Shown in pieces: positions 1 to 64,000 of a DNA stretch of 64,000 bases. Below the pieces are notes generated by a model. It saw nothing but the letters and a program-made list of their open reading frames with translations, was not told the DNA's origin and did not search any database. This DNA is from Raja brachyura. Lineage: Eukaryota. The position numbers were made by a program, and so were the translations under genes. Location: the NCBI GenBank assembly GCA_963514005.1, contig OY740809.1, positions 17,298,001 to 17,362,000 on the forward strand, given 5' to 3'. Position 1 is the first letter of the stretch. Each line of letters begins with the position of its first letter.

Positions 1-475
1 CCATGAATTAGGCCATTCAGGTCTACTTCGCCGTTTAATCATGACTGATCTTGGGGATCATGACAGAAGCCTCCTCGTGGAAATCCCTGGAAGCGACTCT
101 GTGACTCGTCGAGCGACAATTCTGTCAACATGTTGGATGACGACAGAAGCCAACAGCGAGTTACATCGTCGGATACACGAGCGAACGCGATGACTGATCT
201 AACCTCCTCAACCCCATTCTCTTGCCTTCTCCTCATAATGCCGGACACCCTTACTAATCAAGAATATCTGCCTTATCAAGTCAATCTCTGCATTAAAAAA
301 ATATCCATTGACTTGGCCTCCACAGTCATCTGTGGCAATGAAATCCACAGATTCACCACCCTCCAAACAAATTAATCCTCATCTGCTTTGTAAAGAAACA
401 TCCTTTTATTCTGAGACAATGCCCTTTGGTCCTAGACTCTCCCACTACTGGACACATCCTCTCCGCATCTACTTG
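1..475 (-). mobile_element. CR1-clade LINE 3' fragment, interrupted by a 138-bp insert
   Basis: Reverse complement of the CR1 3' end seen at 480-1050 and 15513-16138. Confidence 0.8.
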
Positions 476-479
476 ATGG

Positions 480-1050
480 ATTTGAGTTTAAAAGCAAGGA
501 GGTCCTACTGCAATTGTACGTGGTGAGACCACACCTGCAATTTTGGTCTCCTAATTTGAGGAAGGACATTGGTATGGAGGGACTGCAGCATAGGTTCACC
601 AGGTTAATTCCCGGGATGGCGGGACTGACATATGATGAAAGAGTGGGTCGACTGAGCTTGTATTCACAGGAATTTAGAAGGATGAGAAGGGATGTTATAG
701 AAACATATAAAATTCTTAAGGGATTGGACAGGCTCGATGCAGGAAAAATGTTCCCGATGTTGGAGAAGTCACAGTTTAAGAATAAGGGGTAGGCCATTTA
801 GGACTAAGAGGAAACAAAAATTCACCCAGCAGGTTGTGAATCTGTGTAATTCTCTGCCACAGAAGACAGTGGAGGCCATTCACTGGATGTTCTCAAGAGA
901 GAGTTAGATTTTGCTCTTTGGGCTAAAGGAATCAAGGGATATTGGGGAAAAAGGAACAGGGTACTGATTTTAGCCATGATCATATTAAATGGTGGTGCTG
1001 GCTCATGGGGCCGAATGGCCTACCCCTGCACATATTGTTCTATGTCTCTA
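480..1050 (+). mobile_element. CR1-clade LINE 3' fragment
   Basis: VRPHLQFWSP...QHRFTRLIPGM...RRMRRD.IETYKIL, the CR1 ORF2 C-terminus, followed by the 3' UTR. Confidence 0.9.
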
Positions 1051-1964
1051 CTCTATCCAGGCCTTTCACTATTCACTAAATTAGGTTGCACTATTGAGTC
1101 TTGGGGGCATATTGATTCCAATTGAGCGATATGGACTTGCAATCAAAATTGTACACATCAGATTCCCACAGATATCAAAGTCATTAGAATAAAATGCGAA
1201 GGAAGTAACTGCAAATGCTGGTCTGCACCAAAGATAGATACAAAATGATGAATGAAACAATATGCTGGAGTAACTCAGTGGGTCAGGCAGAATCTCTGCA
1301 GAAAAGGAATATGAGACTCTGAAGAAGTTGTCTCAGCCCGAAATATCATCTATCAATTTCTGCAGAGATGCTGCCTGATCTGCTGATAGGCTGTGGGCCG
1401 AGCATCGAAAATGTGTCCAGGATTTAACCTTTGTGATCCATGTCTCGGAACTACATGAAATTTTGCACAGATTTAGATAAAATATAATCGAGAAGGAAAT
1501 CATAATTAGTCAGTGCCAATAGTTGCACATTAATCAATTAATTTAATAAAAGTAAGCACCATCTAGTGTCCCATGCCCATTTTACACCCTAATTCCGTGC
1601 TGCGGTCTATTTAAACCATATTATTATACCATATATTATTTATATTACTAAAGTCTGATCTTGACCATTTCATGTTGTTTGTGTATTGATTTTAGAAAAA
1701 ACGCTGCCACTTACGGCTGTAATTTTTGGCCATCTTACTCAGAGTCCCCATCCACTGCGCAGGACATGAGGATTTTTCCCATCGATGAAAAATAAAACAG
1801 TAATTCTTGTTTAAAAAATGTTGAGATTCGCTCTCCTGAGGGTCAGTCTCTGCAAGATGGGGGAGTGAGAGGGTCTCTCAGTCTGAGCTGGAATAACACT
1901 GAACACATGTCTACTAAATTGTGAGTGGTTTTACTGACCTATCAGAGCCCTTAATGTGGATTGA

Positions 1965-2170
1965 AAATATCGTTTGGAAATGCTAAAGCTGTGTTGCCTT
2001 TGGTTTGGAAATGCTAAAGCTGTGTTGCCTTTGGTTTGGAAATGCTAAAGCTGTGTTGCCTTTGATTTGGTAATGCTAAAGCTGTGTTGTCTTTGGATTG
2101 GAAATGCTGAAGCTGTGTTGCCTTTGGTTTGGAATGCTAAAGCTGCATTTCCAAACCAAAGTTGCCTTGC
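1965..2170 (+). repeat. 31-bp minisatellite (about 6 copies)
   Basis: Tandem unit ttggaaatgctaaagctgtgttgcctttggt with no spacers. Confidence 0.9.
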
Positions 2171-3151
2171 CTAATTAAAGTTGCCTTCCCTAATTAAAGT
2201 TGTCTTGCCTCCTATATAATTAAATGTCTGATCTTCACCACTTTCAGTTTGCGATTTATACTGTTTTATTTTTAAACACTACCATGGACGGCTGTGATAT
2301 TTGGCCATCTTACTCAGTCCCCCTCAGCTCATCGGGTGCTGAGGATTATTCCCCTCGATGAAAAATAAGTTATTAGTGTGTAAAAAATGTTGAGATGCAC
2401 GCCCCCTGGGCCACCTTCAGCACCCCCATAGCGCCTGCTCCGTCAGGCAGCCCGCTCGCTTGCTGCAACACCGGCCTACCGACAGCCTGACCAACCACTC
2501 TCAGGCCCGACTGACCACTCTGAGCACCCACCAGCGGCCCAGCCCGACCAAACACTCTCAGCACCCACCGGTGGCCCGACTAACATACTAATTACTAAAC
2601 TAATAAACTATTACTAAAACTCTTATCTTGACCACTTCTGGTCTGCGTTGTATTTAAATTTGCGCAAAAACGCTTTCCTATATCGCTAGGGTTTTTCTGC
2701 CACCTTACTCACCCCGTCCTCCTCTGCTCCAAACCATTACGTTTTGTTCCGATCGGTGAAATATTAGAAAAGTTATTAAGGTTTACAAAATCGTGAGATC
2801 AGCAGATTGGTCTTCTCGCCTGTCATTCACCATAAAGGTAACGCGAAGATAATAGAGCTCTGGAGACCAGGCGCGAGTCAGTCAGCCCGGAAGCCGTGAG
2901 TGAGAGTTGTCCAGAACTGTGAGCCCACCAGCCATAAGTGATTGAACTGTGAGCCCACTAGCCGTGAGTGTCTGAACTGTGAGTCTACCAGCCGTGCTTA
3001 GTCCGGAAGTCGTGCTCAGTCCAGAGATGGCGCTCAGTCCATAGGTCGTGCTCAGACTGGAAATTGGGCCTGAGTCCAGAAGTCGAGCATGAGTCCAAGG
3101 CCGCGCTCAGTCCAGAAGTCGGGCATGAGTATAGTTAAGAGAATTTTACTG

Positions 3152-3308
3152 NNNNNNNNNNNNNNNNNNNNNNNNNNNNNNNNNNNNNNNNNNNNNNNNN
3201 NNNNNNNNNNNNNNNNNNNNNNNNNNNNNNNNNNNNNNNNNNNNNNNNNNNNNNNNNNNNNNNNNNNNNNNNNNNNNNNNNNNNNNNNNNNNNNNNNNNN
3301 NNNNNNNN
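3152..3308. other. Assembly gap (N run)
   Basis: 157 N bases. Confidence 1.
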
Positions 3309-4600
3309 GTGCCGTCAGGGTATGCAAGGTAGGAACTGCCCACCCTGACTAAAATTATGAAATGGTAATTATTAAATCTAAATAGTAAAGGCATGGGAGA
3401 ATTACGCCTACCTAAGAGATCAATCTCTTAGGTAGGCATAATTCTCCCGTGCGTTTCACCTGCAATGCTTGGAACACGCGAAAGTCTGTGCAGCCCACGT
3501 CCGTCGACGCTGTTTGAAGCCGTCAATTTCAAGGAGAGCTGAACGCAGCTGAAATTCTGCCTTTGCAGCGTGGACTGCGTACTGCACATGCGCAGCAGCC
3601 TACTGCACATGTGCAGCGCAAGTTTCCTGGCGGGTTTTTCAAACATGGATTGTCCTTATCTTAACAGTATCTTAAAAGAGAGAAGAACGGGGTTCGGGTA
3701 CAAATAATAAGATAAGTAATTTTATTTGAGCTATATGTTTTTAAATACCGTATTTCCCGGCAATGAAGACGCTATTTTAAGAACGATATTGCTGTACTGA
3801 GGAATAGCCATGTCTATCCCTCATTGCTGGCAGCTGATGGGAAGCGGCTGTAAAAGGACAGCACCGCAGAGGGGGAGGGGAGAGTTCCTTTTACAACGTG
3901 TGGGGAGTCTGGCCCGTGGTAAACTTGCAGCGAGGTCAGGAGTGGTGAGAAGGAGCGGGTCGGGGATCATGCCAGCAACTCACTTGCCGCGACCTCCGGG
4001 CGCGGAGCCACCGCATTGTGACCGCGGAGGGAAGCAGGTCAGGTGGCTGCGAAGGGCCGCCGGGACCGGGCAGCGGAACCATCCGTCACCTCAGCACCTT
4101 CTGCCAGCCGGCTCACCTCTGGCAGTGCTCTCCAGCTGAAAACCTCTCTTCTGCCACTCGCCGGCCTCACTCATGTCAGCCGCTTCCTGCAAATCCATAA
4201 ATTCCGACAACGCGATCAAGGGACCAATTGAGGTTACTCAGCTGTCGGAATGTAAGGATTTGCGGGAAGCGGCTGACATGAGTGAGGCCGGCGAGCGGCA
4301 GGAGAGAGGTTTTCAGCCGAAGAGCACTGTCAGAGGTGAGTGGGCCAGCAGGCGCTGAGGCCCTGATGGCCAGTTCCGTTTTCCGGTTCCGGCAGCCACT
4401 CACAGCCACCCGAGCTGCTTCCCTCCCCGGCCACAATGCGGTGGCACCATGCCTGGAGCGCCGCAGCAGCGGCGAGTGAGTGAGTTACTAGCATGAACCC
4501 CGACCCCCTCCTTCTCAATGCTCCTGCCCTCCCCCCAAATTTACTCCTGGCCAGACTCACCACACGCTGTGAAAGGAACTCTCACAGCGTGTGGTGAGTC
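3309..4600 (+). mobile_element. Partial copy of the palindromic non-autonomous hAT family seen at 44954-47004
   Basis: Starts gtgccgtcagggtatgcaaggtagg like the left end at 44954; internal inverted repeat about 3880-4590. Confidence 0.8.
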
Positions 4601-5894
4601 TTGGGGGGGGGGGGGGTTGAGGGGGGGGATGGAGTGAGTGCATGGGGGGGATGGGTAAGGGGAGGAGTGGGGGAGGTGAGGGTAGGAGGGGGGATCAGGG
4701 GCATCACAAGGGGAACCCCTCAGCCACGCCTGCATAGTTGGGGGCTAAGCGTGAGTGGTGGAATATTGGAATTGGTGGAGAGGTGAAATATTGCATTGGG
4801 GGACCAGGCCTCCCGTGTGAGAATGGAACCCAATGGGTCCCACTTAGTCTAGTTACCTTTATTACCTGGAAACCTTGTTATTGTTTTGATGTAATTAGGA
4901 GGCAGCCATGATCCCAGGGTCCTCACTGCCTAGTGACCATGAAACAAAGCATTGGTCAATTTGTGTCCGACCTCAATGTCAAACGTACATTTATTGGACA
5001 ATTACTACTCGGAAAATTTGAGGTTTTTCTCTTTTTTTTTAAATGTGCAGGTTTTGGTCTTGATGAGTTTCAGCTATGATTTATATAATATTTTTACACA
5101 ATATGTTAAAAATTCAGGTAGTTCCGTGAGTTGGGTCACGAACTTGAACGAAAAAGCTCCTCGGCCCACAGCCTATGAGTTACTCAGCATTTTGTGCCTA
5201 TCTCAATTAGAATATTATGTCTTTGCAATATTAATGCACAACAAAACCAAAGAAACCAAGAATAAATTAATGCAGATGTTGGGTATCTGAAATAAAACCT
5301 TAGCATCTGCATCTGTAGAAAAACAAAACCTTAGCTCAGCATCTGTAGAGATAGAAGCAGTCAACATTTCAGAGTTCACATCTGGAACTATAATCTGAGC
5401 ATTTCCTCCAGTATTATTTTTCTTTCATTTCTCATTTTAAAGAAGAAATAAAAAGACTAAGCACACAATAAAGGGAATTAATAAATGTTACTATCATTCC
5501 CTCCATTCTCTGTGCTGCCCACCAGAAACACCACATGCTCCCTCTGTAGTCACCCGAAAACAGAAAATACTATATAAAACAAAAGTTTCTATATTTATAA
5601 CTGGTTTTAAAATCATGTTTTTCTGTTTCTCCACGCATGGTCATGTATATTTTTAACACATGGCAAAAAAGTAGAATCCTGATAATTAAGAGTGAAGTAC
5701 AACATGGAAGAAATGATATGAATAGAGCCAAAATAAAACGTGGTATATAAAGATAATCTAATGTTTATCCATTAATGAACCATTGAACTAAATGGTAAAT
5801 GCATACATGGTTAATATGAATTCCAAAGAATTCCAGAGAAAAAAAATGTACACAGTTTTATCTCACAAATGATAAATGAAACTGTTTTACATAC

Positions 5895-6049
5895 TGATTC
5901 AACCGAGTTTATCCACAAAGCATATCTTAGTTAGCAGAAGTTTGTTTGGATAACCTTCATACAGCAGTCTGTTGAAGTACAGGGGTGAAATTGCAAGGCA
6001 CATTAACAGCGTTTTTGTTAAAGTATTTAACTTCTTCAATGGCAGGCAA
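5895..6049 (-). pseudogene. Possible CATSPERE-like pseudo-exon
   Basis: Flanked by tag| and |gtatgt; NTLTKTLLMCL ~ GYCTKTLTLTF; in-frame stop. Confidence 0.35.
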
Positions 6050-6397
6050 CTAGTTTAAAAATGTCTGCGCACATGTACACTTTGAAAAGACACCCAGGAG
6101 GGCTCAACCAATAAGGCAATATTGGTAGAGCTCAGGAATAAAAAAAGGTGCGATTACCACAATGGGTTTATTCCCTAGTCCAGCGTTTCTCAACCTTTTC
6201 ACCCTTGCGGAACGCTTGAAATAATTTTCATGTCTCAAGGAACCCCTCGCGTCACATGGTGATCTCTGGCATCACAAAGGGGACCCGTCGGTCGCGCCTG
6301 CGCAGTTGGGGTTGGATTGCCGGTCCAGGATTGCTATTTTAACATCCAGCATCATGTATAGGTGAGTGCACTGGGGGAATATTGCGTTGGTCTAGTT

Positions 6398-7684
6398 CAG
6401 GGGTGTCCAACTCATTATAGGTCATGAGCCGGATTGGGCAAAATGCGAATTAATGCGGGCTGGATCAGTTGTGCACGCGCGAATGCACGCTCCCACAGCT
6501 TTCGTTGCTTTTGTTTTTTTAAACGTGCTCTCGTGTGTCTCAATCTCTGCTATCACTACAACGTTTTTCACTTTACAAATTTTGTTTCTTCTGGAAAAAG
6601 ATTGCCTAGCAAGCATTACTTTTATGAATTGTTTTTTAAATTGTATTTATTTATTTATTTATTTTTAGTATCTTTATTTATTAGCGGTACTGTAAGTTAC
6701 ATCAGTGTACATCCCTTGTATTGTATTACAGTCATTATACACCTTAATTATTATTTTTTTTAATTTTAAGGCTTTAGAAAAGAGAGAATAGAGAGAAAAA
6801 TAGCAGCATAGAAAGTAGAAAAGTGAAAAGGAGATGTGAAAGTGCCAAAGCATGACAGAGGGAAAGGAAACCCTTGAAGAGTTAGAAATGGGAATTAAGA
6901 GATAGACCCTGGAGAGGAAAAAAAAAGAAAGAGGGAAAAATAGAAAAAGAAAAAAGAAAAGCCAGTTACTTTATTATAAACATCTCGCAAAAGAAATCTA
7001 CCAACTCGACAATTTTTCTTACCCCTTTACCAAGACCCGTCACCGGTACTTTTTTGAAGTATTCTTGCACCTTATCCTGGTAATAGATTTATAAATGCAG
7101 ACCACGTCTTATAGAAACAGTCTGATTTTCCTGCTAGTCGGAGTCTCATATCTTCCAAGTGTAGTGTTTCGAACATAGATGAAATCTACATATTGACTGT
7201 GGGTACCGGATAATTTTTCCAGAATTTTTTAAGATTAGCTTTTTTCCAGTTATTAAGCCATATTCAAATAGAGTCTTTTGAAACACGTTTAATTCAGGGC
7301 AGTCTTCCGATATCCCGAAGATTATCCAGGCTGCTTCTGGGGTCAGTTTTATTTCAAATATTTTTGCGAAAATTTCAAAAATTTCAGTCCAAAATTTTTG
7401 AATTTTTGTACAAAAGACAAATGAGTGTGGTATATTAGCTTCTTGACAGTGACATTTATCACATATAGGAGAGACATTGGGAAAAAGTTTACTTATTTTA
7501 GTTTTTGAATAGTATAATCAGTGTAAGATTTTAAATTGTATTAAGGTGTGTCTTATATTGATTGAACATTTATGCGCGTTTAATAAATATTCTTCCCACC
7601 TTTCTTTGGGAATTTTTATACTTAATTCTTTTTCCCAGTCTCTCCTGATACCACCTGTTGTTGGTATTTCTGCATTTAGAATAC

Positions 7685-7737
<53 letters not shown>

Positions 7738-9242
7738 ATTAGGTTTGCTGATTCTGCCTTTGTATTCATTACGTCTTCCAGTAAGTCTGGAGGCATATTG
7801 TGATAATCTTGTGCGTATTTTTTCAAATAGTCACAGATTTGGAAATATTTAAAATACTGATTGTTTCTCAAATTGGATTTTAGTTGTATTTGTTTAAATG
7901 ATAATAGTTTTCCCGATTCATACACATCTCTGAAGATTTTAATTCCAGTTCTTTCCCATCGTGTAAATGCTTTATCTATAGTTGAAGGTTTAAATGAGGG
8001 GTTTTTACTGATAGGAGATAAGAGAGATAAATTTCTTAATTTTAGATTGTGTTTTATTTGTTTCCAAATTCTGATTGTACTGTATATAATTGGATTATTG
8101 TTGTAATTTATATTATTCATCGATATTGAAGAGAGAAGGATTACTCCAATATTATAAGGAGAGCAATCCTCTCTCTCCATAATTGTCCAATCTGGTTGTA
8201 GGGGAGAGTTATCCAGCAATTGGATCATGTTTCTGATATATACAGACCAGTAGTAATACATAAAGTTGGGGAGTGCTAATCCCCCTACTATTTTGGGTTT
8301 ATTCCAAGTGTAGGCCACAAGAAAGTTGTGATGAAAGAGAGAAAAAAACAATGCTATTTTGGCTAAGGTTGTTTTGGGAGCCCCACCCTTTCCATTAATA
8401 AACCATTTGAAATCGAACTTTAGCAGACACAAATGTAGGTCTAACAAAACAAATTATGGTTTTGTTAGGTCTACTTCTCTGCCACCATTTTAGCGCTGGC
8501 ATCCAAGAGAGATTCCGGGTTGTGGCCTCTCCTGGTCAGTGCGGGTTTCTGGAACGGTCGGGAGACTGCGTAGGGCCTAGAACAGATGCTTTGCGGTCGG
8601 CTGAGCTCACTCCTCTGCCATACTACGCCACGCAGTGTAAAGAGAAAAGTATCCACAGCGCAGCCCGCACCGATACAATGTTGTTTTTTTATCCTCACAG
8701 CATTCGAACCCAGGGCCCAGCCGCTCCGCACCGCGCAACCTAACCCCACTCAGTGCTCACCCCCTCCCTCCTCATTGGCCGACTACCCAGAGGGTGGTCC
8801 CTTCTCCTATTGGGCCAGCCTGGTATCAGTCATGAGCCATTTAAAAATAAATTTAAAAAAAACTTTTTAAAAAAGACAATTTAAAAAAAACATTAAAAAA
8901 AAAGAAAATTAACAGAATTATAATTTATTGACATATTAATCATTAACAAAAAAATAGCAGAATTATGAATAATGGGTCTAACACTATGTCACACGCACAA
9001 ACTGTTCCCCCACAACACTGATTACACTGCGAGAGGGATTTACAAAGTTGGGTCGGGTTTACTGAAATGGCCGACGAAAAGGCTGATGTTCCGCTCCATA
9101 ACGTACTACACGTCTGCTCATTGGTTTTAGCAGGAGTGCTTGCTACAGGATCCTTGCCGGGGACAGCTACAGCCCGCTCTGGCATTGGGGAAATCCCGTG
9201 GGCCAGATTGGACCCCTTCGCGGGCCGGATTTGTCACCCCTG
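6398..9242. mobile_element. hAT non-autonomous element, inner element
   Basis: TIR caggggtgtccaa...ttgtcacccctg; perfect 8-bp TSD gtctagtt (6390-6397, 9243-9250). Confidence 0.9.
6625..8305 (-). mobile_element. L1-clade LINE ORF2 3' fragment with 3' UTR
   Basis: GGLALPNF..YYW...IQFKILH*LYYS...CDKC...HSFVFC.KI..FW (L1 CCHC region); in-frame (AT)n expansion at about 7688-7733. Confidence 0.9.
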
Positions 9243-10880
9243 GTCTAGTTTATCGCTATTTCTCGCAAAACCCCGAGCGACCTCTCGTGGAACCCAAGTG
9301 TTCCGGGGAACCCCGGTTGAGAAACACTGCTCTAGGCCTTCCAATAACAAACAGGAGTCAGAGGAGCAGATATGTAGAGAGATTATGGAAAGATATAAAA
9401 GCAACTTAGTGTTGTAATTTCCCACATACTCACTGGGACTCACGTTGTCACAGCCTGAAATGGGGCAGATTTTGCTGGGTACTTCCAGGAGGGTTGCTTG
9501 AAACAGTGCGCAGATGGTCGAGTGAGGGAATGAACTACACTGGACCTTGTATTGGGAAACAAATTTGGTCAGGTGATCAGAGTTTCAGTGGGAAACCATT
9601 TTAGGAACGTGAACGTAAGTGTTCCGATAGTTACTGACATGGATAGGACTGAGTCTCTGGTGAAAGTGTTAAATTGAGGAAAAGATAATTACAATGGTAA
9701 TTAGGCTGGAGCTGAGGAGAGTAGATTGGGAGCAACTATTACTGTCTGTAACTGGAGTCATTTTCAGGCTAGCTGATTAGAATGCAGGACCAACATGTTC
9801 CTACGAAAATGGTATGGTTCAGAAACCATGGATGATTGTTGTTGTTGCAAATTTAGTCAAAAAAAGAAAGCATATGTAAAGTTAGCTGAAATCAAGCAGA
9901 GCTCTTGAGAATATAAAAGTAACAGGAAATAACTCAAACTGTGAATCATGAGGCCTAAAGGGCCATGAAATAAGAAGGCATAAGTAAATCCCGTGGCATT
10001 TTATCCATACATTTTTATCAATGACAGAGGTAGAAAACAGGATGTGGTTCTGCAGAGTGAATATAGAGAGTTAGCAAATAAGTTAAAATAGATCTCAAGG
10101 GTAGTAATCATTGAATTACTCTCAGTGCCATGAACTTGTGAAATAACCCAGATGAATGTCTGGCTGAGGAACTGGTGCAGGGGCAGAGATTCTCATTCTT
10201 GGATCATTGGCATCTCTTCAGGGGCAGAAGTAGCCTGTACAAGAGGGAAGTCAAGGGACCAATATCCAAGAAGGGAGATTTGCTCCTGCCATGCAGGAAG
10301 GTTTAGACTAGATTGACGGGGATGGTACAAGAGCAGAAAATAGGGAGACAAGAAGTTGATGGAAATCACTGCAGTCAAAGAGAGCAAGATTGGTGGGCAG
10401 AACACCCATGAACATGGTAAAGAGAGAGGGAGGGTTAGTGGTTTAAGCTGAATTCATTTCAATCCAAGAGGCATAAGGTCCTATAAGGAATGAGTAGATT
10501 TAGGCCATTTGGCCCATCAAATCTACTCCACCATTCAATCATGGCTGATCTATCTCACCCTCCTAACCCCATTTTCCTGCCTCCTCCCCATAACATCTGA
10601 CGCCTCTCTTTGACTGCAGCATATTAGGAAAGGTGGATGGTCTCAGGGTGTGAATTGGCTCAAGGGACTGGGATATGATAGCCATCACAGAAACATGGCT
10701 AAGAATAGAGTAGGACTCACAGCTCAATGCTCCCTGGCATAGATATACAGGCATGTTAGGGGAGCAGGCAAAAGATGAGGGAGGGATGACATTTTGCTGC
10801 AGGAGGACCTAATAGTAGTGCTTAGAGAGGACATTCTTGGGGGATCATCCAGTGAGGCCATATTGGTAGAATTCAGAAAC

Positions 10881-11147
10881 TGTGATGTTTGGTGGACTGT
10901 GTGGGGTGGGAGGACCCGTTGCTCCTCCCTTGCAGCAGGTAACGCTGCACAGGATAAAGGGAGATGTTTGTATATCGTTTATCCTGTCTGTGAACAGTGT
11001 GAGTGTGCAGTCAGATTCTGTGTGTGCAGCCATTTTTGAGTTGTCTTGCTGCCAGCCATGAGTAATATAATAAAGACTTCTGTTTTACCTTGAAGACTCT
11101 CAAGTTTTTGTGCAGACCTAGAAAATGAACACGAAAGAAACAAAACA
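10881..11147 (+). mobile_element. Possible solo LTR inserted in CR1
   Basis: TG...CA termini and an internal AATAAA; interrupts the CR1 APE region. No clear TSD. Confidence 0.45.
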
Positions 11148-12594
11148 TCATCTGAGTGATACTGTTTGGAGGTAAAGGGAAATCTGGCAAGTGGGAGGCT
11201 TTTAATTATGCAATAGAAAGAGTTCAGGGACAACGTGTTCCTGGTAGGGTGAAGGATAAGGCTGGAAGGTGCAGGTAACGGGAGTCTCTTGATGAATAGA
11301 ATCCTCAGGAGAGAATGAAGGAGGACAATAAAAAAGGATTTGGCAGGCAAGGTGAAGGGAAAATCTAAAGAGATTCTATAGATATATTTTGAATAAAATG
11401 GGTGGCTAGGTAGAGAATCAGTCCCCTTAAAGATTTTCATGGCCCTCTATGAATAGAGCCTCAGAAGATGGGTGAGATATTTAAAATATATCTCTCATCA
11501 GGTTTTACTGTGGAGAAGATCATGGAAGCAAAGAAAATGCAGAGACCCTTGGATAGATATTTGCTTAAACATACAGAAGACTGGAGGGTGGCTAATCTTG
11601 TACCGTCATTAAAGAAGGGCAGCAAGGAGAATGTCTGCTAACTTGATATTAATGGATGGTCAGTTACTGGAAAAGATTTTGAGGTACAAGACCAACCTGC
11701 ATTTGGGTAAACAATGACCGATTAGCAATAGTCAGCATGGATTTGTGCACAGGAAATAGCGTCCAAAAAAGCAACATTGTATTTTGTTGGCGAGGTAACC
11801 AAGGATCAATGAGGGAAGCCGATGAACCTTGTCCATATGAACTTCAGCAAGAACTTTGACAAAGTCCAACATGAAAGGCTTCTCTGGAAGTTTAGATCTC
11901 ATGGGATCTAGATTGGATACATAGCAAAGCACAAAGTGTTGGAGGAACTTGGCAGGTCGGGTAGCATCTTTGGAGGGAATGGACAGGCACCATATCGGTT
12001 CAGGATGCATCTTCAGAAGTAGTCTGTTCATTTCCCCCACAGATGCTGTCTGACAAGCAGAGTTCCTCCAGCACATTGTGTTTACTAAAGATTCCAATAT
12101 CCAGTTTCTTGTGGATCCTAATTAGATACATAATTGGGTTAATGATAGGAAGCAGAGGCCTAACGCAGGAAAGATGGGCTTTCTGGTCGCCTTGGATATG
12201 TTTGACCAAATTGCTTGGTTCTGTGCAGTACGACTAAAGGATTTGAATGAAAATATAGATGAGCTGATTCATAAGTTAGCACATTGGTACATAAATTGGT
12301 GGAAAGAAAGTGTCAACGCATACTGCAGAATATAGATTAGTTGAAAATAAGTGATGAAATAGTAGGTGAAGTTTAATCAGGACAAGTGTGAAGTGTTACA
12401 TTATGGGAAGGAAAGTGACCAGTAAATAGCAGGACCATTAGGGCCGTTGATTTAAAGAGGGATCTTGGGGGGCTCATCCATTGCTCCCTGAAAGTGGCAA
12501 GCATGTGCATAGGATGCTGAAGAAGGGGTACAACCTAATTGACTTAATTGGTCAGGGCAATAAGTGTAAAAGTCTCAAAGTAATATTGCAGCTG

Positions 12595-13185
12595 TTCTAC
12601 CACAAATTCTATACTTGTTCCAATCAATTCCACTATATCTACCCAACAAGTTTTTAAAAAAATTGGACTCAGATATAACAAATTTTATTTGGGATTATAA
12701 GACCCTTAGAATACAAAGACCACACCTGAATAAAACCAAAGTAGTAGGGGGATTAGCACTCCCTAATTTTATGTATTATTATTGGTCGGTAAATATTAGA
12801 AATATGATTCAATTGTTGGATAATTCTCTTCAGCAACCAGAATGGATCATTATGGAGAAAGAGGACTGCTCCCGCTTTAATATTGGTGCGATCCTTCTTT
12901 CACCAAAGACGGTGAATAATACAAACTACAACAAAAACGCAATTATACATAGTACAATTAGCATTTGGAAACAAATAAAATACTATTTAAAATTAAGAAC
13001 CTTATCTCTCCTATCTCCTATTGCTAAAAACCCCCTGTTTAAACCCTCAAATATAGACAAAAGCATTTTTACAATGGGAAAGAGCAGGAATTAATACTTT
13101 GGGAGATCTGTATGATATGGGAAAATTATTATCATTTAAACAATTACAACTAAAATACAATCTGGGTAACAATCAGTATCTGGGT
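12595..13185 (+). mobile_element. L1-clade ORF2 internal fragment (same family as 6625-8305)
   Basis: LFQSIP...FIW...GGLALPNFMYYYWSV.IRNMIQLLDNS. Confidence 0.9.
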
Positions 13186-13829
13186 GACATGAAAAATGAA
13201 AGCAGAAAATTATGAGAGACCTAGATTGGGTAGATAGTCAAAGTCTTTTTTTCCCCCCCCCCAGAGTGGAAATGTCACATATTGGAAGGCATGGCTTTAA
13301 GGTGAGATGGACAAGGTTTAAAGGGGATGTGTGCAGCATTTTTTTCTACAGAGTGTACAGGAATATGCTGCCAGGAAAGATAGACAAAAAAGCTGGAGTA
13401 ACTCAGCGGGTCAGACAGCATCTCTGGAAAAAAGGGATCAATTACATTTTGTGGTTTTGACTTGAAATGTCAACTATTCCTTTTCTCTGGAGATGCTGTC
13501 TGACCTGCTGAGTTACTCCAGCTTTTTATGTCTATGTTCAGTTTAAACCAGCAACTGCAGTTCCTTCCTACACATGCTGCCAGGGAAGCTGGTGGAAGCA
13601 GATACGATAGAAACATTTCAAGAGGCATTTAGATGTGTGCATGAACAGGCAGGGAATGGAGGGATACAGACAGTGTGCAGGCAGATGTGCAGTTTAAATT
13701 AGCACTATGGTCAGTACAGACAATGCGGCCCAAAGGGCCTATTCCTGTGCTGTAATGTTCTATGTTCTGTGTATGGTATTACTCAATCAGAAAGAAATGT
13801 GAATGTATTTTAATTTATAAAATAAATAT

Positions 13830-13980
13830 TATATATTTGTAATTCAAATGGATACATAAATTATAAATGTTAAAATGTATTTCTATGCACTGTCCATCTT
13901 TCCAATACAAATTCCTGTGTCCATCATCAGGAGGTACAATGGGATTAAAATAATTTTAAATGCGGACATAAAAATTTCTA
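13830..13980 (-). pseudogene. CATSPERE-like pseudo-exon
   Basis: CPHLKLF*...FVLER/GQCIEIHFNI...MYP ~ CPYMAF...YFLDKGEALTVWTQIVYP. Boundaries approximate. Confidence 0.5.
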
Positions 13981-14045
13981 ATGATTGAATGTTTCAAAAA
14001 TATTAATTGAATTGCATCTTTGTGCACTGGACTGAAACACTTTAC

Positions 14046-14340
14046 TTCAAGGCTGAATCAGCTCTTGACTGCTCACATGTAGAATGATGATGGATGAATT
14101 ATTAAGGTTTTCTACATGTATATTACTGTTGCTAAAATGGAAAATATGATCCAAGATACTAATATAAGCCAATTTTCTAAGATTCACCCATTCAATATCC
14201 AGCATGGCCCTGTAGATCATCAGTGGATTTTTTGATAAAATGACCAATGCAACTTCTCTAAGGTTAATGCAGTTGCATTAATATTATAATACATTATTTT
14301 ACATACTGGTAACATAGTGAAATATTCCATATTCTGAATT
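14046..14340 (-). pseudogene. CATSPERE-like pseudo-exon
   Basis: EYGIFHYVTSM*NNVL*Y / INATALTLEKLHW ~ YYGDILVKMENNVIFYSKINTRDAVKLHLW. The stops are single-base changes from GAA and TAY. Donor GAA|gtaaag. Confidence 0.65.
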
Positions 14341-14681
14341 TCTTCACCGGACCAAACTCATGATGGAGCAAGAGAGTTTTAAATAAATACAGTGGAATGG
14401 TGCCATTTATACAAGGAGATAATTGTTGACTTCAGGAAGGAAAGGCCGAGAGTCCATGAGCATGAGTTAATTGGTGGGAGAGTGGTGGAGAGAGGCAACA
14501 GGTTTAAGTGCCTGCGTTGTGTCTCTCTGAAGATCTATCCTGGGCCTAAACATTTTTTTAAAAGCTCATCGACACCTCTACTTGATTGAATTGTTTTTTT
14601 CCCAGTGAATGTGACAATAAAACACACTTGTTTAATTGTGAGAGTCTTGGACTGGAGGTCATAGCCTTAGAATTAAAGGAC

Positions 14682-17316
14682 TGTAGTGGTACCAAATGTG
14701 GTGAACAAACAGTTGCTTTATTAAGACATTACATGGTTGGTGTACATACAAGTTTGGTCCTCTAACATAATGTCATTGCTGCTGCTGAGTGAGGTTGTTG
14801 TCTCGAGCTCAGCTACCTGTTGACTCATGATCTCAAGGTGAGATCTGCTTATGTAGTAGGACACTCCCCTAACCCATGATGTGACATCACATTCCTCGTA
14901 ACCACTGATGAGGGTTCGACCATAAGTGGTCTGACCATCAGCTGACGTCACAGGACCCCCCCCCACCCCCATAACCAGAGGAAGGAAAACGAGCAGGCCA
15001 ACGAAACGCGGCAGCCAAAACTCGTAAATGCACAGGCGAAAAGAAATAGAATGTGCATCCCTTCTACAAGAAGGTGTGTAAGCATGGTCGAGGGCGGCTC
15101 CTGCTGTGGGTCGGGGGCACACCGGCCATGGGTCAGGATGGTGGGGCCCGCGGGCAGAGTCAACGATCCGGCTGTGGGCCATCCCGGCCGTATGCCGAGG
15201 GGTGCGGGGTGTCTAATGCAAAAGCTGCAGGATGGACGACACACAGTCGCATCTCATCGACCAGCAGGGGATCGTGTCCCGATAAATACGGCCCCCAGCA
15301 ACGGCTGGGAGACGTCGGCAACAATGCAAACCAAACAAAATACAACAAAGAAATGAGAATAAACTAATAGCTAAACCCGGTGAGGTCGTTACAGTGTAAA
15401 AAATTGAAAAGAAACAAAACAAACTACAGTGAGCAAACAAGTACAAAGTGGTAGGAAATTAAGTTAAAATAGTCCAGTATCGGATGTGAAGCTGTGCTGG
15501 AAGCTGGAAAACTGGAGTTTGCAGTATAGGAGCAGGGAGGTTCTACTTCAGTTGTATAGGGTCTTGGTGAGGCCACACCTGGAGTATTGCGTACAGTTCT
15601 GGTCTCCAAATCTGAGGAAGGACATTATTGCCATAGAGGGAGTGCAGCGAAGGTTCACCAGACTGATTCCTGGGATGTCAGGACTGTCTTATGAACAAAG
15701 ACTGCATAGACTCGGTTTATACTCTCTGGAATTTAGGAGATTGAGAGGGGATCTTATAGAAACTTACAAGATTCTTAAGGGGTTGGACAGGCTAGATACA
15801 GGAAGATTGTTCCCGATGTTGGATAGTTCCAGGACAAGGGGTCACAGCTTAAGGATAAGGGGGAAATCCTTTAGGACCGAGATGAGAAGGAATTTTTTCA
15901 CACAGAGAGTGGTGGGTCTCTGGAACTCTCTGCCACAGAGGGTAGTTGAGGCCAGTTCATTGGCTATATTTAAGAGGGAGTTAGATGTGGCCCTTGTGGG
16001 TAAGGGGATCAGAGGGTATGGAGAGAAGGCAGGTACAGGATACTGAGTTGGATGATCAGCCATGATCATATTGAATGGCGGTGCAGGCTCGAAGGGCCGA
16101 ATGGCCTACTCCTGCACCTAATTTCTATGTTTCTATGTGACACTATCCAACCTGAGGTGGCGCTGTTGACAGGGGTCAGTGCAGGCCGAGCGTCGCTTCC
16201 GGCCTGCCACAGCAGCCATTTTGGCAGTCGTTGCGGAGGCCATGTGGTAGTAGGCCACGGCAGCCATTTTGGCTGCCGACCGAGGCGGCCTACCGAGACG
16301 ATTCCCAGATGCGTGCGGGGCGGCCGGCATCAACGGGCCTTGCCCCACCGCTGCAGGTAGGAACTCCACCCACCATTGCTGTTGGAAACTGGCTGCATTC
16401 CTCACCCCCCGCGCAGACTGGAAGCTGCTGGGGAATCCGCCGTGGGCCCGCTGACTCACGACCAGCCGAGGCTCCAGCAGTTGCTGGGCCAAACTCAGCC
16501 CGACCAGACAGACAGCCAGCTGCCGGGGATCGCCGAAATTCACGCCGGTGAGGAGCAGAAGGACGTCTTCGGGCAGCCGCCCCAGGTGGCCTGCCCGATC
16601 GGGAGGCAAGGCCTTGAGCAGCGGCCGGTGGGGTAATGGGCGGGCCACTCTCACCCCACTCCCGGGGCCGGCAGGCGGGCGGCGGTGTTGCTGGGGACGG
16701 GGGGCTGCTAAACTCGCAGCTCCTGCAGCAGCTGGTGGGGGAGCGGCGGCTGGTGGGGAAGCGATGGCAGCCGCGGCATCTCAGCTCCGGTGGTCGGCTA
16801 TGCGGGAGAGTTTGGCGGCCGTCAAATAAGGCCTGGATCTCACCTATCGACCCAGGCAGCCTGTGGCTGCTGAGACCAGTCACAGGAGCGCGTTGAGTTG
16901 GTTGGCGGCGGCGTACATTACAGTAGGGCCGGGTTGGCGGCAGCATCGTTCAGCAGGGCTGGGCTGTCGGTTGCAGACATCAGGTCCCCCGAGGCTGCGT
17001 GCGTCGGGAGAAATCCAAAATCCCAATTTAGATCGACGCGGGTCACCAATGTAACCATACGTGGTGAACAAACAGTTGCTTTATTAAGACATTACATGGT
17101 TGGTGTACATGCAAGTTTGGTCCTCTAACATATTGTCATTGGTGATGCTGAGCGAGGGTGTTGTCTCGAGCTCAGCTACCTGTCGATTCATGATCTCAAG
17201 GTGAGCTCTGCTTATGTAGCAGGACACTTCCCTTAACCCATGACGTCACGTGACAGCCCTCGTAACCACTGACGAGGGTTCGACCGTAAGTGGTCTGACC
17301 ATCAGCTGATGCCAGA
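14682..17316 (-). mobile_element. Internally deleted Gypsy LTR element (LTRs 14682-14952 and 17050-17316)
   Basis: Two related ~270-bp LTRs; PBS tggtgacccg (minus strand, near 17048); PPT at 14956-14970; gag-like RLPEDVLLLL...F.DPRQLA; TSD ggac/gaac; inserted in a CR1 tail. Confidence 0.85.
15513..16138 (+). mobile_element. Young 5'-truncated CR1 nested in the LTR element
   Basis: Open frame LVRPHLEYCVQFWSP...RTRGHSL...FFTQRVV.LWNSLP; tail ttctatgtttctatgt. Confidence 0.95.
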
Positions 17317-17981
17317 GAACATTCCTTTTGGAAGGAGATGAGGAGGAATTTATTTAGTCAGAGGATGGTGAATCTGTGGAATTCTTTGCCCCAGAAGGCT
17401 GTGGAGGCAAAGTCAATTGATATTTTTAAGGTAGAAATAGATAGATTCTTAAAATGGTATGATAGTACGGGTGTCAAAGGTTATGAGGAGAAGGCAGGAG
17501 AATTGGGTTAGGAAGGAGAGATAGATATGCCATGATTAAATGGTGGAGTAGACTTGATGGGCCAAATGGCCTACTTCTGCTCCTACCACTCATGATTTGA
17601 AGATAGACACTCTTCATTTAAAGATCTATGTGTATAATAGCTGTGCAGAGATTGATATAAACAAGCAGTTTTACATCGCTTCAATTGATTTAGGATAGTA
17701 AATCAGAGCAAGATTTAAAAAACGAGGTCCATGAAATGCTCTTTCGTTAAGCCTCTAAATAAAGGTGCAAAAACATTTAAGCTTTAAAGAATTGGAAAAT
17801 TGCAGAAATCACTGCATGTGTGAATGTAACACAAGTGTTATGTAATTGTCTTCTGAAAGGAGAAAAAGAACCTGTCAAAGATGTTTCAGTCGTTTAAAAT
17901 GAGTTTAGTATTTTTTTTAAGTGAATAAAGGAGCAAAAACCACAAAAATGTGCAGATATGTCACGGAATGACTCCTGATAC

Positions 17982-18302
17982 TGTAAGTTAATGATTTCAG
18001 ATGAGATCCAGGAACAGAGCCAGGGAAGATTGTGTTTCCAAACAATTTAAAGACGATTCCTAAAGATTGGCAGAAAGATTGCTTTTCTGTAAGATTTCTT
18101 ACTTTCTTACTAAAGAAAGTAAGAAATACATAAATTTGTTCATCATCCCATAGCAATATATTTTGTTCAGAATGACTCCTTATCATAAAATAGTCTGTGT
18201 AGATTATTTCCTTGCCTTGAATTTTCAAATGATTTATGATGCTGAACCAGGCTTGTTCATTGTTTTAACTTGAAGATTGTGCTGCATCCAAAAGAGGAAT
18301 TG
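17982..18302 (-). pseudogene. CATSPERE-like pseudo-exon
   Basis: Acceptor tatttttgttcag|. After a frameshift: NNEQAWFS...SHSEQNILLWDDEQIYV...LGIVFKLFGNTIFPGSVPGSHLKSL ~ NEDTKQWVS...SALPGLLLWNKHSIYY...TGILQTPAGHGNLSMLSNDSIIHEV. Confidence 0.65.
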
Positions 18303-19401
18303 CTGAACAAAAATAATTAATTTATCTCATTCAATGGTTATTTTAGAATCTAGGCTGGTCTGTTTAACCCCCAATTCCATATATTTGGTAAATCCAATAC
18401 TCCTTTTGCATGTGAGCAATGAATTGATTAAATTCCTTTTGTTGAAATTAGGATTGAATTATTGTCGTACGGTTTCTTTTACATCTAGCTCTAGATTTTG
18501 TTCAAAAATATTAAGTGGATGATTATGAATCAATAATCATTTTATCTTGCAATCAATAATAATCAATCCATGAGTACAGGCTCAGAGTTGTCAAACGCTC
18601 ATCATACGTTAACCCAATCATCCACAGGATAATTCTCATAAACCTCCACAGGACCATCTCCAACACTCACTCAACCCTCCTCAGATATGGGGTCCAAAAC
18701 TGCTCACAAACAACCCTTCTGCAAAACATTATGGTGTGAAATAGAAATATATGCTGCCTGGTATAAATGTGCAGTAGCAGCTCAGGCCAGTTTTTGCCAG
18801 CACATCAATTGTATCATGCTCGAAGAGACCATAAGTTAGATACCTAGAGATCAGGCTTTTCAAACAGTTGTTGTTTTAGAAATTGGAAGTAAACATCATA
18901 TGCAGGGCACAACAAAAATATTTCAATAGACAAGTGAGCAATGCTTATGTATTGTGCACAAGAGATCTACAGTTATGTTGAGAGCCTCATGGGAATAAAT
19001 GTGTTCTTCCATGCACTGCATATAATATGGAACCTTGCATATATAATGCAGGAACCTTGTATTTTGTCCCCATAGTTGGTTCCTCTACTCAGCTCTATGT
19101 TCTTGGTGGCCAGGCATCCATCTGTCCTACCTTGATTTCCACCGCCTTAAAATCAACAACACAATCTGGTATTGTCAGTCTGAAACCAAGCTTGAGAGTG
19201 GCATGTAAATGGGTTCAAGATCACAAAAGTTAGTTTATCTCCTGCAATGGATTGGACAATCTATTGCCAATAGTTAATATCCACCTTTATTCCAAGAATG
19301 AACGCCTATAACACCAGCCACTGATAATACTAGACCGATAATGCAGTAAATTTAGGGAGGAATATGAAAATTAAAACAACATAGAACAGCAACAAACATA
19401 C

Positions 19402-19562
19402 TGTATATTCTTGCATCATGGTTCAACCCCATCGGTCGAACAAAAACGGTTCATGAGTTGGTCTGGTTATGTCTGGTATCCAGCGTGGATCCATTACATT
19501 TCAAAAGCAGTACAGAAACAATTTTGTAAGAACCCATTCACAGTTTGATGGATTCTTTTGAC
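19402..19562 (-). pseudogene. CATSPERE-like pseudo-exon
   Basis: Acceptor tttttaatttcag| and donor ACA|gtatgt; stops in all three frames. WIHAGYQT*PDQL ~ TIDRVEYTGHPLEI. Confidence 0.5.
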
Positions 19563-19869
19563 CTGAAATTAAAAATTTATAAGCTGATACAATTAACTTT
19601 GGCTGTTCACAAGCAGCTGCTACAATTTGCCTAATTAAGCTATTTTCCCAGAAGAATCATTTTAACAGTGACCTAAAAAAGAGGGGCAGACCAAGATTTT
19701 TACAGTTAACATCTGCTACAAGCCACAAACTACCTCGTCAATCCATTAAATGTGTATTAAATGTTCCCTCTCAAACATTATGAGATATTATAAATGATGT
19801 CCTGATCACTCTGTGGTAATTTAAGGACCTCGTGTATTTTCAATTCCCCTGCCATTTGCTATTTTTCCT

Positions 19870-20978
19870 CATCCATACAATTACTAAAACTCTCATCTTG
19901 ACCACTTCCGGTTTGCAGTTTTTTTAGATTTGAGCACAAATGGGAAGTTATGTCGCTAGGATTTTTCGCCATCTTACTCACCGTTCTCCTCTCCTCTAAG
20001 CCACCAAGTTTTGTTCCGGTCAGTGGAATAGGACAAAAAAGTTATGAAGGTTTAAAAAAAATTGTGAGATCAGCAGATCGGTCTTCTCGCCTGTCGTCAA
20101 CATGAAGATAACGCACCTTCTGGCATCCGCGGAGAATAAAGCCCTGGACACGGGGCTGAGTCCGTGAGCAGTGTGCAGGCAGAGAGCAAGTTGAACTGGA
20201 AGCCTCTAAGTGAAGTCGAAGTGGGACCAGGAGCTGCTGCGTGAGGCTGAAAGCTGAAGGTGTGGGGTGAGCACAGTGCGTGCTGCGTCTGCTGCGACCA
20301 CCCCCCTTTCCTCACCCCCCCTTTCCACACCCCCCCTTTCCACACCCCCCCTTTCCTCACCCCCTCCTTTCCTCACCCCCCCTTTCCTCACCCCTTCCCT
20401 CACCCACCCCCCCTTCCACACACACACACCCCCTCCCCCAACCACCCACCCCCTCCCCCACACAACCCCCCCCATACACCCCCCTCCCCACCCCCTACAC
20501 CCCTCCCCCTCATACACCCCCTCCCCTACCTCCACAACCCCTCCCCACACACACCCCCTCCCCCCCACACACACACACACCCTCCCCCGCCACCATTCTC
20601 CTGTGCTCCAAGCGCATCAAGTTTTGTTCCAATTGGTGGAATAATACAACATTTATGAAGGTTCAACAGTCGTAAGATCAGCAGATTGGTCTTCTTTGAG
20701 TGAGTCCAGAAAGCCGTGAAGTGGGTCCAGAAAGCCGTGAGTCGGTGAGTGAGTGTCCAGAACAGCGTGAGTCAGTGAGTGAGTCCAGAAAATAGTGAGT
20801 CCAGAAATCTGTGGGTCAGTGAGTGAGTCCAAAAAGCTGTGAGTCAGTCAGTGAGTCCAGAAAGCCGTGAGTCAGCCATGCCTGCGCAGTTGGGGGCTAT
20901 GGGTGAATGGTGGAATATTGCGTTGGGGGACCAGGCCTCCCGTGTGAGAATGGGATCCAACGGGTCCCACATAGTTAA
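19870..20978 (+). mobile_element. Non-autonomous Helitron (family of 1639-4852) with C-rich low-complexity core 20300-20590
   Basis: 5' ttactaaaactctcatcttgaccacttccgg; 3' hairpin gggatcc-aac-gggtccc with a degraded CTAG. Confidence 0.75.
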
Positions 20979-21314
20979 GTTTTAAAATGCTGTGTGTTAA
21001 AAAGTGATTCCCGGTTTTGTTGTGGAATTTTTTGGGTCAAACTTATACTTTATTTTCTTCTTTCTCCCTGGATAAACATAAGACTGAAGGTCTTTTTTTT
21101 GTTTCTTTTTTGTTTCGCCTTGTAGGGTGCGTTTACTGAAGTTAATTTACAATCAAGACTTAAATACTGAAATGCCCAGCTAATAAAGGAATATTAACGT
21201 TAAGCAAGAGAGACGATTCTCACAATGAAGTTATTGTTTCCTTTGTTGGAATTTAAACCTCCACACTGGAACAGATGTGTACATGTTACTTGCATAAAGA
21301 TGTAATAGTCAGAT

Positions 21315-21605
21315 ACATGGGAGGTGGTCTCGGAGGGGAGGGTGCTCCTCAAACTGAGGAGCATGTTGAACAATACAGCTCACCCCTTCCATGAAACGCT
21401 GGTCAACCCGAGGACCAGCAACAGCAACAGACTGGTTCCACCAAGATGTAGTACAGATCGCCACAGAAGATCCTTCTTCCCTGTGGCTATCAAACTGTAC
21501 AATTCCTCCCCCTTCTGTTGTGGGGTTTCATGTATCTGGATTTCATCTCTGTCAACAGATCAATTCCCATCCTGGGCTAAATAAAGTTCTATCGTATTGT
21601 ATTGT
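21315..21605 (+). mobile_element. Rex-Babar LINE 3' fragment
   Basis: HPFH...RL..PRC.T.RHRRSFFP.AIKLYN; tail tattgtattgt. Confidence 0.8.
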
Positions 21606-22049
21606 AATATTTCCAGGCAATTCTTAATTCTTGTACACTCTGTTCTCATCCAAGTGAAAAGCCGATGCTCCCATCTGTCATTCTATGCCTGATTGGTCAG
21701 AGGATGATAAATATCACTATATCAGCATCACATATCCCATTTATATTCCAAGTTCACTGCGTTGCGTACAGTTACCCAATCAGAAATATAATTTCCTCAT
21801 CTCCAAGGGGGCTGGGAAACAGGGATGCTGAGCGCTGCCAAAACTTTCACCAATACTGCATACTAATGTTGCACAGTTATTTGAAAACTAAGCAAAAGAA
21901 CTGTTACTTCTTCAGATTATTAGGATCCAGTAAAAACAACTTATTTTTGTAGTCTGTTCTATTTGTAAAATCAAGGAACCCAGATGTTCTATTTTAATAG
22001 TATCAACCTACCCTGCCAGGGTTCAACTCACATCACCATGTTATTTTGT

Positions 22050-22600
22050 CCTTTCACCCACTTTCAAATCATATATTACCTGCAGTATTGGTACTGAATG
22101 TATAATTTGTGTACAAACCTGGACCAGCTGGAGGCATGACATTCCGTGGCTTTTTATTTCTTTTTTAAAGCTTAAACTTAAGAAAAACATATAGCTTACA
22201 TAATATTTATTATTGAAAACGAGCATGGCATTTTCTTCTGTCCTCCATTCACAACAACATTTCTACAGCAACTGCACAGTCGTTTATGATCCCCGACATT
22301 GAAAACATGATATTCACGCCTTAGTGGCATCAAGCTTTTTACATCCCTGGTTTCCTTTGTGACATCCATCTCCATTAATAAGCTGCAAAGTAGGAGGTTC
22401 TGTGATCTAGTCCAGACATGCATCTGTGTGAATAGTAGTAAGCAGGCAGAGAACATTTTTGCTGCAATCTAAACCAACTGCTAATCCCCTTGTCACAGAA
22501 ACATGCAGCATAGAAGGGGGCTCTGGCATATTGTGCTGGCATCAGCATGTTGAGGAAGCCATGCAATTGGTGCCACTTCCCTGTTCATTCCCGTTATCAA
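22050..22600 (-). pseudogene. CATSPERE-like large pseudo-exon
   Basis: HGFLNMLMP...FYAAC ~ PGYLPISSP...SWDAC; VWTR/ITEPPTL ~ SWTRIRVPPDIL; LINGDGCHKGNQGCKKL ~ LINGVLYIKSFRGFIRL. Frameshifts, stops and an internal deletion; boundaries approximate. Confidence 0.65.
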
Positions 22601-22808
22601 TGTTAACTTGTCCTCCTCAAATATTATCTATTTCCCTTCTAAAAGTTATTACAGAATCTGCTTTCACCAGCGTCTGGCGAGCGAATTCCTCAGTGAGTTC
22701 ACCACAATTTTAAGTTATCTTGAAATATGTGTAAAAAGGTGGTTTGTGGAATTCTCTGAGTAATTCTGACCCGAGTAGCTTTGAAGAAAGATGCAACACG
22801 GGACAGCC

Positions 22809-24155
22809 AAGTCAAGTCAAGTCAAGTTTATTCGTCACATACACATTCGAGATGTGTAGTGAAATGAAAAGTGGCAATGCTTGCAGATTGTGCAAAAACA
22901 CTACAAAACAGAATGGAATTACATATTTGTGAGAGAAAAAAAGAAGAAACAGCAATTTAAAAAGACACCACACAACAGTAAATTTGTACAGTAAGTTAGT
23001 CCCTGGTGAGATAGGAGTTTACGGTCCTAATGGCCTCTGGGAAGAAACTCCTTCTCATCCTCTCTGTTTTCCCAGCACGGCAACGGAGGCGTTTGCCTGA
23101 CCGTAGCAGCTGAAACAGGCTGTTGCTGGGGTGGAAGGGGTCCCGCATGATCTTGTTGGTTCTGGATTTGCACCTTCTGATGTATAGTTCCTGCAGGGGG
23201 GCGAGTGTAGTTCCCATAGTGCGTTCGGCTGTTTGCACTACTCTCTGCAGACCCTTCTTGCCCTGGGCAGAGCAGTTCCCAAACCAAATTGTGATGTTTC
23301 CAGACAAGATGCTTTCCACAGCCGCTGAGTGGAAGCACTGGAGGATCCTCAGAGACACTCTGAATTTCCTCAATTGCTTGAGGTGGTAAAGTCGCTGCCT
23401 TGCCTTACCAGTGCAGCAGCGTGTGATGTCCATGTCAAATCCTCAGAGATGTGGACTCCCAGGTATTTAAATCAGCTCACCCTATCCACAGTATCCCCAT
23501 TTATCTTCAATGGTGTGTACGTCCTTGGATGTTGTGCGCTCCTAAAGTCCACGATCAGCTCCTTAGTTTTTTTGACATTCAAGAGGAGGCTGTTGTCCTG
23601 ACACCAGAGTGCCAGATCAGCCACCTCCTCCCAGTAGGCGTTCTCATCGTTATCGGAGATCAGGCCCACCACCACAGTGTCATCAGCAAACTTGATTATA
23701 GAGTTGGAGCTGAACCTAGCCACACAGTCATGTGTGTACAGGGGGTGAAGGACGCAACCCTGGGGGGATCCTGTGCTCAGGGTGAGGGAAATACATCTAT
23801 TTCCTCCCATCTTGACTACCTGGGGCCTGGCGGTGAGAAACTCCAGGACCCAGGCACACAGGTGGGTGTTGAGCCCCAGTTCCAGCAGCTTCTCAGCAAG
23901 TCGTGTGAAGGCTGAACTGAAGTCAATGAACAGCATCCTCACATAGCCCCCCTTCTGGCTGTCAAGGTGAGAGAGAGCGGTGTGCAGAACCTGGGAGACC
24001 GCATCATCCGTGGATCTGTTCGGACAGTATATGAATTGTAGCGGGTCCATGTTGCGAGAGAGGAAGGCACAGATGTGTTTCTTGACCAGCCTCTCAAATC
24101 ATTTCATGACTACTGAGGTAAGGGCCACCGGACGGTAGTCATTCCGACAAGCTGT
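22809..24155 (-). mobile_element. Rex-Babar (Rex1-like) LINE 3' fragment
   Basis: RT motifs [35 protein letters not shown]; (cttga)n tail. Confidence 0.9.
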
Positions 24156-24249
24156 CAGGCAAACAGACTTTTTGACATTGTGTCGAAAGGCTGGAGAGAG
24201 GAGATGGAAATTCTCAAGAAGGCAGAAAACCAGCAGACGCACACTAATC

Positions 24250-24670
24250 GGCCTGTCCCACTTCGGTGATTTTTCAGGCGACTGTCAAGTCGTAGCAGGT
24301 CGCTGAAAAACCGGCGACTGGAACGACAACTGTCAGAGTGGAACACATACACACATCGTTTCCTTCACCAGCCCGTTATGCAGGTGGGGGACAGGGCAAG
24401 CGGTGGGAGCGCTGTCTGAGTGAAATTCACACTGGTGCAAAGCCAATGTCATACAGACACACACCACGATGTATAGGAAGGGTGGCGCTGTAATTAAGAC
24501 GGTGAAAGCACAGTGTACAGGAAGGGTAACTTAAGTCCTTTAAAAGAGGGGGAGAGAGTGGGGAGAAGGTGTGGAGACAACTTTTAAGAAGCCAGAGATA
24601 CACGCTGTGAAGCTCGGTGGAAATTAACATTACCGGTCGGTTATCCTTGGTTCTGAAAACTACTGTTTAC
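24250..24670. mobile_element. One end of a Harbinger-type non-autonomous element
   Basis: Begins ggcctgtcccactt like the TIRs at 51265 and 63559. Confidence 0.5.
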
Positions 24671-26446
24671 GGTTACTCCAGCATTTTGTGCCTACCTTTG
24701 GTAATGAATTTGCTCTGTAAAAGTTTAAATTTAACAGCTTAAGTTTTATCATACAAACCAACTACCAGGAAGTGCAATGGGTCATGATGGCTAATGATTA
24801 TGTTGGAGTTTTATCCAATATTCTATTTTTGATATTAAGTACAACATTGTAAAAGCTGTGCAAGTTTTGGAATGCCAAATTTGGAATTGTTTTGATGGGA
24901 AAAGTGAGAACAATGAAGACACAGGAATGGAGACTCCCTTTTAACCCAGATCTATCATGGTTATAGGAGTTTCAATTTTAGTTCATGGAACCACCAAATT
25001 ACTTTGGGTTGTGAAGCCACAACTTGCCCACCAAGAATGACTGGTGGTCTTAATGCCAAAACCAGAGATTAAAATGTGCCAAATTTCTAAATGGAACTAT
25101 GCTCCCCTAGAACCGAGTAAAATGAAATGAGGGATAGGTGTCTGATGTGCTTTCAGAAAGTTAATTGGTTGGTTAAATATTGCAATAAGGCCGTCCGTCC
25201 GCCTTCCCTTTACCAGTTATTCTATTTTAAAATCACAGGTAGAAAGTTTCAAATGCTGAGGAAACTTAGCAGATTCCAAAGTTCCAAAGACGTACAGGTT
25301 TGTATTTGGCTTGATATAAGCGTAAATTGTCCCTAATATGTGTAGGGTAATGTCAATGTGCGGGGATTACTGGTCGGTGCGGACTCGGTGGGCCGAAGGG
25401 CCTGTTTCCGCGCTGTATCTCTAAACTAAACCAAAGTAGTTCAGGGAGGCTAATTAGGTGCATGATGCTGAGAAAGTAATAGACAGTTTCTCCATGACCA
25501 ACAATCTACACAGTAAATCGATCTATTACCCCATGATCTGTCTGCTTCCGTCTTTCTGTAAGATGTCCCCCTAAACCCCAGCCGCTTTTCTAAACCATCA
25601 GTTGTGACACTCTGACAGTCAACCTGCATGCCCAGCCACAAGAGGACACCCACCAACCAGCACTCCCCGCACTACCTCAACCCCCCATTACATAACGCCC
25701 ATTGAACAAATGAGAAAGTTTCCCTGCAATGGGGACCTCAACCAGTAGTCCGATAGACGCCCAACCACTCAGACATAAATTCAGCCCATTATCCATTCAG
25801 ATGTTTCCGACAGTTTAACCCATCCATAATCCAGACTCCATGTTCCATTCCTTGCAATCTATCCCCCAATTTCTCCCATCTGTTGAATCTCACAGACTTT
25901 GCTATTGTGAAGCAAGCTTCCCGTCTGATATGCTCCGGATTGCCAATCCTACTGCCTGTGGGTGAGAATACAACTAAAATAAAACAATCAAGTAGCTGTT
26001 CAAAAAAATGCCCCTGGAGAATTGAGTACCCAACTTACAACAGCAACTGCATACCTCAAGGTATTTATCCTCATGCTAAAATCTGGATCATTAACCAGCA
26101 GCCAAACAATTAATTCGAGCCAAAGATTTTCTTGCGGAACTTCAATTCTGGGATTTCAATTCTCTACTTACCTGCCCATTTTCTGTTGAGCATGAGACGT
26201 GATAATAATTCTTAGAGAATCTCTGGAAGAGAATTAGATGTGCCTAAGATTGTACTGACTGCTACAAAATGCAAATACCTGCATCTAATAATTGGTAACC
26301 ACTGGTATCAAAGTTAAAATATATCCCAAGGCCGTCACAGGAAGTCTTCACAAAATTTGGTATCAACCTATATGTGGAAACATTGGATCAGATGATCAAG
26401 ATCTTGGCTAAAGGAGGAAGGGAACATTTAACGAGGAAATTTGAGA

Positions 26447-26766
26447 GTTTAGTTTAGTTTAGAGATACAGCGCGGAAACAGGCCCTTCGGCTCACTGGGT
26501 CAGCGCCGACCACCGATCCCCGCATATTAACACCATCCTACACACACTAGGCACATTTTTTACATTTATCAAGCCAATTCACGTACATACCTGTACGTAT
26601 TAGGAGTTTGGGAGAAAACCGAAGATCTTGGAGAAAACCCACGCAGGTCACGGGGAGAACGTGCATACTCCGTACAGACAGCACCCGTCGTCTGGATTGA
26701 ACCCAGGTCTCCAGCGCTGCATTCGCTGTAAGGCAGCAACTCTACTGCTGCGCCACCGTGCCGCCC
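26447..26766 (-). mobile_element. HE1-type tRNA-derived SINE, full length (3' fragment of another at 25285-25432, plus strand)
   Basis: Head gggcggcacggtggcgcagc...gggttcaatcc (A/B boxes); CR1-like tail gggcctgtttccgcgctgtatctctaaactaaac. Confidence 0.85.
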
Positions 26767-27029
26767 TAGATGAGCTTAGGGTCTTTACAACCAAAGGGAT
26801 AACTGTAATTAGAGTCCCCAATAACTGTAATCGGAGAAGGGCACATTTGAGGGGCACTTTGGTATTGGAGAATTGTATGATTAGAGGAAGTTACAAAGAT
26901 AGCAAAGGATATGAAGACATTTGAAAAAAGGCAAGAACATTTTAAAATTAAGGGACTGCTGCAGGAGGAGTCAATGCCTCATCAGCCTGATAAATGAACA
27001 AGATGATTGTTCATTTATCTGCCAAAATG

Positions 27030-27740
27030 AACAACCTCCAACGTGATCCAACCACTGGCCACATCTTCCCATCTCCTCCCCTTTCTGCTTTCTGCAGAGA
27101 CCACTCCCTCTGTAACTCCCTGGCCAATTTGTCCCTTCCCACCCGAACCACCCCCTCTCCGGGCACTTTCCCTTGCAACCGCAAGAAATGCTACACTTGT
27201 CGCTTTACCTCTCCCCTGGGCTCAATTCAAAGACCCAAGCAGTCTTTCCAGGTGCAGCAGAGGTTCACCTGCACCTCCTCCAACCTCATCTATTGCATCC
27301 GCTGCTCTAGATGTCAGCTGAGACCAAGCGTAGGCTTGGCGATCGTTTCGCTGAACACCTCCGCACGGTTCGCATTAACCTACCTGATCTCCCGGTGGCT
27401 CAGCACTTCAACTCCCCCTCCCATTCAAAATCCAACCTTTCTGTCCTGGGCCTCCTCCATGGCCAGAGTGACGACCACCATAAATTGCAGGAGCAGCACC
27501 TCATATTTCGCTTGGGCAGTCTGCATCCCAGCGGTATGAACATTGACTTCTCTAATTTCAGATAGTCCCTACTTTCTCCTCCCCTTCTCAACTCTCCCTC
27601 AGCCCACTGGCTCCTCCTCTTCCCGCCCCCCACCCTCACATCAGTCTGAAGAAGGGTTTCAACCCAAAACGGTGCCTATTTTCTTTGCTCCACAGATGCT
27701 GCCTCACCCGCTGAGTTTCTCCAGCATTTTTGTCTACCCA
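27030..27740 (+). mobile_element. Penelope-like element 3' fragment (GIY-YIG endonuclease plus terminal repeat)
   Basis: FTCTSSNLIYCIRC.RC...ETKRRLGDRFAEH...PVAQHFNS...EQHLIFRLG.L.P.GMNIDFS. Confidence 0.9.
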
Positions 27741-27884
27741 AGATGATCGAAAGTTTATTCTGTGAAGAAAATGCTAGGGACAGCCAGCCAAGAAAGTACT
27801 GGAATGGTCAAGTTAAGAAGTTGTAAAGATAGGGATGAGGATTTAAGCCAGAGACAACTCGAGCCAGCTAATGAGTGGGGAACT

Positions 27885-28155
27885 GCCCCGCAAAGAGTGG
27901 CTCAGCCTGAACCCGCTCCGTACAGGGGTCGGCAGTTCAACGTCAACATGCATTGCAGGGGGCTGCGTTCATCAGTAGCCTGCATGTGTGGAGCAGACCA
28001 GCAAACAACGCAGCACATCATTTTCGACTGCGCTGTCCTCTGCCTCCCTGGTGGAGGGGTAGACCTCAAGGCCCTCGGCAACAGCACATTGAACTGGCTA
28101 CAGTGCCAGGAGGGCGTTACATAACCTCTGCTGACTCAAACGCAAGAAGAAGATG
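27885..28155 (+). mobile_element. RTE-X-like LINE 3' fragment
   Basis: R.RTGVG...C.CGA.QQT.QHI.F.C zinc knuckle; tail acgcaagaagaaga. Confidence 0.6.
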
Positions 28156-28254
28156 AGTGGGGTTTCCTTAAATGGGTGGAAGCAGGATTGAGTAGAGTGC
28201 CTGCATGATCAGATAAGGTTACCCAGGTTCAAAGATAGCACAGAGATTATGAGC

Positions 28255-28725
28255 AGCTAATTCCAGCCACAGATAAGGACACAACTGTAGCATAACATCT
28301 CAACGTCTATACTTAATACCCTGATCGATGAAGGGCAATGTACTAAAAACCTTTTGATTAGCCTATCTACCTGTGATGGCGCTTTCAGGGAACCAGGTAC
28401 CTGCACTCCTTGAACCCTCTGCTCCACAACACTTCCCGGTGCCCTACTATTCACCGTGAAGGTGCTGCCCTGGTTAGACTTCCCAAATGCAACATCTTGC
28501 GCATATCTACATCAAACTCCAATAGCCATTCATCAGCCCACTTGCCCAGCTGATCAAGATCCCGCTGCAATTTCTGAAAACTATCTTCACCATCCATGAA
28601 ACCACCCACTTTAGTGTCATGCAAACTTACTGGTCATACCTTGTACATTCTCATGCAAATCATTGATAAACAACAAACAGTAATGCACCCGACACCGCTC
28701 CATGAGGCACACCACTAGTCAGGTG
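28255..28725 (-). mobile_element. CR1 RT fragment
   Basis: Degenerate KFADD / KC..LHFG region on the minus strand. Confidence 0.75.
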
Positions 28726-29471
28726 AATCAGCTGCGACCAGTATATATCTATAATGGTTAAACCTCATCTGTTATGTGTGAATCCATTGTAAATTCCGGA
28801 CACATGATTAAGTTATAAATTAATGACATTATGGCTCTATTTTGTTTTGCTACATATCAAGATGAAATAATCCATCCAGCAACAGCCTAAACTTCCATTC
28901 CCTTAACCCTCGGCGCACTATGGCCATTGCATGCAGTGCAGACTTTCACTTTACTCCCCAAATTGTAATCAGCACCTGGAAGTATGATGGTAGCAAGCAA
29001 TTGGGCTTCCGCCTCTCCCACAGCCTTCACAAACCACATCATCACCAGGTCAAAATCCTGAAAGTCTCCACACAAGAATAGTGTCAACACATGGACCACA
29101 TTCAACCTTTGTGCAGTTGGAAATGGATTCAGTGGTGCCATAAACAGTTCATCTCTGAGGTTGCCACTGAAGCATATGCGAGGCAGAGGCAAGAGAACCC
29201 CACTCTGCTAAAACCAGCCTATAACTCAGGATGATCATGAGAGGTGCTGCATTCCTGAAATAGAAGATAATTCCTGGTCACATCCTGGAGACTTATGCTC
29301 TGCAATATAATGGGGCCAAAAATCTTTAAATGTAAAGTACTTTTATAAAATCTTGCCTGATTGTCAGTTTAAGTTGTCGGTGAAATATAAGTAAAAACAG
29401 ACAGAAGTGAGACAGGCATTGAAAAAAAAATGCATTTGTTAAATAGCAAACCTTTTGTCTACTCAAATAAC

Positions 29472-30005
29472 CTTGGGTTACAAGTACGAAATTCGAAAAT
29501 ATAGAAGTGCAATATTTTGCATTATTCCTTCCACAATAATCCTAAACAAAATATTCAACGAATAAAACTCCTAATCAGAAATCCAAAGTGATCTTCAAAC
29601 TAGGTCTGTGTTCCAGACATTCTCTCATTTACACTTAACAATTACCATATTTTAGTAATAAGTTACTTAGCTTGTGAAATCTATGCATTAAAGATGTTGC
29701 TACGTTATTGTATTTTGTGTACTTGGAACAGCAATTGTTTTGCAGAAATTAGTCACCCTTTTATCACTAGTAACTGTCTATAGTCAGCCATCTTGGAGGT
29801 GTCAACCATTTTGTTCACTGATATTTTCAATTTCCCTGCATATTTTCCCACTTGCCTTTTGCTTTCTTCTGCAAGAATGTGAGAGTGGCTCTGGTAACCA
29901 TAACTATTGTACTTTTAACATAGTTCTTGACCAGCATTAATTTTATTTACTTTCCACTGGTATTTTATATTCTCAGCGATCATATTTCCTTCTTTTGCCA
30001 AGTAC
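29472..30005 (-). pseudogene. CATSPERE-like pseudo-exon remnants (GTW region)
   Basis: Acceptor gtttttctcaag|GTACTTGG completes G-T-W with the phase-1 G of the previous exon. A second acceptor ttttgtttag| at 29541 is followed by IIVEG../..CTSIFSNFVLV. Many stops. Confidence 0.35.
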
Positions 30006-30086
30006 CTTGAGAAAAACACTTTCAATGCTATACTTCAGAAACCAAGGTCAATTTGCATATGCATGAGAATAATACCACACAATGCC

Positions 30087-33000
30087 TGTAATGTATTCAT
30101 ACATATTCATGTATATGTTAATGAGTTGGTGTTCAATATAAGTAGAGAATGTTGGGTAATAAATCTCTCTCTCGTGATCCAGGCAACCTGCATGTAAGTT
30201 GTTATTCATTCTGCTGTCCGGAATTTAACAAAATTGGCGACGAGGATGGGATAGAGTTTGTGAACTCATCCTTTAAATATACGACTGTTTTGCAACATGC
30301 AGTATTGTTTAACATTTTAAACAGTAAATACGGAGTTGTGTCGCAGTTGTTTGCGAGCTGGACATGATAGGCCTAAGATCCTTCTATGCATGAGGACTGT
30401 AGTTTAAAACAGCAGCTATACAAATCATCGAGAGTTTGTCAGGTGATCATATGTTGTGGCAAGATGCTGTCCTTGGGATTAAATACTTTTTTTTTGTCGA
30501 GTTCCTCAAGCTGAATAGCTTTTGTACAGCTAAGTTTTAGCTGAATTGTTACACAGATTTGTTTGTGGTCTAGTGGATGAACGAATTCAGTCCAAACTCA
30601 TGAACACTCCGGATCTTACATTTGAGAAAGCATGCAAGATTGCTACCACAATGGAGATGGCATGAAAGAATGCTTGCGAGTTTCATCCACCACAGACTGC
30701 AGTGGCCGTTTACAGTCATAAGGCGGTGCCTATGGCCAAATCAAGGGGCGCTAAAACAAAACCAAAGTATGGCGGGGAGCTGAGTTCAGCCAGTTGTTAT
30801 CGTTGCAACTGGCTGAATCACTCATCCCAATTTTGTCAGTTCAAAATGGCCAAGTGCTATAACTGCTATAACTGCCAGAAGAAAGGCCATGTTGGGCCAA
30901 GCTTAAAACAGGAAACCAACAATCTGCAGGAAACAAGCAACAACACCAGAGAGGAGTTCACAACTTGGAGGTGAACCCAGGTGTAAATTAACTTGGGTTG
31001 TACACCATTTATGCAACCAACATCGATAAGCCTACTACCAGCCAAGGCAAGGACTTTTGAACGAAACTATTGATTAATGAACAGTTAATCGATATGTGTA
31101 TTGACATGGCAGCAGATTGTTTGGTCATGAGCAAAGACCTGCACGAGACAAAGTTCCCACAGACACCATTGTTTGAGAGTAAGGTCAAGCTGAAAATCTA
31201 TTCGGGCGAAGTTTTGGAGACAAGCGGAAAAATGAACTGTAAAGTTCAGCATAATGGTCAGTCAGTAACATTGCCCATCATAGCCTTGTCCACTACGATA
31301 CAACACGCGAGATGAAACTTGCCTGTGATGCTTCAAGTTATGGTGTAGGTGCAATGATCTCACACATAATGAATGACGGACAGGAAAAGCTTACTGCTTT
31401 TGCATCCCGCACCTGCAATTATGCACAGATAGAAAAGGAAGCACTCAACGTCATGTTCGGAATCAAGAAATTCCATCAGTTTCTTCTCGACAGACAATTC
31501 ATCCTAGTGACTGATCACAAGCCACTACAAGTGATACTTGGTTCCAAGTCAGCTATACCTTCCATGGCAGCATCAAGGATGCAGCGCTGGGCAATTTTAC
31601 TGTCCCAGTATGACTATAAGATTGAGTATAGAAGCTCCAAGTTCAACGCAGTTGCAGATGCACTGTCCCGGTTGCGCCATGAGAACTCTGACTTGGGAAG
31701 TGAGAACTCAATCTACACGCTGCATGTTGTAGATGAAGATTTTCCAGTGACTGCAACAGAAATTGCAGCAGAAACAGAGAAAGACAATGTGCTGAAGTGG
31801 GTCTATGAACAGACATTGAACGGTTGGACTAAAATAGATAGTGGATTGAACTGAGTTCTGAACTCAGAGCTGAAGCCTTTCCATAATCAACGCCATGAAT
31901 TATCATGTGAGGAGGGGTGCATTAAGTGGGGTTTCAGAGTGGTTGTACCAGAGTTTTTGAAAAACAAAATTATGAATGAACGTCATGCCGAATATCCTGA
32001 CATAGTAAGCATGCAGTCAATTGCCAGAATTTTTGTGTATTGGCCTGGTATCGACAGTGACATCGAGTCACTGGCGAGCAAATGTAGCGTCTGCCAAAAT
32101 TGCCGGAGTAAACCACCAAAAACACCACTACAACCCTGGTCATGGCCAAGTAGGCCTTTTCAGAGAGTTCATGTAGATTTTTGTGAAAAGGGTAATGATC
32201 ACTTTCTGGTACTCGTAGATAGTCATTCCAAATGGATTGAGGTTTAGCATATGGGGTCAAACACTACTACTAAATGTACCATAGATGAGTTGAGATACAT
32301 TTTTGCATGCCATGGTTTACCGGAAGAACTTGTTTCTGATAACGGGCCTCAGTTTCGTTCAGAACGGTTCAAAGAGTTCATGCAGCGGAATAGTGTATAA
32401 CACACACTTGTTCCCCCATACCATCCAGCCTCCAATAGGGCGGCAGAAAGATCTGTTAGAGTTATCAAAGATGCTCTCAAGAAACAGGGTTTGCAGGGTA
32501 GTTCAAAGCTCAGCATGAAACATCGTTTGGCTAGTTTCTTGCTGAAGTACAGAACCACACAACACACAACAACAGGTTACTCACCTGAACTGTGATAAAG
32601 AGAAGGCTAAGAATACGCCTAAGTCTAGATCAACCCAATTTGGCCTTGAGAGTTGAGCAAAAACAGTTGTCAAAAACGACATTTTGTCTCCCACAAAAAG
32701 GAGAGGTACTTCAAGCCAGATGAGCAGGTTTGTGTTCTCAGTCCTCCCAACAAGTCCAGTCGAGACAAATGGCATGTTGGGAAAATAGTGGAAGTGTTTG
32801 GAACAAAAATATACTTAGTTGAAGTTGGAGATAGAATCAAAAGCGTTCATGTTGATCAAATGATTCCAGACAAAGATGAACCAAAAACTGAGCATGAAGT
32901 CCTAATCCTTGAGGTTTTTATCTGAAAGTGAGTTGGAAGAGACCACTGTGATTGAAACACAAAGTTCAGTTAGTACAGACAAAGAAACAGATTCCTCTGG

Positions 33001-36000
33001 TCAAAGTTAGGGTACTAAAACAGAGCCAAACATGCCGACAGTTGAGTCTCCACCTAAACCTGTTACATCTGTTATTGTTAGACGATCAGGCAGGATCCGT
33101 AAACCAGTAGTCAGGTTAGGTTTGTAAGTTAAATAAATCATTGCACAAGTAAAACAAAAATGTGTAGATATGTAAAATAAATATATTATGCTGACCGGAG
33201 GGAATAGACCCCACCGGGGCTGGCATGGGCTAGCTCCTCATGCCAGCAGGATCCATCGCTTATCAGCGTTTTGGATCCACCCACATATTGCTACTAAAAA
33301 GACAAAACAAAGAATACCCCTTGATTCTGCGAGAGCGGGGTCGGAAGATGACTCATCGACAGACCACACGGCAACAGACCTAGGAACGGAATCGACTATG
33401 AGTATTACTAGCACAGCAATTGACAAAGCAGCAGCACCGGCAGGACATAAGTTACGAAGTTGTATCTGTGGCTTGGAAAAGTTAATATCAGAGAAGGGTC
33501 TCATGATCCATTAGGGCAGGAAAAAGTGCCTGAGAGAGCTTGGTGTGGGGCCTCGCATTGACCATTACTTTCTAAAAGGTAGACCAAATCAGTCGAGTGA
33601 AGCCCAGTGGCAGGATAACCACCACAGTCCACAGGGTATCACCACCCCAGGCGAAGCTCAACTAGGTACAGTGCCACCAATGGACACGAGTCCAGAGCCC
33701 AACCAGCCACAGTCAGCGGTAGAAAGAAAAATGGAAGGGAAAAAGCCTCAAATCTTGTGGCCTAAATCCTGCCAGAGGAAAGAGTGGGAGACCGTTAACG
33801 CTGACCTCATCCATCTTCTGGAAGGATTGAAGGGATGTGTGGAAAGAAAACTGGAGAAGATGGGAGACACCATATACAACTATGGGGCGGAGAGATTTGG
33901 GGTGAAGGTCGTGAAACAGAGGACACAGACGGAACCAGCTCTCCAGTACAAGTCCAGGAGGCAGCAGGAGATCAAAAGACTGGTGAAAGAAAGGAGGCAG
34001 CTGAGAAAACAGTGGAGGAAGGTTACAGAGGCAGAAAGGAAAGGATTTGAGGCACTGCAGGCAGAAATAAAGCAGCGCCTGGCAATCCTGCGAAGAGCAG
34101 AATGCCTGAGAAAGCAACACAAGAAGAATGAACGGGTGCGGACAAGTTTCCACAGAGATCCGTATAAGTTTGTCAAAAGCCTCTTTGTCAAGGAGAAGAA
34201 CGGGATCCTGAGAGTACCTGTAAGGGAACTGGAGGAGCGCCTGAGGAAGACGTACTCTGACAACCTGAGGCATGAGGCAGTCACCATTCCAGATGACATG
34301 CCACCTATCCACCCACCTGAGCACCAGATGTACATAAGGCCTCTTATATGGAAGGAGGTGGAGAACACAGTCAAACGGGCAAGAACAGCATCGGCCCCAG
34401 GGCCCAATGGCATTCCATACAGGCTCTATAAGAACACCCCTGGTGCCCTGAAATACCTTTGGAAGTTAATGAAAGTGGCATGGGGAAAAGGAATCATACC
34501 TAAGGCATGGCGAAGGGCAGGTGGGATCTTAATTCCCAAAGAAAAGAACTCCTCAACCATTAGCCAATTCTGCCAGATCAGCCTTCTGAACGTGGAAGGA
34601 AAGATCTTCTTTGGTGGTATGGACCAAAGACTCTCAACATTTTTGCAGAGCAACAACTTCATTGACACGTCAGTGCAGAAAGCAGGGGTACGTGGTTTCT
34701 CAGGATGTCTGGAACATGCAAACATCATCTGGCACCAGATACAAACTGTCAAGAAGGAAAAGAGAGATCTGCATGTGGTTTTCTTAGATCTAGCCAATGC
34801 CTTTGGTTCAGTGCCCCATGAGACTCTTTGGGCAGCTTTTAATTTCTTCCAGGTCCCAGAGGTCATCACAAAGCTGGTAAAAGCTTACTTCCAGGACCTC
34901 CAGTTCTGCGTCACAACACAGGACAACACCACCACCTGGCAGCACCTTGAGGTAGGCATAATGGCAGGCTGTACCATTTCTCCTCAGGTTTTCACCATGG
35001 CAATGGAGCTCATCATTCGAGCATCATGATGGGTGGTCGGATGGGAACGCTTGAAGAGTGGGCTGCGTCTTCCACCAATCAGGGTGTACATGGATGACAT
35101 GACCACAATAACAACAACAAAAGTATGCACCAAACGCCTGCTGGATAAACTCCAGGAAAACATCAAATGGGCACGAATGGAGATTAAACCCAGCAAATCC
35201 TGCAGTGTTTCCATCGTCAAAGGCCGGCTCACTGACGAAAGGTTCCGTATCAATAACGAGACAATACCAACTGTCCTGGAGAAGCCTGTCAAATGCCTCG
35301 GGCGATGGTACACGGCATACCTCAATGATGCAGTGCAGGTGGAACAACTCAGGCAGGATACAATCAGTGGCCTCAAGCAAATCAACAATACTGCTCTCCA
35401 GGGAAGCTGAAGCTTTGGTGCCTGCAATTCGATCTACTGCCCCGACTCATGTGGCCAATTACCATCCACGAGGTCACTTTATCCCATGCCAACCAGCTGG
35501 AGAGACTAGTGAACTCACAAGTGAGGAAGTGGCTTGAGCTACCGAGATGTCTCAGCAGCATAGGGCTCTATGGGAATGGAGCCCTCTCACTGCCAATCTC
35601 AAGCTTAGTGGAGGAGTACAAATGTGCCAAAGTGAGGCTGGACATGACACTAACAGAATCCCGGGACCCAATAATAAGAGGTGTCGCTCCAACCCTAGCA
35701 ACAGGGAGGAAATGGACTCCAGCAGCAGTGGTACTGGACGCAAAATCCGCCCTCCAACACCGGGACATAGTGGGCCATGTCCAACAAGGCCGAGGGGGCT
35801 TTGGCCTGGGAGCAATGAAACCTACCTGGCAAAAGGCTACTCCAGCTGAACATCGCCACCTGGTGGTGGAGGAGGTGCGCCACCAGGAAGAAGCAGCCAG
35901 GTGTGCCAAAGCCATATCCCAAGCCAAACAAGGCCACTGGATGACGTGGGATGGCGTTGAGAGGAGGAAGATCACATGGAGAGAGCTGTGGACCATGGAG

Positions 36001-37114
36001 TCAAATAAGTTGAGCTTCATTATCAGAGCCACATATGACGTCCTTCCCTCTCCCACAAACCTAAATCTTTGGCTGGGAGAGGATCCAGCCTCCCCGTGTG
36101 CAGTTCCAGCAAACCTCAAGCACATCCTGGTCGGTTGTAAGACCAGCCTAACACAAGGCAGATACACCTGGCGACACAACCAGGTGCTGAGGTGTTTGGC
36201 AGCTGAACTCGAGTGCAAGAGAGTTACCACCAACGCCATGCCTATCAATGCCCAGATACCATTCCTGCAAATACCATCCTTCATCCGGGAAGGAGAGAAA
36301 TGGAGGACTAACCTCTCGCCTCTCAACTCATGCCCACTGAACGCAGCCAGGGACTGGGAAATGCGTGTTGACCTAGGCCAGAGGCTTTCGTTCCCAGTTG
36401 AAATCGCAGTTACCAACCTGCGACCAGACCTCGTTCTCTGGTCCAACTCCTGTCGGCGTGTTTTCATCATTGAGCTGACGGTCCCATGAGAGGAGGCTGT
36501 GGACGAGGCTTATGAAAGGAAAAAGCTTCGATATTCAAACCTTGCAGCAGAGGCAGAGGAGAGAGGTTGGAGGGTAAGGTTGTGACCATTGGAGGTGGGG
36601 TGCAGGGACTTTGTAGCCAGTTCCACCGCAAGGCTCCTGAGGGAAGTAGGAGTCAAAGGGTAGGCACAAAGGAGGGCATAAAAGAACTTGCCAATGCCGC
36701 TGAACGGAGCAGTCACTGGCTGTGGCTGAAGAGGAAAGATGCTGTCTGGGCTGCCACGTGACCATCTAGAGGCTAGCAATAAGACACACACCCAGGTCTG
36801 ATCAACCTGCGGTGGGCCTGCCTCGACTGAGGGTGTCCTGTGATAAAAGTGTCTTGTGATATTCATACATATTCATGTACATGTTAATGGGGTGGGAGAT
36901 TGCATCCTTCACGTGGTCCGCCCTGTTTCAACGAATGCAATCAACCCGGCGTGCACAATCAAATAAGATCAAATAGAACAAGTTGTCCTACAACTTTAGG
37001 CTGTGCACACCATACGCAAGACGAAGCAGGGAATGTTGGGTAATAAATCTCTCTCTCGTTATCCAGGCAACCAGCGTGTAAGTTGTTATTCATTGTGCCA
37101 TCCGGAATATAACA
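30087..37114 (+). mobile_element. Gypsy LTR retrotransposon, degenerate, RT deleted (LTRs 30087-30230 and 36855-37114)
   Basis: PBS tggcgacgagg at 30235; gag knuckles CYRC...H....C and CYNCQKKGH; protease IDMAAD; RNase H LACDASSYGVGA; integrase HVDF / SDNGPQF / SN.AAER. A ~130-bp short insertion sits in the 3' LTR. Confidence 0.9.
33186..36850 (+). mobile_element. Near full-length HERO-type (R2 group, RLE) non-LTR retrotransposon
   Basis: Single ORF with few lesions: N-terminal CICG...GL.IH.G.KKC finger; RT FLDLANAFGSVPH and YMDD; CCHC L.HIL.GC; RLE RPDLVLWS...IIELTVP*E. Confidence 0.9.
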
Positions 37115-37449
37115 ATACTTTTCCCGGTTTCCCTCAAAATCATGGACACATGTACCTGTACTCCTGGATTCTTCTGCTCCCCAACACTCCCAAGGGCCCT
37201 ACTGTTCACTATGAAGGCCCTGTTCTCATTTGACTTCCCAAAATGCAACATTTCACACTTGTTTGAATTAATGTCCATTTACCATTCCTCAGCCTGCTTA
37301 CCCAGCTGATCAAGATAACATTGTAACTCTTGATAAACACCTACACTATCTGTGTCACCTGCAAACTTACTAATCATGCCTTGTACATTCTCATCCAATT
37401 GTTGGTATAAATCACAAATAGCAATGGGCCCAGAACTAGTCACTGAGGT

Positions 37450-40400
37450 ACAGTGGCACTAACGTCTGTGGTGATGAAGTGCTTTGAGAGGTTGGTTATG
37501 GTGCACATCAATTCCTACCTCGACAAGTACCTCGACCAACTACAGTTCGCATACCGCCACAATAGGTCAACGGAGGATGCAATGCCACTGGCTCTCCACT
37601 CCGCACCTGGACCACTTGGGCAATAAAAACATCTATGTCAGGCTGTTGTTTATAGACTACAGCTCGGCGTTTAATACCATCATCCCCTCCAAGCTGGTTA
37701 CGTGAGGAGGTGTGGTGATTAGGAGCTCCCATCCAGAAACCAGAACTAGTGTTTTTTATCATCTTTATGGAATTCGGAGGAGACTCAGCGGTACTTTAAA
37801 CCTCTTTGTGTATCGCTGCAACTTGTTTTAAAGTTTTCTGCTTGTTTTGGGACTGCGAGAAGTCTTATCAATTGACTGCATAGCTCCCACTACGGTGACT
37901 GGCAACCTGCCAGGAAACTGTTTGCGAACCAAAAGAGGGAAGAAAAATCTTTCTGGATTTGTACAACTGCGGCCTGGTCTGGTTTTCGTGAGGTGTGGGA
38001 GGTTTTCTGCACCTGCACCGTCTCGACCTTCTTTTGCGGCCTTGGAGCTTGGAGCTGACGACGAAGCCTCCTTTCTTTCGGCAAGACCAAGAGAGATAAG
38101 AGGCTTCCAACAACAAGTCCCTTTCGTTGCTGTGGGAGTGGCGAAGAACAGCTGGGATTGCCTGCGAAGGTCAGAAGCTCGCCAGGAAACGCAGGAGAGC
38201 TGAGATAATCCGGCAAAGAGGTGGTGATGAGGCAGTTTTTCGGGGGAGCCACCATTATCAGCGTTTGAGGAGACACCACTTTGCCTCTCTCCCTCGATCT
38301 GTTCCATTTGATGTCTTTGTACTTGGCCTCGTGCCATTTGGACTGTCTGTGTCTCAGGCTTTGTGTAAGTGCTATGTTTTAAATTGTAGCGCCTGATACC
38401 ATGCTGGGTCAGCGTTCTGGGGGAGCGGGGCCTTCCAGGAGCTATGCAAAGGTGGCTGGTTCAGCTGCTTCGGCTGCTGCTGTGGGGGTCCGGTTCTCCA
38501 TGAGGAACCTGCCTTTCAAGCATGGAATAAGGTGCTACTTGCCCTCTCATATGAACCCGGAAGACTGCTCGGCAGTCGTGCTCGTGGCGGCCAAGCCCGC
38601 AAGCGTCCTGCACATGGGCAGGATGTTCGGGAAGGCCATGTTCTTCCTCGAGTCTGTTGAGGGGGTGAACGCAGCAGTGAGCAAAGGGATCTCAGTGGGG
38701 GGGAACAGTCTTGCTGGTCGAGCCCTTGGCGACCACAGCACAGCGGGTGGTCCTGCCTAACATACCGCCCTGCATCACAAATGAGGCCCTCCTTCCCCAC
38801 GTTCAAACCGTGGGGAAAGTACTCACGGCCATCACCCTGACATCCCAGGGGTTCCGTAGGAAGGAGTTGCGGCACGTTTTTTCCCTCCGGCACCAGCTGA
38901 CAATGTTGCTGGACCGGGAGGAGGTAGTTGACGGGTGCTTCTGTGTTCAGCAGGATGGGCGTGATTTCACCATCTACCGGACATCGAAGTGCCGAAGGTG
39001 CCATGCCTGTAAGGAAGTGGGGCATATTCTGAGGTATTGCCTCAAATCCCAGGCAGGGGCCTCCACCTCCAGTGCCACTAACCCCCCTCCCCCCCGCCCT
39101 GTAGTTGAGTCAGGGAACCCTGGGGTGGCACAGAGCGGGGTTGGGGGTGGGGTGGGTCAAACGAAGTGGGGCAAGGTGGCAAAGAAGGTGAAGCACCTGG
39201 AGAACCAAACCCCCAGGGCCAAGAATGATCCACCCATCCCGTCACCTCCCATTATGCAAGCCCCATAATCCAGCCGGGGGCGGTGGGGATCGGGCGGGAG
39301 GAGGGGGTTCCACAGAGGAAGGTTGCTCAGGTGACCCCAGAGTCTGTGAGCTCCTCTCCATCACAAAAACAGGAGGAGGAATCTCTCTAGGGAGGAGCAG
39401 AAGGGGGACGAACGGGAATCCTCCAGGGGGGAGGGGAGTACTGTGTTGGAGGATGGCTCCCGCCCTCTGGTTCGGGCCCCAGTCCCATGTTCTGGAGGGG
39501 ACTCTGGGGAGGGTGGCGATGGGGACCACTCGGTTGATATGGAGCAGGGGGAGATTCCTGTTGGGGGAGAAAGCCCAGGAGGAACCCACCCAGGACGAGG
39601 TGCAGAGAACGCCTCTGGAGGTAGAGACTGTAGGCGGGGAGAGGGTTGGGGAAACCAGCCGTTCTCTCCCTCAGGACCTGGCTCCAGAGGGACTCCCTGA
39701 GCTTGGTGATCCAGAGTCCACTCTGGGCCCAACTGGAGGAGGGATATTCGATGGTCTTGACTCCCCGGGTACATCTGGGGAAGGCCCCTCTGCCACTTGC
39801 CCCAGGTTGGGGACTGAGGTGGAGGAGAGACCAGCGGGTGAGGAAGAGGTAACCGCCGCCCCCGGTGAGGCAGGAGTATCGAGCACGAAGGGTGTGTCCG
39901 GGGACAACTTCCATCTGCAGTGAGCAGGTGGAAGGAGAGTCCTCGGACAATGAATCAATGGATGTTCTCGCTCCCCCCCGACGCCACTCCACTCATTCCA
40001 GTGCAGAAAATCCACAAGTTCATCCAGGCCACCGAAGGAGCCCAACATCGGCCCAGACTGGCCTCCCTCCAGTGGCCAAACCTCCACGGGCTCACCAGCT
40101 CGCTGAACCATATCCTCAGAAGGAGGGCGAGGGACAAGGGGGTGAAGGGGAACGACTGGCATCAGCTCAGGTCCTTCTTGGACGACCTGGAGAAGGACAC
40201 CAAGAACAAGAGCAGAGCCATTCCTGTTGAGGGTAGAGAGACCAGTAGAGCGTCCCTTGTAGCCAGGGTCCGGAGGGCAAGGAGCACAGCCATGCAAGAG
40301 GCGGAGTGGCTCTGCTGTCAGTGACCGAAGGGCCAGTGATGGGATCCAGGGAGTAGGCAGGACTGAGATGTCCTGGTTGGGTTGCTCCTAGGCCTGGCCA

Positions 40401-41705
40401 AGCTGTCCATCCGCGAGTCACGGCACCAGGCGGAAGAAGGACTTTGCCCGAGCCAGAAGCTTGACCCTTTATCAGGGTTGTACAGTAGTTACTAGAATAT
40501 TTGTAAAATAGTTGTTTGATGATTTTGTAACATGGTGGTGGGTCTGTCACCACATATTAGGTTTTTTTTGTTTTTTGTATCGTGTTGGAATTGAAATAAA
40601 TTACTTTTTGATACAAAAAAAAGCTGGTTACCAGGCTCACGGAACTGGGCCTATACGCATCCCTCTGCAATTGGATCCTCGACTTCCTCATACACAGACC
40701 CTAGTCTATTCGAATTGGAGGAACCACTTCATCCTCCGTAACAATTAGTACGGGAGCACCTCAAGGCTGCGTGCTCAGCCCCCAGCTTACGCACTCTATA
40801 CCCATGACTACATAGCCGGTCAGAGTGCGAACTCCATCATCAATTTCACCCACAACACCGATTACTGTGGTTGGACGAATCACAGATGGAGAGAGTCAAA
40901 GTATAGAAGTGAGATCGACCGACTGACCAAATGGTGCCAGCACAGCAACCTGGCTCTCAACTTCAGTAAGACCAAGGAACTGATTTTGGACTTTGGTAAG
41001 GGTAGGATGAGGACCCACAATCCTGTTTATGTCAATGGTGGAGAGGGTCAATAACTTCAATTCCTGGGTGTGCATATATCAGAAGATCTTTCCTGGACCT
41101 AGCACACCGATGCAATTGTAAAGATCAGCGACTCTACTTCCTGAGAAGATTACGGAGATTCGACATGTCGAAGAGGATTCTCCTAAACTTCTACAGGTGC
41201 ACGGCAGAGAGCATTCTGACTGGTTGCATCGTGGCCTGGTTCGGCAACTTGAACTTCCAGGAGCGAAAAAGACTATAAAAAGTTGTGACCACTGCCCAGT
41301 CCATCACCGGCTTTGACCCCCCTACCGTCGAAGGGATCTATCCTAGTTGCTGCATCAAAAAGACAGCCAAAATTATCAAGGACCCACACCATCCTGGCCA
41401 CACACTCATCTCACCATTGCCATCAGGAAGAAGGTACAGGAGCCTGAAAACTGTAACGTCCAGGTTCAGGAACAGCTACTTCCCCACAGCCATCAGGCTA
41501 TTAAACACAACTAATAAGTATGAGCTCTGAACTGCAAAAGACTATATTATTATTTGTTATTTGCACTATATTTGTTATTTATTGAACGCTTTCTTTTTTT
41601 TCCCCTGTTATGTACAATGTTTACATATTCACATATTCTGTTGTGCTGCTGAAAGTTAGAATTTCGTTGTCCCGTCAGGGACATATGACAATAAAACACT
41701 CTTGA
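37450..41705 (+). mobile_element. Rex-Babar LINE fragment split by the Tx1 insertion
   Basis: [23 protein letters not shown] resumes at 40621 and continues to LPSGRRYRSLKT.TSRFRNSYFP.AIRLLN and the 3' UTR. Confidence 0.9.
37702..40620 (+). mobile_element. Tx1-clade ORF1-only non-autonomous retroposon (HAL1-like)
   Basis: 11-bp TSD aagctggttac (37691-37701, 40621-40631); ~700-bp 5' UTR; frameshifted ORF1 38401-40324 with VEPL...RVVL.NIPP.I.NE.L and the knuckle CHACKEVGHILRYC; AATAAA and A tail; no ORF2 sequence. Confidence 0.8.
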
Positions 41706-42140
41706 CACCATTACTCACAGGCTTTAGTCCAAAAAATAACCTCCACCACCAGTCTCTGCTTCCTTCTACGACATCAATTCTCTATCCAGACAGCTAGCTC
41801 TTCCTGCAACCCATGCGATCTACCCTTCAGAGCAGGATACCCTCCATGTGAACCTTGCTGAAGTTCATATCTTTACATCTACTGACTTGCCTCTTGTTAA
41901 CTTTTTTGGTTACTTGTTCAAAAAAGTCAATGAAATTCATGAGACACGATCTCCCATGAAGAACCCTGTCTTTCCAAATAAATTTGTATCTTATCCTTCA
42001 AAATCGTCTCCAGTAACATTCCCACTTCCTATATTAGGCATACAGTTATATATACTTCCTATATTAGGCACATTAGGCTACAGTTCCCAGGTTTTTCTTT
42101 GCAGCCCATCTTAAATAGAGGCACAACACTTTTAGTTCAC

Positions 42141-42286
42141 CCATAAAATGACCACCATTAAGGCTTTCTTCTGCTTTGAATGAATGTTTTTTTTCTGCAG
42201 TAAAAATGCTGTTTCAATCCAAGTTGGTTTATTACTTAATGATCCATCTCTATCCAAAGGTTATCATGAGAGACTTCTCTGAAATA
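42141..42286 (-). pseudogene. CATSPERE-like pseudo-exon; candidate second coding exon of the SAP-THAP gene
   Basis: Strong acceptor ccttgttttttcag| and donor ATGG|gtgaac. ISEKSLMIT...SLSNKPTWIETAFLLQKKNIHS vs PSINSIVLS...TLGQKPVIHTVLKRKVYS. In phase 0 it reads YFREVSHDNLWIEMDH* (stop 42236-42238). Confidence 0.55.
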
Positions 42287-43299
42287 CTGAAAAAACAAGG
42301 TGATGGGTCCCAAGTCAGATGGTTTTGAAAACAGTGAGAGAAGGTTTAATTCAAAGAAGGAAATTATATATGTATTTTTAAATATAGGAGAGGAAACAAA
42401 GTTAGATTTGCAAATTAGATTTGCAAATTCAGTTACACATTCCACAGTTAACCCAAGGAGGAGGAGGAGGAGGAGGAGGAGGTCTAGCCACTCATGAATT
42501 GCAGGAATGGCTCTCTAATTGCAAAGGGAAAGGAGGCAGGGCGGAATCAATCGATTACAAAGGAGGTGCTCAATCTGGTCCTGGAGTGAGGTTAGTCTGA
42601 GGCTCTGAGTGCAACAGGGCAGTCACGGTATTCACAGGTGGGGTGTGTCTGTTCAGGAGGTGCAGATCAACCCTGTAGATCAGCCCTATTAATCTCTGTC
42701 AATATAACCTTCACCACACACATTATGCATGATACACATTCCACCATGTAATCCAGTCCGGGATTTGAGTAAGGAATGCAGTTACAAATAACAACCCTGT
42801 TCGGCCCGGTGCTTGGCAGTCTGCAAGATGATACCAGTATGTATTATTCTCTTTGCATACGTTTTAATAAAAGCTTTTATTTTATTAGGTTCACCTAATA
42901 CTTTAATGGTTTGATTACAAAATATGGTGTCAGAAGATTTAGACCACCTCTCCATTTCATTTGCCTGAATTTATTTTAATTTGTTTTTTTGTACCGTCTT
43001 CTTGCCATGGCTGGAGCCTTTCATAAACCTGACCCGCTAGTGTTTGATGGTGACCTTGCTGAACCTTGGCACATCTTTGAAGTAGAATATGGAGTGTTCA
43101 TTCACGCGGCACACCGTGATGCGCCCACTGTACAAGCATCTATTCTCCTCAATGTGGCGGGCACCGAAGCCACACTGCGGGCACAGGATTTCAACTACGC
43201 ACCAGCTGAGCTTAATGATGCTGGTGACATTATGACCCCTGCGGATCTAGCCAAGACCCAATGTGCCTCCTTAGAAAGTTCCAACAGCTATGCCAGCTG

Positions 43300-43806
43300 C
43301 GTGTTAGTTTTTTCTACTTTTTATGTTTTTTAGTGTGTTTTAATGTATGTTTTGAATGTTTCTCGGTGTGTCTTGTGTGAGGGGTTGTGTGGGGGGAGAA
43401 AAGGGGGAAACCGCTTCGGTCGCCTCCTCCACGGAGAGGCGACTTTTTCCATGTCACCTCCCCCGTGGCCTAACATCGAGGATTGGTGCGGCCTTTCCCG
43501 GAGACGTGCCCGGGGTTTCAGCTGCGGGCGCAGCGAGGACTCTTTCGTCGCAGAGCGGGCGAGCCTTCGCCGGGGCTTGCCGGAGGGGACGCTCCGTTCG
43601 CTGGCCCACGGCAGCCTGAAGCCGGGGTCTGCAGAGCTCCAGCTGGCGCGGCATCCTGGGCCCGGAATCCCTCGCCGAGGAGGGGAGCTCCGACTGCGGT
43701 GCTTCCGGCTGCAGCGTGGTGGGGACTTTAGATCTTCGACCACCGGCATGCGGCCTACACCAACCTGAAGCCGCGGTCTCCGGTGGGAAGGCACCGATTC
43801 AGGACT
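43300..43806. repeat. Unclassified GC-rich insertion interrupting Gypsy gag
   Basis: Abrupt switch from gag to T-rich then CpG-rich sequence; it is the target of the Tc1 insertion. Confidence 0.45.
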
Positions 43807-44953
43807 TACAGTGGCTTGCAAAAGTTTTCATACCCCTTGAACTTTTACACATTTTGTCACGTTAAAACCACAAACGTAAATGTATTTTATTGGGATTTTA
43901 TGTGATAGACCAACACAAAGTGGCGCATAATTGTGAAGTGGAAGGAAAATGATACATGGTTTTCAAATTGTTTTACAAATAAAAAACTGAAAAGTGTGGC
44001 GTGCAAAAGGATTCAGCCCCATTTACTCTGATGTCCCTAAGTAAAATCCAGTGCAACCAATTGCCTTCAGAAGTCACCTAATTAGTAAATAGAGTCCACT
44101 TGTGCGTAATCTAATCTCAGTATAAATACAGCTGTTCTGTGAAGGCCTCAGAGGTTTGTTAGAGAACATTAGTGAACAAACAGCATCATGAAGCCCAAGG
44201 AACACACCAGACAGGTCAGGGATAAAGTTGTGGAGAAGTTGAAAGCAGGGTTAGGTTATAAAAAAATATCCCAAGCTTTGAACATCTCATGGAGCACTGT
44301 TCAATCCATCATCCGAAAATGGAAAGAGTAAGGCACAACTGCAAACCTACCAAGACATGGCCGCCAACCTAAACGGACAGGCCGGGCAAGGAGAGCATTG
44401 ATCAGAGAAGCAGCCAAGAGGCCCATGGTAACTCTGGAGGAACTGCAGAGATCCACAGCTCAGGTGGGAGAATCTGTCCACAGGACAACTATTAGTAGTG
44501 CACTCCACAAATTGGGCCTTTATGGAAGAGTGGCAAGAAGAAAGCCATTGTTGAAACAAAGCCATAAGAAGTCCCATTTGCAGTTTGCCACAAGCCATGT
44601 GGGGGGGACAGCAAACATGTGGAGGAAGGTGCTCTGGTCTGATGAGACCAAAATTGAAGTTTTTGGCCTAAATGCAAAACGCTATGTGTGGCGGAAAACT
44701 AACATTGCACATCACCCTGAACACACCATCCCCACTGTGAAACATGGTGGTGGCAACATCATGCTGTGGGGATGCTTTTCTTCAGCAGGGACAGGGAAGC
44801 TGGTCAGAGTTGATGGGAAGATGGATGGAGCCAAATACAGGGCAATCTTGGAAGAAAACCTGTTAGAGTCTGCAAATGATTTGAGACTGGGGCGGAGGTT
44901 CACCTTCCAGCAGGACAACGACCCTAAACATACAGCCAGAGCTACATAGGAAT

Positions 44954-47004
44954 CAGGCACGTGCCGTCAGGGTAGGCAAGGTAGGCACTGCCTACCCTGA
45001 CTAAAATTATGAAATGGCAATTTTTAAATATAAATAGTAAAGGCATGGGAGAATTATGCCTGTCTAAGAGATCGATCTCTTAGGTAGGCATAATTCTCCG
45101 TGCCTTTCACCCGCAGCGCTTGTAACACGGGAAGCTCTGTGCAGCCCCCGTGCCGTCAACGCTGCCTGAGCCGTCAGATTCAATGGAAGCTGAAGGCAGC
45201 AGAAATTCTGCCTTTGCAGCACTGCGCATGCGCATCATCTTTCTGCGCATGCGCATCGCGAGTTTCTTGGCGGGATGTTCAAATATGGATTGCCATTATT
45301 TTAATAGTATCTTAGCAAACAAATGGAGAATGGACTTAATGTAACAATAATGTGGTAAGTGCATTTCTTTGTGCTTTATGTTTTTAAATACTGTAGTTCC
45401 CGGGGTGGGGGGAGAGCTCCGTTCACAGTGTTTGGGCAGTCTGGCGTTGTGAAGGAGGGGATTGGGGTCAGTAACCCACTTGCCACGCTCCGGTCTGAGT
45501 GCAGGTGAGATGGGACTAGGTGAGAGTAAGTGTTCGGCACGGACTAAAAGGGCCGAGATGGCCTGTTCCCGTGCTGTATTGCCATATGGTTTTATTGTGG
45601 CCGGGGAGTGGATCAGCTCGGGTGGTAGCCGCAGCACTCCGGGCGCGGAAAGCAGAACTGGCCGCCACTTCCGCGGAAGGAAGCAGCTCGGGTGACTGCG
45701 AGTGGCCGCCGGCACCCTGCCACTTCAGCCCCTTCTGCTGGTCCCCACTCACCTCTGGCAGTGCTCTCCGTCTGAACATCTCTCACCTGCCGCTCGCCGG
45801 CCGGCTTCCCGCAAATCTTTAAATTCCGACAGCGCGTTCACGGATCCAGTTTAGGTTACTTGGCTGTGGGAATTTAAGGATTTGCGGGGTGCGGTTGACA
45901 TGAGCGAAGGGCAGGTGAGAGATGTTCAGACGGCGAAGGAGATAGGCGACGTTTCGGGTCAAGACCCTTCTTCAGACTGAGTCTGAACATCTCTCACCTG
46001 CCGCTCGCCGGCCGGCTTCCCGCAAATCTTTAAATTCTGACTCAGTCTGAAGAAGGGTCTCGACCCGAAACGTCGCCTATCTCCTTCGCCCCTTAGATGC
46101 TGCTGCACCCGCTGAGTTTCTCCAGCTTTTTGTGTAACCCCCATCTCTCACCTGCCGTTCGCCGGCTTCGCTCATGTCAACCGCGCCCCGCAAATCCTTA
46201 AATTCCCACAGCCAAGTAACCTAAACTGGACCCGTGAACGCGCTGTCGGAATTTAAAGATTTGCGGGAAGCCGGCCGGCGAGCGGCAGGTGAGAGATGTT
46301 CAGACTCAGTCTGAAGAAGGGTCTCGACCCGAAACGTCGCCTATCTCCTTCGCCCCTTAGATGCTGCTGCACCCGCTGAGTTTCTCCAGCTTTTTGTGTA
46401 ACCCTCGATTCTCCAGCATCTGCAGTTCCTTCTTTAACACGGCAGGTGAGAGATGTTCAGACAAAGAGCACTGCCAGAGGTGATCAGAAGGCGCTGAAGA
46501 GCAGCCAGTTCTGGTGTTGGGTCCCGGTGGCCGTTCGCACCCGAGCTGCTTCTATCCCCGGAAGTGGCGGCCAGCTCTGCTGTCCTTGCCCGGAGCGCTG
46601 CGGCAGCGGTGAGTGAGTTTGATATGATCTCTGTCCCCCTCCTTCTCAAAACCTCTCCCTTCTCGCATACTTAACCCCTGCCGCAGGCTCCCCACACGGT
46701 GTGAAAGGAACTCCCCCTCCAATTGGACCCTTGAATTAGTATTGTCATTCCATATGATGACAACTGATTCAACGTCCCGATGTGCTCCCATTTTTCCCAC
46801 CATCTCTCCACCTGCCTTCATCCTCCGTCCCCCACCCATTCAGTAATTAAAAAATGAAGGAGATTTAGAACCCTTGGGGAAATTGAATTGTCACTTATTT
46901 TTTATTGTTTACGAAGAGAACAATCTGCGCATGCGCGGTTTTAAGATTTCTTTTGAAAGCCGGCTGACTGCCTACCCTGAGTAATTACTCACGGCACGTG
47001 CCTG
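44954..47004. mobile_element. Non-autonomous hAT element with internal palindrome
   Basis: 14-bp TIR caggcacgtgccgt; perfect 8-bp TSD ataggaat (44946-44953, 47005-47012). Confidence 0.92.
46047..46074 (+). ncRNA. Minimal type I hammerhead ribozyme motif in a Penelope terminal repeat (second copy 46311-46338)
   Basis: CTGAAGA-A-GGGTC-TC-GACCC-GAAAC-GTC: core, perfect stem II and self-complementary ACGT in place of stem III. Stem I is weak in this copy. Confidence 0.55.
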
Positions 47005-50000
47005 ATAGGAATGGTTTAGATCAAAGCATATTCATGTGTTAGAATAGCCCAGTCAAAATCCAGACCTAAATCCAATTGAGAATCTCTGGCAAGACTTGAA
47101 AATTGCTGTTCACAGACGCTCTCCATCCAATCTGACTGAGCTTGAGCTATTTTGCAAAGAAGAATGGGCACAAATTTCAGTCTCTAGATGTGAAAAGATG
47201 GTAGAGACATACCCCAAAAGACTTGCAGCTGTAATTGCAGCGAAAGGTGGTTCTACAAAGTATTCTCAGGGGGGCTGAATACGTTTGCACGCCACACTTT
47301 TCAGTTTTTTATTTGTAATAAAATTTGGAACCCATGTATCATTTTCTTTCTACTTCACAATTATGCACCACTTTGTGTTGGTCTATCACATAAACTTGGT
47401 CATGGAGCACCACAGATTATTTTCACGTAACCAGAAGTAAGATGAACCAGTCGAATCCAACACCAGTTCCCCGAAGAACATAGCTGGCAGGTGCCAGTTC
47501 AGTGATCTACGCGACAACCTCATCCATAGCAGACCCGTGTACGGCATACTGAATGACAAGGTGAGAGATGAGTTACTCCGGGACGAGGAGCTCACTCTAG
47601 TTAATGCTTAGCGCTCCTGTCAGGTTGCTGAGCTAACCAACACCCATACCAAGTCTCTAGGACCCGGACCCCACTCCGCATATAGTGTCAACGCGTTCTA
47701 CAGATTTCTGCGCCAAGTAAAGCTACCACCAAAATCATTAATAACTGCTCCAATTGTGGTGGCTCGCATACAGGGGGATCCGTGAAACGTGCCCCACTTT
47801 CGGGAGAAGTTGCCATTATTGTAAAAGGAAAAAAAACTTTATTCGTTGCTGCCGCTCTCGTGGGAACACAGTCGAGACAAACCAACCTCTCCACTTTCTT
47901 CAGCCTACACTTTCCAACGAGGACCTAGAGGACATTCCCACACCTGCAGAAGCAGAATTGCTTGAGCACCAAGCTGCCAGCTTCAGCATACATTCCTTGT
48001 CAGATCCGTCATGCAAGCACAAGGATCCTATAACAACGCTTCAGATCACCAATGCCAAGGTTATTGCAAAAATCAACACCGGGGCTCGCTGTAATGTTTT
48101 GCCCTTATCGGATTTCAAGAGAGTTTGAAAATTCAAAGTTGTTAGAAAAACCAGTGCCAAATTACTCCCATTTGGGTTAGGAGAGGTCCACCCGGTCGGA
48201 AGAGAGGAACTGTACTGCCATCTGGCTTCGGTTGTTTACAACCTCGACTTTTTCATTGTCCGTGGGAACATAGCCCCTCTGCTGGGTATCGATGCATGCC
48301 ATGACCTGGGTTTGGTCACCTTCGGCCAAACTGTACACCAGCTCACCCTCACCCCCAGCCTGCTCAACAGTTCCTCTCACAGTACAAAGACCACTTAGCA
48401 AACTTCCCCACATGTACACCATTGTAACTGACCCAGAGGTCACGCCAGTTGTCTGCACCCCTCACCAGATCCCGCTTGCTATGCGAGACCACGTTCAGAA
48501 CGAACTTAACAGGATGGAAACTCTGGGTGTGATTGCCCATGTCAGCGATCCATCTGCCTGGGTCTTGAACATGGTTGCATCAACCGAGAAAAACAAAGAT
48601 GAAATACAAATTTGCATCAATCCCAAGGATTTAAACACTGCCATTAAATGCCCACACCACCCGATGCAAACGGTGGAAGAAATCGCGGCCAACCTGGGAA
48701 CAGTAACAGTATGCTCAGTCCTGGACGCAAATAACTCATTCTGGCAGATTCCACTAGACCATGAATCCTCCATGTTGACCACGTTCGGCACACCTTTCGG
48801 ACGTTACAGATTTTTACGCATGTCATATGAAATAAACTCGGTTAGTGAGGTTTTTCAATGCACCACGGAGTAGTTATTTGCTGGATACCCATGTGCATTC
48901 ATGGTAGATGACATTCTAGTTGCTGGACAAAATGTTCCGGGTCAATTAAGTGAACTATGTGGGTCATGTATTCACCAATAAAGGTCTCAAACCAGACCCC
49001 TTGAAAACCATTGCCATCAATGAGCAGCCAGTGCCCACGGATGTGACCGCATTACAACGGTTTATTGGCATGGTAAACTACTTGGGAAAGGTCATCCCAA
49101 ACTTCAGCGAATTCTCAGCCACACTAAGGCAACTGACTCACAAAGAAACAGACTGGTCCTGGCACGACCACCAGCAGAGGGCGTTTGACACTCTTAAGCA
49201 GCAGATGTCCTATGCTCCAACACTCGCTTACTTCGATGCCAAGCTGCCTGTCACTTTAACTTGCAATGCCTCGCAATACGGACTGGGATCAGCCTGTCTC
49301 CAGAATAATGGTAGAGGCCACAGACCCATTGCCTCTGCCTCCTGCACCATGACTGACACAGAACAGTGCTACGCACAGATCGAGGAGGAACTGCTAGCTG
49401 TGGTCTTTTCCTGCAGGAAATTCAATGACTTGATTTTCAGCAACACTGTCAGTGTTGAACTGACCACCAGCCACTGGTCAGCATTCTGAACAAGCCGATA
49501 CACGCCACCTGTGTGCCTTCAACGTATGATGATGGTATTACAAAGGTACGACATTAGACTGGTTTACAAATGCGGAAAGGAAATGCACTTAGCTACGCGC
49601 AACACCTGCCAGAAACACCTGTCGGACAATGATGGTTTTATTGTTAAGATGGACTCCTACCTCCCATCCTCGTGTCTAGACGATCTGGCAGCACAAACAG
49701 CTGCAGACGACACTATACAGTCACTCTCCTCTGTCATCCGACACGGATGGCCAGACAAGCAATACATGCTACCGCCCTTGATTTGCCCAATTTACCCTGT
49801 TCGTGATGAACTGGTACTTCAGGATGGCATTGTGGTGACAGGACACAAGGCAGTTGTTCCTGCATCTCTGCAAAACAAGTATTACGATGCCATCCACAGG
49901 GGTCATCCCAATGTGGAGGCAACGGTTCTGAGGGCAAAGAGTATGTTCTTCTGGCCTGGAATGTCCGACTTTGTGCGTGAGAAAGTTGATTCCAGTGCGG

Positions 50001-51728
50001 TGTACAACAGCCTAGTGTCGCACCAACCCAAACAGCCCCTTCTCTCGCACCCCACACCTGACTTGCCATGGTCCACAGTTGCAATTGATCGACTTACTCC
50101 GCAGTCCAACCTCAGCCATGGTTGTTGAAAAGCAGGCACGCCACTTTCCTGTCCACGGGTCTCCCATTCATCTTCTCTCTGTCAATGGCAGCCAATTCAC
50201 CAGTCAGCATTTCAAGAACTTCATTAAACGCTGGGATTTTCGCCGCATCACCAGCAGCCCCGAGAACCCGCAGTCCAATGGGTTTACAGACCGTGCGGTG
50301 AGAAGTGCCAAACAAGTGATGGAACGGTCCCATCAGGCCTGTTCTTACGTCTATCTCAACGTACTCAATTTACGGAACATTTCTCGTGATCCGATTCTGG
50401 TTTCTCCTGCCTAGCACCGTATGTCAAGGCAGACTCGCACTATGCTACCTATAGCAAAGCAGATGTTGCAACCACAAATTCGTGCCCCGGTGGTGATCCA
50501 GGCAAAACTACAACAGCGACGCGATACCCAGAAACAATACTATGACAATTCAAGCACACCGCTTCCGCCTCTGACCAAGGGACAGGTTGTCCGCTTGCAA
50601 ACGGCAAAAGGCTACGACCAGCTGGGCGTCAGTCAAGGCACTGCTCCTGCGCCTCGCTCTTACCTGGTCAGTGTTGATGATGCCACCTTCAGACGTACCT
50701 GACAACACCTTCGCCCCATCAATGAGCCAGTGCCGCCTCGACACCATCCTGACTACACAGCTGTGTCTCCCTCACAGTCCAACGATTCCAGTCCCATGGT
50801 CCCACATCTGCCTGCTGACCCCAGTCCAGATGCTTTGCCTGCTGCTTCGCCTCCCCGACCGCTACCGCGGTGTCCATCCTCACCCTCAACACCGTTCAGA
50901 CCTGCGGTATCACTCCCTTCTCCTACTCAATCTCCGGTGAAGGGAGTAAACGGTGGATACTGTATGCACGCAGGTCGCGTCTGCAGGCCGAATCCAAAGT
51001 ACCTTTGAACTGTCTGTGAACTGTTTTCTCACTTGCTGCTCTCAGCACACAGTCCATGAAGTAAAGTGCACTCTCCTCATATTTAAGAAGGAACTGCAGA
51101 TGCTGGAAAAATCGAACGTAGACAAAAATGCTGGAGATGCTGGGTTTCTCCAGCATTTGTGTCCACCTCCCTCATATTGGTGTTTTTCTATCTACTCCAC
51201 TATAAGCTTGTTTAATTATAATTTGTTCTTTAATTGTTATATGGTTATATGGTTATAAGAGTCCAACCCCTGTCCCACAGTGCGAGTCCACCCACGAGTT
51301 ATCCCGACTTAAAACCAAATCACACTCATGTTAATCACGTAGTATGAACGTAGCGGGAACATCGGAGCTTGTGGACGTAACTTAGCGACTCTTAACGCTA
51401 ACGGCAGTTACACGGGAAACGTGTTTACTCGTGAAAAATTTTCAACATGTTGAAAGATTTTCATGAGTCAAATATACTTTTGAAGGAAAATATTGATACT
51501 TTTAAACTCGTTGTAAATCCGTAGTAGCCCATGAGTTTACCATATTAACTCATGGGTTTGGCCTGAGTGCCAGAAGTGACATGTTGAAGATTAGTCAGAT
51601 CTTAATGGAAAATGTTACAGTGAGCTAACAATTCATTTTCAGTGAGTAATGCCTTTCAATGTTTTATGCCAGACCTTGAACAATTGCAGTTCAAATGGAC
51701 ACCCGTGCCTTAGTACAGCATAGCTTTT

Positions 51729-52187
51729 ATAACCATATAACCATATAACAATTACAGCACGGAAACAGGCCATCTCGGCCCTTCAAGTCCGTGCCGAACA
51801 ACTTTTTTCCCTTAGTCCCACCTGCCTGCACTCATACCATAACCCTCCATACCCTTCTCATCCATATGCCTATCCAATTTATTTTTAAATGATACCAACG
51901 AACCTGCCGCCACCACTTCCACTGGAAGCTCATTCCACACCGCTACCACTCTCTGAGTAAAGAAGTTCCCCCTCATGTTACCCCTAAACCTCTGTCCCTT
52001 AATTCTAAAGTCATGTCCTCTTGTTTGAATCTTCCCTATTCTCAAAGGGAAAAGCTTGTCCACATTAACTCTGTCTATCAAAAGCTTGTCCACATTAACT
52101 CTGTCTATCCCACATTAACTCTGTCTATCCCACATTAACTCTGTCTATCCCACATTAACTCTGTCTATCCCACATTAACTCTGTCTA
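51729..52187 (-). mobile_element. 5'-truncated CR1 with a 20-bp tandem array at its 5' junction
   Basis: TRGH.FRIKG.RFR...FFTQRVV.VWNELP; repeated ccacattaactctgtctatc at 52060-52187. Confidence 0.9.
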
Positions 52188-52439
52188 GATGGTTTAGTAT
52201 TACTAACTCCAAGGGAAGGGCACGAATCAGTTAGCGATGCAGCTCAATCAAACCAAACATTCAATGCAGGACAATGTTGAGTTGATGCAGCGTCATTGAG
52301 TTGTCCTGGTTTTCTTTGGAATGGGAGTTAAACCTTTCTCAGATGCAACCTTAATGTGATTAATTTCAAGTTAACGAGGCAAATGCAACAAGTTTGAGCA
52401 ATTTTGGAAGGATTGTTTCTTGAAACAAACTGCTCTAAA

Positions 52440-52720
52440 AATTTGAAGGAAGGAATTGCAGATAGTAGTTTAAACCAAAGATATACACAAAATGATGGAC
52501 TAACTCAGCTGGTCAGGCAGCATCTCTGGAGAAAAGAAATAGGTGATGTTTCAGGTCGAGATCGTTCTTCAGGCTGGGTCTTAGCCTGGAAAAGGGTCCC
52601 GTCCCGAAACGTCGCCTACTCCTTTTCTCAAGAGATGTTGCCTGGCCCGTGGAGTTACTCAAGCATTTTGTGTCTGTCTTTGGTTTAAACTAGCATCTGC
52701 AATTCCTTCCTTCCAAACTT
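52440..52720. repeat. Palindromic pair of Penelope terminal repeats (similar ones near 1200-1385, 11925-12080, 13373-13572, 51085-51165, 53015-53180)
   Basis: gaaggaattgcagat...cagcatctctggag mirrored by gagatgttgcct...catctgcaattccttc. Confidence 0.8.
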
Positions 52721-55700
52721 CCTTCCTTCAAATGTCACCGATTTCTTTTCTCCAGAAATGTTGCGTGACCCATTGAGTTAACTCGGCAGATGGACAGAGA
52801 AAACAAAAGGTGAGTAAAAAAAGGTTAGCCAAGTCTGCCTGTCAGGAATGATCCCCTGATGCTGGAGACACCTGTGGGAATCTCACCTTGGCCTTTGGAA
52901 TAGAGCGACCAACAACCAATATTTCCAGATTTCCAAGGGCAGGTCTCTTCCCTTGTTTATGTGCCTTTCACATTCCGGGGGGGGGAGGGGGTTGAGCGAA
53001 TGCATTCCTGTTTGTAGGAAGGAACTGCAGATGGTGGTTTACACCAAAGACAGGCACAAAAAGCTCAGCGGGTCATGCAGCATCGCTGAAAAAAAAGAGT
53101 CTCGACCCGAAGTTTTGTGTATTCCTTTTCTCCAGAGATGCCATCTGGCCCGCTGAGTTACTCCAACTTTTTGTGTCCATCTCTTGTTTGAATAAGATTA
53201 TTTGAAAATGAAATGATCCACACCAACTCTTAAAAATAAATCGCCTTTATGTGAAAAATAAACCAATTGCAAAACTTTGCCAACAGGAAGGGGAATATCC
53301 TTTGGGGTCGTTCGCTACCAGCCGCAGTCACGGATAAAACAGTGCAGGATATGATAACATGGCCAATGATGCAGGTGTGAGGCGAGATCCCCGAAATCTG
53401 CCGACCGATGAATAAACAGGGGTGAGAAATGTACTAACCGTCAGGCTATATATTGAAAAATCCCAAAACCCGGGTTCAGTGAGTTAAAAAAAGTACATTA
53501 GACAAGAACCCTTTACAAATAGCGAAGCTTTGCGTATGGCAGCGCACACACCTGGTGAAATGTCCCAAAGGGCGGAAACAGGCCATTCGGCCCACTGAGC
53601 CAGCCGTCAAACACTCATTTACCTCAATCTCATTTCTGCCCGCATTCACATCAATTTCCCACCTGAGCCCCATTCGACCACTCACCGACACATCGGGGGA
53701 AGGTGACAGTCCTTCAGGTGTTTTTGCCATTTATTTCTCATCGAGTCATGGGTTCATAAAACACAGCAAGTGTTGAGGGGAGCATTCATACAACAAAACA
53801 GCGTGCGGGGTGCGAAAGGGAGCACTTGGGGGAAACTGCATAAAATAGTACCGGAGGTTAGAATCGAACCCGGGTCCCTGGAGCAGTGACACACGCTGCT
53901 CAAGTGAACGTATAATAAAATGAATGAGGACAGACAATAATCAGATTAATTGAACTCATCAAAGGGCGTAGATTTAACGTGAGCAGCAAGCGGAATAGAG
54001 GGCATCTGATGATTTTTTTCTCAACCCAGTAAGTACTGTAGTCGTAATCTGAGAACACGACGGAGGGAGGTTTACAAAGTATATGGGCCAGAACTGGAAT
54101 CACGGTCAGGAAGGCTATGGCTGGAATGAACATGGTGGGCGGAGGACCTGTTTCTGTGTTGTATGAACCCATGACTCGATGAGAAATGAGTGGCAAAAAC
54201 ACCTGAAGGATTGTGAGATAATGATCATGGATGACTTTTAATGGAAAGTCCACACACACAGATAGACAGCCAAGAAGAACTTCATATCTACACTCAGATG
54301 GACTGGCAGATGGAGGAGATAGGAGTTGGGGAAAGAGAGGAAAAGCCCAAGAGAAATACAGGGAAAGGGATATTGCAAAAGACAGGATGGAATCCTGAAA
54401 CGCATGTCAAAACATTTAAAAGGCATAAACACAGAGCAAATAGGTGCAGGAGTAGGCCATTCGGCTCTTCAAGCCAGCATTGCCATTCAATATGATCATG
54501 GCTGATCATCCAAAATCAGCACCCGTTTCTGTTTTCTCCCCATATCCCTTGATAACCTTAAGAAATTTAAACAGGGGAGGCTTTTTATAGTAAATAAAAA
54601 CAGCATGACATAATTTTTATCATGGGATGATTTTTCCACACATCGGGAATCGTTGTTGGCTCAAGAGTAACTCGGGAGAGGAATTTGGTAACTCGGGAGA
54701 GGAACTTGGTACAGTGCAGAAATTAGAAGTAAACGGCAGACTTAGACATACACGTGGGAACTCGTTGAAACTCGTGAACATAAACTTGGAATCTTGTAGA
54801 AAACCACGAGTTTGATTTTTTCTTTAACTTGGGATAACTCGTGGGTGGACTCGCACCGTGGGACAGGGCTGTCAGGATGTAGATCAACCACATTAATCTC
54901 TGTCGATTTAACCTTTGGCACACATATTATGCATGATACACATTCCACCATGTAATCCAGCCCGGGATTTGAGTAAGGAATGCAGTTACAGATAACAACC
55001 CTGTTCGTCCCCGAGTTTGGCTGTCTGCAAGATGATACCCGTGCAGCAGCATGTATTATTCTCTCTGCATACGCTGTAATAAAAGCTTTGCGGTTCACCT
55101 AATACTTTGTAATGGTTTGATTACAAAACAGGAGGTCTGATGATAAGCAGGGTGGGGAAGTTAATCAATTCAATTGCTGAAGTCATTAGACCAATAACAA
55201 AGAGGCCTGGCTCAATGAAGGGGATGGATAGTGTTCAATCCATTTGGAGAGTGTGATTGGGGTCAATTGTGGGATGGTGAGAATTGGTATGGTTGCAGAG
55301 GATTTCATGGGAATGGGATGGTTTCAGTCATCTTGTAGTGGTGGCGATGCTGCGGTGGACAGAGTACATATTAACAGCAGAAGCAATGCATTCTTGGGGC
55401 ATATTCAGTCCAAATTGGAAAGGTGGAGAGTTTGGTCAATTTTTATGTGTGGGTCTGAAGAAAGATCTCGACCCGAAACGTCACCCATTCCTTCTCTACA
55501 AAGATGCTGCCTGTCCTGCTGAGTTACTATTTTGTGACTATCTTTGATGTGAACCAGCATGTGCAATTCTTTCCTACACATGAACTACTCACAACATGGA
55601 CCGCATCAATTGTACCCATCCCTGTCCATAAGGATTGCTGGAAAAAGACTTGGCTCTTGGATTCCAAATCCTACATCCTCCAGCTGACAAATTTCCTCAT

Positions 55701-55995
55701 GGATCTTGAGTCCCAGTCTGCTGATATGAAAGGTAATGATCTTCTGCTGGAACATTAACATCTCAATGTATCTGTGATGGACCCATCGCCTGAAAGCAGG
55801 GTTGTCATCCTCAGAACCACACCACACTGCCCCTGCCCCTCCTCGCCATTTCCTTTAACCCATGGTGTGGGAATATAATTTAAAGCTGTCAAGTTCTAAA
55901 TATTTAAATTGAATTGATTTCCTACATTTTTATTAAATTCATTCCAATGTATACAAATTCAACTTGTAGTAATGCACTTTTTTGGATGATTCTAC

Positions 55996-57070
55996 CATAG
56001 AACATAGAACAGTACAGTGCAGCAACAGGCCCTTTGGCCCACAATGTCCACGTCTAACATGATGCCAAATTAAACAATCCCTTGAGCCGGCATCTGATTC
56101 ATATCCTTCTCTCTGCATATTCATGCACCTATCCCGAAGCATCTTAAAACTCACTATCTTACCTGCTTCCATTACCACCAACGCTGGCAGTGGGTTCCAG
56201 GCATCTACCGCTTTCTGTGTAAAAGAAAACTTGCCCTCCTTTAAACTTCTCTCTAACCCCAAAGCTATGCCCTTCCAGGCTGACATTTCTCCCCTGGGAA
56301 AAATATGCCGACTGCCTGCTCTATCTGCGCCTCTCAATTTTATAAACTTCTCAAGTTCCCCCTTAACCTCCAATGTTCCAGAGAAAACAATCCAAGTTTG
56401 TCCAACCTTTCCTTAAACCAATATCCTCTAATCCAGACAGCAACTTGGTAAATCTTTTTACATCCTCTCCAAAGCGTCCACATCATTGTGCAACCATATC
56501 TGAACAAAGTTGCCCCTGATAATGTGACTCTTATACTCAAAACCCTGACCTATCAAGCCATAGATACCAAATGCCTTCTTTCCCACCCTATCAGTGTTGC
56601 TACTTTCAGGAAGCTATGGCTTTGGACCCAATTATCCCTCTGTGTATCAATTATGTTAAGGATCCAGCTATTAACATTCCCCTTACATATGATCTCCCAA
56701 CTCGCACCTTCTCAGATTAAACATCATGTGCCTTTCTCTGTAATTGATATTTCCTGCTGTATCCTTTGTCAGCCATCTTCGCTATTTACAACTCCACTGA
56801 TATTCAAATCATATGTAAACTTACTAACCAGTCCATTGACATTTTCATCCCAGTCATTTCTATATATCACTACAGCACAAGTCCCAGCACTGATCCCCAT
56901 GGAACACTACAGGTCGCAGAGCACTGGCAAGAATACCACCCTTCCACCACAAACCGCTGGCTTCTGTGGATAAGCCAGTTCTGAATCCAAACTACCATGT
57001 CATTGTTAATGCTGTGAACCTTAATCTACAGGATCAGCTTGCCATGAGGGACCTGGTCAAATTGTCAACT
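55996..57070 (-). mobile_element. Old CR1 3' fragment
   Basis: ERLDKLGLFSLE..RLRG; F.QK.V.AWN.LP; (ttctatg) tail. Confidence 0.8.
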
Positions 57071-57174
57071 CTCCTATCGGATTCCTGTTCTGTAAAATGT
57101 AGGCTCAAATTACATAGAGTTTAGCCACAGAACAGCATGAATAAGTTCTAAAAATTCAAACAACCTGACAATAC

Positions 57175-57849
57175 CTGGGTTCCTGTATCTTGTCCAACAC
57201 ACAAGTAAGGATGCTTTGGAGTTGATTGAAGCAATGCCCTTGCTGAAGAATTCATTCTTTGATATCTGTTTGTAAAATCAAGATAAGATGGCCCTGCCAT
57301 GTGAACAGATTGGATGGCAATCTTGTTGGTTAAGTCCATGGCTTCCTCTGAACTCTCTTTGGACCAGAAGGTTGGATGTGATGTTGCTGCTTTAGCTGCA
57401 GGGTCCATGTGTAAATGTGGAATGTAGTCCGGAGAACTCGGCTCAAAAGACAGCTGGCCACAACTGAAATGCTGTCCACATATCCGAGAGTACATTGTTG
57501 GTGTCCAGCCATTTCTGGTAAGCTGGATAGCTTTTGTTATGGCTGCAGTGTGACTTCCTTTCTTCCTTATGACGGTGAACCACCGAATGTGGGTATCCTT
57601 GCCTCGACGACTTCGGCATCCAGCGACACTGCAGCAGTCTCCGTGGCTGTTTGAACGTGAAGTGGGTTTCTGAATAATTACAGATTTTGGATCAATTCCA
57701 AGCCATTGACAAAGAACTCTTTGGAAGTACACTCTCGTTCCTGAAATTGGAAGCCCATATTGCTTACAGAGCTCTCGAAGTTTGGCTTTTGGGCCTTCCC
57801 TTATCTGCTGTATGATTAATGATATTTCCTCTGCATTTATATTATCCAT
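57175..57849 (-). CDS. Intact coding exon for a SAP-domain + THAP (C2CH) zinc-finger protein
   Basis: 225 uninterrupted codons from ATG 57849 to a phase-0 donor (CAG|gtattg, exon end 57175). Acceptor ctttgtttttcag| lies 9 nt upstream (exon start 57858), with an in-frame TAA before the ATG. SAP-like KLRELCKQYGLPISGTR..F..VL; THAP CSVAGC...W.P...RICGQHF...PDYIPHL. Confidence 0.85.
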
Positions 57850-57939
57850 TGTTTAATACTGAAAAACAAAGCATCAGCACAATTAATAAATTCTTCATTA
57901 CCAACATCCTGTTATGCAGTGATCATGATCCAGTCTGTC

Positions 57940-58330
57940 ACTAAAGATGCAATTCTGCAGCATTACTTCTGATCAGAGAGAAGTGAAATCAAGCTGAGAA
58001 TATATTGGTGCCATTTTCTGATCAAATGTTAAACCAGGGAACCTGATACTTTCCTGGGCGATTAGTAAAAATGCCTAACAGTATTTAAGAATAATGGAAG
58101 AGTTGTCCCCTGTGTTCTGGCCAATATTTTTCCACACAAGTAACATCCAAACAACAAATTAGCTGATCATTGTCACCTTGCCCTCTGTGGAGCTTGCTGT
58201 GAAGAAAATGGCTGCCACATTGTTTTAATTACAACTGTGACATCATTTCAAAAGTATTTCTGCAGCTGCATAGAACTTTTGGACATTGAGATTCTAAAAG
58301 TGCTTTAGAAATGCTAATCTTTATTTTTCT
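57940..58330 (+). mobile_element. Ancient Deu-domain SINE (SacSINE1/AmnSINE1-like)
   Basis: gagttgtcccctgtgttctggccaatattt...gagcttgctgtg...aaatggctgcc...ttacaac.gtgac...ttcaaaagta resembles the Deu core and tail. Confidence 0.7.
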
Positions 58331-58344
58331 TTATTCAGGGTATC

Positions 58345-58450
58345 AGAGCAGTTCAAAAAGAATCATCTGGTTGGCCTACATCCATTGGGCATTGATAGGA
58401 GAGACAGGATTGTAAGTGCAATGACAGTCCAGGAGAGGGATAATCATAGT
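58345..58450 (-). pseudogene. CATSPERE-like pseudo-exon (TVWAYDPES region)
   Basis: ACT GTC ATT GCA [frameshift] TAC AAT CCT GTC TCT = TVIA/YNPVS, at the expected position in exon order. Boundaries are approximate. Confidence 0.4.
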
Positions 58451-59060
58451 TCTCTTGGCATGAAATGAAAGCTGATGATTTGTATATTTCTAATTGGGTT
58501 TCACAGTTGAATTGCTTGGAAGTAGCCAGTGCAGAAATTAGATATTAATTGTATGAAAATCTTCAAATGTAACAAACTGCTTTAGTTAGAACTTGCCTGC
58601 TTGGTGAAATATAAAGGTTCCAAAAAATGTAAGAATTTAAATGTTAATCTTTAAACTAGTTAAATGTTTTGTGGGTTAGCTTTAATTTATATTCTTGGTC
58701 AGAATCATTGAGTGTCAAATGCTGTGTTAAGCAAAGTCAAGGAATGAGCAGTAACTTTTTCCACACAAAGGGTGGTGGGTGTATGGAACAAGCTGCTAGA
58801 GAAGTTAATTGAGGCTGGGTGTACCCCAACATTTAAGAGACAGTTAGACAGGTACATGTCTGGAGGGATATGGACCAAGCGTAGGCAGGTGGGACTAGTG
58901 CAGCTGGGATATGTTGGCCAGTGTGGGCAAGTTGGGCCAAAGGGCCTGTTTCCACACTGTGTCACTCTATGACTCTATAAGAAAGGTTACATCTTACAAG
59001 GGCAATAAATTGTGAATATTATACATGAACACTGTCATTACATTTGTGAATTTTGCTTAC

Positions 59061-59300
59061 CGTTAAGATATGAAAGAAAGTACCGTAGAATTATTGACAA
59101 CAATTACTAGTTTCAAGGGAATTGGCGGGGCTGAAAGTTCACATTCATTCATGTATAATAAGGGTGGATATGAACGTGTGCCAGGGCCAGTTGGAGAACG
59201 TAGAATGGGGAATATCACAGGAGCAGTAATCAATAAATTATCCAAAATAGTGACATGCTATAACATGCTCCTCCCAAGTGCTGTGATTTTTTTTGTTTAA
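59061..59300 (-). pseudogene. CATSPERE-like pseudo-exon
   Basis: TWEEHVIAC...PILRSPTGPGTRSYPPLL...VIVVNNSTVLSF vs EWSVPETC...TELRCSSPGVHAIKPIV...LFVESSHTCF. Strong donor ACG|gtaagc. Confidence 0.55.
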
Positions 59301-59549
59301 TCCTGATCTCCAGTGCTTTCTGTCTGAAGTCTTCACATTTCTCTGTGACCACATGGCTTTCCCCTGAGGCCTTACAATTTCCTACTCCGGTTTCATACTT
59401 TAATGATGTTTCTGTAAATTGCCATTGTGTTGGTATGTGGTAGAATCAGAGAGGGAAGTGTTGATAGGTAGATGGGGAGAAAAACATTTGATTAGTGTAA
59501 ATGGGGGGGGAGAGAAGGTGCTCCTTCTCTCTCCCCCCCCCCCCCCCCG

Positions 59550-60872
59550 CGGATTGGAGGGTAGCTAATGATATCCCACTTTTTAAGAAAGGTGGGAGAG
59601 AGAAAACAGGGAATAATAGACCAGTTAAATTGACATCAGTGGTGGGGAAGACGCTGGAGTCAATTATTAAAGATGAAATAGCGGCACATTTGGATAGCAG
59701 CAACAGGATTGGTCCTAGTTAGCATGGAGTTGCGAAGTGGAAATCATGCTTGACTAATTTTCTGGAATATTTTGAGGATGTAACTAGGAAAATGGACAAG
59801 GGAGAGCCAGTGGATGTAGTGTACCTGGACTTTCAGAAATACTTTTTAGAGCACATGATATTGGAGGTAGGCAGGCAGTGACTAGTGGGGTACCGTAAAG
59901 CTCGGTGCTTGGACCGCAGCTATTTACAATTAATGATTTAGATAAAGGGATTAAAAGTAACATTAGCAAGTTTGCAGATGACACAAAGCTGGGTGGCAGT
60001 GTAAACTGTTATGCTAAGAGGATGCAGGGTGACTTGGACAGGTTGGGTGAGTGGGCAGATGCATGGCAGATGCAGTTTACTGTGGATACATGTGAAGTTA
60101 TCCATTTTGGTGGCAAAAACTTTGGTGTCAAGTTGCGAAAAGGGAAAGTACAATGAGATCTGGGGGTCCTTGTTCATCAGTCACTGAAAGTAAACATGCA
60201 GGTACAGCAGGCAGTGAAGAAAGCAAATGGCATGTTGGCCTTCATAACAAGAGGAGTTGAGTATAGGAGCAAAGGGGTCCTTCTGCAGTTGTACAGGGCC
60301 CTAGTGAAACCACACCTGAAGTATTGTGTGCAGTTTTGGGCTCCAAATTTGAGGACGGACGTTCTTGTTATTGACGGAGTACAGCGTAGGTTTACGAGGT
60401 TAATTCCCGGGATGGCGGGACTATCATATGTTGAAAGAATGGAGCGACTGGGCTTGTATGCATTGGAATTTAGAAGAATGAGAGGAGATCTTATTAAAAC
60501 ATATATGATTATTAACGGATTGGACACACTAGAGGCAGGAAATGTACTCAATGTTGGGGGAGTCCAGAACCAAGGGCCACAGTTTAAGAATATGGTGTAG
60601 GCTATTTAGAATGTAGATGAGGAGGTTAGAACTTTTTCACCCAAAAGGTTGTGAATCTGTGGAATCCTCTGCCTCAGAAGGCAGTGGAGGCCAATTATCT
60701 GGATGCTTTCAAGGGAGAGTTAAGTAGAGCTCTTAAAGATATCGGAGACAATGGATATGGGGAAAAGACAGGAACAGGGTACTGATCGTGGATGATCAGC
60801 CATGATCACAGTGAATGGCTGTGCTGGCTGAAAGGGCTGAATGGCCTACACCTGCAACCATTGTCTATTGTC
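59550..60872 (+). mobile_element. CR1 RT to 3' end fragment (additional CR1 tail at 58750-58980)
   Basis: DWRVAN..PLFKKG...N.RPV.LTSVVGK; KFADDTKLGG; LV.PHL.YCVQFWAP. Confidence 0.92.
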
Positions 60873-61329
60873 CTTGTTGCACCCCTCTGACTCCACTGCT
60901 GGAACTCCCACTCGTTTTCTGGACTTGCTGCCAATCCCAAATGGACAGAAGGCTCCTGGTGTGATCCATCACGAATGGGAACTTTGCAGATTCAGTTGAA
61001 TCACATTTGGATTCAGGGTTGCATTAATGGGGCAGGAGCCCTGATCAAATCAATCAATTCAAAAAGCAAATACCAACAGAATCAAGTTCTATAAAAGAGT
61101 CAAATTCCTTCAGCATATTATACAACTCTCTGTACAAGTTCTATAAAAGAGTCAAATTCCTTCAGCATATTTTTACCACAGTCACATTTCCAAGTAGCAA
61201 ATTTTACAACTTAAAAATGGACATATTACATTGTACTAAAAATGTTCCTCAGAGAACCAAAACTCTTAGTAACCCTAAAATTATTGAGAAAGAGGTAATG
61301 TCAAATCAAAGCTTTGAATCCAAGGAACC

Positions 61330-62460
61330 ACAGAATTATTGTGCACATACATTATGCCCATTGCGTGTATGCTATCTCCTAACAACATATTCAATCTCAC
61401 TCACGCCTATGTGGCCAAATTCTGCACTAACTCAATTAACAAGTTTGCAGATGACATCACTGTAAGGTTCCGGTTTAGGTTTATTTTGGTCACTTGTATC
61501 AAAGCTTTGTTTTGCATGCTGTCCAAGTGGATCAGATAATAATAATAAATAAATACAATCAAGACAAACTCAATTGCAATGGGTAGAGCAAAGGGGAAAA
61601 TACAGAATGCAAAATATAATTCTCAGCATTAAAGTGCATCAGTTCCACTGGCAAAGTCCAATGTCTGCAATGGGGTAGAGGTGAATTAGCCAGAAGGACT
61701 ATTCAGAAGCCGTTCTGAAGTATGTGCACTTTCAAGCTTCTATACTTTTTTGCCAAGGAGAAGGAGGAATGATTATGGTGGAACAAGTCTTTGATTATGT
61801 TGGTTGTTTTTCCGAGGCAACTTGAAGTGTGGATGGAGTCAATGGTGGTGTGCCTGGTCTGTGTGATCAACTGTGTAGGAAAGAACTGCAGAGCTGGCTT
61901 AAATTGAAGGTAGACTCAGAATGCTGGAGTAATTCGGCTGGATAGGCAGCATCTCTGGAGAGAAGGAATTGGTGACGTTTCAGTCTGAAGAAAGACCAGA
62001 GCTATTGTGAATAATAGGATTCTAACATAGGAGTCCTGTTGTCTTGGTGTTCAAGAAATGAGTTTAGGGCCAGGGAGATTGTGTCTGCTGTGGACCTTTT
62101 GCAATGGCAAGCAAACTGCAGTGGATTCGGACCAACTGGGAGGCTGGAGTTAATGTGCACCATCACCAGTCTCTTGAAGCACTTCGTGATGGTGGCTCTT
62201 GAACCCGCTGGACATAATGGGCTGGATCTCAATCAATGACAAGACAGAGCACAGGAAAAAGATGGAGCACTTGGTAGCAATGATGCTACCTCTTCCTCTA
62301 AGAGCTATGGACTTGGACCCCAAGATCTCTCTGTACATTAATACTGTTGAGTGTCTTGCAATTCACTATATACAGTACATTCCCCTCACACTAGAAGCAC
62401 AAGTGTCTACTTTCCCCTCACACTTAAAGTGTCCTTCCAAAGTGCAACTCCTCACACTTG
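61330..62460. mobile_element. Mosaic of old Rex-Babar, Penelope and CR1 fragments
   Basis: KFADD at 61441; KCFKRLVM...PLQFA on the minus strand at 62030-62200; Penelope terminal repeat at 61875-62000. Confidence 0.55.
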
Positions 62461-62513
62461 ACAAAACAGGTAAAAGTGCAAGCTGAGAGTAGGTGAAGAT
62501 TGTTAATATTTAC

Positions 62514-62629
62514 CATGTGAATTCATGAAAACTATTTATTGGACGAACAAATTTACAGCATCAACCTGTGACTTGAGATCTCAATGTAAACCACGTCAGG
62601 CAGGGTTTCAGGAGATTCGGTCTGACCAT
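62514..62629 (-). pseudogene. Possible first coding exon remnant of the CATSPERE-like pseudogene
   Basis: Reads MVRPNLLKPCLTWFTLRSQVTG*CCKFVRPINSFHEFT, signal-peptide-like with an in-frame stop, followed by donor TG|gtaaat. Similarity is weak. Confidence 0.3.
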
Positions 62630-63558
62630 ATCCTCGCATAGAGCCAATTTGAATCTGCTCTGTTCACATGCTTTAGGTCTTAATCATTTCATAAAACAGA
62701 GGAAAATTTACTTTGGTCACTATCTAAAAACAAAATATTTCAGAACTGATTTCACAGAAGCACAATGCAAGAACAGTGATAAAGTTGTACAGTAAATTCC
62801 TATTTGTGCGTTTCCCAAAGACTATTAAGCGACAATGTACCCCCATGGTGTTGTGTTAAATGGCGAATTAAAATGACAAGAACATTAATTGTGAGAAACG
62901 AAAAGGGAGCAGTAACCTAACTTGGTCCTTGTGACACGGTGCGACTTCATAGAGTAGACGAAGAGTAGTTAGTAGCCAAAAATAAGAGTTATAAATATGA
63001 TAGTTACTAACATATCCAAACTGAAATTCAGAAGAAACATTTTTACAATGTAAAATGTTTGATTGTAGAACTTGCTATCATGGAGTAGTTGATACTATAT
63101 AGCATAGAAGCAACATGCAAATAATATTTAAAACAATATACCACAGTCAAAATTGAGGGTTTTATTTTGAAAAGCATACTTTGTGAAACATAGATAAAAG
63201 TCCAGATAAGGATATGAGAGAAGGGGACATAACAATATTTGTGAAGGGTTAAATGAAGTAAAGGGGCTTGATTGGAACATATCTATTTCATTAGACTAGT
63301 CAGGCTCATTTTTATGTCCAGCCAAATCGCTGCCTTGCCTTATTATCTCATATTATATCTCATATTATATCATATCTCATATTACCGATTATGCTCCAAC
63401 CATTTAGTAATTGTTTGATAATATCTATTCACCATCAATTACATTAATACCCAAAGTAAATAAATAATTCTAATTCCTTGCACAAAGCATGTTTATTGCA
63501 GAGGAGAGTATATAAGGAAAGTACCTGAGATTCTAAGTCGAATTAAATTAGATTATTA

Positions 63559-63865
63559 AGCCGCTGTCCCACTGTACGAGGTAATTCACGAGTTCTCCCG
63601 AGTTTCCCCTGATTTGAACTTGGAAAATTATGGTAATAACCATTCATAGGTACTCGGGGACTATCGTGGACACTCTCCGCACTGTTGAAAAAACTTCACG
63701 AGCTTACCGCGTTTCCCGAGTACCTGCCGTTAGCGTTACGCGCCGCTAAGAGATGTCCTGAGCTCCGAAGTACCCACTAAGTACATTCTACGTACTTACC
63801 ACGAGTTTGATTTTATTTTAACTCGGGAGAGCTCTCGGGTAAACTCGTATAGTGGGACAGGGCCT
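63559..63865. mobile_element. PIF/Harbinger MITE
   Basis: TIR agccgctgtcccact...agtgggacagggcct; TSD TTA on both sides. Confidence 0.85.
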
Positions 63866-64000
63866 TTAGTTGGCACTGAAATACAATGTTTATCGTGAAC
63901 ATTTAGAACTCAAACTAAAACATTGTGTCATATTCTTCACACGCATAGGCCAATTCTTTTAATGATATGTAATGTAATATAGCAGTATAAATTAATGTTT

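Follow-up and report, generated by a model that had tools for sequence, protein, structure and literature searches.

Does the minus strand of this locus hold the remains of a CATSPERE gene, and with them the trace of a lost sperm calcium channel? CATSPER-epsilon (C1orf101) is a canopy subunit of the CatSper channel (PMC5362262, PMC12851028) and is required for hyperactivation in mice (PMC12851028). The preliminary description had proposed a fossil CATSPERE-like gene of about 11 collinear islands with stops and frameshifts, representing either a gene loss or a decayed duplicate. We examined the window, i.e. the whole 64-kb stretch of DNA that was analysed.

Sequence context of the window

The window is non-coding, transposon-invaded vertebrate DNA without a working gene. 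Its GC content ranges from 35 to 59% (2 kb bins), and an assembly gap of 157 N is located at 3152-3308. A crude mask made of self-similar repeats and hand-drawn transposon blocks covered ~54–57% of the window, and the unmasked sequence used for the null tests amounted to 25,410 bases. Pfam confirmed reverse transcriptase, RNase H, integrase, Tc1, and DDE domains, and the families above the cut-off in 381 queries on the window were transposon-associated domains only. Weak Pfam matches to DHHC, adipogenin, and DUF918 were below the cut-off and were dismissed. Rfam and tRNA scans of the window gave no RNA family and no tRNA. Exon prediction with rough splice matrices returned 22 minus-strand and 27 plus-strand candidates, nearly all within transposons, and a clean open exon chain was absent from both strands. 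Neither exon prediction nor Pfam analysis of the window indicated an intact multi-exon host gene competing for the region, and no host gene flanking the islands, for use in synteny (the preliminary description had named ADSS2/DESI2), is present inside the 64-kb window.

The main transposon-related features are included in Table 1. The C-terminal motif of the near-intact retrotransposon is presumably of the restriction-like endonuclease type. The SAP and THAP ORF is 86% identical over 226 aa to an uncharacterized protein of Narcine bancroftii (one match among 88 candidates), and the match stops at residue 225 of 298. No other protein of the window has a named relative, and this one comes from an electric ray; a single transposon-like ORF thereby points to a cartilaginous fish, probably a ray, rather than to a particular species.

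Other features were also observed. Long imperfect palindromes at 3880-4583, 45770-46305, 52442-52716, and 13377-13538 belong to a common repeat family and are MITE-like or inverted SINE pairs. A weak ND5/MrpA-type antiporter match at 59264-59440 on the plus strand (Pfam E 4e-4, below the cut-off; PDB E 0.12) is either due to chance or a very old mitochondrial insertion. A 51-nt segment on the minus strand (26172-26222) with a perfect donor, a good acceptor, and two open frames may represent a small exon, either real or fossil.

Candidate islands

The motifs quoted in the preliminary description (M*NNVL*Y, WTR/ITEPP, LING, and ILLWDDEQIY) were all located on the minus strand as claimed, and the repeat mask places them in non-repeat DNA between transposons. 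The stops and a frameshift in the islands were also seen, and no ORF spans them. Stops and frameshifts are typical of any non-coding DNA, so the disabling lesions are present but do not discriminate. The number of islands was reproduced in part. Because WTR/ITEPP and LING are only 10 bases apart, the quoted motifs amount to three islands (at 22.4, 18.15, and 14.3 kb), and the eleven were not recovered. Both ends of the proposed range (5895 and 62629) correspond to two further candidates at 5.9 and 62.6 kb. The candidates at 19.2 and 5.1 kb, together with weaker ones, came from expectation-guided reading of the unique minus-strand translations. The credible core is the cluster from 22.4 to 14.0 kb, and the outer islands are weak.

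Table 1 Candidate islands and transposon-related features in the window.
Feature	Position	Strand	Observations	Searches without a match
Best-supported island	22323..22442	-	WTR (22414-22406), one-base frameshift, ITEPP (22406-22392, another frame), LING (22382-22371), then G....K......KLD; fit of mouse CatSper-epsilon peptide	Pfam, PDB
Candidate pseudo-exon	18103..18302	-	200 nt; AG to GTAAGA donor; one in-frame stop; ILLWDDEQIY (18159-18130); splice pair P 0.07; hand score vs herring epsilon ~28, chance range	PDB, Pfam, protein collections
Candidate pseudo-exon	14050..14346	-	M*NNVL*Y (14304-14281), then 76-codon open stretch; herring epsilon hand score ~19	Pfam, PDB, protein representatives (phmmer), ESM Atlas
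Candidate pseudo-exon, low end	5867..5968	-	K...AN in register with epsilon/delta C-terminal domain, by eye vs herring epsilon and delta; chance expectation of K...AN-type pattern 2.4 per strand; weak acceptor at 5968	Pfam, PDB
Candidate pseudo-exon, high end	62514..62653	-	By eye; resemblance requires two frameshifts in 60 bases; splice pair P 0.43	Pfam, PDB
Added candidate	19131..19241	-	111 nt; fair splice sites; FxTDN in expected order; P 0.04, chosen post hoc; stops in 3/3 frames	
Added candidate, beyond the range of the preliminary description	5090..5175	-	FxVxxxDPxH, C-terminal-domain-like; herring epsilon hand score ~25	Pfam
Non-LTR retrotransposon, near-intact	33176..36489	+	Between islands; RVT_1 E 3.8e-12; long ORFs	
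SAP + THAP ORF, probably transposon-derived	57148..57852	-	234 codons, open; Pfam THAP E 4.6e-4 and SAP E 7.4e-4, both below curated cut-off	
LTR-retrotransposon pol remnants, two	30600-32600 and 47700-50500	+	Pfam	
Tc1-like transposase	43897-45000	+	Pfam	

Comparison with published epsilon sequences

The antigen peptide of the mouse epsilon antibody m-epsilon-331, whose sequence is printed in PMC12851028, was placed ungapped on the LING island at 22376-22323, the island to which it would be expected to correspond. Four of 18 residues are identical, and 13/18 codons are at most one base away. The minimum number of base changes (19) is tied for the best; 14 of 127,460 sites equal it and none is better, corresponding to a site fraction of 1.1e-4, or 1.5e-3 when both anchor codons are left out. 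The site is weaker when scored with BLOSUM62 (P 0.003; 0.03 without the anchors). The fit was spotted by eye before being tested; with a correction for register choice (the island offers an estimated few hundred), p is ~0.002–0.04. At several mismatched positions, a single base change would restore the mouse residue, a pattern such as neutral decay gives. The LING site had been picked in the preliminary description without the mouse peptide.

Herring beta, gamma, delta, and epsilon sequences are printed in Dataset S3 of PMC7533707. Hand scores of the islands against this herring epsilon sequence were 13–28, no higher than chance gives. Outside the anchor residues, no excess fit to it was seen by hand for the islands at 18.15 and 14.3 kb. 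When compared by eye with the four herring subunits, the C-terminal candidates at 5.9 and 5.1 kb fit epsilon or delta alike, as follows from the C-terminal domain that delta and epsilon share (PMC5362262). This shared domain is the point in favour of decayed exons of another gene, CATSPERD or CATSPERG included. We consider such an origin highly improbable, the least probable of the readings, as the sole quantitative support comes from an epsilon peptide and the domains above the Pfam cut-off are transposon-associated only.

In the unique DNA of the minus strand, six short patterns from published epsilon sequences follow one another as in the protein (22373, 19185, 18156, 14304, 5947, and 5137). 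Five are the sole unique minus-strand match and one has a second, out-of-order match, and on the plus strand 2/6 patterns occur in unique DNA; the six were picked post hoc, and their chance presence per strand is 0.04–0.88 each. We take the motifs of the preliminary description to resemble segments of human epsilon in the same order. The best-conserved C-terminal motifs gave no clear by-eye match in the unique minus-strand translations, and no signal-peptide or transmembrane exon was found in the window.

Chance tests on the motif set

A chance resemblance would mean that the unique stretches are ordinary AT-rich intronic or intergenic DNA and that by-eye matching paired short motifs with a long protein in which the same residues abound. 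As a null, random unrelated 950-aa proteins were compared with the 25,410 unmasked bases by ungapped matching in 12 trials. The mean match counts were 765, 138, and 6 at scores of at least 25, 30, and 40, respectively, and the longest collinear chain at a score of at least 30 had 11–17 matches (12/12 trials). Since random proteins give equally long chains of similar strength on the minus strand, collinearity alone is no evidence and was dropped. The quoted motifs are short, with best possible scores of only 20–56 (BLOSUM62, perfect match), and WTR and NNVL recur in the six frames of the window (17 and 3 occurrences, respectively). Best-frame stop density equals the background in 7/7 candidate islands (P 0.27–0.98), and splice signals at six anchors defined in the preliminary description are not above those at random unique sites (P 0.07–0.68). 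Stop density and splice strength, both at background, were likewise dropped as evidence. For the islands as a set, an excess over chance is not demonstrable and the signal is near the chance level.

In addition to these results, alternative by-eye matches in all three frames at 5.9 kb and the emptiness of every database search with respect to CatSper (see below) favour chance. It is opposed by the fit of the mouse peptide to a site named without that peptide and, post hoc, by the ordered single pattern occurrences on one strand. We regard chance resemblance as a substantial possibility that falls somewhat short of being probable; in that case, the window is ordinary DNA.

Database searches and their power

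CatSper families were hit by 0/381 Pfam queries, which consisted of 21 + 30 targeted pieces, 30 long ORFs, and 300 of the 405 stop-free ORFs of at least 36 aa in unmasked DNA (150/207 on the minus strand and 150/198 on the plus strand). The Pfam copy searched presumably includes CATSPERE models. A CatSper chain was returned from the PDB for 0/6 in-frame island queries. A phmmer search with the 139-residue 14 kb island against 1.84e9 representatives gave no matches, and word searches with the 18 kb ORF (33 candidates) and with four pooled islands (398 candidates) found no CatSper. The best score in the ESM Atlas, queried with one natural ORF from the 14 kb island, was 0.75 for a hypothetical protein. 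In total, neither the PDB nor the large protein collections yielded a named CATSPERE orthologue with significant similarity. The protein collection includes ray proteins, as seen from the Narcine bancroftii match.

The power of the phmmer search was simulated with substitution-only, indel-free decay. Recovery was 30/30 for 50% identity over 75 aa, 80% over 45 aa, and 35% over 110 aa, and 1/30 for 40% identity over 45 residues. Epsilon identity between human and mouse is 50% (PMC5362262). Because of the simulated recoveries and the fast evolution of epsilon, the empty searches carry little power for short frameshifted pieces. A close intact relative is excluded, provided that the library represents one. 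The empty searches are compatible with an old relic that carries frameshifts and derives from a fast-evolving gene.

CatSper in cartilaginous fish

CatSper losses have been numerous, but cartilaginous fish are near-complete retainers of the channel according to the available sections of a study that surveyed 271 fish genomes (Rafati et al. 2020, PMC7533707). CatSperE was scored as present in 8/8 cartilaginous fish, two batoids included, with electric ray and stingray not among them, while the pseudogenes scored were CatSper3 and CatSperB of the little skate and CatSper2 of the bamboo shark. A little skate CatSper2 sequence is given in Table S1 of PMC2572835. In the OrthoDB source data of PMC12638846, epsilon is present in 6/7 of the cartilaginous rows listed, thorny skate included. 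White shark is blank among these rows, yet its CatSperE is present according to PMC7533707. Narcine, Torpedo, Hypanus, and Mobula have no row among those listed. The available parts of PMC11289002, PMC13674862, PMC10760960, and bioRxiv 2026.04.08.717291 contain nothing on the CatSper status of cartilaginous fish.

Both presence counts, together with the 157-N assembly gap in the window, speak for a CATSPERE gene that still works or broke only recently, its lesions being due to errors in the assembly or to recent mutation. Several results are against it. In the simulation, homologues with 50% identity over 75 aa or 80% over 45 aa were always recovered, yet the phmmer search itself came back empty. 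Assembly errors are not dense, as a transposon ORF in the window runs through 504 codons without interruption, and a clean open exon chain is lacking. We judge this reading to be very improbable, and a recent loss or an assembly error was rejected on the simulated search power. An annotated skate epsilon is available, so for a window of skate origin the lack of matches speaks against a recent loss. With an electric ray as the source, all observations are in keeping with an old loss.

Interpretation of the locus

The proposed assignment to CATSPERE thus gained one modest support, the mouse peptide at the LING island, and no database confirmation. The identity is unproven, and decayed CATSPERE-like exons are the most likely reading of the unique minus-strand stretches, one that we hold to be slightly on the probable side. 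We infer the CATSPERE ancestry from one peptide test and the motif order; the motifs, the stops, the frameshift, and the transposons are directly seen, as is the lack of an intact gene. A real gene here would be an ancient relic, rather than a recent loss or an assembly error.

The history of such a relic may be outlined as follows. A CATSPERE-like gene would have stopped working long ago, and substitutions, indels, and stops would then have gathered in its exons at the neutral rate. Its splice sites would have eroded, its introns would have been filled by retroelements and DNA transposons, and the remnant would make no protein. Between the loss of a sole copy and a dead duplicate, we lean in our judgement towards the sole copy.

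A further step would be an ancient loss of CATSPERE, and with it of the CatSper channel, in an old lineage of rays (possibly the electric rays); the islands would then be what is left of the gene, a fossil of 57 kb. We consider this doubtful on the DNA evidence at hand. If true, cartilaginous fish, which fertilise internally and are thought to retain CatSper, would have their first case of a lost sperm calcium channel. The literature searched on CatSper in cartilaginous fish, skates, sharks, and batoids and on Narcine gene loss reported no such ray loss. The CatSper partners include sNHE and sAC (PMC6660944). A dated ray loss would be a natural test of which fertilisation modes manage without CatSper and of whether sNHE and sAC also go.

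Comparison with CATSPER-epsilon and known CatSper fossils

The window resembles CATSPER-epsilon in the order of short motifs and in the fit of one mouse peptide at the DNA level. It differs from CATSPER-epsilon in having no ORF, no signal-peptide or transmembrane exon, and no profile match. Fossils of CatSper genes have been described in other vertebrates. CatSperE pseudogenes were reported in several teleosts (Rafati et al. 2020, PMC7533707), and degenerate CatSper-beta and CatSper3 fragments are present in bird genomes (Cai and Clapham 2008, PMC2572835). The bird fragments, as described in the available text, are placed by synteny and show clear similarity (66 aa), whereas the islands in the window have no flanking gene and no significant alignment. 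In both cases, short translated CatSper-like remnants lie in non-coding DNA, those of the window being candidates. Fossil CatSper genes are already known as a kind, and it is the lineage that would be new.

Follow-up and report, generated by a model that had tools for sequence, protein, structure and literature searches.

The question raised by this locus is which gene, if any, uses an open SAP-THAP reading frame found in a 64,000-nt stretch of DNA from Raja brachyura (contig OY740809.1, positions 17,298,001 to 17,362,000 of the forward strand; this whole stretch is called the window, and positions outside it are given on the same contig as C31). The original prediction set the exon inside a dead CATSPERE gene. 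We propose, with a probability of about 0.8, that in cartilaginous fishes it serves ZMYM4 as an alternative first coding exon, giving a SAP-THAP-ZMYM4 isoform. The features on which the argument turns are as follows.

57175..57858, minus strand: SAP-THAP exon (unit 1), 684 nt, the putative first coding exon of an alternative ZMYM4 transcript.
57685..57828, minus strand: SAP-like helical domain, aa 8-55, under the Pfam SAP cut-off, with predicted helices.
57400..57636, minus strand: divergent THAP zinc finger, aa 72-150.
57175..57399, minus strand: less conserved linker, aa 151-225.
1..57174, minus strand: window part of the putative intron (80,578 nt) that separates the SAP-THAP donor from ZMYM4 exon 2, including the 42286-42141 segment.
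C31:17297043-17296981, minus strand: short first exon of ZMYM4, inside the putative intron and about 960 nt outside the window on its low-coordinate side.
57859..64000, minus strand: window portion of the intron(s) on the upstream side, leading to the 47-nt exon and the SFPQ CpG island.
59061..59130, minus strand: putative non-coding exon with a strong donor (rank 28/3524) and a weak acceptor (rank 1708/3811), ranked, like all splice sites here, by a crude consensus score with generic frequencies.
C31:17368383-17368337, minus strand: conserved 47-nt exon, 12.5 kb upstream of the SAP-THAP exon.
About C31:17385500-17386500: SFPQ CpG island.

The intron part at 1..57174 is full of transposon pieces. 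Two stretches, 58230-58600 and 42100-42420, were considered as repeats or paralogues and dismissed; each has one genome match and looks like unique intron sequence.

The reading frame itself (57849-57175, minus strand) runs for 225 codons with zero stops. It follows a canonical acceptor at 57858 and a 9-nt leader, in which a sequence check places an in-frame TAA two codons 5' of the ATG at 57849, and it ends at a phase-0 donor whose GT lies at 57174. As to the open frame, the acceptor, the start codon, the in-frame stop before it and the donor, the original description of the exon was accurate. A genome-wide search with the exon returned one match, that is, a single copy.

That the exon encodes a THAP and probably a SAP domain had also been foreseen, and this is supported by Pfam matches and the predicted fold. 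The Pfam SAP match (aa 22-39; E 7e-4) scores 19.6 bits against a cut-off of 23.9, and the THAP match (aa 73-129; E 4e-4) is likewise below its gathering score of 23.9, at 21.5 bits; the two-unit homologues of sharks and chimaera exceed the Pfam cut-offs for both. An AlphaFold model of aa 1-161 has a pLDDT of 85.5, and a single-sequence fold prediction one of 34.5. In the model the SAP-like domain consists of predicted helices 6-18, 21-30 and 39-50 (pLDDT 81-89), and the zinc finger region is predicted to take the THAP fold: its best structural match, in the top row of VIA-align, is THAP1 (Z 6.6, rmsd 2.8, 78 aligned). The four top rows of Foldseek are all THAP domains, none at E<=0.001, and the fold match is not independent of the sequence match because the alignment behind the model consisted of THAP relatives. 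SAP chains are among the structural matches at Z 3.4-4.4, values common for small helical folds, and the Atlas matches to SAP (0.78-0.79), like all Atlas leads, are under 0.9 and serve as leads only.

Residues C73, C78, C124 and H127 align with the zinc ligands C5, C10, C54 and H57 of THAP1 and are kept in relatives; the finger carries the C2CH signature of a THAP domain. The four invariant THAP residues (P26, W36, F58 and P78) are not all present: F128 and P144 are kept, and I94 and I104 occupy the P26 and W36 positions. Among THAP relatives the W36 position is kept in 65/68, and the P26 position is variable (P in 40/68). Mutation of either P26 or W36 abolishes DNA binding by THAP1 (PMC3479173). 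Sequence-specific DNA binding by the module has roughly an even chance.

The exon is intact and strongly constrained, as had been claimed and as protein-level identity among cartilaginous-fish homologues bears out. Over the THAP region, 83 of 89 residues are identical to the chimaera and 85-88 of 89 in 13 sharks and rays, and these values (83-88 across the 14 species) indicate, at the protein level, purifying selection on the captured domain. The SAP-like domain (aa 8-55) keeps 39-45 of 48 residues across 14 species. The linker (aa 151-225) shows 40-58 identities over 66-75 aligned positions in sharks and rays and 23/58 in the chimaera. Between Pristis and Mustelus, aa 8-150 are identical at 138/143 positions and DUF3504 at 165/170; the module matches the core of ZMYM4 in conservation and is therefore needed for something. 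The sequence searches that we made found no such exon outside cartilaginous fishes. A second, tandem SAP-THAP unit occurs in sharks and chimaera and is absent from this genome. The segment at 42286 was tried as a decayed second unit and rejected: a frameshift-tolerant profile gave a score of 26, below the reversed-profile control (up to 50), and an anchored score ranked it 2810 of 6071.

The THAP domain was said to derive from a transposon, and this is probably right, given its relatives and their tree. DDE_Tnp_4 or HTH_Tnp_4 is borne by 17 of 44 scanned THAP relatives, and none of the 44 has a P-element domain or a SAP joined to the THAP. The tree places units 1 and 2 together in one clade (100/99), nested in a group (97/90) with four transposase THAPs bearing DDE_Tnp_4/HTH_Tnp_4; it was built on 85 columns with outgroups selected for their similarity to the query, and named host THAP genes are not among its members. 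An ISL2EU/Harbinger-like transposase is thus the probable source, and no parent element of the captured THAP was found.

The surroundings identify the locus. The exon sits between the upstream gene SFPQ and an intact ZMYM4, on the strand of the latter; the whole Pristis ZMYM4 model is covered by colinear open exons at C31:17274596-17196438 on that strand. SFPQ adjoins ZMYM4 in other vertebrates too, as stated in PMC3212892. The acceptor of ZMYM4 exon 2, at C31:17274596, lies outside the window, 80.6 kb downstream of the exon donor, and is of phase 0, so that the SAP-THAP donor is in phase with it. The short first exon of ZMYM4 in this genome is identical to that of Pristis at 18/21 residues. 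Upstream, the peptide of the whale-shark model matches the 47-nt exon at 15/15 residues; no convincing match at this locus was obtained for the corresponding peptides in the models from Heterodontus, chimaera and Pristiophorus.

The splice partner of the exon is indicated by NCBI models, which are predictions. In 10 of 15 exon-bearing species (five rays, five sharks) they join the SAP-THAP exon to ZMYM4 exon 2, and in 6 of these 10 species the models include the short first exon of ZMYM4 as well. The remaining five have stand-alone exon models (Narcine, Cetorhinus, Rhincodon, Pristiophorus and Callorhinchus), which is a point against an isoform of ZMYM4; since Callorhinchus is one of them, no chimaera has a fused model among the 15 species. 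Contigs of a related organism, guessed to be RNA, end their matches at the exon edges, 57174 and 57859. A 500-nt contig covers 57174-57653, and 20 of its letters remain unmatched past the donor. Its match stops one base into the intron, at a G; the next exon would then begin with G followed by A, as ZMYM4 exon 2 does, and not with T, as at 42286. These contigs come from other organisms, and for those on the minus strand we assumed that the coordinates of each record follow its own direction, an assumption that the plus-strand contig does not need. Read mapping covered 4 of 13 listed runs and was dominated by repeats. Neither of the two joints expected from the original prediction, 59061>57858 and 57175>42286, is among the 15 joints listed (there were 1,882 others), which does not prove their absence. 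No read or contig with a joint to ZMYM4 exon 2 was seen there either, exon 2 being outside the stretch to which the reads were mapped. One raw-read RNA run has a depth below 0.5 over the exon, too few reads to interpret, with one bin only in an antisense-like orientation if the library was stranded. The junction with ZMYM4 exon 2 is supported in ten species by the models of others, and we infer it for R. brachyura.

The transcript of the proposed isoform would start upstream, its probable promoter being the CpG island of SFPQ, which the two genes would share. It would then cross one or more short non-coding exons and enter the SAP-THAP exon, with translation from the ATG of that exon. The short ordinary first exon of ZMYM4 would be skipped by a phase-0 splice to exon 2, and the product, about 1,880 aa long, would carry SAP and THAP ahead of the MYM zinc fingers and DUF3504 of ZMYM4. 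The most likely job of the module would be to anchor the co-regulator scaffold of ZMYM4 on chromatin or DNA: SAP would bind irrespective of sequence, and THAP would supply specificity. The THAP was probably gained before the chimaera/elasmobranch split and duplicated in tandem, the second unit being lost later in this genome. What the analysis shows is the order of the locus, an intact ZMYM4, the phase match, the conservation, the predicted fold and the single copy.

The stand-alone models raise the alternative of a separate small gene upstream of ZMYM4, encoding a short SAP-THAP protein (SAP-THAP-SAP-THAP in sharks) that ends in a last exon of its own or at a poly(A) site within the intron; fusions to ZMYM4 would then be read-through products. 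Such models occur in 5 of the 15 species; the Cetorhinus one among them and a Chiloscyllium punctatum prediction stop a few residues beyond the unit-2 donor, and reading through the donor in this genome reaches a stop after 8 further codons. However, the tails of the stand-alone models are mutually unrelated: that of the chimaera matches reverse transcriptase, and for those of Narcine and Pristiophorus this locus yields no match with E below 0.4, whereas one fused exon junction is common to ten species of sharks and rays and the phase-0 donor is preserved. A separate gene is therefore unlikely, and both forms may coexist.

Far less probable is the original setting of the exon in a dead CATSPERE gene, with use of its promoter and exons and a splice to 42286. 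The strand of the exon does hold segments bounded by AG and GT, at 59130-59061 and 42286-42141, and the arithmetic of the splice holds (241 aa in total, with a stop 95 nt before the donor at 42141). The acceptor at 42286 is not special, however, ranking 134/3811 among AG sites with 18 equal or better sites between it and the donor; its peptide follows the exon in none of the homologues listed, the contig break suits a next exon starting with G, and the fused models place the partner outside the window. The supposed CATSPERE-like pseudo-exons could not be recovered: Pfam found the CatSper family in 0 of 12 stop-masked translated frames (61501-64000, 58001-59500, 41901-42500 and 52001-57100). 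Against the window, the best tblastn E for five CATSPERE proteins of cartilaginous fishes was 0.17, and the top domain of the profile made from them scored 0.0 bits across 1272 six-frame pieces. This profile reached up to 277 bits on another contig, C8, where CATSPERE lies in colinear open exons at 78.617-78.843 Mb, covering 847 of the 1007 residues of the Narcine protein with only two stops, both at match ends; residues 1-73, 149-165, 707-728 and 757-801 were not found there, and its full integrity is thus not proven. Comparison of the window with 350 kb of that locus by blastn and tblastn gave chance-level similarity only among the matches listed. The CATSPERE part of the 42286-splice model is refuted, the window being the SFPQ-ZMYM4 interval, and neither a captured CatSper promoter nor a replaced sperm-channel subunit has support. 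The least probable reading is an ordinary piece of transposon whose frame is open by chance. At least 112 loci in the genome bear a THAP, many of them interrupted by stops, and the nearest outside relatives of the exon include transposases, but of 30 THAP loci retrieved just 2 resemble it, and these weakly (best E 3e-4). Dispersed copies with terminal inverted repeats were not seen, there being one copy and no closely flanking inverted repeat among 25 listed of 53; many copies, terminal inverted repeats and a catalytic domain, the marks of an active or recent DNA transposon, were not found. Conservation, with 83/89 identity to the chimaera, refutes this reading.

An alternative first exon of ZMYM4, if correct, has several implications. 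No CatSper subunit was lost or replaced at this locus, and a false lead is corrected. The exon would likely be part of a host-transposase fusion in a vertebrate group beyond the tetrapod survey. A lineage-own transcription factor of cartilaginous fishes, assembled from two domesticated transposon parts, in which an ISL2EU-type THAP and a SAP on the Crypton-derived ZMYM4 send a co-repressor scaffold to specific DNA sites, is a tentative idea, more doubtful than probable. Were it true, a THAP that is near-unchanged between chimaera and rays would work without the tryptophan thought essential. Its target sites might be developmental enhancers or the ends of old transposons, and the targets would have shifted when rays lost unit 2. 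Zmym4 is needed for craniofacial cartilage in the frog (PMC10579616), and it may be speculated that the isoform influences skeletal features in cartilaginous fishes. The module offers a direct test of THAP finger function without W36 and of a DNA-binding module redirecting a co-regulator. The surprise is limited, as the fused sequence is already in NCBI automatic models, named plain ZMYM4. By title and the start of the abstract, with subscription papers and bioRxiv supplements outside the scope, the literature searched held no SAP-THAP-ZMYM4 fusion, and five supplements of PMC10027918 gave 0 matches.

Among known systems the closest is ZMYM4 itself, of the ZMYM2/3/4-WOC family with a Crypton-derived DUF3504. 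Gene, locus and SFPQ neighbour are the same, and in the fused models MYM zinc fingers, TRASH, QRICH1 and DUF3504 follow the exon; what differs is the added N-terminal SAP-THAP exon, of one or two units, found in our searches only in cartilaginous fishes. Compared with THAP1 and other THAP proteins, the module shares the C2CH zinc ligands, the F58 and P78 equivalents and the predicted fold, but has Ile at the P26 and W36 equivalents and a SAP before the THAP. ISL2EU transposases are THAP-HTH-DDE proteins (PMC4482050), whereas neither HTH nor DDE follows the THAP of the exon. In host-transposase fusion genes (bioRxiv 10.1101/2020.05.07.082677), a transposase-type DNA-binding domain is, much as proposed here, in frame with a host regulator, alternative splicing joins the parts and the product is kept under selection; that survey covered tetrapods, and 'ZMYM' and 'shark' have 0 occurrences in the main text. 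Here, by contrast, the host part is Crypton-derived, the catalytic domain is gone and SAP is included. According to PMC3212892, KCTD1 isoform b has, as is proposed here, a transposon-derived exon upstream of a regulator, giving a longer conserved isoform, but its captured part is a Crypton recombinase domain and is found in jawed vertebrates, whereas the exon at ZMYM4 carries THAP and SAP and is seen only in cartilaginous fishes. The same paper describes ZMYM1 and ZMYM6, also ZMYM genes fused to DNA-transposon sequence, as separate duplicates with C-terminal hAT transposases, unlike the N-terminal alternative exon of ZMYM4 proposed here; the ZMYM gene family has taken up transposon parts several times.

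The SAP-THAP reading frame in the window (C31:17298001-17362000) proved to be as the original prediction had described it in extent, acceptor, upstream stop and donor. Its details, and those of a second element upstream on the same contig (C31; locus L008), are as follows:

57849-57175, minus strand: SAP-THAP open reading frame of 225 codons, with an acceptor at 57858, a phase-0 GT donor and an in-frame TAA two codons 5' of the ATG
C31:17368383-17368337 (L008:6383-6337), minus strand: candidate 5' exon of 47 nt, bounded by AG and GT and containing an ATG, 12.5 kb upstream of the SAP-THAP exon

A search for longer proteins carrying the exon returned eight, all from cartilaginous fishes and five of them named ZMYM4. 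The Pristis ZMYM4 model is 89% identical to this genome over the SAP-THAP exon, and its exons map one by one from C31:17274596 to 17196438, all open and on the same strand; exon 2 starts in phase 0, 80,578 nt after the SAP-THAP donor. A 63-nt ZMYM4 first exon (18 of 21 residues identical to the short ZMYM4 N-terminus of Pristis) lies in CpG-rich surroundings some 960 nt ahead of the window's first base. SFPQ exon 1 lies 30 kb upstream of the SAP-THAP exon on the opposite strand, and SFPQ is placed in the ZMYM4 synteny block in a portion of PMC3212892. With ZMYM4 downstream and SFPQ upstream, the window therefore corresponds to the SFPQ-ZMYM4 interval. The 47-nt element and the upstream portion of a whale-shark model agree in 15 of 15 residues, and a second, weaker match lies 150 nt beyond; the element is likely a strongly conserved 5' exon, and perhaps carries a regulatory upstream ORF. 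In the promoter that serves this short first exon of ZMYM4 (L007:7050-7220, minus strand, about C31:17297050-17297220), several TGACGTCA palindromes, which we take to be CRE-like, follow one another. Another CpG-rich feature, a CpG island upstream of SFPQ (L010:3400-3920, about C31:17385400-17385920) is a candidate bidirectional promoter for a long ZMYM4 transcript.

The original prediction had placed the exon within a dead CATSPERE gene. No CatSper family was detected by Pfam in any of 12 stop-masked frames spanning the claimed pseudo-exons. The CATSPERE beta-propeller and Ig-like families were located on two other contigs, C8 and C1456, and the C-terminal family common to CATSPERD and CATSPERE on C32 and weakly on C8. 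Five cartilaginous-fish CATSPERE proteins, retrieved with a C8 exon as query, gave a best E of 0.17 against the window, and their profile 0.0 bits at best. The Narcine protein aligned in 17 colinear stretches at C8:78.617-78.843 Mb (minus strand), covering 847 of 1007 residues; the two stops in the C8 matches are both located at match ends. Because of this mapping and the null scores in the window, CATSPERE is placed elsewhere, with exons on C8 that read as open (some residues were not found, so a complete gene is not claimed), and the claimed pseudo-exons carry no sign of CATSPERE. The predicted exon is genuine; the CatSper interpretation attached to it is wrong. Beside the C8 gene lies an inverted copy of the last CATSPERE exons (C8:78522973-78542718, plus strand), and C1456:32000-79000 (minus strand) holds a diverged copy of middle exons; these may be true duplicates or assembly haplotypes. 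Four open exons with the CATSPERD/E C-terminal family (C32:5373123-5378197, plus strand; loci L022-L025) are probably CATSPERD, a name given by inference.

The window also contains a little-decayed non-LTR retroelement (33515-36489, plus strand; its 504-codon frame matches reverse transcriptase and is followed by frames of 126 and 386 codons), two broken LTR-type pieces with RT-RNase H matches (31255-32250 and 47745-51008, both plus strand), a Tc1-type transposase piece (HTH_Tnp_Tc3_2; 43992-45000, plus strand) that is multicopy by read depth and, outside the finding, 157 N at 3152-3308.

Cluster members were sorted by N-terminus (15 of 24, 15 of 19 and 15 of 17 members covered in three clusters), and among those listed 15 species carry the exon. 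In the automatic NCBI models it is joined to ZMYM4 exon 2 in 10 of the 15, directly in Pristis, Hemitrygon, Hypanus, two Mobula and Mustelus, and through unit 2, a tandem second SAP-THAP copy, in two Chiloscyllium, Heterodontus and Heptranchias; both long and short ZMYM4 starts are present in six species among the members listed. Three Mobula hypostoma models (P0172, P0176, P0181) have nine extra residues at the joint, pointing to either a micro-exon or a later donor. The remaining five species (Narcine, Cetorhinus, Rhincodon, Pristiophorus, Callorhinchus) have stand-alone exon models with unrelated tails, and a short SAP-THAP protein may exist beside the long isoform; as the main form it is improbable. 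Contigs of a related organism, presumed to be RNA only by guess, agree with the exon to about 98%, and their matches end at its edges: one aligns over 57174-57653 and leaves 20 letters unaligned, another breaks off at 57174, and a third breaks off at 57859 with 29 letters unaligned. A break at 57174 is consistent with a following exon whose first base is G and which departs from the intron sequence after it; ZMYM4 exon 2 begins that way, unlike the segment at 42286, the acceptor to which splicing from 57175 had been proposed.

Both domains fell slightly below the Pfam cut-offs (SAP at residues 22-39, THAP at 73-129), and THAP1 was the top solved-structure match by sequence (E 0.002). A model of residues 1-161 (input alignment of 72 rows; pLDDT 85.5) predicts an N-terminal domain of three helices, joined by a loose linker to a THAP fold, and in structure comparison it resembled THAP1 (Z 6.6) and SAP chains (Z about 4). 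The zinc ligands and the equivalents of THAP1 F58 and P78 are kept, with Ile at both the P26 and W36 positions, so that two of the four invariant residues are missing from a domain with THAP ligands and a predicted THAP fold; unit 2 likewise has no W at the W36 position. Mutation of P26 or W36 in THAP1 abolishes DNA binding, according to a section of PMC3479173. Since the tryptophan is lost, specific DNA binding by SAP-THAP is about an even chance.

Over the THAP (residues 62-150), 13 sharks and rays have the same residue at 85-88 of 89 positions, and chimaera at 83 of 89; over the SAP (residues 8-55) the species compared agree at 39-45 of 48. The linker after the THAP is far looser, and constraint on SAP-THAP equals that on DUF3504. 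Unit 2, present in seven species, is about 48% identical to unit 1. In the tree the two units form one clade holding chimaera copies of each, so the tandem duplication predates the chimaera-elasmobranch split, about 420 million years ago. Unit 2 was not seen in models of any of six ray species, nor in those of Mustelus and Pristiophorus, where it may merely be skipped, nor in this genome (102 kb around the exon and a whole-genome search). Among 182 matches from 1.84 billion representatives, no close relative lies outside cartilaginous fishes, and other proteins match the THAP part only (best 150 of 182); the length-bound protein search reached up to 2000 aa, and an unfused representative can conceal fused forms.

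Dispersed copies would have marked an ordinary transposable element; the exon is single-copy, with one match in the 2.7-Gb genome. DDE_Tnp_4 was present in 13 of 44 THAP relatives, picked mostly for length from the best 150 of 182, and HTH_Tnp_4 alone in four more; neither was found in a further six longer and three short relatives. THAP, HTH and DDE in one protein is the layout of ISL2EU transposases in a part of PMC4482050. The tree, in which 13 of 30 fetched THAP loci of this genome were usable, groups the SAP-THAP units with transposase-type proteins and separates them from these loci. Relatives and tree position together favour, without proving, a transposon origin of the THAP. At least 112 THAP-bearing loci occur in this genome; in one, L090, a region resembling DDE_Tnp_4 matches transposases of this kind at 48% over 217 aa, so Harbinger-like elements seem to be present in Raja brachyura. 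They are reported absent from sharks or elephant shark in portions of PMC4482050 and PMC9179366.

Locus order, phase, conservation and fold are shown for the exon, and we put the probability that it is part of a long ZMYM4 isoform at roughly 0.8. An upstream promoter near SFPQ would drive this isoform and, in the simplest model, SAP-THAP would give the ZMYM4 scaffold its own DNA anchor. SAP domains are DNA- or chromatin-binding modules of low sequence selectivity. In parts of the respective sources, ZMYM2/3/4 are described as members of an HDAC co-repressor complex (PMC3212892), ZMYM4 as SUMOylated and a B-MYB binder (PMC7242444), and ZMYM4 as a gene that frogs need for cartilage and for the expression of cranial genes (PMC10579616). 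No description of the SAP-THAP-ZMYM4 exon was found in the literature searched; the sequence is already in NCBI models. SAP-THAP-ZMYM4 would work like the host-transposase fusions described in part of bioRxiv 10.1101/2020.05.07.082677, and like KCTD1 isoform b as presented in a passage of PMC3212892.
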